Source of the DNA: an uncultured Acidobacteriaceae bacterium
GTDB taxonomy: Bacteria; Acidobacteriota; Terriglobia; Terriglobales; Acidobacteriaceae
Length of the DNA: 64,000 nucleotides
Direction: 5' to 3'
Assembly: GCA_964243375.1 (NCBI GenBank)
Contig: CAXTEE010000005.1
Coordinates: 51,006 to 115,005, forward strand
The notes beneath the pieces were generated by a model, which made no database searches, was not told where the DNA came from, and worked only from the letters and a program-made list of their open reading frames with translations. A program made the position numbers and the translations under genes. This document shows, in pieces, positions 1 through 64,000 of this stretch. Numbering within the stretch: the first letter of the stretch is position 1; each line of letters starts with the position of its first letter.

Positions 1-969
1 ACCAGCAGCCCACGGTGTCGCGGGTGTTAGGCTCCACCGAGTTTCCGCCTCGTCGATGGCTACGTGTCCCTCTACGCGCTGCCCGGTGACTGTGATGGCG
101 GTGGTGAGCAACGCCCAGTCGAGTGGGGCTGGAAATTGCAGCACCAGCGCGTCGAGTGTGTGTGCAGCGGGCGGAAAGAGCCGCCATTGTTCCACCGCGA
201 TGGCATCCCGCACTGGAGCTGAGACACGGAAGCGTTTCTCCTTGGAACCAGCGAGCGGTTGGCCACAAGCGTCGAGCATGCCAGCGCCGACCATCAGGGT
301 GTAGCACTGGCCGCTGACCAAGGGCGGCCCAAGCTCGCGGTGAGGTCCAACTCCGCGCTTGAGCCGGCCGGGGTCAAGAAGGATGGTGAGCGTCCGCATA
401 CTGCGATCCCAGAGCTCGACCGGGGAACGGTAGAGCACGTCCGGCGCAGGCTCGCCATCGGGACCGAGTAGCTGTATCTGCTGCTCGGCATAGCCGCGCC
501 ACATCGGTTTTGAAAATACGACGTAGAAGCGGAGAAGGTTTTCAGGCAGACAATCTCCCGTCGGGTAGATCTCCTGCACCACGGCAGGCGAAAGCAATGG
601 AGGCTTCGGTACGGAGAACTCGAGACTGATCGACTCCGGGGCTGCGGGGTCACCGAGCACCTCAGGATGGAAGGTTGCACGATAGCCTACGCCAGGCACA
701 GGCGGGAAGTGTGGCACGAAATGCAGACCGTCCTCAAGAACCAGGCAGCGACCAGCGACGGGTGGAAAAGCGTCGTCGTGAGGCGTGCCGTGCTCAATGA
801 CATCGACGGTAAGCACGTCCAGCAGGGAACCGCCCGACTGTACGAGCCGGTCGAGTGCAGCCTGCTGCTGTGCGCTGAGAGGCGAGATCGAAACCGCGAC
901 CGCTCCGGGCTGACCCGAGTTGAGGTCAGCCCGGAGTACCGGACCACGCAGCGTCTGATCAAGACTCAC
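1..969 (-). CDS. Uncharacterised conserved protein (possibly Ig-like), runs off left edge; absent from ORF track
   Basis: Manual translation from GTG at 969 (AAGGA upstream), open to base 1 in the segments checked: MSLDQTLRGPVLRADL...IYPTGDCLPENLLRFYVVFSKPMWRG...AIDEAETRWSLTPATPWAAG. Overlaps the upstream stop by 11 nt. Confidence 0.8.
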   Translation of the reverse strand, partial: MSLDQTLRGPVLRADLNSGQPGAVAVSISPLSAQQQAALDRLVQSGGSLLDVLTVDVIEHGTPHDDAFPPVAGRCLVLEDGLHFVPHFPPVPGVGYRATFHPEVLGDPAAPESISLEFSVPKPPLLSPAVVQEIYPTGDCLPENLLRFYVVFSKPMWRGYAEQQIQLLGPDGEPAPDVLYRSPVELWDRSMRTLTILLDPGRLKRGVGPHRELGPPLVSGQCYTLMVGAGMLDACGQPLAGSKEKRFRVSAPVRDAIAVEQWRLFPPAAHTLDALVLQFPAPLDWALLTTAITVTGQRVEGHVAIDEAETRWSLTPATPWAAG

Positions 970-2251
970 GGACGATGTCCTTGCGGTGTTCGGCGTAGTG
1001 GAACGGGTCCGGTCCGCCGGGCCAGTTCATCTCCGACATGCCGTCCTTGCGTTCGAAGCAGTAAGGCATTGCTAGGCTGCTGAGGTCTAGGCGATAGCCC
1101 GAAGCGGGATGGCGCCAGACCTGCACTGCGAACTGCTCATTGAGGATGTCGAAATGATCCGACCGCACGGGCAGCGCGCCCTGTGTTTTACCCAGTCCCC
1201 CAAGCGAGAAGTCTATGGGGCCGCCGGTGGGCTCGGCGGGAGCCGATTGCAGGTCGAGCACCGCAATCTGTGAAGCGCTGCGGGTGTCGATTGTGACCAT
1301 AAGGTAGTCCTTCTTGTCGAAAGGGTTGGTATAGGTCAGCATGTCAACGGGGTTGCTGCCATAACCTAGCTGGCCGATGAGATCGCCGCGCACATGGGCG
1401 CCGTCCTTGAGCGCGTTAAGCGGAAATCGGACCAGCGGTGTGCACCCGTAAACGGCAAAGAGGAACGGTTCGCCGCCGAACTCGCGGATCTGCTGGCGGA
1501 TTATTGGCGCGCGCGTCTCAAACTCGCCATGAACGGGATGCCAGATCTCCACGGTTGTGGTGGAAGACTGGCGGTTGAAGGGGTACGCAACGCGGTGCAG
1601 CGTGGAGGCGAATCGTTGGTTACTGATGCCAACGATAAAGATCTCGCCCTTGTAAAACTTGATGTCTGTAATGGCAAAGACACGTTGCGGATTGAACTCG
1701 AGCATAGCGTTGGGTGCCGGCTCATTTGGCAGCAGAGTCTGTGTGTGGGGGATTCGATCGAGCTCCAGCAGCTCCAGCTTTCCGTGATTCACCTTGACGA
1801 TGGCCGGCATAGCATCTGCCCCGCGACCACGCTCAACCGAGAGGAAGACTTGCTCGTTTGGTTGATGCACAACCATGTCGTTGACGACTACCCTGTCGTA
1901 CGTGGTGCCCAGCAGCGCCGCCAGCTTGCCGTCGAGACCGGTTATCAGATCGCGGCCTTCAAAATTATGGAAGTTGCCGAGTTCCACGCCGGCCTGCGAG
2001 GTAAAGTCTGTCTCCCGCAAGGCAAAGGCGTGAACGGCCCCGCCGGCGATATCGCCCACGAAGAGCACGTTGCCGTCGCCGAAGGTCATGACGCCAGCGG
2101 ACCGGAGCGGACCGGACACCGAAGCCGCGGGAGCCACTGCCGCGGACTCAGCCGATGCGGAGCCGGCGACTGCGAGGCCAATGGTGGAGAGCGCAGCGGC
2201 GCGCAGGAGCGAGCGCCTGGATAACCCGGCTGATTCTTGTGTGATCTTCAT
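959..2251 (-). CDS. Tat-exported hypothetical protein, beta-rich
   Basis: Twin-arginine signal (LSRRSLL, hydrophobic stretch, ASA); long open frame; start at 2251 or 2266. Confidence 0.8.
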   Translation of the reverse strand: MKITQESAGLSRRSLLRAAALSTIGLAVAGSASAESAAVAPAASVSGPLRSAGVMTFGDGNVLFVGDIAGGAVHAFALRETDFTSQAGVELGNFHNFEGRDLITGLDGKLAALLGTTYDRVVVNDMVVHQPNEQVFLSVERGRGADAMPAIVKVNHGKLELLELDRIPHTQTLLPNEPAPNAMLEFNPQRVFAITDIKFYKGEIFIVGISNQRFASTLHRVAYPFNRQSSTTTVEIWHPVHGEFETRAPIIRQQIREFGGEPFLFAVYGCTPLVRFPLNALKDGAHVRGDLIGQLGYGSNPVDMLTYTNPFDKKDYLMVTIDTRSASQIAVLDLQSAPAEPTGGPIDFSLGGLGKTQGALPVRSDHFDILNEQFAVQVWRHPASGYRLDLSSLAMPYCFERKDGMSEMNWPGGPDPFHYAEHRKDIVRES

Positions 2252-2285
2252 GGCAAATCGTGCCACTGATTTGTGCCGGGATGCG

Positions 2286-2301
2286 CCCCCTAAAAGGGGG
2301 G
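2286..2301. promoter_or_regulatory. Quasi-palindromic CCCCCTAAAAGGGGGG, candidate operator (copy 1)
   Basis: Similar motifs at 6455, 8542 and 9294, all intergenic and upstream of genes. Confidence 0.4.
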
Positions 2302-2338
2302 TACGGGCGCATCCGCGTGCCTGGGAACTGCCCTTCGG

Positions 2339-2816
2339 TCACGAGCTGCGCAAGGTCTCTCCGGCAGCGTCGACCTATGGCTGGAAGAGAACAGCGGGCC
2401 AGTTTGGGTTGATGTGGGAGATGCGCGCGAGGCATCTCCGGAGGCCGTTTCGCTTCTGAAACCTGTCCTCGTAGGTGCCGGTTGAGACCACGCCTGCGGC
2501 GCCTTCCTGCCAGTTGACCTGCCAGCGCCAGCCAGCAGTCGCAGCGTCGCCGCCGCCATGTCTTCTAGGTCGCCCCTCGTGTGAAATTACTTGCTCACGG
2601 GAGGCGCTGTGCGCATGCTCGAACATCTGCTTGAGACCGTCGTAGTCCGCTGAAGACGATGGGACGAAGGTTATTGACCGTGAAGCTGCCCTCCGCCAGC
2701 AGAGTGCGACCTAGCGCTCGGCAGACTCATGGCGTGTCGATGCAGCGCTGGTGAAGGTTGCCCTGCACGAGGATCTCAAATTGATCGGTGCTGCTCAGAG
2801 CCAGGTTGTCAGGCAT
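2339..2816 (-). pseudogene. SnoaL/NTF2-like pseudogene
   Basis: GAGGAG RBS and ATG at 2816 (MPDNLALSSTDQFEIL); in-frame stops and frameshifts; fragment WRWQVNWQEGAAGVVSTGTYEDRFQKRNG is SnoaL-like; TAG at 2375 interrupts the C-terminus. Confidence 0.6.
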
Positions 2817-2849
2817 AGGGTCTCCTCAGGTTGCTGCTGCTGTTTGCTT

Positions 2850-4310
2850 TTAGAATTTGTAGCCCAGCCATGCGGAGGCGTAGTTCAGGTTGTGCGATCC
2901 GCCTGATTGCCGAAGGAACGGACCTGCGAAGAAGACGCCGTAGTCGGCCCGGAGATAGCTGTGCCTGTCGATCTGCCAGCGCGTCTCTACCCCGGGTCGG
3001 TGGCCGACGAAGCGTGCCGTGCTGCCGGTAGCTGCAACGAGGAGGTTGCCCGGAACACCGTACACGCCGTCGCCGAGGCTAGCCCGCCACCAGACCACGT
3101 CGTCTGCTGTGATGGTCACTCGGGGTAACGGCGTCAGGATCAGCCTGGGGTGAAGATCGCGAAAATTCACCGGGCCGGGGCCGGTATCGGCGAGCACGCC
3201 GAAGTAGTCGCCGATGGGAAAGAGCGGGTTGTAGGTGCGCAGGACACCGTCGTGCTGTCGGTGATCGCCACTGGCAGTGTCCGCGCGCAGATCGACACGC
3301 GGCGCTAGGGGCAGCCGCGGGAAGAGCAGACCTATCTCGGTCGCTAGCCCCCACGCTCGCACGGGGCTCGATCCGAAGCTGCCGAACTGGTAGATCGATT
3401 CCACGTCGACGTGCGGGACGACGCGGTGGGCACCGACATCTCTAGGCGGCATGCTGGCGAACCGGCCCCCTACTGTCTGGCGAACCTCATGCGCGGTCCC
3501 TTGATTGAACACTGCCAGCTTGCGGTCGAGACCGAAGTAGTAGACGTCAGTTTCGTACTGCTCGAAGCGATGCCACAGGCGGTGCGACTCTGCACCCCAG
3601 AAGCCGACGGAGCCCGTGGGGCCGTCGTTGAAGTAGCCGAAGTTATCCTGCGCCGGCCTGGTGGCGAAACCGGTGGTATGCCACTGGCCCAGCATCTGGT
3701 CCACGCGTATGCCGAAGAAGCCCTGCCGCACGTTCGGTCCTTCCCGCACGGAGACGAGGCGACCCCCGCCGAACTGCAGCTCCTGCTTGCCTATGCGGAT
3801 CGAGGGGCTATGGGCGCTGGGTGACGGACGCACTTCGAGGAAGGCGTTGAGCAGGTCGAGCTGCTTTTCGTCGATGGGCCGCGGACCGCCTGGCCGACCC
3901 TGTTCGATCCCACTTTCCAGCTGAAGAAAGAGCCTGATCCGCGGCGTAGCGTGCACGTCCGCGTGGAGAAGATATCGCTGCATGCCGAAGGAGTTGAGCG
4001 CGTAGGGCGAGGAGCTCCAGTTATCGTTCTGCACCCGCTCGTAGGTTCCGCGGAATTCGCCGCCAAGGCTGAGATAGCTGCCCTCCTTCTCCCCGAGCGG
4101 AATGTACTTGAGCAGGTCGAGCAAGTCAGTCCGCAGCGATGGATCGCGCAGAGCACTCCAGTCTTCGTCCGGACGCACCACGTTGATGGAAGGCCGCCCT
4201 GCCTCTGTGGACAGGGCCTCCGGTGTCTGCGATCGCAGACGATGACCACGCATTATCACGAGGATGAAAACCGCGATACACCAGGACCTGCTGACCGCGT
4301 GAGTTCCCAA
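2850..4310 (-). CDS. Alginate export family (AlgE-like) outer-membrane beta-barrel
   Basis: DEDWS..LKYIPL..LSLGGEFR N-terminus, IGKQELQFGGGRLVSVREGPNVRQ, terminal aromatic residue (GYKF); TTG start at 4310 with GGAG. Confidence 0.85.
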   Translation of the reverse strand: MGTHAVSRSWCIAVFILVIMRGHRLRSQTPEALSTEAGRPSINVVRPDEDWSALRDPSLRTDLLDLLKYIPLGEKEGSYLSLGGEFRGTYERVQNDNWSSSPYALNSFGMQRYLLHADVHATPRIRLFLQLESGIEQGRPGGPRPIDEKQLDLLNAFLEVRPSPSAHSPSIRIGKQELQFGGGRLVSVREGPNVRQGFFGIRVDQMLGQWHTTGFATRPAQDNFGYFNDGPTGSVGFWGAESHRLWHRFEQYETDVYYFGLDRKLAVFNQGTAHEVRQTVGGRFASMPPRDVGAHRVVPHVDVESIYQFGSFGSSPVRAWGLATEIGLLFPRLPLAPRVDLRADTASGDHRQHDGVLRTYNPLFPIGDYFGVLADTGPGPVNFRDLHPRLILTPLPRVTITADDVVWWRASLGDGVYGVPGNLLVAATGSTARFVGHRPGVETRWQIDRHSYLRADYGVFFAGPFLRQSGGSHNLNYASAWLGYKF

Positions 4311-4341
4311 CGTGCTCTCCTGTTTCACAGGCCCGCGAGGT

Positions 4342-5253
4342 CTAGAGATCGCCGAAGCTGCTAAGGGCCGCACGCGCCACCGGCTCTCCCCACTCCTGCA
4401 CGAAGTGACCTGCTCCCTCGACGACCATTGGTGCAGGACAGCCACGTATTTTCTTCTGCAGTTCGAGCATGGACTCCAGGCCGAAGTTCATATCCCTAGG
4501 GCCGACGGCCATGAACGTGGGTCCATTCCACTGCTCGCTCCAGAAGCGCACGGCGGCCTCAGCTTCCGGAATGCCCTCCATGCCTGGCTCTACCATGACG
4601 AGGTCTGGAAAGACACGAACACCGGCCTTGTAGCGCACGTCAGGAAATGGAGCATCGTAGGCGGCAGCCTCGGCGTCGGTGAGGTGCGGGATGACGCTTT
4701 TCAGATAGCTGCCGACTTTAAAGTCGAACGTGGTGCGAACTCGCTGGCGCCACTTGTAAAAAGCCGGGCGGCCGATCTCCCCGACCGGGATAGTGGTATT
4801 CATCACGATCAGCCGGGCCAGCCGAGCGCGAAAACCGAGGTCGACCGGAAGTGTGAGGCCAAGCATGCCGCCCCAGTCCTGCACGACAAGCGTGATGTGT
4901 CCCAGGTTGAGGTGCTCGACGAAGCGCAGCAGGAAGTTGCGAAAGAAATGGAAGGTGTACTGCTCCACCTTTACGGGTTTGTCGGACATGCCGAAGCCCG
5001 GGAAGTCCGGTGCCACGACGCGGGCGCCGGACTCGAGCAGCACGGGGATCATCCTGCGATAGAGATAGCTCCAGTCGGGCTCGCCATGCAGGCATAAGAA
5101 GGTGTGTTTCGCGTCGCGCGGACCTAGGTCGAGGAAGTGGACGCGCAGCCCTTCGTAGCCCGGGAGTGTGTCGACATACTTGGGCTCGTAAGGAAAGTCC
5201 GGAAGATCTTTGAACCGATCTTCGGGGGTACGCAGCGCTTCTATAGGGGCCAT
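4342..5253 (-). CDS. Haloalkane dehalogenase (alpha/beta hydrolase)
   Basis: LRTPEDRF N-terminus, HGEPDWSY, nucleophile QDWGG (Asp followed by halide-binding Trp), AGHFVQE catalytic His. Confidence 0.9.
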   Translation of the reverse strand: MAPIEALRTPEDRFKDLPDFPYEPKYVDTLPGYEGLRVHFLDLGPRDAKHTFLCLHGEPDWSYLYRRMIPVLLESGARVVAPDFPGFGMSDKPVKVEQYTFHFFRNFLLRFVEHLNLGHITLVVQDWGGMLGLTLPVDLGFRARLARLIVMNTTIPVGEIGRPAFYKWRQRVRTTFDFKVGSYLKSVIPHLTDAEAAAYDAPFPDVRYKAGVRVFPDLVMVEPGMEGIPEAEAAVRFWSEQWNGPTFMAVGPRDMNFGLESMLELQKKIRGCPAPMVVEGAGHFVQEWGEPVARAALSSFGDL

Positions 5254-5317
5254 CGGAGTACTCCTCGTTGCGTTCAGGGCTAAGTACGTGGTCGACCTTG
5301 TAGGGAACGACGTACAC

Positions 5318-6361
5318 CTAATGCACGCCGACGTCCCATTGCGCGTAAACCAAGGCGGTGTGACAGTGGCTGGGCGCTTCCACGTCTACGTCGTCCAGCT
5401 TGCTCTTCCAGCGGCCGACGATCTCGCGCGCGCACTGGCCCTCCTCATCCTCGATAAGCACCCTGCCGATAGCGAACGAGTTCTCCGCACCGTATTTTGC
5501 AACCGCGGTTCTGTACAGGGCGCTGTGATCTTCCACGAGAATGCGCGCTACGGTGTTGTAAATGTCATTGACGTAGTCCCGCGTGAGGCGCACATCTTCG
5601 TGAGTAGCGGGCAGGCTGTGATGGCCGGGTACCATGAGGTCGAAGTCAAGGGCCATGAGCTCGTCGAAGATCTTCAGGTAGGCATGCATGTTCATGGTGA
5701 GATCGAGATTCATGAAGGGCACGGCACCTGAGGAAAGCGCGTCGACGGCGATGACGACCTTGTCTGCGGGAAAGCGGATCAGGAGGTCTCCGTCGTTCGA
5801 GTGCCAATGATGGACTTGCATCTCGGCTTGCATGGTGCCCACGGAGAGCGTCGCATGGTCTTTGAAGGTTTCGGTCGGCAGCGGGCGGCGGGTGTCCTTC
5901 ATGTCGCGCAGAAACTCCGCGGTGCCTTCTTCACACATGATCTTCAGGCCGGGGTAGGCGGCGAGCAGCAGGCCCGCGCCGCCGATATGATCGACATGCG
6001 CGTGCGTGTAGACCAGCTCTACGACCGGCTCGTTGGTGGTGGCGGAGACTGCCTCGGGGATGTGTTTCGCGAACGATGGCGGAGCGTCGAACAGCACGAC
6101 CCCTTTCCCCGTGGTCACGAAGGCGGATTCGTACCCGCCATCGGTAATCATGTAGATGTGCGGCTTGAGCGGTGTCACCAGATAGCCCTTGGCGGGATCG
6201 ATCTTCGGTGTTCTGGCGCTGACTTGCGGGAGCAGGGGGCGGTAGTTCGGGAGTGCCTCGCCTGTGTCCGCGCTGGTCTGCGCACCCTTGGCTCCTCCGG
6301 CGAGGGACCCGGCGGCTAGAACTGCCCATGCGATATACGCCTTTGCGTGTGTGAACATCAT
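5318..6361 (-). CDS. Secreted MBL-fold metallo-hydrolase
   Basis: Signal peptide; HAHVDH (HxHxDH), PGHH. Confidence 0.85.
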   Translation of the reverse strand: MMFTHAKAYIAWAVLAAGSLAGGAKGAQTSADTGEALPNYRPLLPQVSARTPKIDPAKGYLVTPLKPHIYMITDGGYESAFVTTGKGVVLFDAPPSFAKHIPEAVSATTNEPVVELVYTHAHVDHIGGAGLLLAAYPGLKIMCEEGTAEFLRDMKDTRRPLPTETFKDHATLSVGTMQAEMQVHHWHSNDGDLLIRFPADKVVIAVDALSSGAVPFMNLDLTMNMHAYLKIFDELMALDFDLMVPGHHSLPATHEDVRLTRDYVNDIYNTVARILVEDHSALYRTAVAKYGAENSFAIGRVLIEDEEGQCAREIVGRWKSKLDDVDVEAPSHCHTALVYAQWDVGVH

Positions 6362-6454
6362 TACCTTCTTCTCCGATAGTTCAGGCCAGCTGCCCCTGCT
6401 TCAGCTTAGGGAGGCTTGGCTGCAGAAGTCGCACCCTATCCGGGGATGGGCGGA

Positions 6455-6471
6455 CCCCCTCAAAAGTGGGG
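6455..6471. promoter_or_regulatory. CCCCCTCAAAAGTGGGG candidate operator (copy 2)
   Basis: In the divergent gap between MBL and marC. Confidence 0.4.
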
Positions 6472-6677
6472 CTTGGCATGCGCAAGGCGTTTATAGCGCG
6501 GCGCAAATGCGGAAGTTGCCTGCAGAACAGAAGGCGAGCACCGCTCGAAAGTATGGCTGAGACCTCCCCTAGAGGAGCGTTCCCAACATCGCGTCGCGTG
6601 TGGGAGCTTAGGAGGTGCAGGGCTGAGGCTAAGCACTTGGCCTGATCGACTGATGCACGTTTCCTGCATGCGGAGGA

Positions 6678-7361
6678 TTGATGACGGGGGTGGGTCAATA
6701 CTTTCTTCTAGCCTTTACGGCGCTGCTGCCGCTGGTCAATCCGTTCGGATCCGCGCTGGTGTTTCTCGGGATGGTCGGCGAGGAGCCCGATGAAGTTTAC
6801 CGGCAGCTGGCTCGACGGGTGGCGGCGGCAACCCTCGTATTTCTACTGAGCATTGAATACCTCGGCTCGGTTGTCCTGGGGTTCTTCGGCATTGCGTTGC
6901 CCATGGTGCAGGTCGCTGGAGGTCTGGTCATCGCGGCGACGGCCTGGAACCTGCTGTTTCAGAAGGATGCGGACGCGCATACACGGGACAAGCAGCAGGA
7001 GACAGGAGGTGATCCCGCTGGTCAGACTGCTGCCGCAGCGCAGGACCTGTCGGGCCGGATCTTCTACCCGTTCACCTTTCCCCTCACCGCCGGGCCTGGC
7101 TGTCTGGTTGTGGTTCTCACGCTCAGCGCCAAGGCATCAGAGATGTGGCTGCTCGACAAAGCCGCCGCTCATGCGGGCATCGGCATGGCGATCCTCTGCC
7201 TGTGTGCGCTGGTGTACGGCTGTTACGGATACTCGCCCCGCATCGTCAAGGTGATGTCGCCCTCGATGGCGCACGGGGTGTTGCGCGTCATATCGTTTCT
7301 GCTGCTGTGCCTGGGCATTCAGCTCTTCTGGAATGGATTGCTTACGCTGCGGCACGGGTGA
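6678..7361 (+). CDS. marC: MarC family integral membrane protein
   Basis: LLPLVNPFGS, VAGGLVI, PFTFPLTAGPG, GIQLF; GGAGG RBS. Confidence 0.9.
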   Translation: MMTGVGQYFLLAFTALLPLVNPFGSALVFLGMVGEEPDEVYRQLARRVAAATLVFLLSIEYLGSVVLGFFGIALPMVQVAGGLVIAATAWNLLFQKDADAHTRDKQQETGGDPAGQTAAAAQDLSGRIFYPFTFPLTAGPGCLVVVLTLSAKASEMWLLDKAAAHAGIGMAILCLCALVYGCYGYSPRIVKVMSPSMAHGVLRVISFLLLCLGIQLFWNGLLTLRHG

Positions 7362-7377
7362 GCACGCGGAGCTCCTC

Positions 7378-8001
7378 CTAGACCGCGATGTAGCCGCGGC
7401 GCATGGCGATGACTACCGCGTGGGTTCTGTCTGTCGCTCCGAGCTTGGCGAAAACGGACTTGAGATGGGCACGCACGGTCTCTTCGGAGACCCGCAGTGC
7501 GGCCGCAACCGCCTTGTTGCTGCAGCCCGCCGAGACTGCCTGGATCACCTCGATCTCGCGATCGCTTAGCGGATCCGCGATCAGGTGGGCGGCGATGTTC
7601 TCTGCCACCTCTGGCGAGATCCGGCGCTCACCAGCGTGCGTGGCGCGGATCGCGCTGACGAGCTCACTGCGTAAGGCGCTTTTCAGAAGGTAGCTGACTG
7701 CGCCGGCACGCAGGGCGCGCAACGCCTGGACGTCGGAGGCAAAGGTCGTCAACGCGATGATCTTCGCGGTCGGATACCGTTTGCAGATGCACCGGATCAC
7801 GTCGGAACCATGGATGTCAGGCAGGCGAAGGTCCATGATCGTCACGTCCGGTCGCAACTGGTCGAACTTGCTCAGAGCATCCACGCCGCGATACGCGGTG
7901 CCCACCAGTCTGAGGTCCGGTTCGCTCTCGAGCATGAAGCCTATTCCCTCTTGGATCAGAGGGTGGTCGTCCACACAAAGCACCTTGATGGGCGGGGTCA
8001 T
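7378..8001 (-). CDS. NarL/LuxR-family response regulator
   Basis: True start MTPPIKVLCVDDH at 8001; REC domain (MDLRLP) and LuxR HTH (LSDREIEV..SNKAVA..VSEETVRAH). Confidence 0.92.
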   Translation of the reverse strand: MTPPIKVLCVDDHPLIQEGIGFMLESEPDLRLVGTAYRGVDALSKFDQLRPDVTIMDLRLPDIHGSDVIRCICKRYPTAKIIALTTFASDVQALRALRAGAVSYLLKSALRSELVSAIRATHAGERRISPEVAENIAAHLIADPLSDREIEVIQAVSAGCSNKAVAAALRVSEETVRAHLKSVFAKLGATDRTHAVVIAMRRGYIAV

Positions 8002-8459
8002 AGACGGTCGTCTCTGCCTTCCGGCGGGCTCCGGTAGCTGTTCTTGGCCGGCGATTGAAAGTCGTGGTCCCGCGCTTCGGTCTCGGAATGAAAGGCTACC
8101 TGCTCGAAGCGCCTGCGTCCGGCTGACACCAGGTGATCCGCCTCTGAGAGCGCGTGGTCCATCAATTTTCTGGAGATATGGTCCTCTCCCATCTTCTGTG
8201 CTGCCACATGGAACGTAAGCAGCAGACCCTGGACGCCCTGGAGCAGTTGATCCGTGACATCGTCCGTCTCCTGGATCCGCTGGTTCGCCCTCTCGTTTGC
8301 GTGCTGGCTGGCATGCTTGAGGGCGACGTAACGATAGAGGATGGGGAGCATAGCAAGCATCATGGCAAGCAGGACCACCACTGTGAGTGCGATCCAGAAG
8401 GCAGTACCGGCTGTATGGGCCCACATCGAGCGCCTCACTTTTCCCTGCCGAGCAGACAA
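7998..8459 (-). CDS. Membrane-anchored HisKA_3-like fragment lacking the phospho-His and the HATPase domain
   Basis: One TM, then QETDDVTDQLLQGVQGLLLTFHVAAQ versus IARDLHDTLLQGMQGLLMSFHVAAQ in the 17.5 kb kinase; ATGA overlap with the regulator; start uncertain (8459 or 8426). Confidence 0.65.
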   Translation of the reverse strand: MSARQGKVRRSMWAHTAGTAFWIALTVVVLLAMMLAMLPILYRYVALKHASQHANERANQRIQETDDVTDQLLQGVQGLLLTFHVAAQKMGEDHISRKLMDHALSEADHLVSAGRRRFEQVAFHSETEARDHDFQSPAKNSYRSPPEGRDDRL

Positions 8460-8541
8460 CTGGCGAAGATGCCAGCGTCAGAAGCGCCAGCGCCAGCAAC
8501 ACGATGTGGGCAACACTACGCCTCCCTCCTTTGTCTGCGCT

Positions 8542-8557
8542 CCACCCGAAAGGAGGG
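8542..8557. promoter_or_regulatory. CCACCCGAAAGGAGGG candidate operator (degenerate copy 3)
   Basis: Between the divergent regulator units. Confidence 0.3.
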
Positions 8558-8644
8558 TTTTGCAAACAAGAGCGATGTGCCAAGATGCGAAGATACGGCG
8601 GGGAGCATTCTCCGGGACCGGGCAGCACACGCCTAAGGGTGTCC

Positions 8645-9280
8645 ATGCAAACAATGGCCAAGCCGCAGATACGCATTCTTGTAGTCGACGATCATCCCGT
8701 GCTGCGCGAAGGGCTGGCAACGATGATCGCGAGCCAGGACGACCTCGTCATGGTGGCTGAGGCCGGTGATGGACGGCAGGCATTAGAGCAGTTTGAGCTG
8801 CATCGGCCCGATATTACGCTGCTGGATCTGCGCCTGCCCGATATGACCGGTATCGAGGTCATCCAGACGATCAGCGCCAGGCATCCGGGGGCCAAGATTA
8901 TCGTGCTGACGACGTACCTGGGGGATGTGCAGGCGCTGCGTTCGCTAGAGGCCGGCGCGCTCGGCTACCTGCTGAAGGCGACGCTGCGCCGGGACTTGCT
9001 GGACACCATCCGCGCGGTGCAGGAGGGCAAGCGCCGCGTGCCGGTGGAGGTGGCTTCGCAGCTCGCGGCCCACGCCATGGATGACGCTCTTACGCCGCGC
9101 GAGATCGACGTGCTGCAGGAGATCGCGGCGGGCTGCTCGAACAAGGCCGCCGCCAACCGGCTGTCGATCAGCGAGGATACCGTGAAGGGACACGTACGCA
9201 ACATCCTCTCCAAGCTGGGCGCGAACGACCGTACGCACGCCGTGACGATTGCGTTGCGCCGCGGCTTTATAGACCTGTAA
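8645..9280 (+). CDS. NarL/LuxR-family response regulator
   Basis: IRILVVDDHPVLREG, LDLRLP, LTPREIDV..SNKAAA..ISEDTVKGH; start 8645 or 8654. Confidence 0.92.
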   Translation: MQTMAKPQIRILVVDDHPVLREGLATMIASQDDLVMVAEAGDGRQALEQFELHRPDITLLDLRLPDMTGIEVIQTISARHPGAKIIVLTTYLGDVQALRSLEAGALGYLLKATLRRDLLDTIRAVQEGKRRVPVEVASQLAAHAMDDALTPREIDVLQEIAAGCSNKAAANRLSISEDTVKGHVRNILSKLGANDRTHAVTIALRRGFIDL

Positions 9281-9291
9281 TCAGAGCGCAG

Positions 9292-9314
9292 CTCCCCCTC
9301 CAAAGTGGGGGGAG
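9292..9314. promoter_or_regulatory. CTCCCCCTCCAAAGTGGGGGGAG candidate operator or hairpin (copy 4)
   Basis: After the regulator stop and upstream of the redox cluster; could also be a terminator stem. Confidence 0.4.
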
Positions 9315-9458
9315 ACACTCCCCCGTCCTGCGCTTCCGACCCGTGATCTCTGCTGCGTATCGTCGATTCAGAGTCAGCGTACACGGCTGTCTGGCATGGA
9401 CGGATGCGGCCACGCTCACTTCGGCGCTTGAGTGTTCAACAGCATAGAGAGGTTCACG

Positions 9459-10784
9459 ATGAAGGCAATCCTTGTGCAGTCTTATGGAGGGCCGGAGGTA
9501 TTAACTCCCGCGCAGGTAGCCAACCCGGTGGCCGGTGCAGGTGAGGTGGTGGTGCGAGTGGCGGCCACTTCGGTTAACCCCTTCGATATGCTACGGCGGG
9601 CCGGCATCGTGCAGGCCGCTGCCCCGATCCATTTTCCCGGCATCATCGGCATTGATGTGGCGGGCACGGTGGTTGCTCTTGGCGAGGGCGTAACGACCCT
9701 GGCAGTTGGAGATCGGGTCTTTGGCATGGCCGACCAGACCTACGCCGAGCTTTGCGTTGTGAACGCGGATGCGCTGGCAAGCGTGCCGGCGGCCCTGGAC
9801 CTGATTGATTCGGCCGCACTCCCTGTGGTCGTAACTACAGGCTGCATGCTCGGCGAGGCAACCGGCATCGCCGCCGGACAGACCGTGCTGGTCACCGGAG
9901 CGGTCGGCAACGTGGGGCGAGCGGCGGTCTATACGTTGAAGCAGCGTGGCGCGCATGTAATCGCGGCCGTGTTAAAGAGCCAAATGGTGGAGGCCCGCAG
10001 CCTCGGTGCGGATCAGGTCGTCGCCACCGACGATCTGGAGGAGTTGGCGACTCTGCCCCCGCTTGACGCCGTGGCGGATACGGTGGGGCGCGCGATCGCG
10101 GAGACACTGATTGCGAAGGTGAAGCCGGGCGGCACGTTCGCCACGGTGCTGGGCGATCCGGCAGGTGCCGACAGCTATCCCGAGGTACGTGTTGCTGCCA
10201 TCTCCGCTGTGGCAAACCCGGAGATACTGCTCGCGATGGCAGAGGCCGTGCAAAGCGGTGGGCTCGTCATTCCTGTGGCCAGCCGGATGCCATTGGCCGA
10301 GGCGGCGAACGCCCACAGGCAGATCGCCGAAGGCAAGGTCCACGGAAAGGTGCTGCTCGTGGCCGACCCGGGCGACCCGGCGCGAGCTGAGGCAGAGACG
10401 GCCATTAAGGCGCTCCTGTCGGCGTACAACAAGGCCCTGAACGACTCGGACACAGAGGCCGTGCTGCCGCTGTACACCGCTGACGGCATCTTCATGGCAC
10501 CGTTCAGCCCCTCGTCGATCGGGCAGGCGGCTATCCGGAGAGCATACGATCGGGTGTTCGAAGAGCTGAAGTTCGACGTTGTGTTCACGGTGCTGGAGCT
10601 TGTGGTGCTCACGCCGGAGTACGCCTACGCCCGCACCGGATCCGCCGGCCAGACCACAAGTCCAGCGACCGGCAGGGCGAACTCCGAGGGCAACCAGGAG
10701 CTGTTTGTCTTCCGCAAGGATGCAGACGGGCGGTGGAAGATCGCGCGGTACAGTTTCTCACCGATCAGTCCGGTGAAGGCCTAG
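9459..10784 (+). CDS. NADPH-dependent MDR/quinone-oxidoreductase-like protein fused to a C-terminal SnoaL/DUF4440 domain
   Basis: MKAILVQSYGGPEVL, VLVTGAVGNVG, GKVLL, then AIKALLSAYNKALN...ELFVFRKDADGRWKIARY in the same frame. Confidence 0.85.
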   Translation: MKAILVQSYGGPEVLTPAQVANPVAGAGEVVVRVAATSVNPFDMLRRAGIVQAAAPIHFPGIIGIDVAGTVVALGEGVTTLAVGDRVFGMADQTYAELCVVNADALASVPAALDLIDSAALPVVVTTGCMLGEATGIAAGQTVLVTGAVGNVGRAAVYTLKQRGAHVIAAVLKSQMVEARSLGADQVVATDDLEELATLPPLDAVADTVGRAIAETLIAKVKPGGTFATVLGDPAGADSYPEVRVAAISAVANPEILLAMAEAVQSGGLVIPVASRMPLAEAANAHRQIAEGKVHGKVLLVADPGDPARAEAETAIKALLSAYNKALNDSDTEAVLPLYTADGIFMAPFSPSSIGQAAIRRAYDRVFEELKFDVVFTVLELVVLTPEYAYARTGSAGQTTSPATGRANSEGNQELFVFRKDADGRWKIARYSFSPISPVKA

Positions 10785-10906
10785 GGAAGTACTCGTGATG
10801 CTGTTCCGTTCGGTGAACAAGCGTACGCCAACGGCGGCAACGAGAGACAGGTGCCTGCGGTGCCCTGGGTTAGCTATGGCACTGCGAATGCCAAGGAGGA
10901 GCGAGG

Positions 10907-12415
10907 ATGGACAACGAAGCTTTGCAGACAGAAGAGAGCCCTGGAAGCACGCTGCAATGGGGATCGGCAAAGAACTGGATCGGTGGTCAGTGGAAAGACG
11001 CCGACCGCCGGAGCGAGAGCTTTAATCCGGCGACCGGAAAGTCGATCGGAAGCTATGCGGACGCCAGCCTTGAGGATGCGCAGCTGGCAACCGCAGCTGC
11101 TGTGAAGGCGTTCGCCGAAACGGAGTGGAAGACGAACCGCAAGCTCCGAGCCAGAGTGTTGAACCAGATCGCGGACCGTTTTGAAGCACGCGCAGCGGAG
11201 CTGATCGAGATCCTGTCACTTGAGAACGGCAAGGTACGCGACGAGGCCGCCTTTGAAGTCAACATGATCCCGAGCAAGTTTCGCTTCTGGGCCGCGCACG
11301 TGCTTACCGCGTATGGCCGTGCGATGGAAGTGGAGCCCGGACACGTCTCATTTGTGACTCGGTCGGCGATCGGCGTAGCTGCCGTAGTTGCTCCGTTCAA
11401 CTCGCCGCTGGTGCTCACGGTGCGATCGCTGGCGCCGGCTCTGGCCGCCGGCACCACCACTGTGATCAAGCTGCCGGGCAATACGGCCCAGGTCAACTAC
11501 GCTTTCAGCCAGGTTCTGGCGGAGGCGGCCGATCTGCCTGCTGGCGTTATCAATGTTTTCAGCGAGAGCGGAAGTGCAGGCTCAGTTTTTCTGACCGAAT
11601 CGCCGGACATCCGGGTCGTCAGCTTCACGGGCAGCACACGAACCGGCAAGATCATCTCCGCGGCCGGTGCCGCCACGTTGAAGCTGTTCCAGACAGAGCT
11701 CGGCGGCAAGACGCCGATGATTGTCTTCGACGATGCCGACCTCGCGCTGGCAGCACCGAAAATTGAAAAGGCGCTGACTACCTTTGCCGGCCAGTTCTGC
11801 ATGACCGGTTCAAGGCTGCTGGTGCAGCGCGGCATCGCAGACCAGATGCGCCAGCTCATGACGGAACGGCTAGGCAAGGTCAAGGCTGGCCCGGCGTCAA
11901 ATCCAAGCAGTGACATGGGCCCCATGATCGACAAGCCCAATGTGGCACGCGTGGACCGGATGGTGGAGGACGCTATTGCCGCCGGTGCCAAGGTGTTGCT
12001 GCGTGGCGGACCCGTTAAGGAAGGTCCGCTCGCCGCCGGTGCCTTCTATAACCCGACGCTGCTGGAGGTGACTGACTCCAAAATGCGCATCATGCAGGAC
12101 GAAGTCTTTGGCCCGGTGCTGACAATCATGATCTTCGACACGGAGGCGGAGGCAGTGGCGCTGGCCAACGACAGCGACTACGGGCTCGCTGCCAGTATCT
12201 GGACGCGCGATGTGGACCGGCCGCTGCGCATCGCAAGGGAGATCGACGCCGGCACCATCTGGATCAACGACTGGGCCGTAGTGTGGGACGAATTCGAGGA
12301 GGGCGGCTTCAAAGGCAGCGGCAACGGCCGGCTGAATGGCTTGAGTGCCATTGACGAGTTCCTCGAGTACAAGCACATCGCCTTTAAGTCCGGCACGCTG
12401 CACGACGCTGCGTAG
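10907..12415 (+). CDS. Aldehyde dehydrogenase
   Basis: FTGST, ELGGKTP, catalytic Cys (GQFCMTGSR), DEVFGPV. Confidence 0.95.
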   Translation: MDNEALQTEESPGSTLQWGSAKNWIGGQWKDADRRSESFNPATGKSIGSYADASLEDAQLATAAAVKAFAETEWKTNRKLRARVLNQIADRFEARAAELIEILSLENGKVRDEAAFEVNMIPSKFRFWAAHVLTAYGRAMEVEPGHVSFVTRSAIGVAAVVAPFNSPLVLTVRSLAPALAAGTTTVIKLPGNTAQVNYAFSQVLAEAADLPAGVINVFSESGSAGSVFLTESPDIRVVSFTGSTRTGKIISAAGAATLKLFQTELGGKTPMIVFDDADLALAAPKIEKALTTFAGQFCMTGSRLLVQRGIADQMRQLMTERLGKVKAGPASNPSSDMGPMIDKPNVARVDRMVEDAIAAGAKVLLRGGPVKEGPLAAGAFYNPTLLEVTDSKMRIMQDEVFGPVLTIMIFDTEAEAVALANDSDYGLAASIWTRDVDRPLRIAREIDAGTIWINDWAVVWDEFEEGGFKGSGNGRLNGLSAIDEFLEYKHIAFKSGTLHDAA

Positions 12416-12452
12416 CCACAACCAACAGAACCGCAGGTGCGAGGAGTTCCCT

Positions 12453-12914
12453 ATGACGAAGACGTCAGTTGAAGTTGTGAAGTCGCTGCTTGCCGGGCGG
12501 AAAGACATTGCGACCGTGCGCGCGCTGTGTACGCCAGATGTGACGTACGTCTCGCTGAACTACTCCAACCCCGATCTGCAGAAATCCATGCCGTGGTGCG
12601 GCACGTACCAGGGTGCCGAGGCATTGGTGAGTACGTTCGTGCGCGTGGAGGAGTTCTGGCATCTTGACGACTTTTCGCCGGAAGCCATCTTCGGCGATGA
12701 CGACCACGTCGCTGTCTTCGGCAGCTTTACGCTGACTTCCACCGTCCTGGGCAAAACAGCGACCTCGCCCTTTTCCATCTACTTCAAACTCACGGACGGC
12801 AAGATCTCCTACATGCAGTACATGGAAGACACCTTTGCGACATCGGCAACGTTCCGCTCTGGCGGCATGTGGACCTTTCGGAGCGATCCGGCGGGCGGTG
12901 AAGTCTCCGTTTAG
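12453..12914 (+). CDS. SnoaL/NTF2-like protein
   Basis: GAGGAG RBS, start MTKTSVEV; PWCGTYQG, VAVFGSFT, ISYMQYMEDT. Confidence 0.85.
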   Translation: MTKTSVEVVKSLLAGRKDIATVRALCTPDVTYVSLNYSNPDLQKSMPWCGTYQGAEALVSTFVRVEEFWHLDDFSPEAIFGDDDHVAVFGSFTLTSTVLGKTATSPFSIYFKLTDGKISYMQYMEDTFATSATFRSGGMWTFRSDPAGGEVSV

Positions 12915-13002
12915 GAGTGCGGACCGCCTTGCCTGGAAACTCGGCGCCGGCAGGCCTGATGGTCATTCGCTTAACTTACGTTCAGACGAAAGGCGGATTT
13001 TG

Positions 13003-13911
13003 ATGAAGGCGAGTGTCATGCACGAATACGGCGGGCCAGAGGTCATGCGGTACGAAGACTTCCCGGACCCCATCGCGGGAGACGGAGAGGTCCTGATACG
13101 CGTTGCCGCGGCCAGCGTAAATCCTGTCGACCTGATGCAACGGTCCGGCGCTACGGCGGCGTACATGCCGGTTCAGTTCCCAGGGGTTATCGGCTGGGAT
13201 GTCAGCGGCACTGTGGAAGCGCTCGGACCCGGGGCCACACAGTTCGAGGTCGGCGACCGCGTGATGGCGTGGGCGTTCCACACCTTTGCTGAATTGGTCA
13301 CGGTCAAGGCCGAACTGCTGGCCCGTGTGCCAGAAGGAGTAGATCTGGTGGACGCAGCAGCGCTGCCGCTGGTGGCGACCACTGGCAGTCAGCTCATCTC
13401 AATCGCCAGCGGAATTGAACCAGGACAGACGGTGTTGGTCTCGGGCGCCAACGGCGGCGTGGGTCGCAGCGCTGTGTTCACCGCACTTGATCGTGGGGCG
13501 CGAGTGATCGCGGGTGTCACGAAGAAGCAAGCGGCGGAAGCACAGAGTCTCCGGGCGAAGGAGATTGTGGCTCTTGACGATGCCGCAGCCTTTGCAGCAC
13601 TCGGAGAGGTGGACATCGTTGCCAACTGCGTCCGGGGCGAGACCGCGGAGAAGTTGATGGGCAAGGTGAAATCCGGCGGCACCTTCGCTTCTGTCACGGG
13701 AAGGCCGGCGAACGCGACGGAGTTTCCCTCAGTTCGGGTGGTGGAGTTCGTATCGAAGCAGAGCCCGCAGGTGATGGCGTACATGGCGGAAGCCGTCCGT
13801 GCGGGCAAGGTAGCAATCGCAATCGATCGCAGGATCCCGCTGAGCGAAGCATCTGCTGGTATGGAAGCAGTAGCCCGGGGTGGCATCGGAAAGGTGCTGC
13901 TGCTTCCCTGA
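13003..13911 (+). CDS. NADP-dependent MDR oxidoreductase, paralog of the 9459 N-terminal domain
   Basis: MKASVMHEYGGPEV, VLVSGANGGVG, GKVLL. Confidence 0.9.
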   Translation: MKASVMHEYGGPEVMRYEDFPDPIAGDGEVLIRVAAASVNPVDLMQRSGATAAYMPVQFPGVIGWDVSGTVEALGPGATQFEVGDRVMAWAFHTFAELVTVKAELLARVPEGVDLVDAAALPLVATTGSQLISIASGIEPGQTVLVSGANGGVGRSAVFTALDRGARVIAGVTKKQAAEAQSLRAKEIVALDDAAAFAALGEVDIVANCVRGETAEKLMGKVKSGGTFASVTGRPANATEFPSVRVVEFVSKQSPQVMAYMAEAVRAGKVAIAIDRRIPLSEASAGMEAVARGGIGKVLLLP

Positions 13912-13968
13912 GAGTGGCCAGGACAACCTGCTGCAGGATGGCAGCAGAATCGCAAAGGAGAAGAAGCA

Positions 13969-14319
13969 ATGAGTACACATCACGCCGGCATCAATCCTGC
14001 CGCGTTGCCCAGCGGAAATGGCTGTGTGGAGTGTCTGGCCAGCGATGGCTGGTGGCTGCACCTTCGGCGCTGCGCGGAGTGCGGGCACGTCGGCTGCTGC
14101 GATAGTTCGCCCGGCCAACATGGCTCCAGGCACGCAGCCGAAACCGGCCATGCAATCGCTGCCAGCTTTGAGCCGGGCGAGAGCTGGTTCTGGAACTACC
14201 AGACCGCGCGCATGGTGCCGGGAGTTGAGCTCGCACCGCCACGGGCACATCCCAGTGCGCAGCCCACACCCGGGCCAGCCGGGAAGGTACCCCGGGACTG
14301 GCAGTCCAGACTTCACTAA
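13969..14319 (+). CDS. UBP-type zinc finger protein
   Basis: CVEC..WLHLRRCAECGHVGCCDSSPGQHGSRH..SFEPGESW. Confidence 0.9.
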   Translation: MSTHHAGINPAALPSGNGCVECLASDGWWLHLRRCAECGHVGCCDSSPGQHGSRHAAETGHAIAASFEPGESWFWNYQTARMVPGVELAPPRAHPSAQPTPGPAGKVPRDWQSRLH

Positions 14320-14345
14320 CGTCTGCCACAGCAAAGGAGAATCCG

Positions 14346-14633
14346 ATGTCCGGTGCACTGCAAGCAGGCGATCGCATTCGCTTGCACTTTCTCGATGCAC
14401 CCGGTCACACGAAAGACGTGACCGTGTGTGCCACGCTCTCTGACCAGCAGGAGGGTCTGGCTCCAGAGATCTCCGACTATGTTGCGTGCTGGCTGGAGGT
14501 GAGCGTGGGCACTTGTGCAGATGCAGGGGAGCGCTTGTCCATCAGCCTGGGAACTGACTTTCAGTATTCGCTGGATGGTCGCTATCTCACGATTGAAAAA
14601 CTTGCAGGTCAGCAGGGAGGTATAAAGCCATGA
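14346..14633 (+). CDS. Hypothetical protein
   Basis: AAGGAG RBS; ATGA overlap with the next gene. Confidence 0.65.
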   Translation: MSGALQAGDRIRLHFLDAPGHTKDVTVCATLSDQQEGLAPEISDYVACWLEVSVGTCADAGERLSISLGTDFQYSLDGRYLTIEKLAGQQGGIKP

Positions 14634-16300
14634 ACTCACCCCCGAATGCTCAGGATCAGGCCACAGCTTCGCAGACCAACCCGATCCTGAGCCAGGAGGC
14701 GTTGGCACGTGTGAGCCACTATGGGGTGACCACCGCAGTCGAGGCGGGCGTGACCGTTGTTGCGCAGGGCGAGCCCATGGAACGCTTTCTGGTCATCCTG
14801 GACGGCGAGCTGGCGGTCGAGCAGAGTCATCGGGACCGGACGGAGCATGTGCTGACGCATGCACGGGGTCAGTTCTTCGGCGATGTCCACTCGCTCTCGG
14901 GGCGGCCGAGCCTGGTCTCCGGCCGCATGCTGACGCCGGGGCACATCGTCACACTGAACCGGGCGGCTCTGAAGCAACTGATGCAGAGTGACAGCGAGCT
15001 GGGTGAGATCTTCATGCGAGCTTTTATTCTGCGTCGTATTGAGCTGCTGGCCACCTCGGCGGGCGACGCTATCGTGCTGGGCTCTCACAACTCCAGCGGA
15101 ACGCTGCGCATACGCGACTTCCTGATGCGCAACGGGCATCCTTTCTCCTTTGTCGACCTGGACAGGGACGAAGGCGTGCAAAGCATGCTGGACGAGTTTC
15201 AGGTCTGCGTGGAAGACATCCCGGTGCTCATCTGCGGTGGCCGCTATGTGCTGAAGAACCCCTCCAACGAGGAGATCGCGGACTGCCTGGGCTTCAATAG
15301 CAGCATCGATGAGCTGGAAATTCGGGACATCACCATAGTCGGCGCAGGACCTGCGGGTCTCTCCGCGGCGGTGTACGCAGCGTCTGAGGGTTTGTCGGCG
15401 CTGGTATTGGAGACCAAGGCGCCGGGCGGGCAGGCGGGGTCAAGCTCGCGCATTGAAAACTATCTCGGGTTCCCGAACGGCATCTCCGGTCTCGAGCTGG
15501 CAAACCGGGCGTTCACGCAGGCTGAGAAATTTGGTGCGGAGCTCCTGGTCGCGCGCTCGGCGGTACAGCTGTCGTGCGCCACCAAGCCCTTTGGCCTGAT
15601 CACGACGGGCAACTCCGTTCTTCGCACGAAGACGATCGTGATTGCCACGGGCGCGCAGTACCGCAAGTTGCCGCTTGAAAACCTAAGCGCATATGAAGGG
15701 GTAGGCGTGTACTACAGCGCGTCGACCCTGGAAGCGCAGATGTGTCAGAGCACTGAGGTCATCGTCGTCGGTGGAGGAAACTCCGCTGGACAGGCCGCCG
15801 TGTTTCTGTCGACCGACGCGCTGCACGTGCATATTCTGATTCGCGGCGCTTACCTGGCAGACACCATGTCGAAGTACCTGATCCGCCGCATTGAAGAGAG
15901 CCCCAACATCACGTTACACCCACATACGGAGGTGGTTGCGCTGCACGGAGAGGGTCACCTGGAGCGTGTGACCTGGAAGAGCAATACGACTGGCGCGATC
16001 GAAGACCACGCGATTCGGCACGTCTACCTCATGACCGGTGCCAGCCCCAACACAAATTGGCTGCGGGACTGCGTGGCACTGGACGAGAGAGGCTTTGTGC
16101 TTACCGGCGCGGATCTGACGCCAGAACACCTGCAGGATGCGAGTTGGCCGCTGCCGCGTAAACCCTATCTGCTGGAGACCAGCATTCCAGGCGTCTTTGC
16201 TGCGGGGGATGTACGCGCTAACAGCGTCAAGCGCGTGGCCTCTGGCGTCGGCGAGGGGTCACTGGCCATCAGCTTCATCCACAAAGTCCTGACTGAGTAG
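14630..16300 (+). CDS. cNMP-binding-domain FAD-dependent oxidoreductase (TrxB-like, no CxxC)
   Basis: N-terminal cNMP domain (GQFFGDV..GRPS); GAGPAG, GGQAGSSSRIENYLGFP, GGGNSAGQAA, GVFAAGD. Confidence 0.9.
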   Translation: MNSPPNAQDQATASQTNPILSQEALARVSHYGVTTAVEAGVTVVAQGEPMERFLVILDGELAVEQSHRDRTEHVLTHARGQFFGDVHSLSGRPSLVSGRMLTPGHIVTLNRAALKQLMQSDSELGEIFMRAFILRRIELLATSAGDAIVLGSHNSSGTLRIRDFLMRNGHPFSFVDLDRDEGVQSMLDEFQVCVEDIPVLICGGRYVLKNPSNEEIADCLGFNSSIDELEIRDITIVGAGPAGLSAAVYAASEGLSALVLETKAPGGQAGSSSRIENYLGFPNGISGLELANRAFTQAEKFGAELLVARSAVQLSCATKPFGLITTGNSVLRTKTIVIATGAQYRKLPLENLSAYEGVGVYYSASTLEAQMCQSTEVIVVGGGNSAGQAAVFLSTDALHVHILIRGAYLADTMSKYLIRRIEESPNITLHPHTEVVALHGEGHLERVTWKSNTTGAIEDHAIRHVYLMTGASPNTNWLRDCVALDERGFVLTGADLTPEHLQDASWPLPRKPYLLETSIPGVFAAGDVRANSVKRVASGVGEGSLAISFIHKVLTE

Positions 16301-16329
16301 CAGTCGCCGCACACCGAGGCGAGAGAATG

Positions 16330-17245
16330 AGGAGCTGCAACAGGTCAGCACAGTCCCGGAGTTGGTCGACGCAGGTCTGGACCCGTCAGTGGGTGTACTC
16401 GAGGTCACTTGCGATCTCGAAGGGGTTCCCTCTCTCCAGCTCTTGCCCGGCCGAACTATTCGGAGTCGGCATGGGGAGCAGTTCACCCTACGATTCATCC
16501 CGGGTCTGGATGGCCTGCGGCTTTCGACTGACAACCGTGTTCTTCGCTTGCGCTCTACACCTCCCGGATAGACGCGCGGCGTGGAACGACGACGCCGTCC
16601 CGAACCTCGGCACGACTCACTTGGAGGATCTGATCACGGTAGCCCAGGTTCTTGTGCTGCAGGGCGCTTTCACGTTGTGGAACATGCAAGTGGATGAGTG
16701 CGTCGTGCTTACAGCCAACCTCTTGGGGACCTCGACAGGGCGGGCGGGCAGGCCGGTGCATCAGCGGCGGTGTCTCTTGCCATTTACGGCGCGTCGGTCA
16801 CCTGGTCCGTACTGCGGGACCGGTGATTACCTCTGGGCCGAACGACATGGCCTTTGATAACTGGGGCTCGGTCGAGCGCTGGATCGCCACCGGACAGGTA
16901 TGTACGTATGGCCCGAGCGGCATCGGCTTTGTGTATTTCGGCACCCTGGGCCTGCTGCCTTGCAAAGGCCCGATCGTAACCTTTGACGCGGGAGCACGCG
17001 GGTTCAACGTCTACACCGGCACGGTACGCCCGGCGGACTTCGGCCGCGTCGTCACGCAGTGGGATGGGGTCGTGGGTGTACGGATTGCGCAGCCTATTGG
17101 GGAAGTGGAAGTGCGCTGCGGTGTCGAGACCTTCGGTGCAAGGGGCCCCTCGCTAGTGAAGGACACGCTTCAGACCCTGTCGGCGGTTGCACTCAGCATC
17201 AAGCGGGGCGGTTCGGCGAAGCGTATTCGCCTGCATGCGGGCTAA
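16330..17245 (+). pseudogene. Frameshifted remnant of a Gly-rich beta-strand-repeat protein
   Basis: Protein-like segments in three frames (VSTVPELVDAGLDP..., AAWNDDAVPNLGTT..., GPSGIGFVYFG..GARGFNVYTG..GPSLVKD); family assignment from memory only. Confidence 0.45.
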
Positions 17246-17546
17246 GAACTCACGGCGGAAGAACGCAGCCGCTGGAGCAATTGGGATCGGATCAATCGTT
17301 CCAGGTAACTGGCGGCTTCGTCACGCCGCAGGATCCCGGGTTGCCACTGGTTCACGAATCACTCCGCACCTGATTGTTCGCGCAGCGAGCGAAGGAATCG
17401 CAGGGGAGCGAACGTCTGCGATAGTTGCCTATACTTCCTATGTGAACTCTGGAGACGAACTCGCATCAAGGAGCCAGGGAAGCGCTTGCAACTCGAATCG
17501 ACTACGATCTCCAGGAAGCAGCGAGTTGAGTGGCTTCCCAAGCCAG

Positions 17547-20500
17547 ATGCAAAGAGCATGGGCAAGTAGCTGCCTGGTCGGATGGGCGATCTGTGCCCTG
17601 CTGCTCACCCTGAGCGCCGCAGCGCAACGAACCCAGACGATTCGGCAGATGGTTCACGCGACCTGGACGGGGCGCAACGGCGCACCTCAGGGCATTACGG
17701 CCCTTGCCCAAACACCAGACGGCCGGCTCTGGATCGGTACGGTCGCAGGTCTGTACTCCTTTGATGGGTACGCCTTCAGACGATTTCCTCTCCCCACATC
17801 ATCGGGGGTCTCTGTGATCTCCCGCAAGGTACAGTCTCTGTTCGTTTCACGGGAGGGTGGGCTGTGGGTGATCGGACTGGCGAAAGGTGCGGTGTACATC
17901 AAGGACGGAGTGGGCCAAGATGCGGGCCTGTTCGAAGGCAAGCACGCTCGCTTCGACAGTCTTCAGGAGACTGCCGCCGGGCGGACGTGGGCGATCCTGA
18001 ATGACCACTCGATCGCCTGGTGCGATCGGGATCACGTCTGGCACACCACGATAGGTCCGGTAGCGCAACCGATCCTAGTTTCGGGCATCTTTCTCGATTC
18101 TGATGAGACCTTTTGGGCGGTAATTGACGATCATCTCTATCGACGCGCAGTCACCGCCGCGGCATTCACCGAAACGAGCGTTATCGCGGAGGGTGGCATT
18201 CACTTTGCAGAGTCCGCGGATCGAACGCTATGGCTCGTCGGGCAAATGTCGAAACGCTACAAAGGGGAGATACGCGGCGTTGATCTCCGTCATCTGGATC
18301 TCGATGGTCGCGCGCTCACCTTTCCGTTCACTCACAGCGACGTCAACGCGATCCTGGTCTCTCGTGGTGGCGCTTTGTGGATTCTGGAGAACGATATTGG
18401 AGCCTACGGAGACCGAACTCCGGGGTTGACGAGGCATGAATGGAGCGCGAAGGCCTGGCAAACTGATCACATCACAAGCGCCCAGGGGCTTGGAGACAGT
18501 GACTCGCACGCAATGATCGAAGATGCCGATGGCAGCATCTGGATTGGCGGCGAGCGGCAACTGGAGAGATTTCGTCCTTCGACCTTGGTGCCGCTCGACC
18601 CGGGTCGTGTAGGCAGTTCGTGGATACTTTGCGCGAATCCCCGCGGGGGATTATGGGTTGGCAGCCGTTCCGGGCTTCTGATGCACGTGTCAGATGGAAA
18701 GCAGGTCCAGGTGCATGGGCAGGACGGGCCGTACAAGCTCGTGTGCCGCAATGACGAGAGCGCATGGATGCTGGACGCCCGCGGCCTGTCGCTTATCCAG
18801 GGAACAAGCATTCATCGCCTGCCACTTCTCTCCGGTCACGGGCCCTACCTCGATAACTGGGGGTTTTCGGATGTTCTCGAGACCAACGATCACCGCCTGA
18901 TCGTTGCGGAGCATGGCGCCAGCGAGTCGAAGCTCTGGGAGTTTCAACGCGGCAAGTGGCGGCCCTTTTCTCCCGAACTCAATGGAGTTCCCATTCACGC
19001 TTCTGTTGAGAGAGCGACAGGGGAACTCTTGTTCGGAGGCCTGGATGATTCCCTTTTCTCCGTTGAAGGCGAACACTCCAGACGAGTACCCGTGCTTGGC
19101 GGAACGTTGGGAAATATCTTGGCATTTCAGCAGACTTCGACAGATGTCTTTGCCCTAGGTGCAGATGGAATTGCCGTCTACAGATCAGGTGCCTTCCATC
19201 GCCTGCTATTTGCCCTGCCAGAGAATGCCGAGATGGTGTCCGGTATGGTGCAAGCGCAGGAGGGTGATACGTGGCTTAACGGCCGGAATGGCATCGTTCA
19301 TGTTGCTGCAGCTGAGTTGGACGCCGCGCTTGCGGATCCGAAGCACCGAATCGTTAGTTCAGAGCTTCACGAAGGTGACTTCGTAGGACCGTCGATCTCA
19401 GGCATCACCTCCTCTTCAGCTGTGAAGGATGGCGAGGGAACAGTATGGTTTGGCACTTTGAACGGCGTAGTGTCTCTTGAACAGACCGCTGCGAAACTAC
19501 CTGTAAAGGCACCGGATCTTCACCTCGAAACGGCCGACGCAGATGGCCGGACCTTTTCAGATCGGGCATCGTTGCCGCCTCATGTTGCCACTGTACGCAT
19601 CCGGTACCTGGGCCTCAATCTGACCCGGCCAGAAGACGTGGTCTACAGCTATCAGATGCAGGGCGTGGATCGGGATTGGCAGAGCGTCGGGCGACGCACA
19701 GAGGCTGTGTACACGGGCCTGAAGCCAGCCGTATACCGCTTTCTCGTAAAAGCCTCTTATGGCGACGGCAACTGGACGCAGCCAGTCGAGCTGAGCTTTC
19801 AGGTACTCCCAGCTTTCTATCAGACCTGGTGGTTCGCCCTGCTCTGCGCGCTGACATGCCTCTTGTTTGTTACCGTGCTTGTCTGGCTCAGGCTACGATT
19901 TCTGGCCAGGTCCATTCAGGAGCGTGCTGAGCAAAGGGCCGATGAACGCATCCGCATTGCGCGCGATCTTCACGATACTCTGCTCCAGGGCATGCAGGGC
20001 CTGCTGATGAGCTTCCATGTCGCCGCTCAATCCGTTCCTACGGAGAGTAAACCGCGTGCATTGCTTGAGAGAGCTCTGCAATCGGCAGACCGCTTGCTCG
20101 TGGAAGGTAGAAACCGGGTTACTTCTCTGCGCGGCGAGGACTTGACGGTGGGTGCGGACCTGCTGACGTCTCTGAGACGTGCCGGGCAGGAACTGAACGG
20201 TGGTGATTACAAAATCTTCCATGCCACCAGCGACGGAGAGCCACGCCCGATGCAATCCGTCGCTCTTGGAGAGCTCTTCTTTGTTGGCCGAGAAGCCCTG
20301 ACCAACGCGTATCGGCACTCTGGCGCGACCCGGATTGAGCTTGCACTGCATTACGGCCCAAAGAAGTTCACGATGATCTGCATGGACAATGGCCAAGGCA
20401 TCAGAGCAGACGTGTCCGCTTCGCCTAGAGAGCATTGGGGAATTACAGGCATGATCGAACGTGTTCAGCGGCTTGGCGGGACCTGCAACATCGAAAGTCA

Positions 20501-20630
20501 GCCTGATGCGGGGACCAAGGTCGTCACTTCCCTCCCGGCTCGCGAGGTGTACGTCGACGTGGCCCCGTCTAGCTTCTGGCGATGGATGAAGTCGGGCAAG
20601 CCCAGAGCTCGCACTAAAGCTAGGCGGTAG
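17547..20630 (+). CDS. Sensor histidine kinase: signal peptide, beta-propeller, Y_Y_Y, TM, HisKA_3, HATPase
   Basis: ITALAQTPDGRLWIGT repeats; YSYQMQGVDRDW..YTGLKPAVYRFLVKA; IARDLHDT; EALTNAYRH, DNGQG, WGITGM; likely start MQRAW at 17547. Confidence 0.92.
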   Translation: MQRAWASSCLVGWAICALLLTLSAAAQRTQTIRQMVHATWTGRNGAPQGITALAQTPDGRLWIGTVAGLYSFDGYAFRRFPLPTSSGVSVISRKVQSLFVSREGGLWVIGLAKGAVYIKDGVGQDAGLFEGKHARFDSLQETAAGRTWAILNDHSIAWCDRDHVWHTTIGPVAQPILVSGIFLDSDETFWAVIDDHLYRRAVTAAAFTETSVIAEGGIHFAESADRTLWLVGQMSKRYKGEIRGVDLRHLDLDGRALTFPFTHSDVNAILVSRGGALWILENDIGAYGDRTPGLTRHEWSAKAWQTDHITSAQGLGDSDSHAMIEDADGSIWIGGERQLERFRPSTLVPLDPGRVGSSWILCANPRGGLWVGSRSGLLMHVSDGKQVQVHGQDGPYKLVCRNDESAWMLDARGLSLIQGTSIHRLPLLSGHGPYLDNWGFSDVLETNDHRLIVAEHGASESKLWEFQRGKWRPFSPELNGVPIHASVERATGELLFGGLDDSLFSVEGEHSRRVPVLGGTLGNILAFQQTSTDVFALGADGIAVYRSGAFHRLLFALPENAEMVSGMVQAQEGDTWLNGRNGIVHVAAAELDAALADPKHRIVSSELHEGDFVGPSISGITSSSAVKDGEGTVWFGTLNGVVSLEQTAAKLPVKAPDLHLETADADGRTFSDRASLPPHVATVRIRYLGLNLTRPEDVVYSYQMQGVDRDWQSVGRRTEAVYTGLKPAVYRFLVKASYGDGNWTQPVELSFQVLPAFYQTWWFALLCALTCLLFVTVLVWLRLRFLARSIQERAEQRADERIRIARDLHDTLLQGMQGLLMSFHVAAQSVPTESKPRALLERALQSADRLLVEGRNRVTSLRGEDLTVGADLLTSLRRAGQELNGGDYKIFHATSDGEPRPMQSVALGELFFVGREALTNAYRHSGATRIELALHYGPKKFTMICMDNGQGIRADVSASPREHWGITGMIERVQRLGGTCNIESQPDAGTKVVTSLPAREVYVDVAPSSFWRWMKSGKPRARTKARR

Positions 20631-21289
20631 GTTGGGGACGACCGTATCCGGGGGTAGTCCACATCTGCCGCGGATGCTCGGACGAGCTCTGCCTATCTCC
20701 ACAGTGGAGTTGTTCGCGAACGGGAAACCGGCAGGTTCTGCGCCAGCGAGTTCCCGCGAAAGTGATCTCGCGAATCATCCGCGAGCAACTCCTTACGGCG
20801 CTTCGGGCGTGAAGCCTCTCCCGCCCCCGTAGCACCTGCGCCCGGCTCTGCCAGTATGCAGCGGGCGAGCCGAAACATACATAACTTCGGACTGGCTGTC
20901 GTTCTGCTGATTAGGTGGCGAACTTCTGTGCGGATCACTTGGCATTCCACTCCTGAAGCCTCGACCTCATCAGCCCTAATGAGCGCTTGTCGGCCTGAGA
21001 ATACCGAGTTGTGTCCCGGCGAGCAGTCTCGAAACTCTCTTCATCTCCTGATCGCGTTTGACAATTATGCCAAACACCAGAACAGAAATGTGTCAGTCGC
21101 TTCGCCAAGCGACACCTATAACGAATCCGGCCCGTGATGTCACCGGCGTGAAGGAACACGTCGCAGGAGGGACCTCCCAGTTCTGATGGCCGGGCGTGTC
21201 ACTGAGGTGTGATTTGACGAAGTATTTGTGATGCTATCTGTCGTATGGCATAGCGCACCCTCTAACTCGCTGACACTCGCTTGATGCTG

Positions 21290-23916
21290 CTAACGGATGA
21301 GTCAAAGAAGTCTACGTCGAGCTGCAGCGGTACGGCATCTGCGAACAGGAGGCGCGCAACCAGGCCGCCATCGCGCTTGCCCGCGAGTTCCACCTGCCGC
21401 TGCTCGCCACCAACGGCATCAGCATGGCGGTCAAGTTCGAGCGCGAGATCCTCGATGTGCTCACCAGCATCCGGCATGGCTGCTCACTCGACGAGGCTGG
21501 CCTGCTGCTCCAGCAGAACGGTAAGCGGTCCTGCGTTCTGCGACTGACATGCATGCTCTTTCCGCGGTGTGCCTGAGGCGATTGCCGCCACCGGCGAGCT
21601 CTCCAATCGGCTCACCCTTCAAATGAAAGAGATGGGCTATGAGTTCCCGAGCTACCCCGTCCCCGATGGCGAGAGCATGGACAGCTTCCTGCGCAAACGC
21701 ATCTTTTAGGGCGTAGCTCGACGCTATGGTGCCAAGGCAAACGCAAGACTACGGGCAAAGGCCGATACAGAGCTGAAGCTCGTTGCGAAGCTGGGGCTTG
21801 CTGGATACTTCCTGATCGTGTGGGACATCGTCGCGTTCTGCCGTTTGCTACTCACTCGGAATCAGTGCAGTCGATCCTGTCGGTATGGAGCTCCTCTTCG
21901 AGCGCTTTCTCTCGGAGGCGCGGGGAATGGCCCGACATCGATCTCGACCTGCCGTCAGGCGACGAACGCGAGCGCGCCATTCAGTACGTCTACGAGCGCT
22001 ACGGCGAGCTTGGAGCCGCCATGTGCGCCTACGTCATCACGTAGCGTGGCCGCTCCGCTGCCCGCGAGGTGGGCAAGTCGCTTGGCTTCGATGCCGACAT
22101 GCAGACCCGGCTTCCAAGGCTGGTCGGCTTCTTCGAGTGGAAGGGGCCGACCGACACGATGGAGCACCACTTCCGCCAAGCCGGTTTCGAGCTTCACCAT
22201 CCGCGTATCGCCAAATATCTGGAACTGTCGATCCGCATGCTCGACCTGCCCCGGCATCTTGGCCAGCACTCCGGAGGCATGATCATCGCTCAGGGACAGC
22301 TTGCCTCCGTCGTCCCCATCAAATCCGCATCCATGCGAGGCCGGAATGTCGTGCAGTGGGACAAGGAAGACTGCACGGATATGGGTCTGATCAAGGTCGA
22401 CCTGCTGGGTCTTGGCATGATGGCAGTCCTTAAAGACTGCGTCGAGCTCATCCCGAAGCACTATGGCAAGAAGGTCGACATCGCGCAGATCCCGCACGAC
22501 GATTCCAAAGTATTCGAGTCGATTCGCCGGGCCGATACCATTGGCCTCTTTCAGGTGGAGAGTCGAGCTCAAATGGCACCCCTCCCTCGCAACAACCCTG
22601 ACAAGTTCTACGACCTCCTCGTGCAGGTTGCGATCATCCGTCCGGGTCCGATCGTCGGCCAGATGAAGAACCCCTACATGGAGCGGAGGCAGGGACCGCA
22701 AGACATCGAGTACCCGCACCCGCTGCTTGAGCCGGTGCTGCGCCGCACGCTCGGTGTGCCCCTCTTTCAGGAGCAGCTGCTGCGCATCGCCATGGTCATC
22801 GCGAACTTCACCGGCGCGAGGCCGAGGAGCTGCGCCATGCGCTCGGCACTTGTCGCTCTGCAGAGAAAATGAAGGCTCTCGAAATTCAGCTCCGCGCGGG
22901 TATGGACGCCAACGGTGTCGGTCCCAAGGCACAGGAGGAGATCATCCTCGCTATCAGCTCCTTCGCTCTATGGCTTCCCGAAGTCGCATGCCGCCAGCTT
23001 CGCCCTGATTGCCTACGCGAGCGCCTGGCTGAAGTGCCACTACCTGTCCATCTTTACCGCAGCCATCCTCAACAGTCTACCAATGGGCTTCTACTCGGCT
23101 GCCGTGCTGGTGAAGGACACAGCGATACGGCTTGCGCATCAAGCCCGTCGATGTGCTGCGATCCGATTGGAACTGCATCCTGGAGCGTGAGCCGGATCAG
23201 TCGCTGTCGCTCCGGCTCGGGCTGCGCTATGTGCGCGGTCTGCGCTCCACCGTCGCGACGGAGATGGAGCGGGTCAGAGCCTTGCGGGCGTTCGGCTCGA
23301 TCGAGGAGCTTGCGCGGCGAGTGCCGTCGCTCTCGCAAGCCAGCCTTTCCACGCTTGCCGAAACCGGGGCCTTGAACTCTCTAGGAGAGGAGGTTCACCG
23401 GCGGGACGCGCTTTGGCAGGTCGAACACGCCGTGCGTCAAGCCGGACCTCTGCTCTCTGAACTGGACGACGACGACGAACAAACCTCACCACTTCACCCG
23501 ATGAACCCGGAAGAACGCATGGTCGCTGACTACGCCGGCACCGGCGTCACCGTCGGCCGTCGCCCGATGGCTCACTGCCGTGCCCGTCTCCATGGAATGA
23601 ACGTCTTCCGCGCCGGAGACCTGAAGCTGGTATGTCACGGCGTGAAGCTCGCATCGCGGGCCAGGTGATTGCGCGGCAGCGGACCGGCACGGCCAATGGC
23701 TTCATCTTTCTCCCGATCGAGTACGGAACTGACATCGCCAACGCCATCGTCGATCTCGACCTCTACGAGACGAACCGATCGCTTGTCACCTACACCACGT
23801 TCCTGCTGATCGAGGGCGCTCTCCAGAACGTCGACAAGGTCATCCACATCCGTGCCAAGTACATCGAAGAACTCGAGGTGAGCGTTGCGCCTACGGTGTC
23901 TCCTGACTTCCATTAG
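21290..23916 (+). pseudogene. dnaE2: Error-prone DNA polymerase DnaE2 pseudogene, 5'-truncated
   Basis: Fragments [58 protein letters not shown], terminal SPDFH; in-frame TAG at 21707 and 22042 plus several frameshifts; no imuA/imuB seen. Confidence 0.9.
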
Positions 23917-24981
23917 GCCGCAGCCGTGAGCGAGCCCATGACCTCGCCCGGCGACAAGCAGCCGCCAAAGACTGGTGGCTCGAGAACGCCTGCCGTATCG
24001 CCGCCTTCCGGCTGCGGCAGCAGCGCTACATGAGCGCAAATACCGTGCCTATCCGCGAGCAGGTGCGCGATTGCGTTGAATTCGTCCGCATCATGTGGGA
24101 CAAAATCGAACGGCACCTCAGAGAAGAGGAGCCATGATGAAGTCCAGCCGAGAAAATCGGCTCAGCAGCGCGTGGCGCTGCCCGTTCTGTAGCGGAGTAG
24201 TGGACGCTCGCACCTTCCGGCTTGATCCGCTCGATGCAACACAGCTAATTTGTTCGATCGTGCCTTGCGCTAACCTCGCGACTATCGGCGCCTGCAGATG
24301 TTGCCACCTGCACCAGAGGCAAAACGCAGCTTAGCGCGATCCCTGCTTCCACCAGGCAGCGGGGGCTTCAGTTCACGAAAGCGACGCGACTTCCACGTCG
24401 TAGATTTCCCTGTATTCCCTGTTCCTGCATGGGAACACTCTACCCTGGGTGTTTTGCCGCTCATAATGGGATTTCCAGGCTTAGTAAGTCACCGCGCCGC
24501 GAAACTTCCTGGTAACCAAGGTGTCACGTAGAGGGCGTTTCGCTCTGGACTGTGTGCACCGCCACACGTTGTGCCCCTTTGAATCATTTAGCACCCTAAG
24601 TAGCGGTTCGCTTGCGCCTATGACGAACCCGCGAGGGTATCTGTACTTAGCCCACGACGCTCACCTCGAAACGACCTCGGGAAAACGCTTGCCACCGCGT
24701 CAACTCTGTGCAGAGTCTCCGAAGTATCAGGGTCTCATCATCCCTTACTCATCTCCTCGCTAGCTCGGCATTGCAGCGGACCAGCACAGGCCTGAACAAC
24801 GATGAGTTTTTCGTGACCGCATGCGGCCGGAGTGTATCCGTGTCGCCCAGCGTCGATTGCTGCACCACATTTTGAATCGACCATCCTGCGTACTGCGTCC
24901 GATAGGCACCACATACATGCACGTATCCTCCTCCGGTAAGCGTTCCGGGGCGAGTTGTTGAGCTTTATGGAGAATCAGAGA

Positions 24982-26232
24982 ATGAGCCAGCAGCGTACGA
25001 ACGCCGCAGCAGCAGTTAGTGACAATCCAAGGGTTGCAGGCGCGACCATCGTGCTCCTCCTCAGCGCAGGGCTCCTTGCAGGTTGTACCTCCAAGCCCCC
25101 AGCAGCACCACCACCACAGCCGCTGCCAGTCACCGTGGTCGAGCTTAAGCCTGCGGATGTGCCAATCTCTGGCGAATGGGTCGGCACGTTGGACGGGTAT
25201 GTCAACGCGCAGATTCAGCCTCAGGCGAATGGCTACTTGATCAAGCAGGACTACCGCGAAGGCGCCCAGGTCTCGAAAGGACAGGTTCTATTCGAGATCG
25301 ATCCTCGGCCGTTTCAAGCGGCACTCGCGCAGGCGCAAGGACAGTTGGCGCAGGCAAAGGGCCAGGTCGCGCAGGCACAGGCTCAGCTTGAGTTAGCGCA
25401 AATCAACGTAAATCGCGATACGCCTTTGGCGAAGGCACGTGCCATTGCGCAGAGCCAGCTTGATAATGACACGCAGCAAAAGGCACAACAGGAAGCGTCC
25501 GTTCAATCCGCTCAGGCATCGGTCGCCGCCGCGGAGGCTGCAGTTGCGAATGCCAAGCTGAACCTTGGATTCACTCAGGTTCGCTCGCTCATCACCGGCG
25601 TCGCTGGGCAAGCTACCTTGCAGGTCGGCAACCTCGTCAACACACAGTCCATCCTGACTTCGGTCTCACAATTAAACCCGATCAAGGCATACTTCTCCAT
25701 CAGCGACAGTGAGTATCTGGCACTTGTGCAGCGGACTCGCGATGGTGGCGGTGACCTATTGAAGAACGCGTCTGCTGTGCCGCTGACGCTTATGCTCTCA
25801 AACGGTGACGCTTACCCTCTCAAAGGTCGTATAGCCTTCGTTGACCGTCAGATCAACGCACAGACTGGCGCCATTCGTATCGCCGCCTCCTTTCCCAATC
25901 CCGGCAATGTTCTGCGTCCAGGGCAGTTCGGCCGGATTAAGGCGGACACGCAACTGCGTCACAACGCGTTGCTGATCCCGCAGGTTGCCATCCAGGAATT
26001 ACAAGGATTGCAGCAGGCGTATGTTGCCGGCCCTGATGGCAAAGCTCACCTGGTTACATTGAGACTTGGACCGCAGGTCGGAACGAACTGGCTTGTCGAA
26101 GATGGTGTTGCCTCCGGCGCTAGAGTTATAACAGACAATCTGCAGAAACTTGGCGAGGGTGTTCCCGTCTCCCCACATGCGGGTTCGCCCGCTGCGCCCA
26201 CCAGTCAAGCGACTACATCAGCCGGGAGGTAA
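24982..26232 (+). CDS. RND efflux periplasmic adaptor (MFP), lipoprotein
   Basis: Lipobox LLAGC; GQVLFEIDPRPF; LRPGQF; start 24982 chosen by RBS. Confidence 0.93.
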   Translation: MSQQRTNAAAAVSDNPRVAGATIVLLLSAGLLAGCTSKPPAAPPPQPLPVTVVELKPADVPISGEWVGTLDGYVNAQIQPQANGYLIKQDYREGAQVSKGQVLFEIDPRPFQAALAQAQGQLAQAKGQVAQAQAQLELAQINVNRDTPLAKARAIAQSQLDNDTQQKAQQEASVQSAQASVAAAEAAVANAKLNLGFTQVRSLITGVAGQATLQVGNLVNTQSILTSVSQLNPIKAYFSISDSEYLALVQRTRDGGGDLLKNASAVPLTLMLSNGDAYPLKGRIAFVDRQINAQTGAIRIAASFPNPGNVLRPGQFGRIKADTQLRHNALLIPQVAIQELQGLQQAYVAGPDGKAHLVTLRLGPQVGTNWLVEDGVASGARVITDNLQKLGEGVPVSPHAGSPAAPTSQATTSAGR

Positions 26233-26235
26233 CGC

Positions 26236-29200
26236 GTGTCAAAGTTCTTTATCAATCGGCCTATCGTCGCGATCGTTATTGCCATCCTGACCGTGATTCT
26301 CGGCACGGTGTCGATGTTTACGCTCGCCACCTCGCAATTCCCCGATATCGTTCCTACAGAAATTCTGGTAACCGCCACCTATCCAGGCGCCGATGCCAAG
26401 ACGCTGGCCCAAGCTGTCTCAACGCCAATCGAGCAGCAGATGAATGGCGTCGACAACATGATCTACATGAACTCAGTCAGCGCCAATAACGGCGTAGTCC
26501 AGCTGTTCGTCGATTTCGACGTCAAGACCGATCCCAACATCGATCAGGTGCTTTCTCAGCTTCGCGTTGATCAGGCGCAGTCACAACTTCCAGCACAAGT
26601 AACAACCGCAGGGCTGACAGTGCAAAAGGCATTGACCTCTCCTCTAATGCTCGTAGCCGTCAATTCGCCTGGAAATAAGCTGAGTCAGGATTTTCTGACT
26701 AACTATGCGATCATTAATCTCCAGGATCAAATCACACGAGTTAAGGGAGTATCTCGCGTACAGATTTTTGGTGGCCAATATGCGCTACGTATCTGGGTCG
26801 ATCCAAACAAGCTAGCAAAGCTTGGGGTCACTGCACCTGAAGTTATTGCGGCGATCCAAACGCAGAATAACGTCAATCCCGCAGGGCAGATTGGTGCTGA
26901 ACCCATACCGAAGGGCCAGCAGTTTACCTATACCGTTCGCACGCAGGGTCGTCTGGTAAAGCCTGAGGAGTTCGGCAACATCATCCTCCGCGCAAATCCT
27001 GACGGCTCCATCCTGCACCTGGCGGATGTCGCCCGCATCGAGCTCGGAGACCAAGCCTACGCCATCTCTGGCCGCTACAATCAGAATCCCTCCGGTATCA
27101 TGGCCGTGTATCAGCTTCCGGGTTCGAACGCCGTCGCGACCGCAGCCGCTGTCAATGCACGAATGAAGGAGCTCTCAGCAACGTTCCCAGCTGGTATCTC
27201 GTATAACGTGCCACTGGATACGACAAAGGCTGTTAGCTCGGGCATTCACGAGATCGTTATTACGCTGCTCGAAGCTCTCGCCCTTGTCGTCGTGGTCGTG
27301 TTTATCTTTCTCCAGGGTTGGCGAGCTACGCTGATCCCGCTGCTGGCTGTGCCGGTCTCCCTCATTGGAACTTTCATCATCTTCCCGGCTCTCGGCTTTT
27401 CCATAAACACGTTGTCGCTCTTTGGTCTCGTGCTCGCGATTGGCTTGGTGGTTGATGATGCCATCATTGTCGTTGAAGCTGTCGAACACCACATAGATGA
27501 AGGCATGGACCCCAAAGCGGCGACTATTAAGGCGATGGAAGAAGTTGGTGGACCAGTCGTCGCCATCGCACTCATTTTAGCGGCCGTCTTTATTCCAACG
27601 GCATTTATTCCAGGCATTACCGGTCGGCTCTACCAACAGTTCGCGGTGACGATTGCCATCTCGGTGCTTATATCTGCCTTCAACGCGCTTACTCTTTCCC
27701 CAGCACTGGCTTCCCTACTGCTCAAGCCGAAGGATAAGAAACAGAAGCCCGGCTTATTTGGCAGAGCGTCTGCACTATTCAATAACTTCTTCGGTCGCAC
27801 GACAGAGAGCTTCGTCCACACCTCGGACGTGCTTATTCACAAGTCGTATCTGGCGATGCTGGGCATTGTGATCATCGCGATTCTTGGCATCTTTCTTGGC
27901 AGTACGCTTCCTGGAGGCTTTCTCCCAACCGAGGACCAAGGCTACATGTTTCTCGCACTGCAGCTCCCCGATGGAGCCTCGGCGCAGCGCACAGATGCAG
28001 CTCAACAGAAGATCACTGCCGCACTACTAAAGACGCCTGGTGTCGAAGGCGTCATCGCCGTTACTAACTTCTCTCTTCTCACGCAAGTACAAAGCACAAA
28101 TCAGGGCTTCTTCTTTGTTGCGCTTAAGCCTTGGGAGGTGCGGAAGAGCAAGGAAGAACAACTGAACTACATCACGGCCAATTTAGGGAAGCAGCTTGCG
28201 GGAAACTCAGATGGAATTGCCTTTGCCTTTCCACCACCTTCCATTCCAGGTATTGGAACCTCAGGCGGTGTCACCATGGTGATTGAAGATCGCTCCGGCA
28301 AAGACGATCCGGAGATTCTAACCAAGAACCTGATGACCTATCTCGGCGCCATCAGCAAGCTGCCGGAGGTTGCTTTTGCGCTTCCGTCGTACTCTCCCGC
28401 AGTCCCACAGCTTTACGCCAATGTGGATCAGGAGAAGGTTCTGCAGCAGCAGGTTCAACTGTCGGACGTGTACACTACCATGTCCACGTTCATGGGCGGT
28501 TATCTGGTCAATTACTTCAATCGCTTTGGCCGACAATGGCAGACTTATGTGGAGGCGGAAGGTACGTCACGTACGGACATCAAGAACATCGACCAGTTCT
28601 ACGTGCGAAGCGCGAATGGTGGACAGGTTCCGCTCGGTTCACTGGTTCATGTCAAACAGATCACTGGACCTGAATACATCTTCCGCTTCAACGAATACAA
28701 CGCGGCGCAGGTCAACATCACCGCCAAGCCCGGCTATAGCTCAGGACAGGTCCGTGCCGCGCTGGAGAAGACCTTCGCTGAGACAATGCCACCCGGTGCC
28801 GGATTCGACTATTCCGGCATCTCCTACCAGGAAGACATGGCACAGAAGGGCGTACCCACCTACGCCGTTTTCGGGCTTTCGCTCCTGTTTGTCTTTCTCA
28901 TTCTGGCTGCGCTATATGAGTCGTGGACGCTGCCCTTCAGCGTTCTTCTCAGCACACCCGTGGCTATTCTCGGCGGATATGTTGCACTCCACATCCGCTC
29001 ACTTGAGAATGACATCTTCGCCACGATTGGTGTCGTCATGCTGATCGGCCTCTCCGCGAAGAACGCTATCCTTATTGTTGAATTTGCCAAGACAAACTAT
29101 GAAAGCGGTATGAGCATTGCAGAGGCTGCGTTGAGCGCCGCTCGCCTTCGCTTCCGTCCGATCGTCATGACGGCACTCGCCTTCGTCTTCGGCTGCCTTC

Positions 29201-29466
29201 CACTGTGGACTGCCACTGGGGCTGGCGGCGCTTCACGCCGCATTCTCGGAACGACGGTGGTTGGTGGAATGTTCCTCTCGACCGCGATCGGCTTGATCTT
29301 CATTCCAGTCACATTCTCCGTCGTCGAGTACATTTCGCATCGCTTCCGCAGAGGCGGAAAAGGTACAACCATGGATTCCAAGATGGACTTTGATCCAGTT
29401 GCCGCCGGCAAAGCAGCCGGCGGCGGACCGAAGCCTTCGACTCTGACGCCGGGAGGTCATGCATGA
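26236..29466 (+). CDS. RND multidrug permease (AcrB/HAE1-like)
   Basis: MSKFFINRPI, GLVVDDAIIVVE, GLSAKNAILIVE, LRFRPIVMT. Confidence 0.96.
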   Translation: MSKFFINRPIVAIVIAILTVILGTVSMFTLATSQFPDIVPTEILVTATYPGADAKTLAQAVSTPIEQQMNGVDNMIYMNSVSANNGVVQLFVDFDVKTDPNIDQVLSQLRVDQAQSQLPAQVTTAGLTVQKALTSPLMLVAVNSPGNKLSQDFLTNYAIINLQDQITRVKGVSRVQIFGGQYALRIWVDPNKLAKLGVTAPEVIAAIQTQNNVNPAGQIGAEPIPKGQQFTYTVRTQGRLVKPEEFGNIILRANPDGSILHLADVARIELGDQAYAISGRYNQNPSGIMAVYQLPGSNAVATAAAVNARMKELSATFPAGISYNVPLDTTKAVSSGIHEIVITLLEALALVVVVVFIFLQGWRATLIPLLAVPVSLIGTFIIFPALGFSINTLSLFGLVLAIGLVVDDAIIVVEAVEHHIDEGMDPKAATIKAMEEVGGPVVAIALILAAVFIPTAFIPGITGRLYQQFAVTIAISVLISAFNALTLSPALASLLLKPKDKKQKPGLFGRASALFNNFFGRTTESFVHTSDVLIHKSYLAMLGIVIIAILGIFLGSTLPGGFLPTEDQGYMFLALQLPDGASAQRTDAAQQKITAALLKTPGVEGVIAVTNFSLLTQVQSTNQGFFFVALKPWEVRKSKEEQLNYITANLGKQLAGNSDGIAFAFPPPSIPGIGTSGGVTMVIEDRSGKDDPEILTKNLMTYLGAISKLPEVAFALPSYSPAVPQLYANVDQEKVLQQQVQLSDVYTTMSTFMGGYLVNYFNRFGRQWQTYVEAEGTSRTDIKNIDQFYVRSANGGQVPLGSLVHVKQITGPEYIFRFNEYNAAQVNITAKPGYSSGQVRAALEKTFAETMPPGAGFDYSGISYQEDMAQKGVPTYAVFGLSLLFVFLILAALYESWTLPFSVLLSTPVAILGGYVALHIRSLENDIFATIGVVMLIGLSAKNAILIVEFAKTNYESGMSIAEAALSAARLRFRPIVMTALAFVFGCLPLWTATGAGGASRRILGTTVVGGMFLSTAIGLIFIPVTFSVVEYISHRFRRGGKGTTMDSKMDFDPVAAGKAAGGGPKPSTLTPGGHA

Positions 29467-30905
29467 GGCGTCCTTCTCTCTGGTCAAGATATAAAGGCAT
29501 GACGGGGGCAGCTGTTATCCTTGCCAGCGCTCTTGCGGGCTGCAACATAGGTCCTAAGTACAAACGCCCGGTCTATCAGGCAGCCCCGACGTTCCGCGGC
29601 GCGGATGAAGCAGCCGTGACCAGCGACGCGCAGAACTCTCTCGGCGATGAACAATGGGCCCAGATCTTTCGTGAGCCTGAATTGCAAGCGCTTATCCGGA
29701 CGGCGCTCGCAAACAACTACGACATCCATATTGCCGCGCAGCGTGTCCTGGAGCAAGAAGCACAGATTCAGATCACACGCTCACAAGAGTTCCCCACTGT
29801 TTCCGTTGGAGGGACAGGCATTGGCGCCTCTTTCAATCCCTCAACGCTGGGCTCGGGCAACGGAAGCAACGGAATCTCAAGCCCACTCTCCTTCGGTTCG
29901 TTCAACCTCTCTGCCGCGTGGAATCCGGACTTCTGGGGACTTTATCGAAAGCAGACCCAGGTGGCCCGTGCACAGCTGCTCGCACAAACCTGGGCTCAAC
30001 GAGCTGTTCGTCTCTCGCTTGTGCAGAACGTTGTGACGACTTATCTCCAACTGCGCGCCCTCGATCGGCAACTTGAGATCACGAAGCAAACTCTGAAGGC
30101 TCGCCGGAACTCCGTTCAGCTCACGCAGACGCTTGCTGATGGAGGCGCAGCACCGCTCTCGGATCTGCGGGAGGCAGAGCAGTTACTCTATACGGCAACT
30201 TCCCGGATCCCTCAGATAGAGCAACAGATTCAGCAGCAGGAGAATGCAATGAATTTGCTGCTTGGCGGAAATCCAGGTCCTGTCGTTCGACCGAACGCTA
30301 GCGCTCTGACACCTCCGCCGCAGGATCTTCCTACTGGTCTTCCAACACAACTCTTAGAACGGCGGCCGGACATCCAGCAGGCCGAGGCGGCTTTGATCGC
30401 AGCGAACGCTCAGATTGGCGTGGCGCGAGCGCAATTTTTTCCACAACTCTCCATCAGTGCCTCGGGTGGCGTAGGCGGAGACAGTCTTTCCAGTATCTTC
30501 AGTCCCGATGGCAAGACAATCTATGGTCTTGGCTCGCTCGCTCAGCCGCTGTTCGAGGGAGGCAGGCTACGCGGGCAGCTTAACGTTGCGAAAGAGACGC
30601 AAAAGGAAGATGCCTTTGCTTACCAGAAGACGATCGCCACAGCACTTCACGACGTCTCGAATGCTCTCATCGCTCTCAACAAGCAGCGGGCATACCGAGA
30701 GCAGCAAGAGAAGCTTGTAGCGGCCGCGCAGGACTCCACGCGCCTCGCCCGCTTGCGCTATCAGGGTGGCGCGACCGCTTACCTGGAGGTTCTTACCACC
30801 GACACCAGCTTGTTCACAGCGCAGTTGAATCTTGTCTCCGCACAACAGGGCGAAGCTCTGACCTTAGTTCAGCTTTACAGTGCCCTAGGTGGTGGATGGC
30901 AATGA
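29463..30905 (+). CDS. Outer-membrane efflux lipoprotein (NodT/OprM family)
   Basis: LAGC lipobox; LLERRPDIQQAE; LYSALGGGW. Confidence 0.95.
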   Translation: MRRPSLWSRYKGMTGAAVILASALAGCNIGPKYKRPVYQAAPTFRGADEAAVTSDAQNSLGDEQWAQIFREPELQALIRTALANNYDIHIAAQRVLEQEAQIQITRSQEFPTVSVGGTGIGASFNPSTLGSGNGSNGISSPLSFGSFNLSAAWNPDFWGLYRKQTQVARAQLLAQTWAQRAVRLSLVQNVVTTYLQLRALDRQLEITKQTLKARRNSVQLTQTLADGGAAPLSDLREAEQLLYTATSRIPQIEQQIQQQENAMNLLLGGNPGPVVRPNASALTPPPQDLPTGLPTQLLERRPDIQQAEAALIAANAQIGVARAQFFPQLSISASGGVGGDSLSSIFSPDGKTIYGLGSLAQPLFEGGRLRGQLNVAKETQKEDAFAYQKTIATALHDVSNALIALNKQRAYREQQEKLVAAAQDSTRLARLRYQGGATAYLEVLTTDTSLFTAQLNLVSAQQGEALTLVQLYSALGGGWQ

Positions 30906-31077
30906 ACTCTCCAACTCTTTGACTGACAGCGTTCCGTGTAGAGCTCTTCGGATCGCTCCATGCGGCTGAGTTCGCCTAGCTAATCAGCTGGAGGCTTCCT
31001 CTTCAGTAGCGGCCAACCGGATTGCAGTCGCCGCTTCGACCCCTATAACTAAACGACTTCCTTATTACATTCTGCCT

Positions 31078-31120
31078 GCCGCGAACACCGCTTCTCCCCA
31101 GGAGCAGCGGTGTTCGCGGC
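31078..31120. repeat. Perfect 15-bp inverted repeat with 13-nt loop
   Basis: GCCGCGAACACCGCT (31078-31092) and AGCGGTGTTCGCGGC (31106-31120); no U-tract on either strand. Confidence 0.85.
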
Positions 31121-31132
31121 GGTGTCCATGAG

Positions 31133-31170
31133 GGAATCAGACGGGAATAAAGAAGTTCCTCCTGTGTTCT
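31133..31170 (+). promoter_or_regulatory. Two tandem ECF-type promoter motifs upstream of the Ser/Thr kinase
   Basis: GGAAT(31133)-N17-GTTCC and GGAAT(31144)-N17-GTTCT. Confidence 0.6.
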
Positions 31171-31233
31171 CCCTAGAGGAATCCGCGCCTGAAGCGCACG
31201 TAGCAGAACGAAGTCTCGAGATGGCGGACAGCT

Positions 31234-34047
31234 ATGACAACCCCAGAACAAATTGGACGATATCGCGTTACAGGCGAACTTGGCCGCGGCGGTATGGGAG
31301 TTGTGTATCGGGGCGAGGACCGTCTGATCGGCCGCGAAGTTGCCATCAAGACTCTGACTGAGGCAACTCCGGAGCTACGTGAGCGGTTCTTCATCGAGGC
31401 ACGATCGGGCATTCTAAGCCATCCCAATATAGTCACGGTCTACGAACTCGGCGAGCATGAGGGAAGCCCCTTCATCGCCATGGAGTTTGTAGGTGGAGAG
31501 TCGCTTGAGAAGCTTCTGCGCGCGCGCAGAAAGCTACCGTTGCTGGAGGCCCTTTCGATCATGGAGCAGCTGTGTTCCGGGCTCGGTCACGCCCATGGAC
31601 ATGGAGTCGTGCACCGAGATGTAAAGCCCGCGAACATCTTGATTCGCCCTGACGGTCGGGTGACCATTGTCGACTTCGGTATTGCGCGACTTGCGGATCA
31701 GACTCGGCAGCTCACAAAAACGGACGCACTGCTGGGGACCTTTCACTACATCGCTCCGGAACGCCTGAAGGGTGAGGCGAGTGATGGCCGGGGCGATGTC
31801 TGGTCGGCAGGCGTGATCCTCTATGAAATGCTGACGGGCGAGCTTCCGTTCAAGGGCGACGATGTTTCGTCGCTCTACCGGATGATCCACGAACCCTATG
31901 TCGCGTTGACCGAATACGTGCAAGACCTTCCGGAAGGTTTGAGCGCCGTGCTCGACAAGGCACTTGCGAAGCAAGTTGAGGATCGCTACCGAACAGCGGA
32001 AGAGGTTAGCTTCGATCTGCAGGTGATCGCTGAAGGACTGAAGCACGACCGAGTTAGCATTTTGATCGAGACAGCTCGCCGCCTCACGGAAGAGATGCAA
32101 TTTGCAAGTGCTCGGACGGTCCTGCTTCAGGCCCAGCGCATTGATCCGGGAAACGTTGATGCGAAATCACTTATCTATGACGTGCAGGAGCGCTTGAGCC
32201 GTCTGCAGCGCAGTGAACAGCTGCGTCAAATCGTGGAGCAGGCACACAATGCCCTTGGCGATCGCCGGTGGGATGATGCCATCCTGTTCTTTCAGCAAGC
32301 CGTCAAACTTGATGCCGACGATGATCATTCAGTGGACGAACGTCTCCTATACGCGCAGGAGCAAAAACGGCAACAGCAAAGGGTCGCATCCCTTTGCGAG
32401 CAGGCAAGCGAAGCGCGGAGTCGAGGTGACCTGACGCAGGCGCAGGAGTATCTGACGCAAGCTCTCAGGATCGATGGGCAGAACACCGATCTGCGAAATG
32501 CTCACTCCGTTATTCTGCGAGAAATTGAGCGCAGACAGAGGGGATTGCGGGTCGAAGAGCTTCTGCGAAGTGCTCGCGAGAGTTTCAGCGAGCAGCGGTA
32601 TACGGAGGCGATCGACCATCTGCGAAAGGCTGCCGACTTTGACCCCACTCAAACAGAGGTACAGCAGCTACTCTTCACGGTGGTCACACGGCAAAAAGAA
32701 GAACGCAGGCAGCAGCTGCTCGACAAGGTCGCAGCTGAGATCCAGGAGTGCCTTGCACGTGAGGATTTCGTTGTGGCGCAGGATCGCATTCTGAGAGCGC
32801 TCGAGACTCTGCCAGGCGAAGGCCTCTTACTGCGGCTCAAGGCCGAGGCGGAGTCGAAGAAGCGAGATTTCGATACCGAGCGAATCGTACGACAGGTCAT
32901 GTTCGAGGTGCAGGAGCTCTTTTCGGACGATCCGGCAGTTGCATTGAAAGCTGTCGAGCGAGGACTTCAGGACGCCCCCGAGAGCGAGGTATTGAAGCAG
33001 TCCAGGTCACGGCTTCAGGAGCATCTGAATCATCTCGAGATTGCCGCGGCGCGAGCAGACGCACTGGTTAAGGCGCATGCCGCAATCGAACAGCGAGAGT
33101 TTATTGAGGGAAGGCGCGTGCTTGAGCTTGTGCTCGGCGCACACGGGGCGAATGACGAACTAAGCCAACTTCTGGCTGTTGCGAGGGCCGGACAGGAGAA
33201 GCAAGAGCGCGAGGCGGCGCTCCTACGAAAGATGCAGGAGACGCACACCGCAATCGAGCACGCTGTTGCTTCCTTCAGCAAATCGCTCGCTGCCGGCGAC
33301 CTGAAACGCTGCATGCAGCCGCTTGAAGAGATCACAAGACGGCTTGGTGCAGAAGAGGGTGTAAAAGAGGCTGTTATTGGTTGCAAGGCTAAGAGAGGTG
33401 CCGCGGCGGAACAGCGCCTCGTAAGAGCAGTGGAAAGTGCTCGCAGACTGCTCACGCAGGGCGAGATCAAAGAAGCTTCAGTACAGCTGCGCCGCTCGGA
33501 GTTCGCCCTTCCCTTCGCGACTCCAGCTCTGAGTAGCGAGTACGACCGCACGAAGGCTGAGCTGGCGACGGCCATACATGCGAGGAAGAAAGATCGTCCG
33601 TCGCTATCTCTACTTAAGAAAGGACAACTAATACGTTACGCGGCTCTTGTCCTGACGCTCTGCATTGTGTTCGCAGCCGCCGCGCTTTTTCGATCACACC
33701 ATCATAGAACCCCAGCGCAAGTAACTCTTGTGCGCACACCCTCGCGTCAACCTGCGTCATTGCCAGTCGCTGTGCAGCGGACGGATATGGAGATCAACGC
33801 GACTCCCTGGGCAAGGGTGGTGCGTGTAGAAGGCGAAGGTGGCCAAGACGTTCCATTACCGAAAGAGCGTCCCGCTACGCCGCTACGATTGGACAACGTA
33901 GCGCTGGGCAAATACACTATCACTCTTTCCGATCCCAGTGGCGGTTCGCATACGACCGAGTGCCGCATATCGATGACCGATCATCTCTGCATAGCAGTTG
34001 TATACGCAATTGATCTGCGCCAATTGCTGACGGGAGATCGCCTGTGA
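31234..34047 (+). CDS. T6SS-associated Ser/Thr kinase (PpkA-like) with long helical region, TM and PEGA-like C-terminus
   Basis: GRGGMG, VAIK, HRDVKPAN, DFG, APE; TM near residue 810. Confidence 0.92.
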   Translation: MTTPEQIGRYRVTGELGRGGMGVVYRGEDRLIGREVAIKTLTEATPELRERFFIEARSGILSHPNIVTVYELGEHEGSPFIAMEFVGGESLEKLLRARRKLPLLEALSIMEQLCSGLGHAHGHGVVHRDVKPANILIRPDGRVTIVDFGIARLADQTRQLTKTDALLGTFHYIAPERLKGEASDGRGDVWSAGVILYEMLTGELPFKGDDVSSLYRMIHEPYVALTEYVQDLPEGLSAVLDKALAKQVEDRYRTAEEVSFDLQVIAEGLKHDRVSILIETARRLTEEMQFASARTVLLQAQRIDPGNVDAKSLIYDVQERLSRLQRSEQLRQIVEQAHNALGDRRWDDAILFFQQAVKLDADDDHSVDERLLYAQEQKRQQQRVASLCEQASEARSRGDLTQAQEYLTQALRIDGQNTDLRNAHSVILREIERRQRGLRVEELLRSARESFSEQRYTEAIDHLRKAADFDPTQTEVQQLLFTVVTRQKEERRQQLLDKVAAEIQECLAREDFVVAQDRILRALETLPGEGLLLRLKAEAESKKRDFDTERIVRQVMFEVQELFSDDPAVALKAVERGLQDAPESEVLKQSRSRLQEHLNHLEIAAARADALVKAHAAIEQREFIEGRRVLELVLGAHGANDELSQLLAVARAGQEKQEREAALLRKMQETHTAIEHAVASFSKSLAAGDLKRCMQPLEEITRRLGAEEGVKEAVIGCKAKRGAAAEQRLVRAVESARRLLTQGEIKEASVQLRRSEFALPFATPALSSEYDRTKAELATAIHARKKDRPSLSLLKKGQLIRYAALVLTLCIVFAAAALFRSHHHRTPAQVTLVRTPSRQPASLPVAVQRTDMEINATPWARVVRVEGEGGQDVPLPKERPATPLRLDNVALGKYTITLSDPSGGSHTTECRISMTDHLCIAVVYAIDLRQLLTGDRL

Positions 34048-35339
34048 GAGCCGTCGCTTGGCCCGTGCTCTTATTATTGATCGTGTCTGCCCCTGGTCCG
34101 ACGTACACCCCGGCTCCACGCGCCAGCCAAAGCGCTGACGATCTGCGCGATCTGGCAAACAAAGCAAAGGATACGGGAGACCTGCTAAGTTCAACGAGCT
34201 TCATCTGTCAAGCAGCTATCCGGGACGATAGGTACGCGAAGCGTTGCGAGAAGTCGAGGGTGGATCTGGAGAGGGCACTCGCTCAATATCAAGCCGATCT
34301 CAACATGGGTCGCACTGAAATCGAACGCAAGGATTATGGAGGAGCGATCCGCGACCTGAGCCGGATTACCTTCGGCCCCAACAAAGACGAGGCACTTGAA
34401 CTGCTGCAACAGGCCCGCGTAGGAAGCGGACAGATCTCGCCAGAAGCAGCTAGTCAGATGACCCTCGCTGCCGCGCAAGCGGCGTATGAAGCTGGCAACT
34501 TCGATCGTGCTGAAGCCCTGCTGAAGCGGGTACAGACACCTGGGGTCCGCTATGCAGCCAACCAGATTCTGACAAATATGTCGGTTTACCGAGACACCAT
34601 GAAGCAGGCAGACACTCTAGCGCACAATGGAGACTACAAGGATGCGGCAGCCAAGTACGGATTTGCTTCCGCGATCCAGCCGAAAGGTCCCGGTCAACCG
34701 CAACAGCGTCTGCGTGACGCACAGGATGCAGAGTTGAGGCTCGAATCCGCGAAAGAACAGCAGATGGCGAGTCAGCGACTCCAAGAGCAGCAAGCGGCTG
34801 CAACGAAAGTGAAGCTCGGAACATTGCAATCGCCGTTCCAGGCTCAAATGAATGACGCGTCTAAGATCAAGACATCCCTGGCGGTAGCGCAAAAGTTTGA
34901 ATCGGCAGGCCAGTTGAAGGCTGCGCTTGAGGCCTATGAAGCCGTCCTAAAGCTGGATGCACGCCAAAAGGTCGCCCTTACCGGAAAACAGCGCTTATCT
35001 GCCGTCGTAAAGACAGATCCACGAACGGTTGAACATCTCTTGATCCAAGGTGTCACCGACTTTTACGCCTCTCGCTTTCAACAGGCAAATAATGGCTTTC
35101 ACTCCTACCTTTCGGGAGGAGGAAAGCAGCACTGCGCCGCCGCTCACTTCTTCTTTGGGGCATCCCTCCTGTCGCAAGCCATGCTGGATGATCCAGCCGA
35201 CACCGATAACCTGAATAAGCTACGTCAGCAGGCGCAACAGGAATTTGTTGCGGCCAGGCAGCAACACTACCTTGCCCCTGAGACGTTCATCTCGCCGAAG
35301 ATTATGGCCGAATGGTCGAGAACAGGTGCTCAGCCATGA
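34044..35339 (+). CDS. Secreted TPR-like helical protein
   Basis: Signal peptide MRAVAWPVLLLLIVSA with no lipobox Cys; overlaps both neighbours by 4 nt. Confidence 0.8.
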   Translation: MRAVAWPVLLLLIVSAPGPTYTPAPRASQSADDLRDLANKAKDTGDLLSSTSFICQAAIRDDRYAKRCEKSRVDLERALAQYQADLNMGRTEIERKDYGGAIRDLSRITFGPNKDEALELLQQARVGSGQISPEAASQMTLAAAQAAYEAGNFDRAEALLKRVQTPGVRYAANQILTNMSVYRDTMKQADTLAHNGDYKDAAAKYGFASAIQPKGPGQPQQRLRDAQDAELRLESAKEQQMASQRLQEQQAAATKVKLGTLQSPFQAQMNDASKIKTSLAVAQKFESAGQLKAALEAYEAVLKLDARQKVALTGKQRLSAVVKTDPRTVEHLLIQGVTDFYASRFQQANNGFHSYLSGGGKQHCAAAHFFFGASLLSQAMLDDPADTDNLNKLRQQAQQEFVAARQQHYLAPETFISPKIMAEWSRTGAQP

Positions 35340-36091
35340 AGAGCAGCCCGAGTCTGCCGGAAAGCCATCCAGCCTTAAGGATTGGACTTAGACTAGAAGC
35401 CGCGGGGCTCTCCGATGTGGGCTGCAAACGCACAAACAATGAAGACAGCTTCGGGTATGACTTAGACTCGAACATCTTTATTGTTTGCGATGGGATGGGA
35501 GGGATGGCGGCTGGCGAGGTTGCGAGCGCCGTGGCGGTGGAGCAGGCTCTAAAAACGTATTGTGACTCCTGCCACACGTCCTCGGAGCCAGAGGCACGCC
35601 TCCACGCAGCAATCACCAGCGCAAACCGTTTTGTGTGGCATCTGGCGCAGAGCCGTCCGGAACTTTACGGCATGGGAACAACTCTGGTCGCGGCGTGTGT
35701 CCATGGCGACCAAGTCGTGATCGGCAACGTTGGTGACAGCCGAGCCTACTTTCTGCGTGATGGTGCTTGCGTGCAGATCACGAAAGATCATACCTACGTA
35801 GCAGAACAGGTCAGCGCGGTGGAACAATCCGTTTCGATCCAGCAATTCATTACACGTGCGATTGGAGCAGATTCGATGGTGGAGCCCGACTTCTTTGTGG
35901 CCGAAATCCGAACAGGCGACATTATTTTGCTCGCGACTGATGGACTTACACGGTATGTAAACGCAGACGTGATCACACATCATGAGCAGATGGCCCAAAC
36001 TCTCGAAGACCTATGCTGCGGTCTCCTCAATGTGGTCCAAGCTCAGGGAGCAGACGATAATCTGACCTGCGTTGCTGTGCGCATTCTGTAA
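35336..36091 (+). CDS. PP2C-family Ser/Thr phosphatase (PppA-like)
   Basis: VCDGMGG, NVGDSRAY, LATDGL, GADDNLT. Confidence 0.93.
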   Translation: MKSSPSLPESHPALRIGLRLEAAGLSDVGCKRTNNEDSFGYDLDSNIFIVCDGMGGMAAGEVASAVAVEQALKTYCDSCHTSSEPEARLHAAITSANRFVWHLAQSRPELYGMGTTLVAACVHGDQVVIGNVGDSRAYFLRDGACVQITKDHTYVAEQVSAVEQSVSIQQFITRAIGADSMVEPDFFVAEIRTGDIILLATDGLTRYVNADVITHHEQMAQTLEDLCCGLLNVVQAQGADDNLTCVAVRIL

Positions 36092-36181
36092 CTTTCCCGC
36101 AAACACTTGCCACGCGTCGTCCAGCCGGAGACTTCCCGTGCTTCGTCGCTCCACGGGGACCCATGCACCGAAGGCGTCGCG

Positions 36182-39100
36182 TCACTGCGCCACCTGTGCG
36201 ACGCAGTGAAGTCCGGCGAGCGAGCCAGGCACGAGGATACTCGCCGCGGGCCCGGAGATCTCGATTCGTTCGGTTAATGGCGTGCCGTTCACAATGATAG
36301 GTGTGCCTGAGATCTCTAGCGGATAAGCAAGGCGAACAGGCGTTGCAGTCTGTTCCACTCGGCCTCTATCCACAAGATGAAACAAAGACCAGTTTCCCGA
36401 GAATTGCAGTGGGAGGTTGTTACTTCCGTAGCTTGCAATTAATTGGGCCTGTTGTGCAGTCTGCGCCGACCAGGTGAACTGCGTGCTGACATCGCTGCCC
36501 GATAAGCGCTGTGCGTCAAGAGCAAGTGTTACGCCTTGAATGCCAGGCGATGGCGGGATATGCGCGGTAAAGTTCAGCGTCGGTGTAGCTGCTCCATTTG
36601 CAAAAAGAGCGTTGGACAGTGCTGCGGCGCGATTGAAGAACTCAATGAATTGCGAGGTCGGCTTCAGAACGGCGAGGGGAGAGGCCACCCAACGATCACC
36701 TTGCTGCACAAGCTGTGGTTTGAGGCTCGCTTCATAGAACTGCCACAGCAGTCCTGTGGCCGGCTTGAGCGCATTCGTGACTTCGGCCGGAGTTGCCTCA
36801 AGAGTCGCTTTCCGATCAAAGGGGAATTTGGCGAGGATCGGAGCTAAATTCGAGCAGAAAGCTCGACCCGCCAGATTGATCTGTTCCGGTGCTGCGCCGC
36901 GTATTGCATCCTCGACCGAAGTGATCGGCTCCTGCATGAGCTTTGTAAGGGTCTGTTCCACGTGTGCCTGAGTATTGATATCAAAGGCCTGAGCGGTTTG
37001 GCTCACAGCCGCATGAGCACTTATTGCCGCGGCAATCACGGGTTGAGCTGCTGATGGATTGTTCGGAGCGGAGACGTCTTGAGTAAATTGCGACACGGCT
37101 CCACTCAAACCGATCAAGCCGTTCACATAAACTGTGTTTCCAGAACCGATCAATCTATCCTTCACTGTTGGCGGCACAAGGGCCTGTGCGGGCTGGAACT
37201 CGTGTGCGACTAAGTCACCAGCTACTGCTGTATTGCTTGACGCGGTCGCAACAAGGGCCAGCAGAGCTGAGTTAGGTGAGGATAGGCTTTGCAGCTTCTG
37301 ATGAGCGTCAGCTAAGCTTCGGTATCGAACCACCGTGGCGGAACGCAGATATTGGAGCCATTGCTCCTTGAAGTCAGATAGGTAGCGGGCTCCGAGCTTC
37401 TGCCCAAGCGCCTGCCCCTGAGTTGATGCGGCAACCTGTTCTCCAAGCACCCAGGTTTCGCCAGTAAAATACTGGTCGGGATGCTCCACGGCTCGCTGTA
37501 CAAAGACAAATCCCGCCCGGCTAAATGCCCCCGGCACAACGTGCGACTCAATTACAGTCGCCACCGAGCCTGGAAACATGTGATTAAAATCTATCGCTGG
37601 CGAACCCTGTGAAGCTGCCGCAAGGATGTTCTGGTAAATGCGATCTAGACTCCCGAAGCTATTCAGGTAGCTGCGCGCACGAGTGATCGCAGTTAGGTCT
37701 GGACTCTGATCATAGAGCTGCGCGGCGCGGAGCTCTTCACCATAAAAGCGAAATTGCTGATCGGCTAGTTGGAGTTGCCTGTCACTTTCTGTGTGTTGGC
37801 CATTGAGCCAGAACTTCTCCAGCACAGGTGCAAGGAAAGCCGAAGTGCTGAATTGGTGATAAGACGTAGTGATCAGATAAGCGCGAAGCGGAGAGTAGAC
37901 CGCACGATAGTCGGCATCCGCAGGCGCAATAGCTGGCAGGCTGGTCAGAGCCCTTTGCATGTTCTCTTGTGTGCTTGCGAGCAGGAGCCAGTGAAATCGT
38001 TCTAAGTACAGTTGGCGTGCAGGACCGATCAGCGAGTCTCCATAATAGAGACCCCACCGAGACATTAGCGGAGCTCCGTCTCGATTAAACTGCTCAAGCT
38101 CGAGTAAGGCAAGCCGGAGTTGATCGAGCTCGCCCAGTTGAACACTTGAGGCAAGTGACACAGGAGCCGCAGTTGCTGGGAGAGAGGCGGCGGCGGCGCG
38201 GATCACGCCTTCCATGCGCGCATTGTTTCTGTACGAGATTGTGAGACAGATGCCCCAAGCGAGTAGAAGGGACGACGTTGCTATCAGCAGGCCCCGGCGC
38301 AGCAATGAAACACGTACGCTTGATGAATTCGTAAGCTTACGTTCCTGCTGCGCCAAAAAGACGTCTGGAAAGATCCTTGGCAGGAAGCACCATTGTGCGA
38401 TGCGGCGGCTGACACTCTGTGGGAGAGCGGTGGATGCCTCCGCGATCTCGATCTGCTGCAATGAAAGAATGCCTGTTGCCGCACCTTTGCTTAAAACGCG
38501 GCCCGGCACAGCGGCAGGAGCGCTGATAGCCTGCTCAATAATTTGCGCGCGAACTCCTACGCAGAACAAGCCGCGTAGAGAAGGATTAACGTTGAGGTGG
38601 CTTGGACGTGCGAGCTCAACGAGATAGCTAGCTAGATTACTCCGAAGCTTCTGCAGTTCACGCGGGAATTGATAGATGAGAGGTATGTGGTCGGATGCTG
38701 CTTCGCGGCCAAGAACCTCCAGCCTAAACTCTGTCAGCGAAAAAAAGAGCTTGTCCAGCGCTGAGGACAGAACGGCCGAGGCGTGCTCCGCGTAGACGCC
38801 CTGTGTGAGAATGCCGGAGGGAAGCAGCACACCGAGACGCTCGGAAGCCTCAGCGTTGTTGAGGTTGCGCGTGTATTCAGCAAAGCCGGGGACTCGATCC
38901 AGTTTTGTGAGCAGCACATGCACCGGAAGCTCCGCCCCGAGGTGATCTGCAATCTGGCGAAGCACAGCGTTAGTCTCTCGGCCAAGCGCCGCAGAAGCTT
39001 CAGCCGCATTCACTCCGAAGAACGATTCGCTGCTGACGCACACAACCGCGGCGCGCAACGGACGCGTTACGCCGAAGACAGATCGCAGAAGCTTTGGTCT

Positions 39101-39631
39101 GGTACGACGGACGAGGACGTTTGCGAGGCTTCTCCAATGCGGAGTCCCTGGCGCAAGCGCCTCCCCGGCATCAACGAGTAGCGCGCCTTGCGCATACCAG
39201 AGATTGACGACTCGGGTGGAGGCGATCACTTCGTCCTGATAGGCCTGCCCGGCAAGGAGCTCAGGATCAAGTCCTGATTTCAGGATCATCGTTGTTTTCG
39301 CGCTGTTTGACGATCCCAGAATATATAGCAGGGGGATTGTGTGAAGCGAAGGAGAAACACCCACACCGTGGGAGCCTGCGAGACGCTGCTCAGCCTCTCG
39401 CAACAGTGCGGTGAACTCTAAGCTCCTCGTTGCTGACCTTGAGGGGGAGCCGGATTCAGCGCGACGTGACCATAACCAATAGACAAAGAAAGCGGTCGCA
39501 GCACCGAGCAGAACAACGCCGATACGAAAGAGAAGAAGTGGCGTGCCCTGCAGATGGAGCGCGGGTGCGGCCAGCCAGATCAGCAGCGTGGAGAGCAGCA
39601 GAAAAAGTGCGGGGTATAAGTACAAAGCCAC
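36182..39631 (-). CDS. tssM: T6SS membrane complex TssM (ImcF)
   Basis: Two N-terminal TMs; ImcF-N (LYILGSSNSAKTT, LTKLDRVPGFAEY); third TM; C-terminal GNWSLFHL. Confidence 0.9.
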   Translation of the reverse strand: MALYLYPALFLLLSTLLIWLAAPALHLQGTPLLLFRIGVVLLGAATAFFVYWLWSRRAESGSPSRSATRSLEFTALLREAEQRLAGSHGVGVSPSLHTIPLLYILGSSNSAKTTMILKSGLDPELLAGQAYQDEVIASTRVVNLWYAQGALLVDAGEALAPGTPHWRSLANVLVRRTRPKLLRSVFGVTRPLRAAVVCVSSESFFGVNAAEASAALGRETNAVLRQIADHLGAELPVHVLLTKLDRVPGFAEYTRNLNNAEASERLGVLLPSGILTQGVYAEHASAVLSSALDKLFFSLTEFRLEVLGREAASDHIPLIYQFPRELQKLRSNLASYLVELARPSHLNVNPSLRGLFCVGVRAQIIEQAISAPAAVPGRVLSKGAATGILSLQQIEIAEASTALPQSVSRRIAQWCFLPRIFPDVFLAQQERKLTNSSSVRVSLLRRGLLIATSSLLLAWGICLTISYRNNARMEGVIRAAAASLPATAAPVSLASSVQLGELDQLRLALLELEQFNRDGAPLMSRWGLYYGDSLIGPARQLYLERFHWLLLASTQENMQRALTSLPAIAPADADYRAVYSPLRAYLITTSYHQFSTSAFLAPVLEKFWLNGQHTESDRQLQLADQQFRFYGEELRAAQLYDQSPDLTAITRARSYLNSFGSLDRIYQNILAAASQGSPAIDFNHMFPGSVATVIESHVVPGAFSRAGFVFVQRAVEHPDQYFTGETWVLGEQVAASTQGQALGQKLGARYLSDFKEQWLQYLRSATVVRYRSLADAHQKLQSLSSPNSALLALVATASSNTAVAGDLVAHEFQPAQALVPPTVKDRLIGSGNTVYVNGLIGLSGAVSQFTQDVSAPNNPSAAQPVIAAAISAHAAVSQTAQAFDINTQAHVEQTLTKLMQEPITSVEDAIRGAAPEQINLAGRAFCSNLAPILAKFPFDRKATLEATPAEVTNALKPATGLLWQFYEASLKPQLVQQGDRWVASPLAVLKPTSQFIEFFNRAAALSNALFANGAATPTLNFTAHIPPSPGIQGVTLALDAQRLSGSDVSTQFTWSAQTAQQAQLIASYGSNNLPLQFSGNWSLFHLVDRGRVEQTATPVRLAYPLEISGTPIIVNGTPLTERIEISGPAASILVPGSLAGLHCVAQVAQ

Positions 39632-39639
39632 GTGAACTC

Positions 39640-40323
39640 CTAGAGCCCGTTAAGGGCACTCCCCCGCAGAGCGTCGATGCCGGATGAGAGCAAGGCGTGA
39701 TATCCCGTAAAGGCAATCAGCAATAGAGCGACGAACGCGCAGGCGGTCCAGAGAAGATATCGGTTGAATGTTTCGGGAGATCGGTGGGAGTCTGCGGACG
39801 GCAGCTCTTCCGCAACCAACCGGGCATCACCCCGAATACGCCGGATGCGCTTGCGCGCTTCCCGCAGCTGGGCGTACAGCTCTCCACTTCCTCCAAGAGC
39901 ATGCCTGCCCCTGTAACCGAGCAGAAGGCAGAGACAGTAGAGCTCCAGAACATCGGCCAAATGAGGAGAATCAGGCTGTCGAAGATAATCGCGGAGATTG
40001 CGGAAGAAGGTCTCCCCTGCAAGATGACCTCCGAAAAGCTCTTCCTGAAGCGGACGTCGTGCCCACTGCGCGAACACAGGATCCTGCAGGTTTAACACGC
40101 TCTCATCGAGCAGGGCCACGACCGCGAAGACAGCTGCCTGAACAGTGTCTCCTGTATATCCGAGTGCGCGCGCTTGGTGCATGGGCGCCTGAAGAGCTTG
40201 CCGGATTTGTACGCGGAACACCTCAGCATCAGTAACAGGCTGCAACCGAAAGCGAACGCGAACGACTGCCGTAAGCACTTCACCAAAGGAGGACGCGAGG
40301 CTTGCCGAGCGTGTGCTGCTCAT
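39640..40323 (-). CDS. tssL: T6SS TssL (DotU family), no OmpA domain
   Basis: AVVALLDESVL, WARRPLQEELFG..AGETFF, CLLLGYRGRH, C-terminal TM. Confidence 0.93.
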   Translation of the reverse strand: MSSTRSASLASSFGEVLTAVVRVRFRLQPVTDAEVFRVQIRQALQAPMHQARALGYTGDTVQAAVFAVVALLDESVLNLQDPVFAQWARRPLQEELFGGHLAGETFFRNLRDYLRQPDSPHLADVLELYCLCLLLGYRGRHALGGSGELYAQLREARKRIRRIRGDARLVAEELPSADSHRSPETFNRYLLWTACAFVALLLIAFTGYHALLSSGIDALRGSALNGL

Positions 40324-41684
40324 GCCATGCTTTCCGTTGAGTCTTCAAGAATGACGGTCAGCGTGAACTCTGGGTCGGCGAGTTCGCCGGGAATGTAGAT
40401 GCCAACGGATCTAGTCTGAAGAATGTGCTGCCAGCAAGGGCCTGTGGTGTCGATAGCGTAGTACTGCATGTCGGCAGCTGCACGAATGGACGAAGGTGGC
40501 ACGGGAAGATGGGCCAGCGCCATGCCGGGCAACGCACGCTTCACTAGCTCTGGTACGAATCGCTCACTGCATATCTTTACGAGCTTCGGGGCCCGACGAA
40601 GCTGATCTGACTCCGCAAGAGAAGAGCGAAGGCCAAGCACCCACCGAGCCCTTCGTAGGCATCGCTCGTCTGCCACCGGGGCGCTGTACATATAGGGCGC
40701 GACCGAGCTGAAAACAAGACCGACCGTGTTGGTCGGTACGATGATCTCAAGGTGTCGGAGAATGTGGCTGGAAATTGTACGAAACGCTGGTCCAGGATTG
40801 AGATGATCGTAGTCTGGAAGGCTCCTCGGATCTGAATCGAGAGCGAAGGTGCAGAGCGCTCCCGCCAGCCTTGCAAGTTCCGCGAAACACTCGGAAGGAT
40901 GCGCGTAGCACGCATTGACCAGATGTTGCAGCGGTGGCAGAGCACTGTGAAGAGCATGAAGGAACCAGTAATTGGCTATATCCATCGCAAGGCCGGGGGG
41001 CTGAAGCTGGCCTTCCATCTGTACAGGACGTGGGATGGCGATACTTTTCTCGGATACGCCCTCCATGATTCGCTTCATCAAGAGTGTAAGCGCATCGCTC
41101 GCACTCAGACGAAGCGAACACGGAATGAAGTCAGGGTCATACGCAAAGTTGCCGTTTGAATCGCGAATGATACGGGCGATCGGCAGTGTGAGGATCCCTG
41201 GTGTTACCTCAGGCGTTGCCAGTATGCGAATGTTCTTCCGTCCTAGCTCGACGTCATACTCATCGACGCCATTCGTTTCATCCCGTAGCGACCGAAGCAC
41301 GCCCGAGTAACGTGGCTCTGACGTCTCCGTCCGTGAAGTGTCGTAATCATCTCTATCCCGTACAGGCACCGCAAGCTGTAAGACAATTTCTCCGTCAGAA
41401 GGATGCGTAAGTGAACTGACGGACCGTGGCGGCGGCAACGAGTCGGAAGTGGGCATGTCAAACGTCAAGCCGTCTGAAAAGATCCCCGATCCATGCAAGA
41501 GCGCCACCGTGCCGTTTGCGATGGCTTTTATGTCCATCTGGAGATGCAGAATGCCCCAAGGTTCTCGCCAAAGGCAGGACGCCAGAAATGTGATCGAATC
41601 CTCAAAGTAGCGGCTCTGAGTTTGAAAGTGATGAGGCGCGAGATACATACCCTCCGACCACACCACTCGTGAAAGAAACTTCAT
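40320..41684 (-). CDS. tssK: T6SS baseplate TssK, copy 1
   Basis: VVWSEGMYLAPHHFQ, YDHLNPG, LVKRALPGM. Confidence 0.93.
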   Translation of the reverse strand: MKFLSRVVWSEGMYLAPHHFQTQSRYFEDSITFLASCLWREPWGILHLQMDIKAIANGTVALLHGSGIFSDGLTFDMPTSDSLPPPRSVSSLTHPSDGEIVLQLAVPVRDRDDYDTSRTETSEPRYSGVLRSLRDETNGVDEYDVELGRKNIRILATPEVTPGILTLPIARIIRDSNGNFAYDPDFIPCSLRLSASDALTLLMKRIMEGVSEKSIAIPRPVQMEGQLQPPGLAMDIANYWFLHALHSALPPLQHLVNACYAHPSECFAELARLAGALCTFALDSDPRSLPDYDHLNPGPAFRTISSHILRHLEIIVPTNTVGLVFSSVAPYMYSAPVADERCLRRARWVLGLRSSLAESDQLRRAPKLVKICSERFVPELVKRALPGMALAHLPVPPSSIRAAADMQYYAIDTTGPCWQHILQTRSVGIYIPGELADPEFTLTVILEDSTESMA

Positions 41685-41763
41685 ATCTACTCATCCGTCC
41701 CGCCTCTCCGGTGATGCTTTCGAAGCATCGTGCCCTGATACGCCGGAAAGTTCTGCACTGCCT

Positions 41764-41794
41764 GAAATAACCCCCCACCTTAACGGTTTATTCC
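41764..41794. promoter_or_regulatory. Overlapping divergent ECF-type promoter motifs (9-13-9 quasi-palindrome)
   Basis: Plus strand GAAAT(41764)-N17-GTTTA; minus strand GGAAT(41794)-N18-GTTAT. Confidence 0.6.
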
Positions 41795-41842
41795 ACCGCG
41801 GACAACGAGTTCGACGCGCATCGAGAGAAAAGAGGATGAAGT

Positions 41843-42814
41843 ATGAGCAACGAAGAAGAGCCATCCAAAGTCTCGCTACCGCAGAAGGTACAGGAGGCAC
41901 TTAGGGCCAATGGAACAGCACCGAAGGTAAGCACGACTCACGGAGCGGATCTAATTGGCATCTTCAAGCAGGTAAATGTTCGCGAAGCATCGGCCTCACC
42001 ATTGGAAGACCGGTTCAGAACCAGTAATAAACAGGCGGGGACGGCCACGGATATTTTCTCAACAACAACACCGGAGTCTGTGGGTGTCGAGCCGGGATTT
42101 ACACAGATCTTCGACTCTCTTTCTGAAAGCAAAGTACTAGACCAGGATCGTCTCGCACCTTCTCCTCGGGCGCAGGATCCGTTACCGTCGTGGAGTGAGC
42201 TGACGTCTAGTAAATCGCGCCAGTCACCGCACTCAGATGGCGCAGGAGATTTTACAAAGCTTTTCGACCGGCTCGACACTCACGGGAAAGAAGATGCCGT
42301 CAGTTTACAGGCGAACTACCATGAAGTGCCGCCTCTACCGCCGGAACCTAAACCGGGCAGTGGGTTTACCCAGCTTCTGCGAACACTCTCCAGTGAGAAC
42401 GATTCACCTGCCGATACAGGACGCGAAAACGGTTCGATCACCGTGCAGCCTGCACCCGAAGCACCGGGGGAGTTCACTCGCATCCTTTCACGCTCCGCAC
42501 TGCGGGCATTAAGCCAACGTGGTACCCAGAATGACACACCTAAGCCTGACCGATCGGAACCAGAGGAACACATCCATTTGCCGCGGTCTCTGACGCACAA
42601 TTTGCCCATAAACACTAGCCCCTCCAACTTCGCAGGCTTGAGAGATCCACAGGTCTCAAGCGCTCCCGAGCCGCCATTCGCTAACGCAGGGGTGAACCTT
42701 CAGCGTGGCGGAAAGCTGCAGGAGTTTGTGCCTCTACTTTTGATCGCAAACCTCTTTGCCATGCTCGTTGTAATTCTTCTGGTCGCAATCGCACTCTTCA
42801 GCCATCACGGATGA
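41843..42814 (+). CDS. Low-complexity tail-anchored protein with repeated G-x-F-T-x-[IL]-[FL] motifs
   Basis: AGAGGA upstream; S/P/T-rich; PGFTQIF, GDFTKLF, SGFTQLL, GEFTRIL; C-terminal TM. Confidence 0.8.
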   Translation: MSNEEEPSKVSLPQKVQEALRANGTAPKVSTTHGADLIGIFKQVNVREASASPLEDRFRTSNKQAGTATDIFSTTTPESVGVEPGFTQIFDSLSESKVLDQDRLAPSPRAQDPLPSWSELTSSKSRQSPHSDGAGDFTKLFDRLDTHGKEDAVSLQANYHEVPPLPPEPKPGSGFTQLLRTLSSENDSPADTGRENGSITVQPAPEAPGEFTRILSRSALRALSQRGTQNDTPKPDRSEPEEHIHLPRSLTHNLPINTSPSNFAGLRDPQVSSAPEPPFANAGVNLQRGGKLQEFVPLLLIANLFAMLVVILLVAIALFSHHG

Positions 42815-42823
42815 AGCACCTTG

Positions 42824-44197
42824 CTAGCTCGAACCTCGCTGATCTGTCATAACAACAGGAAGAAGAATGAGTTCCATGCGCGGGTTTCGCAGTTCGTCGG
42901 GCACGTATACACCAAAATTGCGAGCCCTCTGAACGGTTTCCCAGGCGGCCCCGACGCGATCCAAACTGAAATATTGAAAATGTAGCTTAACCGGGATTTC
43001 TCTAGGAGGTGAGGCCACATGCGTCATGGGAATTCCAGGAAGTGCCTGGCGGATGAGAGTCTCAAGATGCGTAGCGGAGCAGGCTTTAACAAGTGCCGGC
43101 GTCCGCGTTACAAGTTCTGCAATGGGAACGTCGGCAGCAATTGCGAGATAAGCCCGCGCACCTAGAAGGTACTCATCGCGCTCTATCTCGGTCGTGTAGA
43201 CCGAATCGCGACTCTGGCGGAGTGGCAGAGCAAGAAACCTACTTGGAATCACCGTGTCAAGCAGGTGCAGGATTTGCGACTCGAGCTTGCAAAAGCTGCT
43301 GCCCTGTGTCTCGTGCTCGTAGCGCGGAAAATCCAATGGCCCGACAGTGTGCGAGAAGGTCGTGAGTGCACCAGCAAGCGCAAGCAGTTGCTTGTATAGG
43401 GATTCTGGATGGACGTGCGAAGCCTCAAGCAACCCGTGCAGGATGGGCAGATGTGAGTTGATTGTGTACAGCAGCCAGAAGCTGGCCACATCCGCCGCGC
43501 TAAAATCTGCCAGAGACTGGCTCCTCTGACGGCGACCTCCGGCAATCTGCGCACTTCGGGACACTAGCGTCTCCACCAGACCGCGCAGCGTCCTCAGGAG
43601 GCGGCTGCTTGCTCGAACGTTGAGCATAGGTCCGACAAAATCCTGATCGAGTGTGTAGCGGCCCGCATCCGTGCGCAAGACACGCGTGAGCGGGATGGTA
43701 ATGAGACCTTCAAGATTCTCATGCTCCGCGACAATTCTCAGGTTCTTGCGCGCGAGTGATACAGGCTTTTCCACACCTCCGCCGTTTTCATCGCGAAGCA
43801 TTCGAAGCTCTGCGTAGAATCGCGTGCTGAGACCACTACGCTGCTGAGCTACATGAATGCCACCGCGTCTGGCCTCTGGAATTGCCAAAAAGAACGTACA
43901 AGCGTTCATCCCACCGCTCATACATTCATCCAAGGACCGCGAAGGCGGCGCCTCGTCAGCTGTCGCAGTATCAAACGGAAGTCCGTCTGGGAACAGACCG
44001 GACACTTCAGCCAGTTGAAGCTGCCCTTCGATGATGGAGGCATTCTCTATCTGGAGCGAAGCATATCCCCAAAAGCGAAATGACAGGGCCTCCATATTAA
44101 AGCGCAAAGACTCTTCGAAGTACCTATCTTGCGCCTGGAGGTGTTGGGGAGAGAGAAAAACACCTTTGGACCAGATAACCGGTTGTAGCTGCCTCAT
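42824..44197 (-). CDS. tssK: T6SS baseplate TssK, copy 2
   Basis: GAGGA RBS, MRQLQPVIWSKGVFLSPQHLQ; LIRQALPGI. Confidence 0.93.
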   Translation of the reverse strand: MRQLQPVIWSKGVFLSPQHLQAQDRYFEESLRFNMEALSFRFWGYASLQIENASIIEGQLQLAEVSGLFPDGLPFDTATADEAPPSRSLDECMSGGMNACTFFLAIPEARRGGIHVAQQRSGLSTRFYAELRMLRDENGGGVEKPVSLARKNLRIVAEHENLEGLITIPLTRVLRTDAGRYTLDQDFVGPMLNVRASSRLLRTLRGLVETLVSRSAQIAGGRRQRSQSLADFSAADVASFWLLYTINSHLPILHGLLEASHVHPESLYKQLLALAGALTTFSHTVGPLDFPRYEHETQGSSFCKLESQILHLLDTVIPSRFLALPLRQSRDSVYTTEIERDEYLLGARAYLAIAADVPIAELVTRTPALVKACSATHLETLIRQALPGIPMTHVASPPREIPVKLHFQYFSLDRVGAAWETVQRARNFGVYVPDELRNPRMELILLPVVMTDQRGSS

Positions 44198-44297
44198 AGT
44201 TTCCTCGATGTTCAACCGACCAACCATCTAGACCGTCGGTCCTCTGCGACTGCAAGCAGCTCACTTACTTAGATACGCAAGCAAATTGATCCACACG

Positions 44298-44328
44298 GGA
44301 ATAGACACTCGCCACCCGTGTTTATTCC
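44298..44328. promoter_or_regulatory. Overlapping divergent ECF-type promoter motifs (GGAATAGAC-N13-GTTTATTCC)
   Basis: Plus strand GGAAT(44298)-N17-GTTTA toward tssB; minus strand GGAAT(44328)-N17-GTCTA toward tssK2. Confidence 0.65.
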
Positions 44329-44417
44329 AGCAGAGCAAAGTAGGACTGCCCGAGCCGATCGAGGCAGGGTCGTTCAACTCGTTACATTTTATAGTTCCCG
44401 GAGTGATAGGAGCAGAC

Positions 44418-44930
44418 ATGACTAGAGAAAGTACACAACGCAAGTTGAGCCGGGTCCGTCCACCGCGCGTGCAAATCACCTACGACGTGGAAGTCGGCGA
44501 TGCTATTGAGTTGAAGGAACTGCCATTCGTAATGGGAATTCTCGCAGATCTCACCGGACAACCAGAGCAGCCACTTGCGCCGCTTAAGGAGCGAAAGTTC
44601 ACCGAAATAACCCCGGACAATTTTGACGCCGTCCTCAGCAGTCTAGACCCTCGTCTCGCCTTTTCCGCCGAGAATGTCCTCAGCAACGATCCGACCAAGG
44701 GGCAGCTGCACGTGGACTTGCATTTTGAATCCATGGACGACTTTTCCCCCGAGCGCGTAGCTGCACGGATTGAGCCTTTGCGGCAGTTGCTCGAACTTCG
44801 CACCAAGCTCTCCGATTTGCAGGGTAGCTTGCAAGGCAATGACAAGCTCGATGAAGCACTGTTCGCTGCTGTGACCAACACAGAGCTCCGCGAGAAGCTT
44901 CGCTCCGAACTGAACACCCCGGGAGAATAG
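44418..44930 (+). CDS. tssB: T6SS sheath small subunit TssB
   Basis: STQRKLSRVRPPRVQITYDVE, ELPFVMGILAD, DFSPERVA. Confidence 0.96.
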   Translation: MTRESTQRKLSRVRPPRVQITYDVEVGDAIELKELPFVMGILADLTGQPEQPLAPLKERKFTEITPDNFDAVLSSLDPRLAFSAENVLSNDPTKGQLHVDLHFESMDDFSPERVAARIEPLRQLLELRTKLSDLQGSLQGNDKLDEALFAAVTNTELREKLRSELNTPGE

Positions 44931-44932
44931 TG

Positions 44933-46429
44933 ATGGCAAACCAGAACGCAGCTGTAGACACAATGATTGTGGAATCACACCTCTCCAACGCCAAGACGCC
45001 GTTGCTCGATCAGATAGTGACCGAGGGCCGCTTCAACCGGGATGACTCCGCAGCCGAGCGCGGACGCGATCTTGTCAAAGAGTTCGTGGCTCAAGTCCTG
45101 GAAGGCCGCATGACGTTGACCCGGGACGCTGAGTCTTCCATTCAGACGCGCCTCGCCCAAATTGATCAGCTCATCTCCAAGCAGTTGAACAAGGTTTTGC
45201 ACCATCCAGCCTTTCAGAAATTGGAGGGTACGTGGCGCGGGATACGTTATCTCCTAGACCAGAGCGAGACCGGCGTGATGCTGAAACTGAAGATTCTTAA
45301 TACCTCGAAGCGTGAATTACTGCGCGACCTACAGCGTGCTTCGGAGTTTGACCAGAGCGCGTTATTCAAGAAGGTCTATGAGGAAGAGTTCGGAGTGTTC
45401 GGCGGCGCGCCCTTCGCAGCAATAATTGGAGACTACGAGATCGGCCGCGGTCCAGAAGACATCGATTTTTTGACCCGTGTGGCGCAGGTTGCAGCTTCGG
45501 CGCATGCGCCATTCCTGACTGCCGCTGCGCCTGAACTCTTGAACCTTTCAGACTTCACGCAGCTGGGCTCACCGCGCGACATTGCAAAGATCTTCGATTC
45601 AACCGAGTACGCCAAGTGGAAGTCCTTTCGGCAATCCGAGGATTCCCGTTACGTCGGTCTCACCCTGCCGCGTACTCTGGCACGCCTGCCCTACGGCAAA
45701 GAAACCACTCAGATAGACGGCTTTGACTACGAAGAAGATGTTGATGGCTCGGACCACTCAAAATATTTGTGGAGCAACGCGGCGTACGCTCTCGGTGCTC
45801 GACTTACGAGTGCGTTTGCTGAATATGGCTGGCTGGCCGCGATCCGTGGCGTAGAAGGTGGCGGTCTGGTCGAAGACCTTCCGGCGCATAACTTCTCGAC
45901 CGATGAAGGAGATGTCGCACTCAAATGTCCGACGGAAGTGCAGATCACCGATCGTCGCGAAAAGGAGCTGGCCGATCAGGGATTTGTGCCGCTCGTTCAT
46001 TGCAAAGGAACGGATTATGCCGCATTCTTCAGCGTGCAATCCGCAAACAGGCCCAAGCTCTACGATAAGGATGCTGCAAACGCCAATGCACGTCTTTCAG
46101 CACAGTTGCCATACATTCTCGCCATGTCACGCTTCGCGCACTACTTGAAGGCAATGATGCGGGACAAGATCGGTAGCTTTACTAGCAGGGAAGAGTGTCA
46201 GGTCTTCCTCAATCGCTGGATCAGTCAGTACGTGCTTGCGGATGACTCTGCGTCGCAAGCCGCAAAGGCGAAGTTACCTCTTCGCGAAGCCTCGATTGAG
46301 GTCTCTGATGTATCTGGAAAGCCCGGAGCTTACCGCGCAGTCGCTTTCCTGAAGCCACACTTTCAACTCGATGAACTCACCATCTCTCTACGCCTCGTTG
46401 CTGACCTGCCGGAATCGGCCCGCAACTAA
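44933..46429 (+). CDS. tssC: T6SS sheath large subunit TssC
   Basis: LHHPAFQKLEGTWRG, KKVYEEEFG, ITDRREKEL, PHFQLDEL. Confidence 0.97.
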   Translation: MANQNAAVDTMIVESHLSNAKTPLLDQIVTEGRFNRDDSAAERGRDLVKEFVAQVLEGRMTLTRDAESSIQTRLAQIDQLISKQLNKVLHHPAFQKLEGTWRGIRYLLDQSETGVMLKLKILNTSKRELLRDLQRASEFDQSALFKKVYEEEFGVFGGAPFAAIIGDYEIGRGPEDIDFLTRVAQVAASAHAPFLTAAAPELLNLSDFTQLGSPRDIAKIFDSTEYAKWKSFRQSEDSRYVGLTLPRTLARLPYGKETTQIDGFDYEEDVDGSDHSKYLWSNAAYALGARLTSAFAEYGWLAAIRGVEGGGLVEDLPAHNFSTDEGDVALKCPTEVQITDRREKELADQGFVPLVHCKGTDYAAFFSVQSANRPKLYDKDAANANARLSAQLPYILAMSRFAHYLKAMMRDKIGSFTSREECQVFLNRWISQYVLADDSASQAAKAKLPLREASIEVSDVSGKPGAYRAVAFLKPHFQLDELTISLRLVADLPESARN

Positions 46430-46470
46430 GGCAAACAGTGACTAACCACGACGAATAGGAGCGGAACTGC

Positions 46471-46956
46471 ATGAGTGATCAAGGCGTAGATTATTTTCTC
46501 AAGCTGGACGGCGCGCAGGGCGAATCGCAACACACAAACCACACCAATGAAATACGAGTGCTCAGCTGGAGTTATGGAGGCAACTCGGAGAGTACAGTTG
46601 GCCGAACCCAGGGTTCTGGGGCCGGAAAGGTTACGATGCTGCCTATCAGCATCGTAGCCGAGCTCGATTCGTCGTACACGAAGCTGTCGGGCTTTCTAAC
46701 ACAGGGCAAGCACATTCAGAGTGGTACGTTAACCGCAGTCAAGCAGGGTTCTGGCAATCAGGACTTCGTAACCATCAAGCTAAGTGAGATCTTCATCGCC
46801 TCTATGCATATAGCCGCGTCTGGACAAGTGCCGGTCGTCAATATGGAGCTCACGTACAAGTCCATTAATACGCAATATAAGATGCAGAATTCCCAGGGCA
46901 ATCTGACTACCGCGGGCGCACACACCTACGATGCGTCAACCAATCTGACTTCGTAA
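46471..46956 (+). CDS. hcp: T6SS tube protein Hcp (TssD)
   Basis: DYFLKLDGAQGESQ..EIRVLSWSYG; 161 aa. Confidence 0.95.
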   Translation: MSDQGVDYFLKLDGAQGESQHTNHTNEIRVLSWSYGGNSESTVGRTQGSGAGKVTMLPISIVAELDSSYTKLSGFLTQGKHIQSGTLTAVKQGSGNQDFVTIKLSEIFIASMHIAASGQVPVVNMELTYKSINTQYKMQNSQGNLTTAGAHTYDASTNLTS

Positions 46957-47645
46957 TGAAGAGCATCCTGGAACTCTATCGCGAAGGCGATCTGCGAGCT
47001 GCTCTTCAGGAGACCGGAGAGCAGCTGCGCACGCGGCCAAGTGATTTGAAGCTGCGAGCTTTCCTTTTTGAACTGCTCAGTTTCGCTGGAGAATGGGAGC
47101 GAGCCGAGAAACAGCTAAAAGTGTTAGCTGCACAGAGTTCCTCCGCCGCGTCGGGAGCTGTTCTGCTCCAAGGACTGCTTCAGGCACACCGAACGCGCGA
47201 ACAGGTCTTTGAGGAGAGGCGCGCAGCGGCACCCGCGAACAACTGCTTTCAGCCAATGGTCGTCAATCGGATTCACTTCGAGCGCTGCGCAGATGAAGAT
47301 GATCGGATTTGTGGCCTAGAGATCTATGCGTCGCGGGGTTATGAGATTGTTCCCTGGCTGGAGGTGCAACAATTACAGACCGGAAAGCCGGCGACGCTGC
47401 GTGACCTGCTGTGGCTTCCTGCACGTCTTCTTCGCCGGAACGAGACTGAAGTCCAATCAGTCTATCTGCCCTCTCTTGCACCCGGAAGCTGGAAGCATAC
47501 AAACGACTCTGTGCGTCTCGGACGGACTAGCGTGATGGAGGGGTTGGAGGAGCATGATCTGGTGCCGTTTGGAGTGAAGTACCTGTTGTGCGATGGAGAG
47601 GCCATTTCGTGGCTCGACCTGCGCAATCTTGAAGTAAACCTCTGA
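46956..47645 (+). CDS. tagJ: T6SS accessory TagJ/ImpE
   Basis: LRAFLFELLSFAGEWERA, LRDLLWLPA, VRLGRTS. Confidence 0.88.
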   Translation: MKSILELYREGDLRAALQETGEQLRTRPSDLKLRAFLFELLSFAGEWERAEKQLKVLAAQSSSAASGAVLLQGLLQAHRTREQVFEERRAAAPANNCFQPMVVNRIHFERCADEDDRICGLEIYASRGYEIVPWLEVQQLQTGKPATLRDLLWLPARLLRRNETEVQSVYLPSLAPGSWKHTNDSVRLGRTSVMEGLEEHDLVPFGVKYLLCDGEAISWLDLRNLEVNL

Positions 47646-47656
47646 GGGAGTCTGTC

Positions 47657-49375
47657 GTGCTAGCCATAGAAGATCTGCTGCAACCGATCGATCTGACGGA
47701 TACATCCGGCAGGAACCTTCGCTACGATCCGTTGATTGATCGCATTCGCAACGCCCGCTCGGAAGAAGATTCCTCTCTCCCCATGGGGGAGTGGGAGCAC
47801 CAGGCCAAGCGCGCCGACTATCCTCTTGTTGCATCCTTGGCCGAAAGCGCTCTTCAAACACGCAGTAAAGATCTTTGGCTTGCGGTCTGGCTCGCAGAAG
47901 CCTATCTACAGATGGAGCGGTACGATGCTCTCGTGCGGGTTATCGAGTTGCTCCTGGCTTTGCAACAAGATTTCTGGCCCTCTCTGTATCCGGAGATCGA
48001 AGATGGCGATCTGTCATTGCGCGTGGCACCCCTACAGTGGGCTCTGAGCCGTTACTCCACGCTGCTTCAGCAGTTCCCATTTACTGCAGATGGCGTCCCT
48101 TACGTCTCCTACAAAGACACTCGCTCCGGTGCAACAGTCGCTTTTGGTGAAGAAGTTCTCACGGCTGAACAGATTGACAGCTCCATCGCCGCGACTCCCG
48201 ATTCGTTCTACACCGGGATCGAAGATCGGCTTACCTCAACCCTCACCGTACTTCGGGAGCTGCATCTGTTTTGCGAAGAGCACTACCTGGATGAGGGACC
48301 TTCTTTCGTACAGATACGGTCGACATTGGAGGAGTTGCACCATGCATCCAGCCAAATCTCTCGTAATAGGCGAAGTGTAAGTTCAAAGCCGGAAATAACT
48401 GGCTCTCAGTGGTTGCTGTCTCCCGAACATAATGCTGAACCCGCCCTGGATCAACTGCGGGTCGCAGCGTTTCACCCCGAGGAGCAAGTAGCCTTAACTT
48501 CTTGGGCATCAGCATTGCAGCAGCTCCAGCAATGTGCCGACTACATGATCGAAGAGAGGCCGGACAATCCGACCTGCTACCTCCTTGCGATCGCTTTGCA
48601 ATATGGGCGAGACAAGACGAAGGAGATATCTCCTTCGTCGGAGCTGCGCCTGGAACTCAGGAGGGCGCGGGATGCGGGTGAGCCTACGATCTTTCTGCAG
48701 AAAGCGCTTCATGCAATGACCCAAGGAGGCAGTCATGCTTGGATCGACCTGCTGCATTACGTGTGGCAGGCGGCCGTTGCGCTGAACGCATCGTCGCTGC
48801 AAACCTCTGTGCTCTTTCAGACTCGAGCGCTGCTGCAGCAGAAAGCCGGCATGGGGGAGGCAGCATTCGAAGACGACACACCTGTAGCAAGTAGTGAGAC
48901 CCAGCGCTGGTTAGCGGAACAGATCTTTCCCCATGCAAATGCTCCGGTCACAATGGGGCAGCCAATTGCTCCAGTTGAGCCTTGGCTGTTGGAGAACTCA
49001 GACTTGGGATCGCAGGCACGGCTGCTAGCCGAAGAAGGAAACATCGCGAAAGCTGCACATCTTCTTACAGAAGATGCGTCGGTCTTGCGAAGCGGTCGCG
49101 CTTCCTTCTTAGGACGCCTCGATGTGACGCGGCTCTGCGTGCAGAACGGCCATGTCGCAATCGCAACCCACATGCTGCGCCAGTTGCTAGCAGAAGTTGA
49201 TGAACGAAAGCTCGAACAATGGGAGGATCCGGCAGTTCTGGGCGAGCTCCTCTCTCTCTTTGTGGAGGTTCTCGCACATGGCTCTCAAGCCGATCAGGGC
49301 GAACGAAACGCCATTTACGCTCGGCTCTGCCAAGTCAACCCTGCCATGGCGCTGAGCCAGGCCATGACGGGCTAG
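47657..49375 (+). CDS. tssA: T6SS TssA (ImpA_N with long C-terminal region)
   Basis: GRNLRYDP..ADY..RSKDLWLA..FWPSLYP. Confidence 0.9.
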   Translation: MLAIEDLLQPIDLTDTSGRNLRYDPLIDRIRNARSEEDSSLPMGEWEHQAKRADYPLVASLAESALQTRSKDLWLAVWLAEAYLQMERYDALVRVIELLLALQQDFWPSLYPEIEDGDLSLRVAPLQWALSRYSTLLQQFPFTADGVPYVSYKDTRSGATVAFGEEVLTAEQIDSSIAATPDSFYTGIEDRLTSTLTVLRELHLFCEEHYLDEGPSFVQIRSTLEELHHASSQISRNRRSVSSKPEITGSQWLLSPEHNAEPALDQLRVAAFHPEEQVALTSWASALQQLQQCADYMIEERPDNPTCYLLAIALQYGRDKTKEISPSSELRLELRRARDAGEPTIFLQKALHAMTQGGSHAWIDLLHYVWQAAVALNASSLQTSVLFQTRALLQQKAGMGEAAFEDDTPVASSETQRWLAEQIFPHANAPVTMGQPIAPVEPWLLENSDLGSQARLLAEEGNIAKAAHLLTEDASVLRSGRASFLGRLDVTRLCVQNGHVAIATHMLRQLLAEVDERKLEQWEDPAVLGELLSLFVEVLAHGSQADQGERNAIYARLCQVNPAMALSQAMTG

Positions 49376-49383
49376 GGGAACAC

Positions 49384-49845
49384 ATGCCTCGTTCCCGGGA
49401 AACGATCTTCGCACAGTCCTTGATGGAGCGTCTGCGTGAGCAAGAAACTTGGCCAGTCACGCAAGCTGCGTCTGTGCGCATGCTAAAAGAATCCATCCGA
49501 CGCGATCTCGAAACGCTCCTTAACACGCGCCGCGTGTCACCTCGTGAGCTCGAGGGCTATATCGAAGCAGGTAGTTCGGTTCTGAACTATGGCCTCGAAG
49601 ATCTAAGCACGCTTCGGGCGACGCCGAACGGATATCTGCGGGAGATGCAGCGTTCCGTGCAGCATTGTCTTTCCAGCTTCGAGCCGCGACTTACGAACGT
49701 AACAGTAAGTCTCCAAAATGGGGACCTGCTACACCGCGAGATCCGCTTGCATATCGAGGCGACCCTTCCTCTCTACCCGAGCGTCGAAAGCGTGTCGTTC
49801 GACACCGTCTTTGATCTCACCAGCGAAACGTACTCCGTAGGCTAG
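49384..49845 (+). CDS. tssE: T6SS baseplate TssE
   Basis: IRRDLETLLNTRR, SVLNYGL, FEPRL; start MPRSRE at 49384. Confidence 0.93.
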   Translation: MPRSRETIFAQSLMERLREQETWPVTQAASVRMLKESIRRDLETLLNTRRVSPRELEGYIEAGSSVLNYGLEDLSTLRATPNGYLREMQRSVQHCLSSFEPRLTNVTVSLQNGDLLHREIRLHIEATLPLYPSVESVSFDTVFDLTSETYSVG

Positions 49846-49847
49846 CG

Positions 49848-51692
49848 ATGCGACAGCAACTTCTGGAATATTACGAACGCGAACTCGGCTATATGCGGCA
49901 GATGGGAGCCGAGTTCGGAAAGAAGTACCCGGCGGTGGCCGGTCGCCTTCTCCTCGAATCTGATCGTTGTTCGGATCCCCATGTCGAGCGATTGCTGGAG
50001 TCCTTCGCATTCCTGGCCGCGCGCATTCACCTCCGGCTCGACGACGATCTCCCCGAACTCACGCAAAGCATTCTGGATCTTGTCTATCCCGACTACCTAC
50101 GCCCTATCCCTTCAATGTCGATCGCTGAGTTCGCGCCGGGTGAGATGCGCGCTGAGGGAGGCAGCGCATTGAGCATACCTGCCGGAAGCGAGCTCACCGC
50201 GAAGCGGACAAAGGATGGCGTTGCATGTAAATTTCGTACCGGCTACCCGGTCGCCCTATGGCCGGTTGACCTGAAGGAGTGCGAGTGGAAACGTCCGGAA
50301 CAAATCACCAATCCTTTACGCGTCAGCGAAGCCTGTGCCGTTCTACGACTGGTTCTCAAGTGTGGACGCGACCTCTCGTTCGGAAAAATCGGTATAGACC
50401 GGCTCACCTTCTATCTTGCAGGGGAGGCCAGTGTCACGCTACCGCTTTATGAATTTCTCTCCCGCGATCTACTGCAGGTTCTTGTCCGCGATCCGCTTCG
50501 AAAGCAAGCGTCAGCGGTACCGCTTGCTTCAACCAAGCTGCGGCCCATGGGCTTTGCTCCCGAGGAGAGCCTCCTTCCCTACTCGCAGCGCTCGTTCCAG
50601 GGGTACCATCTGCTCCAGGAATACTTCTGCTTTCAGGAGAAGTTCCTCTTCTTTCAACTCGAAGGGCTGCAGGCTGCGGCTGAAGCTGCAAACATCTCCG
50701 GAGAGATGGAGCTTCTCTTCTACGTGTCGCAGTTCGAACAAACGGAACGCATGCAGACGCTTGAGCTAGGTGTTTCGACTGACACCCTTCGCCTGAACTG
50801 CACGCCCATTATCAACCTGTTTCAGACCACTGCAGAACCGGTTCTGGTCTCGCAGACGCGTCATGAGTACCCCGTAACTGTGAACGCGCGTAGTCGTGCG
50901 AGCGCTGAAATTTTCTCCATTGACTCGGTACTCGCGACCAATCCCTCCAGGCGCACCTCTGTCACGCTGCCACCACTCTTCGAGCGTCGTTTTTTGGTAG
51001 CTCCTGCACAATCCTCAGCGTTCTGGCGAGCAACCCGTAAGTATTCGCAGCTGGACAAAGGCCGCCCCAGCGACGTCTATCTTTCCGTCGTTGATGTGCA
51101 GGGGGCAATGGTTGAGCCAAACGCCGAGATTCTCACGGTGGGCTGCACCTGCACTAACCATGAACTCGCTTCAAAGCTCCCGTTCGGCGATGCCGACGGC
51201 GACTTCTATCTAGACGGCGGCTCTGGCGTGGGAAAGATTCAGGTTCTGCATCGCCCCACACCAACCTATCCCGCACCCGCTGGAGGTGAACAGGTGTGGA
51301 GTCTGATCTCACAACTATCTCTGAACCACCTGTCCGTTGGGGAAACTGGCCTTCCTGCACTGCGCGAGATCCTGCGCCTCCACAACTTCACCGCAGCTGC
51401 CCATCTGAATAAGCAGATCGACGGGCTTCTTTCCATGCAGGCTAGGAAGCATGTCGCGATTATGCAGAGTGAATTCGGAAGTGTCGCTGCGAGAGGCATG
51501 CTCGTCGATATGGAACTTGACGAGTCACATTTTCCAGGTGGCGGCGCATACCTATTTGGCGCCGTGCTCGATCAATTTCTTGGCCTATACGTCTCAATGA
51601 ACAGCTTTTCGCAGCTGAGAGTTCGCACCCCTGCGAGAAAGGAGGCATTAGGCTCATGGCAACCGAGAGCAGGCAGCCAAGCGCTGCTATAG
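49848..51692 (+). CDS. tssF: T6SS baseplate TssF
   Basis: LLEYYERELGY, DPHVERLLESFAFL, LNCTPIINLF. Confidence 0.96.
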   Translation: MRQQLLEYYERELGYMRQMGAEFGKKYPAVAGRLLLESDRCSDPHVERLLESFAFLAARIHLRLDDDLPELTQSILDLVYPDYLRPIPSMSIAEFAPGEMRAEGGSALSIPAGSELTAKRTKDGVACKFRTGYPVALWPVDLKECEWKRPEQITNPLRVSEACAVLRLVLKCGRDLSFGKIGIDRLTFYLAGEASVTLPLYEFLSRDLLQVLVRDPLRKQASAVPLASTKLRPMGFAPEESLLPYSQRSFQGYHLLQEYFCFQEKFLFFQLEGLQAAAEAANISGEMELLFYVSQFEQTERMQTLELGVSTDTLRLNCTPIINLFQTTAEPVLVSQTRHEYPVTVNARSRASAEIFSIDSVLATNPSRRTSVTLPPLFERRFLVAPAQSSAFWRATRKYSQLDKGRPSDVYLSVVDVQGAMVEPNAEILTVGCTCTNHELASKLPFGDADGDFYLDGGSGVGKIQVLHRPTPTYPAPAGGEQVWSLISQLSLNHLSVGETGLPALREILRLHNFTAAAHLNKQIDGLLSMQARKHVAIMQSEFGSVAARGMLVDMELDESHFPGGGAYLFGAVLDQFLGLYVSMNSFSQLRVRTPARKEALGSWQPRAGSQALL

Positions 51693-52723
51693 ACGAAGTA
51701 AGTGTTAACGCTATGCAGCAATCGCTACACGCACTGATGGAAGCCGAACCGCATAGCTTCCGCTTCTTTCAGATGGTCCGGCTACTGGAGAAGCTTCATC
51801 CTGACCGCCGCGCCGTGGGCATCTTCGTCTCGCCATCGGATGAAGTAGTGCGATTCACCGCGGCGCCGGCACTCACCTTTCCTCCAAGCGAAATCGGACC
51901 GTATCGGCCCGGTATCGATCGCCCGGCTTCTCTTGAAGTGAACTTCCTGGGGCTCAACGTGGTGAACGGTCCCATGCCACGTAGCTACACGGAAAGTCTT
52001 CTGGAACTGAAACGAGCCAAGGATCGCGCAACTCTGGAGTTCTTCGATCTCTTCAACCATCGCATAGTATCGCTGTTCTACCGTGCTTGGGCTCGCTATC
52101 GTTTCTATCTTGCCTACGAAAAATCAGGCGGAGGGGGCGACCATGAGATTACGGAGCGACTCTACGATCTCGTCGGCTTAGGCACGCCAGACCTGCGCAA
52201 CCGTATGGCTATTCCGGACGAAAGCGCGATCTACTACTCCGGTCTTCTCAGTAGAGACGTTCGGTCCGTTGAAGCTCTCCGGCAAATTCTGGAGAGCTAC
52301 TTCAGCGTACGCGTTGAGGTTCGGCAGTTCACGGGCTCGTGGGTTTCTCTGCCGCGGGAGCAGCGGACGGTGTTGAACGACAGCGCAATGCCGTCCGAGT
52401 GTCTCGGCATCGGAACGGTCATAGGCCACGAGGTGTGGGATCAGCAAGGCACCATGACGGTGCGGCTTGGTCCCATGCCTCTCGACCGGTATCGCGAATT
52501 TCTGCCTGGCTCCCGTGGTCAGGTAGAGCTCAGCGCGTGGCTCAACTTCTACTCGCGGCGAGTGTTCGATTTTGTTGTACAGCTCGTGCTCGAACGGACC
52601 CAAGTTCCGCATACGGCGCTCGAGACCGGTGAGGCCATGCACGGCCGTCTCGGCTATGAGAGCTGGTTAAAGACCAAACCCATGCGCCGCGATCCCGACG
52701 AAACAACCTACTTAGTCAGATAA
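51656..52723 (+). CDS. tssG: T6SS baseplate TssG
   Basis: FRFFQMVRLLE, FFDLFNHRIVSLFYRAW, VRLGPM. Confidence 0.95.
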   Translation: MATESRQPSAAIDEVSVNAMQQSLHALMEAEPHSFRFFQMVRLLEKLHPDRRAVGIFVSPSDEVVRFTAAPALTFPPSEIGPYRPGIDRPASLEVNFLGLNVVNGPMPRSYTESLLELKRAKDRATLEFFDLFNHRIVSLFYRAWARYRFYLAYEKSGGGGDHEITERLYDLVGLGTPDLRNRMAIPDESAIYYSGLLSRDVRSVEALRQILESYFSVRVEVRQFTGSWVSLPREQRTVLNDSAMPSECLGIGTVIGHEVWDQQGTMTVRLGPMPLDRYREFLPGSRGQVELSAWLNFYSRRVFDFVVQLVLERTQVPHTALETGEAMHGRLGYESWLKTKPMRRDPDETTYLVR

Positions 52724-52732
52724 GGACATCTT

Positions 52733-55393
52733 ATGGTCACAAACATCAAGTCACTCGTTTCCCGGTTCGATGATGGAACCAGACAGGCTATGGAGGGCGC
52801 GGCAGGCCTTTGTCTTTCAAGAACCCACTATGAAATTGAGATCGAGCATTTCCTCGTGAAGGCCTTCGAGCCAGAGAACACCGACCTGCCTTTAATTGCT
52901 CTGCACTTCGGAGTGAGCAGGGGGCATCTCGATTCGCAACTCAGGGCCGGTCTCGATCGCTTAAGATCTGGGAATACGCGTGGCCCCGTATTCAGCCCGG
53001 CGCTGGTGAAGATGTTTACCGAAGCCTGGTCACTTGGAAGCCTGAACTTTGGCGCGACCAACGTTCGTACGGGGCACGCGCTTTTGGCGTTGTTGAGTGA
53101 AGATGGTCTCGCGCGTATCCTTCGCGACTTGAGTCAGGAGCTTCGTAAGATCTCGCTCGAGGCACTTCTGCGGGAGTTCGATTCGATCACTGCCTCATCG
53201 ATCGAAGTGGAGACGTTTACTGGTTCTCACAGTTCGGGAAGGACATCGCCGGGAGTCACACCCTTCCTCGACCAGTACACCGTCGATCTGACGCACGCCG
53301 CGCGCGATGGCCGTATCGATGCGGTCGTCGGCCGCGACGCGGAGATTCGGCAGATGATCGACATCCTTATGCGTCGCCGACAGAACAATCCCATCCTCAC
53401 TGGCGAAGCAGGCGTGGGGAAGACAGCTGTTGTTGAAGGCCTGGCACAGCGCATCGCGGCAGGAGATGTACCGCAGGCGCTTGCATCTGTGCGCCTCCAC
53501 AGTCTCGATCTGGCCCTCCTGCAGGCGGGCGCCAGCGTAAAGGGCGAGTTTGAAAACAGATTGAAGGGCTTAGTTCAGGAGGTAAAAGCTTCCCCCGCTC
53601 CAATTATTCTCTTCATCGACGAAGCGCACGCGATGATCGGAGCAGGCGGGCAGCAGGGACAGGGCGACGCAGCGAACATCCTCAAGCCGGCACTCGCGCG
53701 CGGAGAACTTCGTACGATTGCGGCAACCACCTGGGCAGAGTACAAACGCTACTTCGAGAAGGATGCTGCACTGGTACGCCGATTCCAGGTCGTCAAGGTG
53801 GAGGAACCCTCCGAGCAGGTGTGCGAAGCCATGTTGCACGGCATCTTGCCCTCGCTGGAAAAACACCATCGCATCCGCATTCTGGATGAAGCAATTGGAG
53901 CTGCTGTCCGGCTTTCCCACCGCTATCTTCCTGGTCGCCAGCTTCCCGACAAAGCAGTAAGTGTTCTCGATACCGCATGCGCGCGGGTAGCGCTCAGTCA
54001 GCACACCCATCCCACGACCATGGTGTCCCTCACGCGCCGCATTGAGATGCTCGAGACCCATAAGCGCGTCTTGCTGCGTGAACTAGCGACGGGAGCGCAG
54101 CATGCCGAGCGTATTGCGGAAGGTGACGAACAAATTCGACTCGCCACGGAGGATTTGGAACGGCTTCGCGAACGATGGGCTAAAGAAGGAGAGCTCGTTC
54201 GCAGGATAGAAGCGCTCTATGTCGTTCTCGAGGACGGGCAGGCATCCGGGGGAGAGGAGCGCGCCGAGGCTCTTACCGAGCTAAGTGACTTACGTGCACG
54301 TTTGCGCGACTCTCAATCGCAGATCCCGCTCACCCACCTTGCTGTCGACGCACAGGTCGTCGCCTCCGTTGTCTCGGAGTGGACCGGAATCCCTCTCGGC
54401 AAGATGATGGACGACGAGATCGTCAAGGTCTTGAACTTGGAAGCGGAGCTCAAAAATCGAATCATAGGTCAGGACCACGCGCTCGCAGCCATCGCTCAAC
54501 GCGTTTGGACATCGCGAGCCAACATGGATGATCCCGGAAAGCCCATCGGCGTGTTCATGTTGGTTGGGCCCAGTGGCGTCGGTAAAACGGAGACCGCGCT
54601 TGCGCTCGCGGATCTCCTCTATGGAGGCGAGCACAACATGGTGACGATAAACATGTCTGAGTTTCAGGAGCCGCACTCCGTCTCCACACTGAAAGGCGCG
54701 CCACCGGGATATGTGGGCTACGGCGAAGGAGGCGTACTCACCGAAGCCGTGCGCCGCCAGCCATATTCTGTCATCCTTCTGGACGAAGTCGAAAAGGCTC
54801 ATCCAGACGTGCTCGAGTTGTTCTTCCAGGTCTTCGACAAAGGCCAGATAGAAGATGGCGAGGGTCGCTCGATCGACTTCCGCAACACGCTCATCCTGCT
54901 AACGACGAACGCGGCAAGCGACCTCATCTCCAAGTTGTCGGCCGATGCAGAAACAACGCCTCTTCCCGCCAACATGGCCGCCGCGATTCGGCCCGAGCTC
55001 AACCGCGTTTTCAGGCCTGCATTTCTGGGCCGCACGCTGGTCGTGCCCTACTACCCGGTTCACGATGAGGTTTTGAAGCGGATCATCCGTCTCAAGCTCA
55101 GTAAGATCGAGCGACGACTCCTTGAGAACCACCGCGTGCGACTTGCATATGGGGACGACCTCGTCGAATTGGTTCGGCAGCGCTGCACCGAAGTCGAGAG
55201 TGGCGCGCGCAACGTCGACCATTTGCTCTCGAATACGCTCTTGCCTGAAATGGCGCGCGGTCTGCTGGCGCGTATGGCCGACGAAGAATCTATCGAGAGT
55301 GTCGCCGTCAGCGTATCGGCCGCGGGTGACCTCACCTACGCTTGGTCCGCCTCCAAGCATGATGAGGTCCCCGCCGCCTACATCTTGGCGTAG
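52733..55393 (+). CDS. tssH: T6SS AAA+ ATPase ClpV (TssH)
   Basis: GEAGVGKT and GPSGVGKT Walker A motifs; ClpV N-terminus; CTEVESGARNVD. Confidence 0.96.
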   Translation: MVTNIKSLVSRFDDGTRQAMEGAAGLCLSRTHYEIEIEHFLVKAFEPENTDLPLIALHFGVSRGHLDSQLRAGLDRLRSGNTRGPVFSPALVKMFTEAWSLGSLNFGATNVRTGHALLALLSEDGLARILRDLSQELRKISLEALLREFDSITASSIEVETFTGSHSSGRTSPGVTPFLDQYTVDLTHAARDGRIDAVVGRDAEIRQMIDILMRRRQNNPILTGEAGVGKTAVVEGLAQRIAAGDVPQALASVRLHSLDLALLQAGASVKGEFENRLKGLVQEVKASPAPIILFIDEAHAMIGAGGQQGQGDAANILKPALARGELRTIAATTWAEYKRYFEKDAALVRRFQVVKVEEPSEQVCEAMLHGILPSLEKHHRIRILDEAIGAAVRLSHRYLPGRQLPDKAVSVLDTACARVALSQHTHPTTMVSLTRRIEMLETHKRVLLRELATGAQHAERIAEGDEQIRLATEDLERLRERWAKEGELVRRIEALYVVLEDGQASGGEERAEALTELSDLRARLRDSQSQIPLTHLAVDAQVVASVVSEWTGIPLGKMMDDEIVKVLNLEAELKNRIIGQDHALAAIAQRVWTSRANMDDPGKPIGVFMLVGPSGVGKTETALALADLLYGGEHNMVTINMSEFQEPHSVSTLKGAPPGYVGYGEGGVLTEAVRRQPYSVILLDEVEKAHPDVLELFFQVFDKGQIEDGEGRSIDFRNTLILLTTNAASDLISKLSADAETTPLPANMAAAIRPELNRVFRPAFLGRTLVVPYYPVHDEVLKRIIRLKLSKIERRLLENHRVRLAYGDDLVELVRQRCTEVESGARNVDHLLSNTLLPEMARGLLARMADEESIESVAVSVSAAGDLTYAWSASKHDEVPAAYILA

Positions 55394-55413
55394 CAAGGAA
55401 AGGTTCGTGCGGT

Positions 55414-57348
55414 GTGCCCGGCTATACACAAACAAATCGCATTTTGCGGCTCAACAGCTCCCTAGGAGCGAACACACTGCTTCCCATGGGTTTCAGCGGC
55501 AGCGAGGCCCTCTCGGAACTCTTCGAGTATAGTGTCGACCTCCTGACAGAATCCTACGTTGTCATCGCACCCTCCGCGATCGTTGGCAAACGGGTGACCG
55601 TCGAACTTCAGGTAACAGACACCGGAACGAAGCGGTACTTCAATGGCATGGTTGCGAGTATCGAAGGCAATGGGGGAAGCACGCTCTTCAACAGCTATCG
55701 CCTGCGTATGGTCCCAATGTTGTGGCTGCTCTCACTCAACCAGCAGACGCGCGTCTTTCAGGACATGTCCGTGCTTGATATCACACGCAAGGTATTGGCG
55801 CCGTATAGCATCACCCCCAAAGTCGAAACGCACACAACCTACCAGATCTTGCAGTACTGCACGCAGTATCGCGAAACCGATCTTGAGTTCGTCCTGCGTA
55901 TCTTGGAGCAGCACGGCATCTTCTTCTACTTCACACATAGTGCCTCCGACCACGTGCTCGTCCTCTCGGATGCAAGCACCCTTTGTGGAGAGTGCTCTGT
56001 GGTCAGCGAATTCGACTTCTTCGTGGAAAGGGAGCGGCAGCTTAGCTTCTATAAGCCCATCATCCTCGGCTTCCGGTCGCGTTCCACGCTCATTCCGGGT
56101 GAGCACACGGCTTGGGACTACCGCTTCATGCGTTACGACGTGTCGCACGCAAATCCGCAGACCTTGCATTCTACCGCCGAGATGGGTGAGAACAGCCACG
56201 AAATGTATGACTTTAGCGACTCAGCAGCAGCGTTCTTCAAGACCGAAGCAGCTGAATACAGGACGCCCCTGCAGCAAACGCTAATGCAAAGAGTGAACCG
56301 CGACGCTATCGATGCGCAGGCCGTCGTCTGCTCTGGTGAATCCACCGCCAGCACCATGCAGGCCGGGTTCAGCTTCAAGCTTCGGAAGTACCCACAGACC
56401 GAAAAGAATATTAAGTACCTCCTCACGCGAGTCACGCACTCTGTGCAACAACAGCCGGGCTACCAGGCCGAGATTACTTTGCCGGATGATGACCCTTACA
56501 CAAACACGTTTGAGGCCCAACCCTTTTCTCACATCTACCGCAAGGCGAGAACCATGGTTAAGCCACGTGTCTACGGCGTTGTCACCGGCAAGGTAGTCAC
56601 CTCTCCGGGAGATGACTCGCATCTCGATCGCTTCGGCAGGGTCTGCGTGCAGTTCTGGTGGGATCGCCATCGTCCCCCGCAAACACCTGACAAGACCCTC
56701 CTCCGCGTCGCTCAGCAATGGGCCGGGAAGGGGTGGGGAACGTACTTCTGGCCTCGCGTCGGGGACGAAGTGCTCATCGATTTTATCGAGGGCGATCCCG
56801 ACGCTCCTGTCGTCGTCGGCTCACTCTACAACGGCGTCAACATGCCGAAGTATGATCCAAAGTCCGAGTACACCCGCTCAGGCATTCTGACGCGATCCTC
56901 TCGAAGAGGAACGGAGGAGAATGCCAATGAACTTCGCTTTGAAGATCTGCGAGGGGCGGAACAAATCTTCGTAAAAGCGGAGCACGACATCGACGAGCGC
57001 ATCAAGCACGACTCGAGACGCTGGGTGGGCAACCAGGACTCACTTGTCGTCATAGGAGACCAGCTGGAAAGGGTGGAAGGAAGCCAGTACGCAACGGTCC
57101 TGGGAAACATCCTGCAGAAGGTGGACGGCTCTTCTTCCTCGATCGTTGCTGACCAAATCATTGTGCAGTCCGGAACGCAGATAACGCTGCAAGTAGATTC
57201 TTCCTTTATTCAGCTAAGTCCTGCTGGGGTGGTGATCTCAGGGCCGCTGGTTCGGATTAATAGTGGAGGAACCCCCGGGATGAGCCCAGGAATACCAAGG
57301 AATCCGGATGTAGCCGACGACGGCACCAAGGGAGGCAAGTTGTCGTAA
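55414..57348 (+). CDS. vgrG: T6SS spike VgrG (TssI), no C-terminal effector extension
   Basis: YCTQYRETDLEF, WPRVGDEVLIDFIEGDPD, NELRFED. Confidence 0.95.
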   Translation: MPGYTQTNRILRLNSSLGANTLLPMGFSGSEALSELFEYSVDLLTESYVVIAPSAIVGKRVTVELQVTDTGTKRYFNGMVASIEGNGGSTLFNSYRLRMVPMLWLLSLNQQTRVFQDMSVLDITRKVLAPYSITPKVETHTTYQILQYCTQYRETDLEFVLRILEQHGIFFYFTHSASDHVLVLSDASTLCGECSVVSEFDFFVERERQLSFYKPIILGFRSRSTLIPGEHTAWDYRFMRYDVSHANPQTLHSTAEMGENSHEMYDFSDSAAAFFKTEAAEYRTPLQQTLMQRVNRDAIDAQAVVCSGESTASTMQAGFSFKLRKYPQTEKNIKYLLTRVTHSVQQQPGYQAEITLPDDDPYTNTFEAQPFSHIYRKARTMVKPRVYGVVTGKVVTSPGDDSHLDRFGRVCVQFWWDRHRPPQTPDKTLLRVAQQWAGKGWGTYFWPRVGDEVLIDFIEGDPDAPVVVGSLYNGVNMPKYDPKSEYTRSGILTRSSRRGTEENANELRFEDLRGAEQIFVKAEHDIDERIKHDSRRWVGNQDSLVVIGDQLERVEGSQYATVLGNILQKVDGSSSSIVADQIIVQSGTQITLQVDSSFIQLSPAGVVISGPLVRINSGGTPGMSPGIPRNPDVADDGTKGGKLS

Positions 57349-57413
57349 TGTCTGACCTGCGATCTCGAGAAACTGACCACCCTCAGAAAAAGATAGTTGA
57401 AGGAGAGACACCA

Positions 57414-57803
57414 ATGCCGCTTCAAACATGCTTAGGTGCAACGCTGCGCTGCAGCTTCGGAGTCGCACCCAGCGAACTGATGGTGCTGCCTGTAAACCGG
57501 GTCATCACCAACGACCGGCCGGATGCCAACATCGGCGATCATGTGCCTCTTATCAACATTCTCCCATTTGGAATGTGTATCTCTGAGGCAAACCCAGCCG
57601 TGATAGCTGCCACCATCGCGGCGCTGGGCGTTCCAACCCCGGCACCCTGCATTCCGGCAACACCTTCCCCTTGGATTCCTGGATCCGTCAACGTCCTTCT
57701 CGGCAACCAACCGAGCTTGAGCAGTGATTCGAAGCTGATGTGCTTGTGGGCTGGCGTAATCACCATAGTCCAGCCTGGTGAGGAGACAGTGCTAATTAGC
57801 TAG
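57414..57803 (+). CDS. DUF4280 PAAR-like spike tip protein
   Basis: ATLRCSFG, NILPFGMC, PAPCIP, LMCLWAGVITI; AAGGAG RBS. Confidence 0.9.
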   Translation: MPLQTCLGATLRCSFGVAPSELMVLPVNRVITNDRPDANIGDHVPLINILPFGMCISEANPAVIAATIAALGVPTPAPCIPATPSPWIPGSVNVLLGNQPSLSSDSKLMCLWAGVITIVQPGEETVLIS

Positions 57804-57985
57804 AACAGGTCAGTTCGGAACATCTTGGCCGACACAGTCAGAACCAACGCGAAGACCGTCGAGGACCAGGGTTCGATGCGGACAAGAGGGTGCATTGTAA
57901 CGTCGCGATTTCGGCAGCATTGGTGGGCTTTTAGAGCACGTCGCAAGTCGTTGCAAGAACTTCGAAACATTGAAAATAAAGGAGT

Positions 57986-58561
57986 ATGTCTACTCCCCAG
58001 GTATCAATCGCATCTTCGGCATTTGGAAGTGAGCATATCGACAGCTTGTATCGCTACGCGCTCGTGTTGACCCGCAATCAGTCCGATGCGGAGGATCTGG
58101 TACAGGAAACGTATGTACGAGCAATCGAGGCATTCAATCGACTGCGTGAGGACAGCAACGTGAAGGCATGGCTTTTCACAATTCTGCGGAATCTTTGGCT
58201 CAACGCACTTCGAAAGCGTCGAAGTGGGCCAAAGCTGGTGGAAGAGGATGGGGAGAACCGTACTCTTGATGATCTCGTAGGAACAATGCCGGATGCCTAC
58301 AAACTTCTTGAAGACGAGGAAGACGCCAGTCGTGTTCGATCAGCTATCAGCAAGCTTCCTTCAGACTTCCAGACGATCCTCATCCTGAGGGAGTTTGAGG
58401 AGCTTAGTTATCAGGAGATAGCCACGGTTCTCAGTTGCCCGGCAGGCACCGTCATGTCGCGTTTGGGAAGGGCACGGGCGAAGCTCCGAATCCTGTTGAC
58501 AGAGGGGGGGAGCAAGCCTCTACAGTCGGGAAGAATGGACCAGCATGAGCAGCTGCGATGA
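57986..58561 (+). CDS. ECF sigma-70 factor (SigR/SigH-like)
   Basis: DAEDLVQETY, VKAWLFTILRN, LSYQEIA..CPAGTVMSRLGRAR; AAGGAG RBS. Confidence 0.95.
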   Translation: MSTPQVSIASSAFGSEHIDSLYRYALVLTRNQSDAEDLVQETYVRAIEAFNRLREDSNVKAWLFTILRNLWLNALRKRRSGPKLVEEDGENRTLDDLVGTMPDAYKLLEDEEDASRVRSAISKLPSDFQTILILREFEELSYQEIATVLSCPAGTVMSRLGRARAKLRILLTEGGSKPLQSGRMDQHEQLR

Positions 58562-59519
58562 GCATCGGGCGAACATTTCGCTCTTGATCGATGGGGAACT
58601 CGCACAGGAAGATCACAGAAATCTCGTCGCACACTTTGAGCAGTGTGCGTCCTGCCGGAGTGCGCTTCAGGATGAGCAAGCACTCTCTGCCCGGATCAGA
58701 GCCGCTCGACCGCGGATCGCAGCGCCCGACTCACTACGGGCCTCTATAGAACGTATGCTCCGAGCTGCAGCAGTCTCCACACCCGCTACTCGCCGCATGA
58801 CCTTCACATCTCCTCATCTTTGGCTGCGGCCACTGCTTGCTGTCGCTGCCATACTCATCCTGATCGCCGGAAGTACGTTCGCCTTCCATAAGCATCGCCA
58901 GGACCGCAACGAAGTTGTCATTCAGGCCGCCACGACAGCTCATCAACAACTCCGGGATCGGGTCGTACCACTCGACATCATCTCTGATTCCCCCGAGGCC
59001 GTGACCTCGTGGTTCGCAAGCAGAGTGTCCTTCCCATTTCGCATGGCAAACGCGGGCATCGCATCCGATTTGCGAGCAAACTACAAACTCGATGGCGGAC
59101 GACTCCTCACTATCGGCGATGATCGAGTAGCTGTAGTCTCCTTTCACATGCTGCATGAGCAGGTCAGCATGCTCGTTGCTCCTCAGCGGCTTCTCACAGC
59201 GTCGGGCGGCAAGGTCGTCGTCTCAGGTGGAATTGCCTTGCACAGCCGCGATCGAGATTCAATCCATACCGTGATGTGGAACAATCGCGGACTCGGATAC
59301 GTGCTGAGCGCGAACACTTCCATGAGCAATCCGCATACATGTGCCACCTGCCATGAAGGATCACAAACTGGTGCGAACACGGGCAGTAGGACATTTGCCT
59401 CAAGCCTTGCGCCTTGGAGCACCAATGGTTCTCTTCTGTCGCCGACGTTGAAAGTAGCAGACGTGCCAGCGCACATCGAAGAGGTGGGAGCAGACTTAAA
59501 CAGGAACACGGCTCAGTGA
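58545..59519 (+). CDS. Transmembrane anti-sigma factor with ZAS (zf-HC2) motif and periplasmic CxxCH motif
   Basis: HFEQCASC; one TM; CATCH at 59340-59354; overlaps the sigma gene by 17 nt. Confidence 0.88.
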   Translation: MSSCDEHRANISLLIDGELAQEDHRNLVAHFEQCASCRSALQDEQALSARIRAARPRIAAPDSLRASIERMLRAAAVSTPATRRMTFTSPHLWLRPLLAVAAILILIAGSTFAFHKHRQDRNEVVIQAATTAHQQLRDRVVPLDIISDSPEAVTSWFASRVSFPFRMANAGIASDLRANYKLDGGRLLTIGDDRVAVVSFHMLHEQVSMLVAPQRLLTASGGKVVVSGGIALHSRDRDSIHTVMWNNRGLGYVLSANTSMSNPHTCATCHEGSQTGANTGSRTFASSLAPWSTNGSLLSPTLKVADVPAHIEEVGADLNRNTAQ

Positions 59520-59676
59520 GTCGATCTCCAGGCTAGCATTCCGAGGTGACGTGATCCGCTGAAAGCTGGCGGAAAGTACAGCTGGTCAGAGATAATCTTG
59601 CGGGGCGGTACTACCTAACGAAATGCTTGGCCTGCGAGAACAGAAAGTGACGAGACACCACAAGAGGCAGAGAAGC

Positions 59677-60807
59677 ATGTCACTGTGCGTCATCCTGTTT
59701 GTCTGCGTTCTGGCTCGAACAGTATCAGCGCAGAACGACCTCGCGTTCCAGGCGGCCTCACTGATGCATGCAGGAAACTTTGCCGAGGCTGAGAAGGTCT
59801 GGCGTACCCTGGTTCGGCTCCATCCCGAAGATGCTTCAGCACACAATGGCCTCGGATCGACCCTCGCGCAAGAGGGAGAGCTGACCGCCGCTGCAACCGA
59901 GTATAAATCCTCACTCCGGCTGAATCATCATCAGGTCGATGTCGCCTACAATCTCGGTCTGGCAGAGTTCAAACAGGGGCGATTCAACCAAGCCGCCGAA
60001 GCCTTTCTGCAGGTGCATTTGGCAAGACCAGATGACGAGCACAGCAACATGCTTCTCGGCATGAGCTACTTCGGACTAAGACAATATCCCTCGGCGGCGA
60101 AATATCTGCAGCTGGCAAGTACACACGATGCCACCAACGCAGAGCTGCACAGTGTCCTGGCGCAGAGCTGCCTCTGGAGCAAGCAATATGACTGTGCGTT
60201 GAAGGAATATCGCAGTCTCTTGCAGGCGAATCCCGACTCTCTCCATGCACACATGCTCATGGCAGAGGCTTTGGATGGCTCAGGCAGAACGCAAGATGCC
60301 ATTGCAGAGCTTGAAACAGCCGCTCGTATGTCGCCCGCCGAACCACTCCTTCATTTCGAGTTGGGCTACTTGTACTTCAAGAAGGGAGATCTGGAGTCCG
60401 CCGCGCCGGAGTTACTCTTGGAAATTCAGAACAATCCAGGCTATGCGCAGGCCTACACCTACCTCGGGGATCTTCGTCTTAAGACCAACGACACACCCGG
60501 TGCGGAGCAACTGCTTCAAAAGTCGCTTACGTTAGACCCCAAAGCTAGGATGGCCATCTTTGACTTAGGGTGTATTTACGCGGATCAGGATAAGCGTCCC
60601 GAAGCACTGGCAGCCCTGGAGCAGGCGGTGACTCTCGACCCCACGCAGCCCGACGCTCACTACCGGCTGGCGCGCCTGTATACCCGCATGGGAGAGAGGG
60701 ACAAGGCGGCAAAGGAGTTTGCCAGGACGAAGAGCCTGCACACAAAAACCGACGACACCCTGATTCAACGGATATCGGGGCAGGATGTAACTCGGGAAGC
60801 TCGATGA
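59677..60807 (+). CDS. Secreted TPR protein
   Basis: Signal MSLCVILFVCVLARTVSAQ; multiple TPRs. Confidence 0.9.
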   Translation: MSLCVILFVCVLARTVSAQNDLAFQAASLMHAGNFAEAEKVWRTLVRLHPEDASAHNGLGSTLAQEGELTAAATEYKSSLRLNHHQVDVAYNLGLAEFKQGRFNQAAEAFLQVHLARPDDEHSNMLLGMSYFGLRQYPSAAKYLQLASTHDATNAELHSVLAQSCLWSKQYDCALKEYRSLLQANPDSLHAHMLMAEALDGSGRTQDAIAELETAARMSPAEPLLHFELGYLYFKKGDLESAAPELLLEIQNNPGYAQAYTYLGDLRLKTNDTPGAEQLLQKSLTLDPKARMAIFDLGCIYADQDKRPEALAALEQAVTLDPTQPDAHYRLARLYTRMGERDKAAKEFARTKSLHTKTDDTLIQRISGQDVTREAR

Positions 60808-62570
60808 ACCGGAACAGTGAGGTCTCGAGACGTTCCTTCCTTTGGATGTCGGCGGCGTCGACAGCTGCCTTGGCCCAGGGGGTCTCCTCCCGCCACGTAC
60901 GAGCCTTGGCCCGAGGCAAACCAAGCGGGCGTCCCTTCTTGGCTCAATTCACTGACGTCGCAGCCGAAGCCGGCCTGCGAGAGATCTTAATCTACGGCGG
61001 TCTGAAGAAGAAGAACTACATCATCGAGACCGTCGGCTGTGGTGTGGCCTTCTTCGATTACGACAACGACGGATGGTTGGACATCTTTCTTCTCTCCGGG
61101 ACTCGTATGGATGGTTCCACACCCAACGCGACAAACCGGCTCTACAAGAATAACCGGGACGGAACCTTCACTGACGTCACGGAACACGCCGGCCTAAGGA
61201 GAGGTGGCTGGGCAAGTGCCGTCACCGTGGGGGATTTCAACAACGATGGTTGGGAAGATCTGTTTATCACCTACTACGGACAGAATATTCTCTATCGCAA
61301 CAACGGCGATGGCACCTTTACCGATGTAACTGAAAAAGCCGGTCTGCTGTACTCCGGTCCTCCCCGTTGGGGTTCAGGCTGCACCTTTCTTGACTTCGAT
61401 CGCGACGGACACCTGGACCTCTTTGTTGCTCACTACGTTGATCTTCATATGGACAAACTCCCGAGCCCGGGCGCCAATCCTTTCTGCAACTACAAAGGCG
61501 TGCCGGTCAACTGTGGCCCACGTGGTCTACCGATGCCGAGAAATACCCTCTATCGGAATCAAGGCGACGGAACGTTCGTCGACGTGTCAGCCAGGAGTGG
61601 CATCGACAAAGCGCCACGCACCTACTCCATGACCGCTGTTGCCGCGGACCTGAGTGGAACAGGGTGGACTGACCTCTATGTCGCCTCCGACTCGACCCCA
61701 AGCCTCTTCTTGCGCAACCAGGGTGACGGCACCTTCTCAGAGGAGGGTGCCGAGCGCGGGGTCGCCTTCAGCGCAGATGGAGCAGAGCAGGCAGGGATGG
61801 GGGTCGCCGTCGGCGACTACAATCTTGACGGCAAATTGGATCTCTTCAAGACGCACTTTTCCGATGACACGAGCGCTCTCTTCCGCAACGACGGCAAAGG
61901 AAACTTTACAGACTGCACCCTCAATGCAGGCTTTGGTGTCGAAACGAGGTTCATCTCATGGGGTGCTGGCTTTGCCGACTTCGACAATAATGGATGGCCT
62001 GATCTGGCCGTCGTCACAGGTTCGGTCTACCCGGAAGTCGAGGCACAATTTCCGGAGTATCCACTCAAAACTCCGCGAATGATCCACCGAAATCTCGGTG
62101 ACGGACGCTTCGAAGAACTCATCTCCGAAGCTGGTCCAGGGATCGCTACTCCCCACTGTAGTCGTGGATGCGCGTTCGGAGACTTTGATAATGATGGCGA
62201 TGTCGATATGATCGTCGTCAATTTGAACGAGCCCCCATCCCTTCTTCGCAATGACCTGAATAGTCGTGGAAACTGGCTGAAGATCTTATTGGTTGGTACG
62301 AAGTCGAACCGGAGCGCCATCGGCTCCACAGTTCTCGTCACCTACGCTGGAAAAACTCAGGCACAGGCGGTGTTGGCACAATCCAGCTTCTACTCCGTGA
62401 ACGACCGTCGACTTCATTTCGGAATCGGAGACAATGCAACGGCCGATCTCGAGATCCATTGGACCAATGGGCTCGTGGAGCGATACCCCGGCGTCAATGC
62501 GAACCAGCTGGTCACCGCCACCGAGGCTCATGGAATAACAAAGCGCCCACTGCCGAGTCGCGCAAGATAA
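60804..62570 (+). CDS. CRTAC1-family protein (FG-GAP repeats plus ASPIC/UnbV), Tat signal
   Basis: SRRSFL; DYDNDGWLD, DFNNDG repeats; RRLHFGIG. Confidence 0.93.
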   Translation: MNRNSEVSRRSFLWMSAASTAALAQGVSSRHVRALARGKPSGRPFLAQFTDVAAEAGLREILIYGGLKKKNYIIETVGCGVAFFDYDNDGWLDIFLLSGTRMDGSTPNATNRLYKNNRDGTFTDVTEHAGLRRGGWASAVTVGDFNNDGWEDLFITYYGQNILYRNNGDGTFTDVTEKAGLLYSGPPRWGSGCTFLDFDRDGHLDLFVAHYVDLHMDKLPSPGANPFCNYKGVPVNCGPRGLPMPRNTLYRNQGDGTFVDVSARSGIDKAPRTYSMTAVAADLSGTGWTDLYVASDSTPSLFLRNQGDGTFSEEGAERGVAFSADGAEQAGMGVAVGDYNLDGKLDLFKTHFSDDTSALFRNDGKGNFTDCTLNAGFGVETRFISWGAGFADFDNNGWPDLAVVTGSVYPEVEAQFPEYPLKTPRMIHRNLGDGRFEELISEAGPGIATPHCSRGCAFGDFDNDGDVDMIVVNLNEPPSLLRNDLNSRGNWLKILLVGTKSNRSAIGSTVLVTYAGKTQAQAVLAQSSFYSVNDRRLHFGIGDNATADLEIHWTNGLVERYPGVNANQLVTATEAHGITKRPLPSRAR

Positions 62571-62683
62571 ACGTCCTATTTAGGCAAGAGCTGGCAAGCG
62601 AGCGATAACTCCTGCAGACGACACTCTGCGAATCTCAGGTGAACCAAAGATCCGCAGAGACCTGTTCAAACAGTCGTATGCAG

Positions 62684-64000
62684 TTAGAACAACAACTTAC
62701 CGCCAAATTGAAACTTGCGCGCATCCCATGTCGACGTAACCTGTCCAAAGTTTCCCGCAGTAAAGCTGTTCTGCAGATTTTGAAACTGCGTGTGGTTGAA
62801 GGTATTGAAGGATTCAGCGCGGAACTGAAAGCGGACCGCTTCCCCATGGATTGGAAAAGACTTGAATAACGAAAGATTCGTGTTGAACCGACCCGGCCCG
62901 ATCACCTTGTCCTTACCTGAATTACCAAAACCCTGGTTGATCCCCGAACTGTCACCCCCGGCCCAGGGCGCGGCTGGCGCCGAGAAGGCGGCGGTATTGA
63001 AATATTCCGCGTACTTCTTTGTGCCCCGGGTAGAGGTGCCCTGAACAAGGTTCGCCCGATTCGTCGTGCCCCCACCGATGCCGATCGTATCCGTGCCGTA
63101 TGTGATCGGAACTGGCGATCCGGAATTAGCGATTGTAATGCCTGATATCTGCCAACCGCTCAAAAACTCCCTCGCTGCGAAATGATTCGCATTCTTCAGG
63201 AAAGGCAGATCATAGATGTAGTTCGCATTGAAAATATGCCGCTTGTCGAAGGATCCAGAGCCTCGGTCATACTCGGTATTGAACGGATTCGAGAGAGTTT
63301 GGAGGTCGTTCCCGTTTGAGGAGTAGTCAATCTGGTGCGACCATGTATAAGAGCCCTGCACCGTGACGCCATGCTTGTTCTCCAGCCGTATACCCCCCTG
63401 CAGGGAGTGATAACTCGAATTTGTCGTCTGCTCCTCCTGCGTGATGCTCGAGTAGCCCAGAAACTGTCTGTACTGGTTCGGATCTGTTCCGTAAGAATTG
63501 ACCCCATCAGTCTGAGGAGTACTGGTTGCGATCGCCTTACGCAGAAGCGCAGGGCTACTGAGCGGAAGCGTATTGATGGCACGCTCATCGTTTTGGTGCC
63601 AGCCGGAGGTTCCGACGTACTGCACCACGGCAACGATCGATGGAGCTATCTCCCGCTGCACGCCCAGACTGTACATAGCTAACCCTGGAAGTGGATAGTG
63701 ATAGGCGAGATTGGTGAGGCTGGCCGGCTTTGGATTCGTAGAAGCCGTCAGCCCCGTGATCGCGCTCTGATTAGCATCGGAAAAGTAAACATTGTTGGCA
63801 GAAGGTTGAAAGGAAAACGGCGGATTGGTGGCCGCATTGTAGGAGTCGTTCCCTTGAATGCGTTCGAAGAACAATCCAAAGCCACTGCGTATAACTGTCC
63901 TGCCATCACCAAACACATCGTAGGCAAATCCGATACGCGGCTGGGCAGAGTTGTAATCATTCCCAACACCACCTCGCGGGAACCCAGCCGATCCGGCAAT
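62684..64000 (-). CDS. TonB-dependent receptor (Oar-like), C-terminal part; runs off right edge
   Basis: Frame open to 64000 (...NDYNSAQPRIGFAYDVFGDGRTVIRSGFG...); ends FQFRAESFNTFNHTQF..ARKFQFGGKLLF. Confidence 0.92.
   Translation of the reverse strand: MAGSAGFPRGGVGNDYNSAQPRIGFAYDVFGDGRTVIRSGFGLFFERIQGNDSYNAATNPPFSFQPSANNVYFSDANQSAITGLTASTNPKPASLTNLAYHYPLPGLAMYSLGVQREIAPSIVAVVQYVGTSGWHQNDERAINTLPLSSPALLRKAIATSTPQTDGVNSYGTDPNQYRQFLGYSSITQEEQTTNSSYHSLQGGIRLENKHGVTVQGSYTWSHQIDYSSNGNDLQTLSNPFNTEYDRGSGSFDKRHIFNANYIYDLPFLKNANHFAAREFLSGWQISGITIANSGSPVPITYGTDTIGIGGGTTNRANLVQGTSTRGTKKYAEYFNTAAFSAPAAPWAGGDSSGINQGFGNSGKDKVIGPGRFNTNLSLFKSFPIHGEAVRFQFRAESFNTFNHTQFQNLQNSFTAGNFGQVTSTWDARKFQFGGKLLF

Follow-up and report, generated by a model that had tools for sequence, protein, structure and literature searches.

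Related systems

ECF control of a T6SS has been described in Xanthomonas citri, where the ECF sigma factor EcfK, encoded in the T6SS cluster with the kinase PknS, is the transcriptional activator of that cluster (Bayer-Santos et al. 2018, via PMC8999054; PMC13147305). EcfK belongs to ECF43, has no anti-sigma factor and is activated by direct phosphorylation. The DxxD of its region 2.2 is replaced (QATE/QTTA), and the group is recognised by this exchange of DxxD for uncharged residues with a phospho-acceptor Thr (PMC13147305). The acidobacterial locus analysed here resembles the EcfK/PknS system in that a Hanks-type Ser/Thr kinase and an ECF sigma are both encoded in a T6SS cluster. However, its sigma is nearest to SigH/SigR and has a cognate ZAS anti-sigma factor. 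The kinase gene is 24 kb away from that of the sigma, among whose predicted targets it is counted.

By sequence, the nearest characterised relatives are Streptomyces SigR/RsrA and mycobacterial SigH/RshA (ECF12). With these pairs the locus shares an HxxxCxxC anti-sigma motif and the promoter boxes GGAAT and GTT. RsrA and RshA are small soluble thiol sensors, whereas the anti-sigma factor here is membrane-anchored, with a CxxCH-bearing outer domain. Thiol-redox genes are typical of the SigR/SigH regulon; the targets predicted at the present locus are the secretion machine and the operon for a kinase and a phosphatase. Another point of comparison is provided by the bidirectional promoters of Warman et al. 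(2021, Nat Microbiol), in which the symmetry is said to reside in the housekeeping -10 element, with start sites ∼18 bp apart. Those promoters and the ones predicted here have in common short symmetric DNA and divergent transcription of two neighbouring units. Here, in contrast, an entire ECF -35 and -10 appear to be mirrored in a 31-bp palindrome. From the evidence below, we consider it likely that the SigH/SigR-like ECF sigma, whose gene directly follows the last T6SS gene, has the T6SS cluster in its regulon.

Organization of the T6SS locus

The window, the whole stretch of 64,000 nt that was analysed, is taken from the forward strand of contig CAXTEE010000005.1 (51,006-115,005; assembly GCA_964243375.1) of an uncultured Acidobacteriaceae bacterium. 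The host is described as a soil acidobacterium. Pfam searches bore out the gene map of the earlier note. On the plus strand, an operon with overlapping ORFs (31234-36091) encodes a TPR-repeat Ser/Thr kinase of 937 aa, a PP2C phosphatase and, between them, a secreted, helical protein of 431 aa. The tssM-tssL-tssK1 operon (36182-41684, minus strand; Pfam IcmF, DotU and VasE) follows. Next comes a plus-strand gene (41843-42814) whose 323-aa, tail-anchored product contains five G-x-FT-x-[IL]-[FL] repeats in translation and found no match in Pfam or NCBIfam. tssK2 (42824-44227, minus strand; Pfam VasE, E 4e-131) encodes a second TssK paralogue and forms a transcription unit of its own. The largest unit, tssB-tssC-hcp-tagJ(ImpE)-tssA-tssE-tssF-tssG-clpV-vgrG-PAAR(DUF4280) (44418-57803, plus strand), begins with the tssB ATG at 44418 and has intergenic gaps of ≤42 nt. 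Measured against the TssA-TssM core of a canonical (type i) T6SS, Pfam recognised TssA, B, C, Hcp, E, F, G, ClpV, VgrG, K (two copies), L and M, in addition to PAAR and TagJ/ImpE; it recognised no TssJ lipoprotein or FHA protein in the cluster.

The sigma factor and its anti-sigma factor

The sigma gene (57986-58561, plus strand; 191 aa) adjoins the end of the T6SS cluster, as the earlier note had it, starting after the PAAR operon ends at 57803. The resemblance to SigR and SigH claimed there also stood: Mtb SigH is its closest relative of solved structure (E 1e-25), with SigR, SigE and AlgU following, and outside Acidobacteriota the next relatives are actinobacterial SigH/SigR at ∼40% identity. 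The protein is an ECF sigma by Pfam (Sigma70_r2, E 2e-18; Sigma70_r4_2, E 8e-16) and by the NCBIfam sigma70-ECF model (107 bits, cutoff 42.9). It is not a SigH/SigR equivalog (ECF12), given that identity and its TIGR02947 SigH_actino score of 118 bits, where the cutoff is 251.55. Nor is it an ECF43 member: DAEDLVQE is intact, a ZAS anti-sigma gene is present and the kinase, at 24 kb, is not adjacent. DAEDLVQE is invariant in 7/7 members of the sigma's clade.

The anti-sigma gene (58545-59519, plus strand; 324 aa; Pfam zf-HC2) overlaps the sigma gene. In translation, the N-terminal HFEQCASC supplies the HxxxCxxC motif, and this end of the protein resembles RsrA, although its 43 bits fall short of the NCBIfam cutoff of 62.5. 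The protein has one transmembrane segment (∼residues 92-113), and its outer domain, ∼210 aa long, bears a conserved CxxCH (C266, C269, H270; nt 59340-59354); these features and its length set it apart from the small soluble ZAS factors of the RsrA/RshA type. H30/C34/C37 and C266/C269/H270 are invariant in seven homologues.

The gap between the PAAR and ECF genes (57804-57985, plus strand) holds no plus-strand intrinsic terminator, sigma-70-like promoter or motif copy. ECF sigma genes are as a rule autoregulated; the only match close to this one is GGAAC-N15-GTC at 57817, and the missing proximal motif counts against the sigma-regulon reading.

Promoter motifs in the window

The earlier note had listed six sites of one promoter motif and placed that motif upstream of all five transcription units. 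All six sites were found at its coordinates. Of these, 31144(+), 41794(-), 44298(+) and 44328(-) are solid, 41764(+) is weaker, and 31133(+) lacks conservation in other genomes. GGAAT-N17-GTTCT at 31144..31168 (+; GGAATAAAGAAGTTCCTCCTGTGTT) is the predicted ECF promoter of the kinase/431-aa/PP2C operon, with its -35 GGAAT at 31144-31148 and its -10 GTT at 31166-31168; the operon's ATG at 31234 lies ∼60 nt 3′ of the start site expected from it. The overlapping GGAAT-N17-GTTCC at 31133..31157 (+) is, unlike the 31144 site, conserved in none of the orthologous kinase promoters aligned, and it is absent among the top matches listed in both genome-wide matrix scans (see below). It is probably a nonfunctional match, arisen by chance or auxiliary.

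The other sites lie in the two divergent intergenic regions. GAAAT-N17-GTTTA at 41764 (+) faces the 323-aa gene, and GGAAT-N18-GTTAT at 41794 (-) faces tssK1LM. GGAAT-N17-GTTTA at 44298 (+) and GGAAT-N17-GTCTA at 44328 (-) are the predicted promoters of the tssB operon and tssK2. Distances to start codons are promoter-like, at 45-90 nt. The usual spacer is 17, against 18 in SigR/SigH; N18 recurs at 41794 and at the kinase promoters of two orthologous loci (G352 and G347), and the range of 15 to 18 over all sites speaks against the sigma-regulon reading. No sigma-70-like promoter was detected in the three T6SS intergenic regions, which is weak evidence because the acidobacterial housekeeping consensus is poorly known.

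Two 31-bp palindromes

Each divergent pair of sites forms a single symmetric block. The one at 41764..41794 is the quasi-palindrome GAAATAACCCCCCACCTTAACGGTTTATTCC, read as GGAAT-N18-GTTAT on the minus strand and GAAAT-N17-GTTTA on the plus strand. The one at 44298..44328 is the palindrome GGAATAGACAC-TCGCCACCC-GTGTTTATTCC, predicted to hold the tssB promoter on the plus strand and the tssK2 promoter on the minus strand. The stretch just after the -10 of either promoter, reverse-complemented, yields the -35 of its partner, so that 31 bp could serve both directions. The predicted tssB and tssK2 start sites are ∼32-34 bp apart, each within the -35 of the other promoter.

Such symmetry invites another explanation, namely that the blocks are operators of a symmetric dimeric transcription factor (a repressor or activator) and resemble GGAAT-N17-GTT incidentally, through their half-site sequence. 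Each of the two window sites is indeed an inverted repeat of 31 bp whose arms agree at 8-10 of 11 positions, orthologues keep both arms, and a palindromic site also precedes the L038 homologue. The G347 kinase promoter is palindromic as well, although no divergent gene was seen there, an observation that also counts against the sigma-regulon reading. However, the same motif is non-palindromic at the one-way sites, those at 31144, at the G352 kinase operon and at the ECF genes of G021 and G018. In the tssK2/tssB palindrome, the 9-nt spacer is different in each of four instances (the host, G352, G347 and a metagenome contig), yet both arms are identical throughout, down to their G/A asymmetry. 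Together, the non-palindromic one-way sites and the retained asymmetry fit two directional promoters rather than one symmetric operator. An operator would also have to account for the promoter-like spacing of the sites and for a motif that fits what the sigma's nearest relatives are known to recognise. Moreover, apart from the ECF sigma, no DNA-binding regulator was recognised in the cluster by Pfam or NCBIfam, and the sigma and anti-sigma genes are the only ones common to all motif-bearing loci, with or without a T6SS. We therefore regard the operator explanation as improbable, although it survives better than the two considered below.

Conservation across genomes

The earlier note had proposed a search of orthologous T6SS loci for the motif, and in two other genera the motif is kept together with the ECF-T6SS synteny. 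G352 (ECF 73% and TssC 88% identical to the host) and G347 (ECF 65%, VgrG 58%) carry the same T6SS cluster, with ECF and anti-sigma genes directly after vgrG. Across host, G352 and G347, nothing but the motif blocks is conserved in any of the three intergenic regions. In the kinase-promoter alignment, which adds Edaphobacter aggregans, only the GGAATAAA and G(T/C)GTT blocks are conserved. The block matching 41764..41794 is a 30-bp palindrome in G352 and G347, read with N17 in the tssK1 direction and with N15 in that of the 323-aa homologue; orthologues of 41764(+) thus read GGAAT-N15-GTTTT. Among 401 family genomes, the 31-bp tssK2/tssB palindrome occurs once each in three, exactly those with the synteny, and a control pattern gave zero matches. 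The metagenome contig, the fourth instance, again has it between tssK and tssB. The T6SS loci of three relatives (G032, G035 and G001) have neither this sigma nor the motif. Across genera TssC shows 88% identity, whereas TssB reaches 70% within the genus. The three genomic instances may therefore derive from a single transferred island and are not fully independent, a point against the sigma-regulon reading.

Homologous sigma genes offer evidence apart from the T6SS. At most of the actinobacterial SigH/SigR-like loci fetched, GGAAT-N18-GTT lies 180-400 nt upstream on the coding strand, and these loci thereby serve as a positive control for inferring a cognate promoter from autoregulation. In genomes lacking TssB, GGAAT/GAAAT-N17-GTT is found just 5′ of the acidobacterial homologue (G021, G018 and a Blastocatellia MAG). 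The sites in T6SS-less genomes give the consensus gGGAATAaA-N13-cGTGTTt (GGAAT-N17-GTT), whose extended form, GGGAATAAA..CGTGTT, is common to the homologue sites and was not imposed by the search pattern. Exact matches are many-fold enriched near other acidobacterial homologues, with six in 20 kb in E. aggregans. The G011 and G029 homologues have GGAAT-N15-GTTTTG directly 5′. Five others (L024, L019, L028, L029 and L039) have no motif directly 5′ of the sigma gene, which counts against the sigma-regulon reading, and E. aggregans (L034) has none within ∼260 nt, its nearest match being ∼430 nt upstream. In this T6SS-less species, an orthologous kinase operon with the same promoter adjoins the ECF homologue, at a kinase-ECF distance of 3.5 kb compared with 24 kb in the host genome.

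These comparisons bear on a further possibility, that the sites are ECF-type promoters read by another ECF and that the adjacent sigma has a different task, such as serving the TPR and FG-GAP/ASPIC genes downstream. The host genome encodes about a dozen ECF paralogues, the adjacent sigma has no proximal motif copy, and the neighbours of its homologues vary (for example, ApbE and oxidoreductase genes). Yet the closest paralogue is just 35.6% identical, and the genome has no second sigma of the same clade. Regions 2.4 and 4.2 are almost invariant in seven clade members, the motif precedes genes of this clade in other genomes, and it is missing from T6SS loci without this sigma. The position of the sigma directly after vgrG is conserved jointly with the motif. 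We regard another ECF as improbable, and as a shade less probable than an operator.

Genome-wide ranking

Simple counts reveal no enrichment of the core pattern. GGAAT-N17-GTY has four matches in the whole window against 3.26 expected, and GGAAT-N17-GTT has 71 genome-wide against 49-70 at other spacings. All four window matches, however, are confined to ∼700 bp between T6SS genes. At the rate seen across the genome (137 per 8.9 M positions, ∼1.5e-5 per site), ∼0.02 would be expected there, so the earlier estimate of ∼0.04 was about right. The motif definition was post hoc, and the four exact matches come down to two independent places: a palindrome and a pair of sites that overlap.

Two matrices were scanned across the genome (8.9 M positions), a full matrix and an independent one built from only three sites at T6SS-less homologue loci. 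The tssB site, 44298(+), ranks first with both. With the independent matrix, 44328(-) ranks 12th. For the full and independent matrices, respectively, the ranks are 6 and 13 for 31144(+), 2 and 143 for 41794(-), and 45 and 1015 for 41764(+). The weakness of 41764(+) was counted against the sigma-regulon reading, and the promoter of the 323-aa gene is the least certain of the predicted set. No thioredoxin gene was among the top matches inspected.

That the matches are chance or nonfunctional conserved sequence, with the T6SS transcribed from unrecognised housekeeping or sigma-54 promoters, is the least probable reading of all: the post hoc motif, its lack of genome-wide enrichment and a negative sigma-70 scan that carries little weight leave room for it, but not the first rank of the tssB site under an independently trained matrix, the restriction of intergenic conservation across genera to the motif blocks, or the palindrome's confinement to the three syntenic genomes.

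Proposed mechanism and implications

Recognition of the sites by the adjacent sigma is supported by evidence independent of the post hoc motif: the sigma's relatives, the sites at its homologues, the matrix and the synteny. We propose that, at rest, the sigma would be bound by its membrane-anchored zinc-binding anti-sigma factor, whose outer domain bears the conserved CxxCH, and that an envelope or redox signal may free it. Sigma-RNA polymerase would then initiate at gGGAATAaA-N13-cGTGTTt (GGAAT-N17/18-GTT) promoters of the kinase/PP2C operon, tssK1LM, tssK2 and the tssB-to-PAAR operon, and probably of the 323-aa gene. Each divergent palindrome would admit one polymerase at a time, making its two promoters mutually exclusive. 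As the sigma gene has neither a terminator nor a promoter of the sigma's own kind close ahead of it, transcripts extending from the tssB promoter would create positive feedback.

The earlier note had cast this sigma as the cluster's dedicated activator. Its role as activator is supported at the level of sequence, but ‘dedicated’ is too strong, since the clade is older than the T6SS or occurs without it, and is predicted to control the kinase/PP2C operon in E. aggregans. Very probably, the T6SS is switched on by the adjacent sigma/anti-sigma pair. If so, a bacterial weapon would be under the control of a SigH/SigR-like ECF sigma with a membrane-anchored anti-sigma factor.

Organization of the cluster

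Pfam searches bore out the T6SS, kinase and sigma gene map drawn in the earlier note. At one end, window positions 31234-36091 (+) encode a TPR-containing Ser/Thr kinase, a protein of 431 aa and a PP2C phosphatase. These are followed by tssM-L-K1 (36182-41684, -), an unnamed 323-aa gene (41843-42814, +), tssK2 (42824-44227, -) and a 13.5-kb plus-strand tail operon comprising tssB, tssC, hcp, tagJ, tssA, tssE, tssF, tssG, clpV, vgrG and PAAR, with the true tssB ATG at 44418 and the operon's end at 57803. The ECF sigma gene (57986-58561, +) comes next, and its 3′ end overlaps a zf-HC2 anti-sigma gene (58545-59519, +).

Each of the two TssK paralogues (40320-41684 and 42824-44227) has its own predicted ECF promoter. 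Neither a TssJ lipoprotein nor an FHA (TagH/Fha) protein was recognized within the T6SS cluster. The 323-aa protein is tail-anchored and carries five G-x-FT-x-[IL]-[FL] repeats, whose T-x-x-hydrophobic spacing could provide phospho-acceptor sites for the cluster's kinase, a kinase without an FHA partner. A TPR protein and an FG-GAP/ASPIC (UnbV) protein are encoded on the same strand after the anti-sigma (59623-62570), and no copy of the predicted promoter motif, GGAAT-N17/18-GTT, was seen before them. Both genes are absent after the sigma homologues of G352 and G347, genomes of two other genera with the same T6SS cluster, and after those of G011 and G029, where ApbE and an oxidoreductase occupy this position.

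An independently defined promoter motif

The six motif sites reported in the earlier note were all recovered at exactly its positions: 31133(+), 31144(+), 41764(+), 41794(-), 44298(+) and 44328(-). Simple counts of GGAAT-N17-GTT/GTY give no enrichment, either window-wide (4 GGAAT-N17-GTY matches against 3.26 expected) or genome-wide (71 GGAAT-N17-GTT matches in 4.46 Mb, where spacings of 15-19 give 49-70). All four window matches fall in ∼700 bp of T6SS intergenic DNA, for which the genome rate predicts ∼0.02. Independently trained matrices and phylogenetic footprinting took the place of simple counts.

The cognate promoter can be read from the sigma clade itself. Close homologues (54-61% identity) occur in five genomes without TssB (G011, G029, G021, G018 and G002). 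The motif lies directly upstream of the sigma gene in two of these, as GGGAATAGATCTCGCAACCGCGTGTTTA in G021 and GGGAATAAATTCTATGGTGCCGTGTTTA in G018, and in a more distant Blastocatellia homologue, as GAAAT-N17-GTTAT. Exact GGAAT-N17-GTT is also strongly enriched around other acidobacterial homologues, with six matches in 20 kb at the Edaphobacter aggregans locus (L034) and three to four at each of four further loci. The aligned matches have GGGAATA(A/G)A and (C)GTGTT(T) in common, features not imposed by the search pattern, and the predicted consensus, gGGAATAaA-N13-cGTGTTt, is well defined. The actinobacterial homologues served as a positive control: most of their SigH/SigR loci have a coding-strand GGAAT-N18-GTT 180-400 nt ahead of the match. 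This confirms the SigR/SigH specificity quoted in the earlier note and indicates that reading a cognate promoter from an autoregulatory site works here.

A position matrix was built from the three sigma-upstream sites only and used to scan both strands of the whole genome. The tssB site at 44298 ranked first with 23.7 bits, the runner-up scoring 21.0; the other sites ranked were 44328 (12th), 31144 (13th), 41794 (143rd) and 41764 (1015th). For the strongest sites, these ranks remove the objection that the motif had been defined post hoc. Further high-scoring, apparently intergenic matches outside the window lie at C2:608658(-), C39:1374(+) and C4:166978(-). The first lies upstream of the gene for a 397-aa GH5 cellulase-like lipoprotein, the second before that of an unnamed protein of 188 aa and the third before that of a Peptidase_C58 (YopT-like) protein of 341 aa; these genes may represent further regulon members or T6SS cargo.

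A recurrent short-spacer variant, GGAAT-N15-GTTTT(G/A), stands before two ECF homologues (L021 7540-7580 in G011; L022 7580-7620 in G029). In G352 and G347 it also appears within the tssK1 palindrome, on the side facing the 323-aa gene (L114 17860-17889 and L115 1892-1921).

Conservation across genomes

Among 301 family genomes searched, closer sigma homologues were found in G352 (73% identity) and G347 (65%). Both carry the same T6SS cluster: vgrG is directly followed by sigma and anti-sigma, and the kinase/431-aa-like/PP2C operon stands at the opposite end. The orthologous loci conserve the motif, as the earlier note's proposal would predict, and in alignments of three intergenic regions from the window's genome (G000), G352 and G347 it is the sole conserved block. 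The conserved blocks read GGGAATAGACAC-N9-GTGTTTATTCC between tssK2 and tssB, GGAATAACC.C.C..CG.TTTATTCC between tssK1 and the 323-aa gene, and GGAATAAA..G(T/C)GTT before the kinase operon. Of the two sites proposed for the kinase operon, 31133 lacks conservation in orthologous promoters, whereas 31144 is conserved.

Regions 41764-41794 and 44298-44328 are each a 31-bp palindrome, so what was counted there as two promoters is a single sequence read from either strand. With at most one mismatch, the tssK2/tssB palindrome occurs in 3 of 401 family genomes, exactly G000, G347 and G352, once each; a control pattern gave no matches in the same 401. A metagenome scan added a fourth instance, likewise between tssK and tssB. 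The 9-nt spacer differs in each of the four, but the arms are identical. A G/A asymmetry in the arms, shared by all, leaves tssB with a GTT box and tssK2 with a GTC box.

The closest same-genus T6SS loci (G032, G035 and G001; TssB 67-70% identical) have no motif upstream of tssB. This first looked like a refutation and was resolved by the finding that these genomes lack the sigma. G000 shares 88% identity with G352 in TssC and 58% with G347 in VgrG. With TssC at 88% across genera and TssB at only 67-70% within the genus, the ECF-linked T6SS looks horizontally transferred, and on this comparison the cluster probably travelled as one island within the Acidobacteriaceae.

Promoters or operators

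The palindromes raise a rival explanation, namely that they are operators for a dimeric factor and not ECF promoters. A palindromic kinase site in G347 without a visible divergent gene, and a palindrome before the L038 homologue, would fit an operator. However, palindromes are found chiefly between divergent units and show conserved asymmetry, and the promoters that serve a single direction are non-palindromic: 31144, that of the kinase operon in G352, and those of the G021 and G018 sigma genes. Candidates for such a factor are also wanting: Pfam and NCBIfam recognize no DNA-binding domain in the 431-aa or 323-aa protein, and no DNA-binding protein in the cluster besides the ECF sigma. The sites lie 45-90 nt from start codons, and no sigma-70-like promoters were detected in the three T6SS intergenic regions. 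We consider operators unlikely. A directional promoter model explains all sites. In the consensus, the -35 (GGAATAAAC) comes close to the reverse complement of the -10 region (GTTTATTCC), which lets a strong site be read both ways. The view that the adjacent sigma reads these sites is supported by the independent matrix, by synteny and by the motif's absence upstream of tssB in the same-genus T6SS loci that lack the sigma, and we regard the sites as very likely promoters of that sigma.

The sigma factor, its anti-sigma and a proposed older module

M. tuberculosis SigH is the solved relative that matches the sigma best (E 1e-25); AlgU, SigE and S. coelicolor SigR come next. Against NCBIfam SigH_actino the sigma scores 118 bits, below the cutoff of 251.55. 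A GTDB genome scan with aligned clade members as query returned Acidobacteriaceae and Blastocatellia relatives at 50-62% identity, then a long actinobacterial SigH/SigR tier at ∼40%. Regions 2.4 and 4.2 are nearly invariant in seven clade members. G000 encodes no other sigma of this clade; its next paralogue is 35.6% identical. In G352, a second copy away from any T6SS (L030/L032, G352:C5:177555-178076) is 71% identical and interrupted by an in-frame TGA. Upstream it resembles the T6SS-linked copy, and it is probably a decaying duplicate.

The anti-sigma has an HFEQCASC motif, a single transmembrane segment and a ∼210-aa outer domain; its N-terminus resembles RsrA at 43 bits, under the cutoff. 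The outer domain ends in CATCH (CxxCH; C266-H270, window 59340-59354). H30/C34/C37 and the outer C266-x-x-C269-H270 are kept in all seven aligned anti-sigmas, T6SS-linked or T6SS-less. These residues point to a haem or redox-type input, and the CxxCH could serve for haem c attachment or redox sensing.

The earlier note had called the sigma the cluster's dedicated activator. Its role as activator is supported, but 'dedicated' is too strong: E. aggregans has the sigma and kinase operon without TssC. E. aggregans DSM 19364 (NZ_JQKI01000036.1, 9534-18874) carries sigma (62%) and anti-sigma and, ∼3.5 kb downstream, an orthologous kinase (62%)/431-aa-like (42%)/PP2C (53%) operon preceded by the same promoter, CGGAATAAATCGGCGCGTACTGTGTTTCA. 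TssC was not found in its 8.2-Mb genome or in three other homologue-bearing genomes, in a search without a positive control of its own; TssB is independently absent from G018, G021 and G029. The E. aggregans locus thus indicates that sigma, anti-sigma and kinase operon form an older module, whose regulon the T6SS joined in some lineages. That the sigma-to-kinase/PP2C link is conserved even without a T6SS suggests layered transcriptional and phosphorylation control.

A possible feedback circuit

No proximal motif copy precedes the window's sigma gene. The only nearby match, GGAAC-N15-GTC at 57817-57839 just after the PAAR stop codon, was rejected as an autoregulatory promoter; it is probably a chance match, as no counterpart was seen before the sigma genes in G352 and G347. 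The 182-nt gap after PAAR contains no detectable plus-strand terminator, stable structure or sigma-70-like promoter. In G352 and G347 the sigma lies 103 and 172 nt past vgrG, likewise without proximal motif, terminator, structure or sigma-70-like promoter. With neither a terminator nor a proximal promoter detected, the sigma gene would be reached by read-through from the tssB promoter, creating a positive feedback loop.

The module, conserved in acidobacteria, would comprise a SigH-like ECF sigma, a membrane ZAS (zinc-binding) anti-sigma with an outer haem-type CxxCH, and a sigma-controlled Ser/Thr kinase/PP2C operon. Only tentatively do we suggest that this module captured a complete T6SS in a few lineages, through promoters with reverse-complementary -35 and -10 regions; that one 31-bp palindrome thereby fires both ways, one direction excluding the other, and so sets the ratio of baseplate/membrane-complex to sheath/tube output; and that the end-of-operon sigma closes the positive feedback.

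Relation to known systems and outlook

The only described ECF-controlled T6SS that we found is EcfK/PknS of Xanthomonas citri (PMC13147305). EcfK belongs to ECF43, lacks an anti-sigma and DxxD, and is activated by phosphorylation (PMC13147305). A kinase-activated sigma of this type is ruled out here, as DAEDLVQE (DxxD) is kept and a ZAS anti-sigma is present. The present sigma would work like SigR/SigH, sharing their boxes and ZAS principle, but score, anti-sigma architecture and predicted targets place it outside that group, as does the spacer at most sites, which is 17 where SigR/SigH have 18. PknB phosphorylates Mtb SigH (PMC13147305), and by this likeness cross-talk of the co-regulated kinase/PP2C with the sigma would be reasonable.

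Our literature search found no published work on T6SS regulation in Acidobacteria. The predicted cognate promoter of this uncharacterized SigH/SigR-like ECF clade in Acidobacteriota should help to predict regulons and serve as an orthogonal expression part, and the locus offers a natural example of what appear to be fully overlapping, back-to-back ECF promoters within one palindrome. It would be the second, mechanistically different case, after EcfK/PknS, of an ECF sigma largely dedicated to a T6SS. For these abundant soil bacteria, a predicted promoter before every T6SS transcription unit and one sigma/anti-sigma pair provide a concrete, testable circuit.

Follow-up and report, generated by a model that had tools for sequence, protein, structure and literature searches.

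[quoted passage not shown] The EAEC Sci-1 wedge has the composition (TssK3)2-(TssF)2-TssG-TssE (PDB 6N38 and 6GIY; for TssK 5M30, 5MWN and 5M2Y). The first 15-18 residues of EAEC TssK form the pocket for the feet of TssG, which are asymmetric loops seated in a three-fold pocket (PMC6300606; PMC8406304). Systems without TssJ are already known from Agrobacterium/Rhizobium group 5, Acinetobacter and Xanthomonas. The accessory proteins of Acinetobacter are lineage-specific and contact the membrane complex and the baseplate including TssK (PMC10564176; PMC13584744), and in the Fha condensates of Acidovorax citrulli Fha binds TssL, TssM and parts of the baseplate, again including TssK (bioRxiv 10.1101/2023.12.21.572528).

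The locus analyzed here belongs to a soil acidobacterium and is built from the same proteins and folds as EAEC Sci-1. Unlike the canonical 13-gene T6SS-i, it has no detectable TssJ, and it carries a conserved pair of TssK paralogs (K1 and K2) instead of one TssK. A prior description of this pairing was not found in the literature searched. We consider the chances about even that the locus represents a distinct, conserved T6SS subtype in which a single machine would use two TssK paralogs at once.

Gene content of the T6SS locus

The window is a 64,000-nt stretch of contig CAXTEE010000005.1 (assembly GCA_964243375.1), and all coordinates are positions in it. It contains a single complete T6SS (tssA-C, E-G, K-M, hcp, vgrG, clpV, tagJ and a PAAR-like gene), and Pfam matches place TssA, B, C, D (Hcp), E, F, G, H (ClpV), I (VgrG), K, L and M all in one cluster. 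The features are as follows.

31234..34047, +, Ser/Thr protein kinase, PpkA-like (NCBIfam kinase models, E 9e-92)
34044..35339, +, 431-aa secreted helical/TPR-like protein (translation; signal peptide without lipobox)
35312..36091, +, PP2C Ser/Thr phosphatase, PppA-like (NF033484, E 1.3e-61)
36182..39631, -, TssM (IcmF), 1149 aa (PF06761, PF14331, PF21070, PF06744; TIGR03348)
39640..40323, -, TssL (DotU) (PF09850, E 5e-42)
40320..41684, -, TssK1 (K1), 454 aa, membrane-module paralog in a K1-tssL-tssM operon (PF05936, TIGR03353)
41764..41794, strand not applicable, near-palindromic element GAAATAACC-N12-GGTTTATTCC in the spacer between K1 and the tail-anchored protein gene
41843..42814, +, 323-aa tail-anchored disordered protein (translation)
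42824..44197, -, TssK2 (K2), 457 aa, monocistronic, divergent from tssB (PF05936, TIGR03353)
44298..44328, strand not applicable, second copy of the palindromic element, GGAATAGAC-N13-GTTTATTCC, in the K2/tssB spacer
44418..44930, +, TssB (VipA) (PF05591)
44930..46429, +, TssC (VipB) (PF05943, PF18945)
46471..46956, +, Hcp (PF05638)
46956..47645, +, TagJ (ImpE) (PF07024)
47657..49375, +, TssA (ImpA_N + VasJ) (PF06812, PF16989)
49384..49845, +, TssE, gp25-like (PF04965)
49848..51692, +, TssF (PF05947, E 2.7e-211)
51656..52723, +, TssG, sole copy in the genome (PF06996)
52733..55393, +, ClpV (AAA_2, AAA_lid_9, ClpB_D2-small)
55414..57348, +, VgrG (PF05954, PF04717, PF22178)
57348..57803, +, DUF4280 PAAR-like spike tip (PF14107; NF041248 IglG-like)

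Three start codons differ from the open reading frame limits. The K2 frame spans 42824-44227 on the minus strand, and its start was corrected to the ATG at 44197, which follows a GAGGA ribosome-binding site and agrees with the MRQLQP beginning of every orthologue. For tssB (frame open from 44286) the start is most likely the ATG at 44418, which is preceded by AGGAG; the PF05591 match begins at residue 55 of the frame, and orthologues are 165-178 aa long. For tssE (frame open from 49219) it is most likely 49384, where a start codon and a ribosome-binding site are found. The nearest solved sheath proteins to TssC are 9N4V (656 bits) and then TssC1 of the P. aeruginosa H1 system (5N8N, 506 bits). 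TssL is of the short form without a peptidoglycan-binding domain, and TssM still has its C-terminal IcmF_C domain.

Since the genome holds only two TssKs and one TssG, we are dealing with one T6SS and not with two merged ones; K1 and K2 share the one TssG and one membrane complex. A sequence-only reading of the window had reported two full-length, divergent tssK genes, one coupled to tssL-tssM and the other monocistronic, and this description is confirmed. Both proteins match PF05936 (K1 391 bits, E 6.7e-117; K2 438 bits, E 4.3e-131) and lie far above the cut-off of 100 bits of TIGR03353 (356 and 381 bits, respectively). The stop codon of K1 and the start codon of tssL overlap as ATGA, and tssM begins 8 nt past the tssL stop. 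K2 is flanked by a divergent promoter region and by the convergent gene 41843-42814, and is therefore monocistronic.

Conservation and selection of the TssK pair

In EAEC one TssK occupies both TssG feet, whereas here two paralogs are present whose alignment of 446 residues contains a single gap and shows 33% identity. As in EAEC, both align over all three TssK domains, and EAEC TssK 5M30 aligns with each of them end to end. The AlphaFold models (pLDDT 78 for K1, 73 for K2) have the TssK structures 5Y0E, 5M30 and 6GIY as their top Foldseek matches, and the head domains superimpose on 5M2Y with TM 0.85-0.87. These models show the full predicted fold, with a beta-sandwich shoulder, a helical neck and an alpha/beta head, to be retained in both.

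The same arrangement with both paralogs was seen in 23 loci or genomes, from Acidobacteriaceae, one Bryobacteraceae MAG, members of three more families and metagenome contigs; the K1 relatives of the latter are named Gemmatimonadaceae, as are K1-clade proteins in NCBI records. The second tssK is thus not strain-specific, and the sequence comparison shows the pair to be retained together across Acidobacteriota and Gemmatimonadota, i.e. in at least two phyla. Identity is 44-66% between orthologues and 29-37% between paralogs, with means inside the clades of 0.57 (K1) and 0.58 (K2). The phylogeny, proposed in the earlier reading as a check, recovers two conserved paralog clades with bootstrap 100 (support K1 100/99, K2 100/100), united against other TssKs in a superclade (100/99). 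It shows K1 and K2 to be the apparent products of one ancient duplication; with AU p values of 0.42-0.5, no particular branching order of K1, K2 and a single-TssK sister group is favoured. Both paralogs are under similar purifying selection, with dN/dS of 0.05-0.07 for K1 and 0.03-0.10 for K2, next to 0.07-0.11 for TssL.

That one tssK could be a redundant or decaying duplicate, or the relic of a second T6SS, is hardly credible. Nothing beyond the duplication itself speaks for it. Both genes are full length with intact folds, have the low dN/dS values given above and are kept across two phyla, and no further T6SS core gene set is present elsewhere in the genome. The redundant-duplicate scenario is contradicted by both the dN/dS values and the K1/K2 tree.

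The paralogs could also be interchangeable alternatives, selected by condition or by effector/spike load in the manner of VgrG and PAAR paralogs. Cargo-diversifying structural paralogs are well known for VgrG and PAAR (PMC13373197), and K2 has its own promoter. We nevertheless regard this scenario as very improbable: the same promoter element precedes both genes, the clades are ancient and symmetric, and the cluster holds only one VgrG and one PAAR-like gene. Moreover, complete data always show exactly one K1 and one K2 per two-TssK locus, never three or more and never a single one; K2 alone was detected in one genome that is 79% complete (G001).

TssK N-termini and TssG feet

Residues 1-30 are the best-conserved stretch of both paralogs (K1 0.87, K2 0.79) and contain three of the five strictly paralog-discriminating sites. 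They include in each protein the peptide equivalent to the E. coli pocket for the TssG feet: MKFLSRVVWSEGMYLAPHHFQ in K1 with the motif WSEGM, and MRQLQPVIWSKGVFLSPQHLQ in K2 with the motif WSKG. The residue two positions past the Trp is acidic (W-x-[ED]-G) in every K1-clade sequence in which the N-terminus is present, and Lys or Arg (W-x-[KR]-G) across all K2-clade sequences. The pocket residues of EAEC TssK (W8, L14, F19) are kept as W9, L15 and F20 in K1 and as W9, L15 and L20 in K2; the exchange of F for L is conservative, fixed in the K2 clade and present in some canonical TssKs.

TssG has two LG-repeat feet as in EAEC, foot 1 at about residues 238-262 (…ECLGIGTVIGHEVWD) and foot 2 at about residues 320-345 (…GRLGYESWLKTKP); L250 and I256 align opposite L236 and M242 of EAEC TssG (6GIY_C). 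Two positions past the third LG repeat, foot 1 carries Glu in 8/8 two-TssK systems and Arg, Lys or His in 12/12 canonical single-TssK systems. The same position is acidic or non-basic in the two sister systems in which the only TssK carries Lys, a covariation that amounts to few independent events because the two-TssK subtype and this Lys-bearing sister group share ancestry. In EAEC the equivalent residue is a His after Asp, so that a salt bridge in canonical systems is at most conjectural. Foot 2 retains basic residues in two-TssK systems, although in G326 and G317 position +9 is Ala and only the Lys/Arg at +7 is retained. Two-TssK systems also have a 3-residue insertion in foot 1, which carries no weight because this stretch varies in length across TssGs (PMC8406304). 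Paralog-specific N-termini and a charge-reversed foot 1 thus set the locus apart from EAEC.

The earlier suggestion that the two TssG sites carry different TssK trimers fits these two features, from which we infer that foot 1 may receive K2 trimers and foot 2 K1 trimers. Each wedge would then hold two different homotrimers, one per TssG foot: K2, with its Lys at W+2, on foot 1, where Glu replaces the canonical Arg/Lys/His, and K1, which keeps the canonical Glu, on foot 2, which stays basic.

Mixing of K1 and K2 inside the trimers, for example as 2:1 heterotrimers, is also suggested by several features. Both feet would then carry the same hetero-oligomer, with an asymmetric pocket matching the asymmetry of the foot. 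The asymmetric foot loops do sit in a three-fold pocket, the paralogs align with one gap only, many conserved positions of the neck helices are common to both, and co-inheritance is strict, with a common promoter element. We judge this quite unlikely. Each paralog has a transcription unit and partners of its own, and the two genes may be separated by hundreds of kb (G317, G373), which disfavours co-translational mixing; the charge reversal, confined to foot 1, is easier to reconcile with two kinds of pocket than with a single kind, and the solved TssK structures 5M30 and 5Y0E are homotrimers.

The linkage of K1 allows still another scenario, in which K2 fills both feet and K1 acts outside the wedge, as an adaptor on the membrane module (TssL/TssM and the tail-anchored protein) that receives the baseplate. 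K1 is never separated from tssL-tssM and the gene of the tail-anchored protein, even in the split clusters of G373 and G317, where K2 accompanies tssBC; K2 adjoins tssBC here as well, and single-TssK acidobacterial proteins score nearer to K2 than to K1 overall. This scenario appears unlikely, in that the very well conserved K1 N-terminus with W9/L15/F20 and the canonical Glu points to a ligand of the TssG-foot type, and foot 2 is basic like canonical feet, yet K2 is basic at the putative facing position. The operon position of K1 is no argument against membership in the wedge, because the wedge TssK of ordinary single-TssK clusters also sits in a tssK-tssL-tssM operon.

In the scenario of two different homotrimers per wedge, the K1 trimer would be specialised for docking to the inner-membrane module. 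This role is suggested because K1 shares both transcription and inheritance with TssL, TssM and the tail-anchored protein, and because the paralogs diverge most at K1 residues 331-360, where the head domain begins. Contacts in the wedge, on the sheath side or between wedges would then be left to K2.

TssJ absence and the tail-anchored protein

The sequence-only reading had found no tssJ in the window, and this is borne out: the cluster encodes neither a TssJ-like lipoprotein nor any other lipobox protein. A search of the whole genome (98.5% complete, 42 contigs) gave no match to PF12790 at E<=1 and none to TIGR03352 at E<=0.1, although TssJ models do find a TssJ adjoining tssK in three other acidobacterial genomes. 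TssJ was undetectable in 23 of the 26 T6SS-bearing acidobacterial genomes tested, i.e. in 16/19 with one TssK and in 7/7 with two. Since it is undetectable with one or two TssKs alike, its apparent absence is not tied to the duplication; a link between TssJ loss and the TssK pair is not supported, and the absence is a separate lineage-wide trait, ordinary for Acidobacteriota. The alternative envelope anchor envisaged in that reading was not found for the outer membrane. The 431-aa secreted protein (no match in the family search) is kept only in the closest relatives (L013, L014, L023) and for this reason is no general anchor of the subtype.

The subtype-specific component is a cytoplasmic-side, tail-anchored, disordered inner-membrane protein. 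This 323-aa protein has four G-x-F-T-x-[IL]-[FL] motifs, each with an invariant Thr, and a C-terminal transmembrane helix; it has no Pfam or NCBIfam match and is the sole open reading frame in the genome with at least two such motifs. Every two-TssK locus that was read has a counterpart in the K2-K1 interval, in the split loci this gene has remained beside K1-L-M, and 15 single-TssK loci lack it; the repeats are present in most, not all, members. A palindromic element of the GGAATAAAC type precedes each of four genes by about 100 bp (K1, K2, tssB and the gene of the tail-anchored protein), and is counted here for their putative co-regulation. The copy at 41764..41794 also occurs in the equivalent spacer of L013, L014, L015 and L023, and the K2/tssB copy in L014 and partly in L015.

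The kinase gene opens an operon of kinase, secreted protein and PP2C genes, with a GGAATAAAG motif 90 bp upstream. Kinase homologues lie beside the T6SS cluster in L013, L014, L023 and L069, and the phosphatase gene adjoins tssM in most two-TssK loci. Kinase and phosphatase of the PpkA-PppA-Fha threonine-phosphorylation pathway are therefore present; the FHA reader Fha/TagH is missing, with no match to the FHA domain PF00498 at E<=0.001 in the whole genome. The locus resembles group 5 of Agrobacterium tumefaciens/Rhizobium in having tagJ and a kinase plus PP2C in the cluster and no tssJ (PMC5813230, PMC3702570). In contrast, the Agrobacterium system works with a single TssK, reads phospho-TssL by means of Fha and has TagF fused to PppA, and here we find two TssKs, no FHA domain and a tail-anchored repeat protein. 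The TssJ-less T6SS of Acinetobacter (TsmK/TslA/TagX, with a non-canonical membrane complex) likewise functions without TssJ, for which its accessory proteins compensate (PMC10564176; PMC13584744), but it has a single TssK, and its accessory proteins are unrelated in kind to the tail-anchored protein. The latter is similar to the Fha/TagH scaffold (P. aeruginosa Fha1, Acidovorax citrulli) in its length and disorder and in its association, within a T6SS, with a kinase and a phosphatase, and differs from it in lacking an FHA domain and in possessing a C-terminal-helix membrane anchor and GxFTxLF motifs with their Thr. By analogy, it could fill an Fha-type scaffold role.

A tentative and still doubtful extension would be an obligate hetero-paralogous baseplate with 18 K2 subunits on foot 1 and 18 K1 subunits on foot 2, their positions being fixed and not equivalent. 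K1 would dock on a membrane module whose tail-anchored, multivalent GxFTxLF tether takes over what Fha and perhaps TssJ do elsewhere, maybe switched by the kinase/phosphatase pair via the invariant Thr.

In model systems the roles of the two wedge TssK trimers are genetically inseparable, because both are the same protein. In a lineage in which the TssKs are split into two genes, each position could be deleted, tagged or mutated alone, so that docking to the membrane complex and stabilisation of the baseplate ring could be assigned to one trimer or the other; the K1/K2 pairing offers a natural route to the question why each wedge holds two TssK trimers. The finding also defines a widespread, unstudied T6SS subtype in the abundant soil phyla Acidobacteriota and Gemmatimonadota. 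T6SS annotation and classification tools are set up for a single TssK together with a TssJ, and would gain from taking in the markers of this subtype, namely K1, K2 and the tail-anchored disordered protein. If the hetero-paralogous baseplate outlined above is real, every T6SS wedge has two TssK positions with separable functions, divided here between two genes.

Gene content and promoter regions of the cluster

Positions 36182-57803 of the window comprise a single complete type VI secretion system (T6SS) cluster, whose genes were named by Pfam and NCBIfam profiles and in which three start codons were corrected (K2 at 44197, tssB at 44418 and tssE at 49384).

Features of the T6SS region (window coordinates)
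31144-31152, half-site of the promoter element, before the kinase operon
31234-36091, Ser/Thr kinase, secreted 431-aa protein and PP2C phosphatase, directly upstream of the T6SS cluster
36182-39631, minus strand, TssM
39640-40323, minus strand, TssL
40320-41684, minus strand, TssK (K1)
41764-41794, near-palindromic promoter element, in the first divergent promoter region
41843-42814, plus strand, unnamed 323-aa protein, no family match
42824-44227 as open reading frame (start corrected to 44197), minus strand, second TssK (K2)
44298-44328, near-palindromic promoter element, in the second divergent promoter region
after K2, plus strand, in this order: TssB, TssC, Hcp, TagJ, TssA, TssE, TssF, TssG, ClpV, VgrG and a DUF4280 PAAR-like protein

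Both TssK paralogs exceed the curated TssK cut-offs by a large margin and can be aligned over their full length with E. coli TssK (5M30), and they share 33% identity over 446 residues with one gap. TssK structures are the best matches of both AlphaFold models (pLDDT 78 for K1 and 73 for K2), and the separate TssK head domain is matched at TM 0.85-0.87. The stop codon of K1 overlaps the start of tssL, with tssM following 8 nt after tssL, and K2 is monocistronic, as it has a divergent promoter region on one side and a convergent gene on the other. The sequence-only reading had described two divergent full-length tssK genes, one coupled to tssL-tssM and one monocistronic, and profiles, gene overlap and the degree of identity bear this out. 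Since the whole genome (98.5% complete) encodes only these two TssKs and one TssG, K1 and K2 belong to one machine.

Some 100 bp upstream of both K1 and K2 there is a near-palindromic element, GGAATAAAC and GTTTATTCC separated by 12/13 nt. Being two-sided, it also points towards tssB and the gene of the unnamed protein, and the closest relatives (loci L013, L014, L015 and L023) retain it in the corresponding spacers. The two TssKs could in principle be interchangeable alternatives used under different conditions; the common element before both genes argues against this, and we regard it as unlikely. The element may be the target of an ECF sigma factor encoded at 57986-58561. This gene opens a stretch directly after the PAAR-like gene (57986-62570) that also encodes a zf-HC2 anti-sigma factor, a TPR protein and an FG-GAP/ASPIC protein. 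Scanned for sigma-70 promoters and terminators, positions 36000-46600 gave matches at no more than chance level, and no RNA runs containing the window sequence were found.

Conservation and phylogeny of the TssK pair

In a survey covering 61 relatives as well as 400 genomes from the phylum, in which the DNA of the two-TssK loci was read, T6SSs were patchy (47 of the 400 genomes); most clusters have a single TssK, and one recurrent cluster type has two. Its layout is tssC-tssB divergent from K2, then an opposite-strand gene, K1-tssL-tssM and a PP2C gene. This layout was seen in three genomes of the same genus and in one genome each of the same family, a second family of the order, a distant family and another family of the class. 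It was also present in all ten named loci that were recovered with K1 and had enough flank (including Granulicella aggregans M8UP14, Acidobacteriaceae ZG23-2 and TAA 166, and a Bryobacteraceae MAG), and in five metagenome contig types bearing deep-branching K1- or K2-clade representatives. Some K1-clade proteins at NCBI carry the name Gemmatimonadaceae, which extends the pair to at least two phyla. One possible exception to the pairing is a 79%-complete genome (G001) in which K2 alone was found.

Identity is 44-66% between orthologues and 29-37% between paralogs. A maximum likelihood tree of 51 TssK sequences (bootstrap/SH-aLRT) recovers K1 (100/99) and K2 (100/100) each as a clade, together with a small single-TssK sister group (98/94), and separates these three from all other TssKs (100/99), in agreement with a 171-row tree. 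TssK phylogeny had been proposed as a check for two conserved clades; both exist, and the second TssK is conserved rather than strain-specific. The branching order among K1, K2 and the sister group is left free by the AU test (p 0.42-0.5 across alternatives). In the sister group (locus L032 of genome G317 and metagenome contig L073) the gene order is tssF-tssG-vgrG-tssK. Between close pairs dN/dS is 0.05-0.07 for K1 and 0.03-0.10 for K2, with similar values for TssL, and mean identity within the clades is equal (0.57 and 0.58). Judged by these values neither K1 nor K2 is decaying, and a scenario with one TssK as a decaying duplicate is ruled out.

TssG feet and paralog-specific N-termini

In the E. 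coli wedge two TssK trimers are each held by one foot (TssK-binding loop) of TssG; three hydrophobic foot residues (LG repeats) enter a pocket formed by the first 15-18 residues of three TssK chains, with polar contacts at the rim of the pocket (PMC6300606; PMC8406304). Conservation of both paralogs is highest over the N-terminal 30 residues (pairwise identity 0.87 in K1 and 0.79 in K2), where three of the five positions with fixed differences between the two clades are also located. The K1 N-terminus reads M[KR]FLSRVVWSEGM[YH]L.PHHFQ and that of K2 MRQLQPV[IV]WSKG[TV]FL.PQHLQ. Two positions past the conserved Trp (W+2), the residue is acidic in every K1-clade sequence that includes the N-terminus and in almost all of the remaining TssKs of the whole tree; it is Lys or Arg in all K2-clade sequences and in 4/5 sister-group sequences.

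On the TssG side we compared the residue two positions past the third LG repeat of foot 1, a position at which the E. coli foot differs. It is Glu in 8/8 two-TssK systems, Arg, Lys or His in 12/12 canonical single-TssK systems, and acidic or non-basic in the two Lys-type single-TssK sister systems (L032 and L073), a covariation with W+2 that comprises few evolutionary events and includes common ancestry. In L032 and L073 TssK already carries Lys at W+2, and the feet of TssG are acidic. The basic residues of foot 2 are retained in two-TssK systems. A 3-residue insertion in foot 1 was dropped as a candidate adaptation, this stretch being known to vary in length (PMC8406304).

The simplest reading of these charges would place K2 (Lys) on foot 1 (Glu) and K1 (Glu) on foot 2 (Lys/Arg), i.e. 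a different TssK trimer on each site. Mixing of K1 and K2 chains in heterotrimers, the other arrangement initially proposed, we consider less probable. K2 might also occupy both feet and leave K1 as a membrane-side adaptor; this is less probable too, and it is weakened by the highly conserved and fully canonical foot-binding N-terminus of K1.

The membrane side and comparison with known systems

The divergence between K1 and K2 is greatest at K1 residues 331-360, with an identity of 0.19 between the clades versus about 0.6 within. This region is the start of the head domain, the domain that contacts TssL/TssM in E. coli. The linkage of K1 to tssL-tssM is also seen where the cluster is split. 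In two genomes, G373 (L007 and L008) and G317 (L030 and L031), it lies in two distant loci with a constant seam, one locus with the repeat protein (the unnamed protein between K2 and K1), K1, tssL, tssM and PP2C, the other with K2, tssBC and the baseplate genes. Taken together, linkage and head-start divergence suggest that K1 forms the membrane-docking trimer.

The gene of the repeat protein is always upstream of K1 and divergent from it, and its product is low-complexity, Pro/Ala-rich and tail-anchored. The window protein (323 aa) combines four GxFTx[IL][FL] motifs with a membrane helix at its C-terminus, and is the only ORF of this kind in the genome. Counterparts of 268-891 aa were found in every two-TssK locus read (including L003, L004, L005, L008, L013-L023, L030, L045, L069 and L070) and in none of 15 single-TssK loci; the protein is probably a subtype-specific T6SS accessory protein. 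Most counterparts carry 3 to about 10 G-x-F-T-x-[LM]-[FL] motifs, the Thr being invariant in each; two (L044 and L070) lack a clear motif, and L004, L044, L069 and L070 have a small N-terminal kinase-like head added. In one relative (G035) the assembly breaks inside this gene, between the end of contig C2 (L009) and the start of C1 (L010), where the repeats probably defeat short-read assembly, so that counts of two-TssK clusters from draft genomes may be too low. A Fha-based phospho-switch is usual for a T6SS kinase/phosphatase pair. Here PF00498 has no match anywhere in the genome, so the kinase/phosphatase pair cannot act via a Fha reader and a phospho-Thr/FHA reading of the motifs is not supported; speculatively, the invariant threonines are candidate substrates of the pair.

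The lack of a tssJ in the window extends to the genome, in which PF12790 and TIGR03352 have no match, and no lipobox protein is encoded within the T6SS cluster. The models do work in the phylum, as in three genomes they detect a TssJ gene immediately before tssK. As far as profiles can tell, the absence is real. The sequence-only reading had coupled it to the TssK pair. This coupling does not hold: among acidobacterial T6SS genomes the models found no TssJ in 16/19 with a single TssK and in 7/7 with two, so that TssJ is rejected as the key to the duplication and its absence is, by these profiles, an unrelated lineage trait. T6SSs without TssJ are documented for Agrobacterium/Rhizobium group 5, Acinetobacter and Xanthomonas. 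The secreted 431-aa protein (34044-35339) was rejected as a general alternative anchor, being restricted to the closest relatives. Just upstream of the kinase, 29463-30905 (plus strand) encodes a 480-aa lipoprotein whose lipobox (LAGC) is clear and whose size is not TssJ-like; from its N-terminus alone one might guess an outer-membrane efflux factor.

Neither full-text searches of the literature nor a 2026 review of T6SS accessory factors yielded a description of the TssK pair, the foot 1 reversal or the repeat protein; 'two TssK' in published papers means the two trimers. Literature searches found no in-cluster TssK paralogs, no acidobacterial T6SS studies and no origin of PDB 9N4V. The components themselves are ordinary for a T6SS-i. 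Structurally, the E. coli TssK-F-G wedge is the nearest reference; by gene content alone, the nearest systems are those of group 5, which lack TssJ and carry TagJ and a kinase. In contrast to these, the window T6SS has a fixed TssK paralog pair, a charge reversal in foot 1 and a tail-anchored disordered protein with, in most members, GxFTxLF repeats. The two-TssK T6SS is of real interest to T6SS structural biology.

Follow-up and report, generated by a model that had tools for sequence, protein, structure and literature searches.

Locus and upstream region

The window, that is the whole 64-kb stretch of DNA analysed in this study, contains a T6SS cluster with two tssK paralogues that are 33% identical. 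Between them lies an open reading frame on the + strand (41843..42814) which starts with ATG, has GAGGA ahead of it and encodes a tail-anchored, disordered protein of 323 aa, hereafter P0001. The reading frame had been called from the letters alone, and the homologue alignment and an AlphaFold2 model bear it out. tssK paralogue 1 (40320..41684, - strand, 454 aa) is divergent from this gene and is the first gene of tssK-tssL-tssM; tssK paralogue 2 (42824..44227, - strand, 467 aa) is convergent with it. tssM and tssL (36182..40323, - strand), of which the true TssL of the window corresponds to 39640-40323, encode parts of the membrane complex that are candidate partners of the conserved transmembrane (TM) anchor described below. 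On the + strand, 31234..36091 comprises the genes for a Hanks Ser/Thr kinase, a secreted TPR-like protein of 431 aa and a PP2C phosphatase. The kinase has intact HRD, DFG and beta3-Lys elements, a helical region of 500 residues, a TM segment near residue 800 and a small periplasmic domain. The TssC of the window has its nearest counterpart in the P. aeruginosa H1-type sheath, and this T6SS lineage normally comes with Fha, PpkA, PppA and TagJ.

The sequence-only reading had pointed to a DNA motif common to the gene and the T6SS genes. Indeed, GTTTATTCCA occurs exactly twice in the 64 kb, 57 nt upstream of the ATG of the P0001 gene and upstream of tssB, and is a putative promoter or operator; neither a sigma-54 nor a sigma-70 consensus fitted it. 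It makes up one arm of an inverted repeat, GGAATAAC-N12-14-GTTTATTCC. One copy, TGAAATAACC-N13-GTTTATTCCA, is located in the divergent intergenic region of tssK paralogue 1 and the P0001 gene (41763..41795) and the second, GGGAATAGAC-N13-GTTTATTCCA, in that of tssK paralogue 2 and tssB (44297..44329). Among eight related loci examined the repeat was kept in both divergent intergenic regions in seven; it was absent from L011, and in L006 the copy on the tssB side was degenerate. The conserved repeat suggests a putative co-regulation of the P0001 gene and tssB.

Predicted protein and its repeated motifs

The Ser/Pro-rich composition described earlier was found again in the cytoplasmic part of P0001 (S 11.9%, P 10.5%), and disorder-promoting residues account for 65% of the protein. 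AlphaFold2 modelled residues 1-290 with a pLDDT of about 50 and no folded domain, followed by a helix at residues 296-322 with a pLDDT above 90. This helix coincides with the single C-terminal TM segment that had been proposed, as hydrophobicity peaks at residue 298 (maximum KD19 of 3.1) and the next best value is 0.29. Searches of P0001 against Pfam and NCBIfam gave no match, the DotU cytoplasmic helical domain (PF09850) included, and the gene contains no tandem DNA repeats. Neither a signal peptide nor a second hydrophobic segment was found in P0001, and export of the 290-residue N-terminal part is therefore impossible. On the same grounds we ruled out that P0001 is periplasmic and akin to TonB or TssJ. 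P0001 is an inner-membrane protein with a predicted tail anchor and a cytoplasmic part of about 290 residues.

Motifs recur along this cytoplasmic part, and their core is [FL]-T-x-[ILM]-[FL]-x-x-[LV]. We counted six T-x-Φ-[FL] copies, four strong and two weak, in agreement with the earlier description. Based on the alignment, the strong copies (all on the + strand) are M1 (PGFTQIFDSL, residues 84-93, 42092..42121), where AlphaFold2 places a helix at residues 86-93, M2 (GDFTKLFDRL, residues 135-144, 42245..42274), M3 (SGFTQLLRTLSSE, residues 173-185, 42359..42397) and M4 (PGEFTRILSRSALRALSQR, residues 208-226, 42464..42520), which includes PGEFTRILSRSALR at residues 208-221. M3 is the best conserved element of the protein with a mean column conservation of 0.94, and in M4 the residues G209, E210, T212, S216, S218 and R221 are invariant. 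A weak motif, ATDIF (residues 68-72, 42044..42058, + strand), is conserved in roughly every second homologue as AT[DE][ILF]F. The alignment further revealed M0 (DLIGIFKQV, residues 36-44, 41948..41974, + strand), which has Ile where the family consensus DLTGIF.QV has Thr. Alignment and AlphaFold2 also define a juxtamembrane segment and TM anchor, KLQEFVPLLLIANLF... (residues 291-320, 42713..42802, + strand), with the invariant residues Q293, P297, L299, L300 and F305; both the TM helix and the juxtamembrane LQ.Y.P segment are conserved in relatives.

Four copies of FT[RQK][ILMV][FL] in one protein are far beyond chance. In the six-frame open reading frames of the same genome, a background of 5.6 million residues, the pattern was found 22 times and always singly, and the Poisson probability of at least four copies in 323 aa is 1e-13. 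Conservation of the motifs, on which the sequence-only reading depended, was also evident: in the family alignment motif columns reached 71-94% compared with 25-37% in the linkers, so that the islands of conservation coincide with the motifs and the TM segment. The hydrophobic residues of the motifs are spaced i, i+3, i+4, i+7, and AlphaFold2 predicted weak helices at these positions. The proposal of a cytoplasmic tether that is disordered, bears short helix-prone motifs and ends in a tail anchor is supported by the conservation islands and by the model, and P0001 is very probably a tail-anchored disordered protein with linear motifs.

The motifs might also rest against the inner leaflet or cause condensates to form, with no specific protein partner, shaping the membrane or the cytoplasm at the firing site. 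The high hydrophobic moment at M2-M4 and the multivalency of motifs set in Pro/Ala-rich linkers fit such an element, and Fha offers a precedent, as it forms condensates and has a membrane-binding helix (bioRxiv 10.1101/2023.12.21.572528). However, orthologous motifs each keep their distinct sequence, with hardly any variation in GGFTQLLRTLS.E of M3, and this speaks for specific recognition; nor is M1 flanked by the basic residues that helices targeting membranes usually have. We therefore regard a purely membrane-active or self-associating element as very improbable.

An undescribed family linked to T6SS loci with two TssK

At a threshold of 50% identity, homologues of P0001 fall into at least 457 clusters in Acidobacteriota. 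No Pfam or NCBIfam model covers the family, ten long relatives likewise gave no match, and literature searches, by motif string as well as for a disordered T6SS protein with a tail anchor, returned nothing relevant. The Thr-motif family is thus undescribed and unannotated, and no paper on it was found. Its members carry 5-20 motif copies separated by Pro/Ala-rich linkers. A sister family, A2, joins a kinase N-lobe to GEFT(R/Q)MF repeats and a C-terminal TM segment (e.g. P0171, G290, G279). Profiles of A2 and of the family of P0001, A1, are homologous over M2-M4 (hhalign probability 98.4%, E = 6e-15). Both have the repeated G-x-[FY]-T-x-[ILMV]-[FL] motif (core G-x-F-T-x-Φ-F) in Pro/Ser/Ala-rich linkers, the single TM segment at the extreme C-terminus and the gene position between two tssK paralogues. 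All PDB sequence matches and the top 50 Foldseek matches of the A2 N-terminal domain were protein kinases. In contrast, this fold of about 90 residues is absent from P0001 and all 25 A1 sequences (P0001 plus its 24 closest relatives), which are distinguished by the invariant M3/M4 pair and the LQ.YVPLLLIANLF anchor.

The slot between the TssK1 and TssK2 orthologues was occupied by a homologue in seven of seven metagenomic loci and, overall, in 30 of 31 related loci, at 25-43% identity; the T6SS linkage that was to be looked for in the gene neighbourhood is therefore present. Culturable strains with this type of locus include Granulicella aggregans M8UP14, Granulicella sp. L60 and Acidisarcina polymorpha. 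In two further loci the slot is filled by an A2 member. G279 has the tssK2-tssB half at a different place, and yet the gene is still found together with tssK1-tssL-tssM and the kinase. In G259, a genome of the same genus that is part of the overall count, reading the gap between the two tssK genes revealed a member of 760 aa, whereas a genome search with the A1 profile matched only the gene of the window. As absence cannot be judged reliably by that profile search, loci with a single TssK were scanned directly for the motif, and the protein was absent from all 19. A kinase or a PP2C phosphatase adjoins tssM in most loci with enough flanking sequence. No PP2C phosphatase was present within the flank of L018 and L025, IS elements lie upstream of tssM in L023, and methyltransferases replace the kinase module in L033 and L034.

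We are highly confident that P0001 is an accessory component of the T6SS. That the gene is a mere hitch-hiker (an effector, an immunity gene or an unrelated membrane protein) or a spurious reading frame could be suspected from the failure of every domain library to match it. A more distant member of the sister family, P0247, lies outside T6SS loci. The conserved slot between core genes despite such low identity, the regulatory repeat common to the gene and tssB, and hundreds of homologues whose conservation concentrates in motifs and TM segment speak against this explanation, which we consider extremely improbable.

Absence of FHA and comparison with Fha

It had been noted that the cluster has no FHA protein. 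This holds for the window and, moreover, for the 98.5%-complete genome, in which neither PF00498 nor PF16697 was found; the genome thus has no known phospho-Thr reader. FHA genes were found beside tssK in 13 of 19 acidobacterial loci with a single TssK compared with 0 of 37 loci encoding the motif protein. Phylogeny confounds this complementarity, as the loci with a single TssK represent T6SS lineages other than this one (TssK only 25-35% identical). P0001 is best explained as an accessory protein specific to a separate acidobacterial T6SS lineage that has two TssK and no Fha. Given its slot between the tssK genes of such Fha-less clusters, it is probably an accessory part not described so far or the target of a phospho-switch.

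Several features of P0001 resemble Fha/TagH as known from Fha1 of the P. aeruginosa H1-T6SS and from Fha of Acidovorax citrulli and Vibrio cholerae. In both cases the gene adjoins tssK-tssL-tssM, a long disordered region is followed by a C-terminal membrane-association element, and a PpkA-type kinase and a PP2C phosphatase are associated. Fha1 is itself a substrate of PpkA. In contrast, P0001 has no FHA domain and no detectable sequence homology to Fha, it has a predicted TM tail anchor where an amphipathic helix serves Fha, its Thr motifs are defined and repeated, and its role as a scaffold is a proposed one. For Fha it was reported that neither the disordered region nor the C-terminal helix that binds the membrane can be dispensed with, that the FHA domain is partly dispensable, and that the partners comprise TssL, TssM, TssE, TssF, TssG and TssK (bioRxiv 10.1101/2023.12.21.572528; PMC13389060).

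We tentatively favour the reading that P0001 is a functional analogue of Fha without an FHA domain, which would tether cytoplasmic T6SS parts and would probably be controlled by the kinase of the cluster. The scaffold role in itself we rate at just under even confidence. The conserved anchor may pack against the TssL/TssM membrane complex, where the multivalent amphipathic motifs would capture and concentrate cytoplasmic T6SS parts, the TssK paralogues being the likeliest targets. P0001 would thereby fill the role of the disordered region and membrane-binding C-terminus of Fha (TagH). The near-invariant Thr of each motif may be the target of the PpkA-like kinase and the PP2C phosphatase of the cluster, and multisite phosphorylation would then gate assembly without an FHA reader.

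What determines the place and time of T6SS assembly is under active study, and a recent proposal casts Fha as its condensate-forming initiator. The Thr-motif family takes the place of Fha in clusters that keep the kinase and the phosphatase and have no FHA domain. Should it be a scaffold or phospho-target, a function like that of Fha could be supplied by an unrelated disordered protein, two TssK paralogues would be a natural case of occupying two non-equivalent wedge positions, and the T-x-Φ-F peptide would provide a handle on the connection of baseplate and membrane complex. It would be worthwhile to name the family and to provide annotation pipelines with a profile model of it.

Proposed docking partners and threonine phosphorylation

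Binding of P0001 to TssK or the baseplate is plausible from gene content, as 30 of 31 loci have a dual TssK and the motif protein is absent from the 19 single-TssK loci; that TssK is the direct partner we consider rather doubtful. In the EAEC baseplate, the hydrophobic loops 1 and 2 of TssG dock into TssK trimers, and each wedge contains two non-equivalent TssK trimers (PMC6300606), positions that two paralogues could fill. The TssG loops are, like the motifs, short segments with spaced hydrophobic residues, and they are presented to a TssK trimer. They differ in spacing and sequence and are part of a folded protein, and a contact between motif and TssK is hypothetical. TssL (DotU) also resembles P0001 in its single C-terminal TM segment, its cytoplasmic N-terminal part and its gene in the same operon region, but P0001 has no DotU fold and its cytoplasmic part is disordered instead of a helical bundle.

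The motif position was Thr in 459 of 466 instances (98.5%) and Ser in two (0.4%), against a genome background of 4.4% for Thr. A hydrophobic residue follows at +3, as bacterial Hanks kinases prefer and as described for substrate motifs of M. tuberculosis kinases (PMC3138270, PMC7164672). The suggestion that the Thr is a kinase substrate thus gains indirect support from its conservation, the +3 residue, the linked kinase and phosphatase, the N-lobe of A2 and the absence of FHA. Phosphorylation of the motifs is a reasonable possibility that we hold with reserve; in M1-M4 of P0001 the candidate sites would be T87, T138, T176 and T212. Against it speak the loci with no linked kinase, the Ile in M0 of P0001 and the lack of a known phospho-Thr reader. 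In A2 the Thr of some copies is replaced by Ala, Asp or Glu, and a phospho-acceptor is therefore not needed in every copy. Moreover, the strictness of the motif Thr could equally reflect a structural contact.

Accordingly, P0001 might be a pure docking scaffold, the amphipathic helices of which bind TssK or other T6SS parts while the Thr is structural (hydrogen bond and methyl contact, or helix capping) and the linked kinase acts elsewhere, e.g. on TssL. This is compatible with the hydrophobic spacing and weak helices of the motifs, the precedent of the TssG loops in TssK trimers (PMC6300606), the Ile in M0 of P0001 and the retention of the gene in loci without a visible kinase module; TssL is already known as a PpkA substrate in Agrobacterium (PMC3953482). 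However, an N-cap would accept Ser, Asp or Asn in place of the observed near-exclusive Thr, A2 proteins are headed by a kinase N-lobe, and a kinase or phosphatase adjoins tssM in most loci. In our view a scaffold with a purely structural Thr is rather unlikely.

The tether with its putatively kinase-controlled motifs can be compared with the juxtamembrane linker of PknB-like receptor kinases, a disordered Thr-bearing segment beside a TM helix. As A2 begins with a kinase N-lobe, its repeats, lying between N-lobe and TM segment, take the place of this linker, and the likeness extends to the specificity for Thr with a hydrophobic +3 residue as in the M. tuberculosis substrate motifs. P0001 in turn lacks a catalytic and an extracellular domain, its repeats are greatly expanded and its phosphorylation is putative. 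A Thr switch free of FHA in T6SSs of the Terriglobia type, in which a tail-anchored receptor-kinase remnant (juxtamembrane Thr repeats, with the N-lobe or without it) is phosphorylated by the cluster kinase at many T-x-Φ-F motifs and thereby directly gates the recruitment of one or both of the specialised TssK paralogues to TssL/TssM, we consider unlikely; if true, it would be a new post-translational control of firing derived from a degenerate kinase.

Finally, P0001 might belong to the kinase pathway without any scaffolding, as a multisite substrate, a decoy or phospho-sink, or an allosteric kinase partner that sets the threshold of T6SS activation. This appears improbable to us, as the tightest linkage is to tssK1-tssL-tssM and dual TssK rather than to the kinase, several loci have no linked kinase, and the conservation of the TM and juxtamembrane segments exceeds the needs of a bare anchor. 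In its favour are the many near-identical Thr motifs, with 5-20 copies per protein, and the N-lobe head of A2, which could pair with a kinase N-lobe; PknB-type kinases dimerise via the N-lobe. It is also in line with this explanation that, at a vgrG island, the gene for P0230 and that of a Hanks kinase of 1234 aa are divergent.

Architecture and conservation of the motif protein

The gene of P0001, the motif protein of the window, spans 41843-42814 on the plus strand, starts at the first in-frame ATG with GAGGA just 5' of it and encodes 323 residues. Four strong motifs are present, namely PGFTQIFDSL (residues 84-93), GDFTKLFDRL (135-144), SGFTQLLRTLSSE (173-185) and PGEFTRILSRSALR (208-221), together with the weaker DLIGIFKQV (M0, 36-44), which has Ile at the Thr position, and ATDIF (68-72). 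P0001 has four matches to the strict pattern FT[RQK][ILMV][FL]; elsewhere the six-frame ORFs of the same genome (5.6 million residues) hold 22, with a maximum of one per ORF, and the Poisson probability of at least four strict motifs in 323 aa is 1e-13. Ser and Pro make up 11.9% and 10.5% of the cytoplasmic part. The protein has a single hydrophobic segment (top 19-residue Kyte-Doolittle mean 3.1 at residue 298, runner-up 0.29), and AlphaFold2 with a 25-sequence alignment predicted a confident helix at residues 296-322 (pLDDT >90). Outside this helix the pLDDT was about 50; weakly predicted short helices lie at residues 86-93, 176-180 and 219-224. The description as tail-anchored, disordered and motif-punctuated in the sequence-only reading is thus correct.

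A word-indexed search returned 24 homologues with 29-41% identity, all unnamed, including proteins of Acidisarcina polymorpha and Granulicella. In the family alignment the motif columns are conserved at 71-94%, compared with 25-37% for the linkers, and each orthologous motif keeps a distinct flavour (DLTGIF.QV; GFTQ.FQSL; GEFTRLF.RL; GGFTQLLRTLS.E; GPGEFTRI.SRSALREA), GGFTQLLRTLS.E being almost invariant. Profile searching against 1.84 billion representative proteins extended the family to 457 clusters at E <=1e-3 and 236 at E <=1e-10. Many members are far longer, reaching 941 aa; in these the motif GSFTQMFQ.L is repeated as many as about 20 times in Pro/Ala-rich linkers, ahead of motifs resembling the third and fourth strong motifs of P0001 (M3, M4) and of the anchor that P0001 also has. 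No Pfam domain was found in ten long relatives. In Granulicella aggregans (locus L007, JACHIP010000012) the deposited 184-aa call HDF16_005107 (10001-10555) is probably truncated at its N-terminus, as the open frame begins at 9605 and gives 316 aa with whole-family alignment.

The TM and juxtamembrane stretch LQ.YVPLLLIANLF is conserved in the family, with Q293, P297, L299, L300 and F305 invariant, and this conservation exceeds the needs of a passive anchor. That P0001 is a membrane-active or self-condensing element is a reading to which we give little credence.

Genomic context

The T6SS cluster of the window is complete but for TssJ. Its minus-strand block (tssM, tssL, tssK) is followed by the P0001 gene on the plus strand, the second tssK on the minus strand and a plus-strand block of tssB, tssC, hcp, tagJ, tssA, tssE, tssF, tssG, clpV, vgrG and a PAAR-like gene. 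Upstream of tssM lie genes for a Hanks kinase, a secreted TPR-like protein and a PP2C phosphatase. The Gly-rich loop, beta3 Lys, HRD and DFG are intact in the kinase, which has a TM near residue 800. Both TssK proteins (TssK1, 40320-41684; TssK2, 42824-44227; both minus strand) are full length with a mutual identity of 33%, and at each related locus the paralogues belong to two distinct orthologous groups. The longest tssB ORF (44286-44930, 214 aa) has a TTG start at 44286; the ATG at 44418 is the likely start, because homologues have 161-176 aa and the Pfam match begins at residue 55. TssC matched 9n4v best and P. aeruginosa H1 TssC1 second. The H1 T6SS lineage normally carries Fha1, PpkA, PppA and TagJ.

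The linkage of the motif gene to T6SS loci was confirmed by its neighbourhoods. An exact-protein lookup placed it in the same slot in all seven metagenomic or genomic places, and in a tblastn survey it was flanked by TssK1 and TssK2 orthologues in 30 of 31 loci, most of which encode a TssK1 about 60-75% identical to that of the window. At every sufficiently flanked locus among these 31, except L018, L023 and L025, a kinase or PP2C phosphatase adjoins tssM. At L023 (Bryobacteraceae chromosome OZ255821) the place of the kinase/PP2C module, upstream of tssM, is taken by transposase genes (1-2600), and an insertion of two unrelated genes separates tssK1 from the motif gene. TssK is present in 31 of 301 genomes of the phylum, adjacent TssK pairs being limited to genomes with the motif protein, and no multi-motif ORF was found within 8 kb at 19 single-TssK loci. 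It is very hard to believe that the gene is a hitch-hiker or an artefact. In genome G279 an 886-aa member lies beside tssK1-tssL-tssM and a kinase, with no tssK2 or tssB nearby, which indicates that the motif gene is most tightly linked to that half of the cluster which encodes the membrane complex. In G259, a genome of the same genus as the window, a 760-aa member fills the tssK-tssK slot. This member was missed by a whole-genome profile search with the alignment of P0001 and its 24 closest relatives, so the negatives of that search carry no weight; low-complexity repeat proteins can escape its first-look filter.

The window has exactly two copies of GTTTATTCCA, one upstream of the motif gene and the other upstream of tssB, each being one arm of the inverted repeat GGAATAAC-N12-14-GTTTATTCC. 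The copies lie at 41763-41795 and 44297-44329, in the divergent tssK1/ORF and tssK2/tssB intergenic regions, respectively. Both regions keep the repeat in seven of eight other loci examined (L001, L003-L006, L008, L009), with a degenerate tssB-side copy in L006, and it is absent from L011. Since it is common to both regions and kept in these loci, the promoter motif said to be shared with the T6SS genes stands as a conserved regulatory element, which may be a pair of back-to-back promoters or an operator. No sigma-70-like promoter was found near the repeats. An ECF sigma/anti-sigma pair is encoded at 57986-59519.

Lack of FHA proteins and proposed role

No FHA domain was detected in the 98.5%-complete genome of the window with PF00498 or PF16697, whose controls fire, and TssJ (PF12790) was likewise undetected. 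The genome thus combines an otherwise complete T6SS, a kinase and a PP2C phosphatase with neither FHA nor TssJ. At other acidobacterial T6SS loci FHA genes directly adjoin tssK. With an HMM built from their FHA domains, 13 of 19 single-TssK loci gave FHA genes, one to three each, but neither the 64-kb window nor any of 36 motif-protein loci gave one, a comparison confounded by T6SS lineage; the absence of an FHA protein noted earlier is thereby borne out. In the single-TssK loci L038-L049 an uninterrupted run of one to three FHA genes lies ahead of tssK-tssL-tssM. The FHA protein of L037 is a classical Fha with FHA domain, Pro-rich disordered region and C-terminal domain; most others inspected are of the FHA-TM-periplasmic type.

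In Fha, the disordered region and the C-terminal membrane-binding helix are indispensable and the FHA domain is partly dispensable, and its binding partners are TssL, TssM, TssE, TssF, TssG and TssK (bioRxiv 10.1101/2023.12.21.572528; PMC13389060). P0001 has both kinds of indispensable element, for its disordered region is multivalent and its tail attaches it to the membrane, and its gene occupies the neighbourhood of Fha, which leads us to propose an anchor-and-capture role. Whereas its architecture, its conservation, its T6SS linkage and its complementarity with FHA are observed, we infer its partner, its phosphorylation and the direction of regulation as follows: P0001 would be held beside TssL/TssM via the conserved TM, its motifs would capture cytoplasmic T6SS parts, most likely the TssK paralogues, and the kinase and PP2C phosphatase would tune capture via the motif Thr residues. 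Precedent for such hydrophobic peptide docking is given by the TssG loops, which dock on two non-equivalent TssK trimers per wedge, one loop each (PMC6300606). By analogy, the two TssK paralogues could fill these two positions of the baseplate wedge, which suggests why they could coexist.

We counted the residues at the Thr position in motifs anchored on G-x-[FYW]-X-x-[ILMV]-[FL] with X unconstrained. X is Thr in 98.5% and Ser in 0.4% of cases in the P0001 family (n=466). In A2, the sister family whose members begin with a kinase N-lobe head, the values are Thr 92.9%, Ala 3.3%, Glu 2.0%, Asp 1.1% and Ser 0.5% (n=609), where the acidic replacements go back to a small number of evolutionary events and call for caution. 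Elsewhere in the genome of the window the same pattern has Thr in 4.4%. Thr itself is selected, because a plain helix N-cap would tolerate Ser, Asp or Asn. Bacterial Hanks kinases favour Thr with hydrophobic +3 residues (PMC3138270, PMC7164672), and the strict Thr fits a phospho-acceptor as judged from sequence. It could equally be explained by a specific contact. We regard a docking scaffold independent of phosphorylation as a possible reading of P0001, but a less probable one than the anchor-and-capture role.

The sister family A2 and its kinase N-lobe-like head

In G290, a genome of another acidobacterial family, the tssK-tssK slot holds a different protein, in which a head of about 90 residues is followed by eight PGEFT(Q/R)(L/M)F repeats and then by a C-terminal TM. 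More than 340 homologues of this protein were found, all of them without annotation. Among A2 members, P0171 is located between two tssK genes and P0230 is divergent from a 1234-aa Hanks kinase in a vgrG-PAAR island, and the more distant relative P0247 has no T6SS context. All PDB matches of the A2 head profile were to protein-kinase N-lobes, in correct register and with marginal scores (best E = 0.026). AlphaFold2 predicted three strands, helix C and two strands (pLDDT 85-94), and the top 50 Foldseek matches of the head were all protein kinases aligned across their N-lobes. With head, repeats and TM in this order, the repeats occupy the position of a receptor-kinase juxtamembrane linker. Homology between the two families extends across their last three motifs (hhalign probability 98.4%, E = 6e-15), and by sequence the P0001 subfamily is a head-less version of the A2 architecture. 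This kinship might speak for a pure kinase-pathway element, which we consider unlikely; the anchor-and-capture role is preferred.

The long head-less members P0069, P0091, P0081 and that of L032 (5217-7499) have PVVHEVVF...(D/G)..LL..LR near the N-terminus, an element which resembles beta3-helix C of the A2 N-lobe and may be its vestige. No kinase is visible in the flanks of the A2 loci L033 and L034. Methyltransferase genes lie there at 5592-7115 (minus strand) in L033 and at 643-2082 and 9542-11056 in L034: a gene for a 500-aa MTS-type methyltransferase adjoins the repeat-protein gene, and a second, PKMT-like methyltransferase gene and a CsgG-like gene follow tssM.
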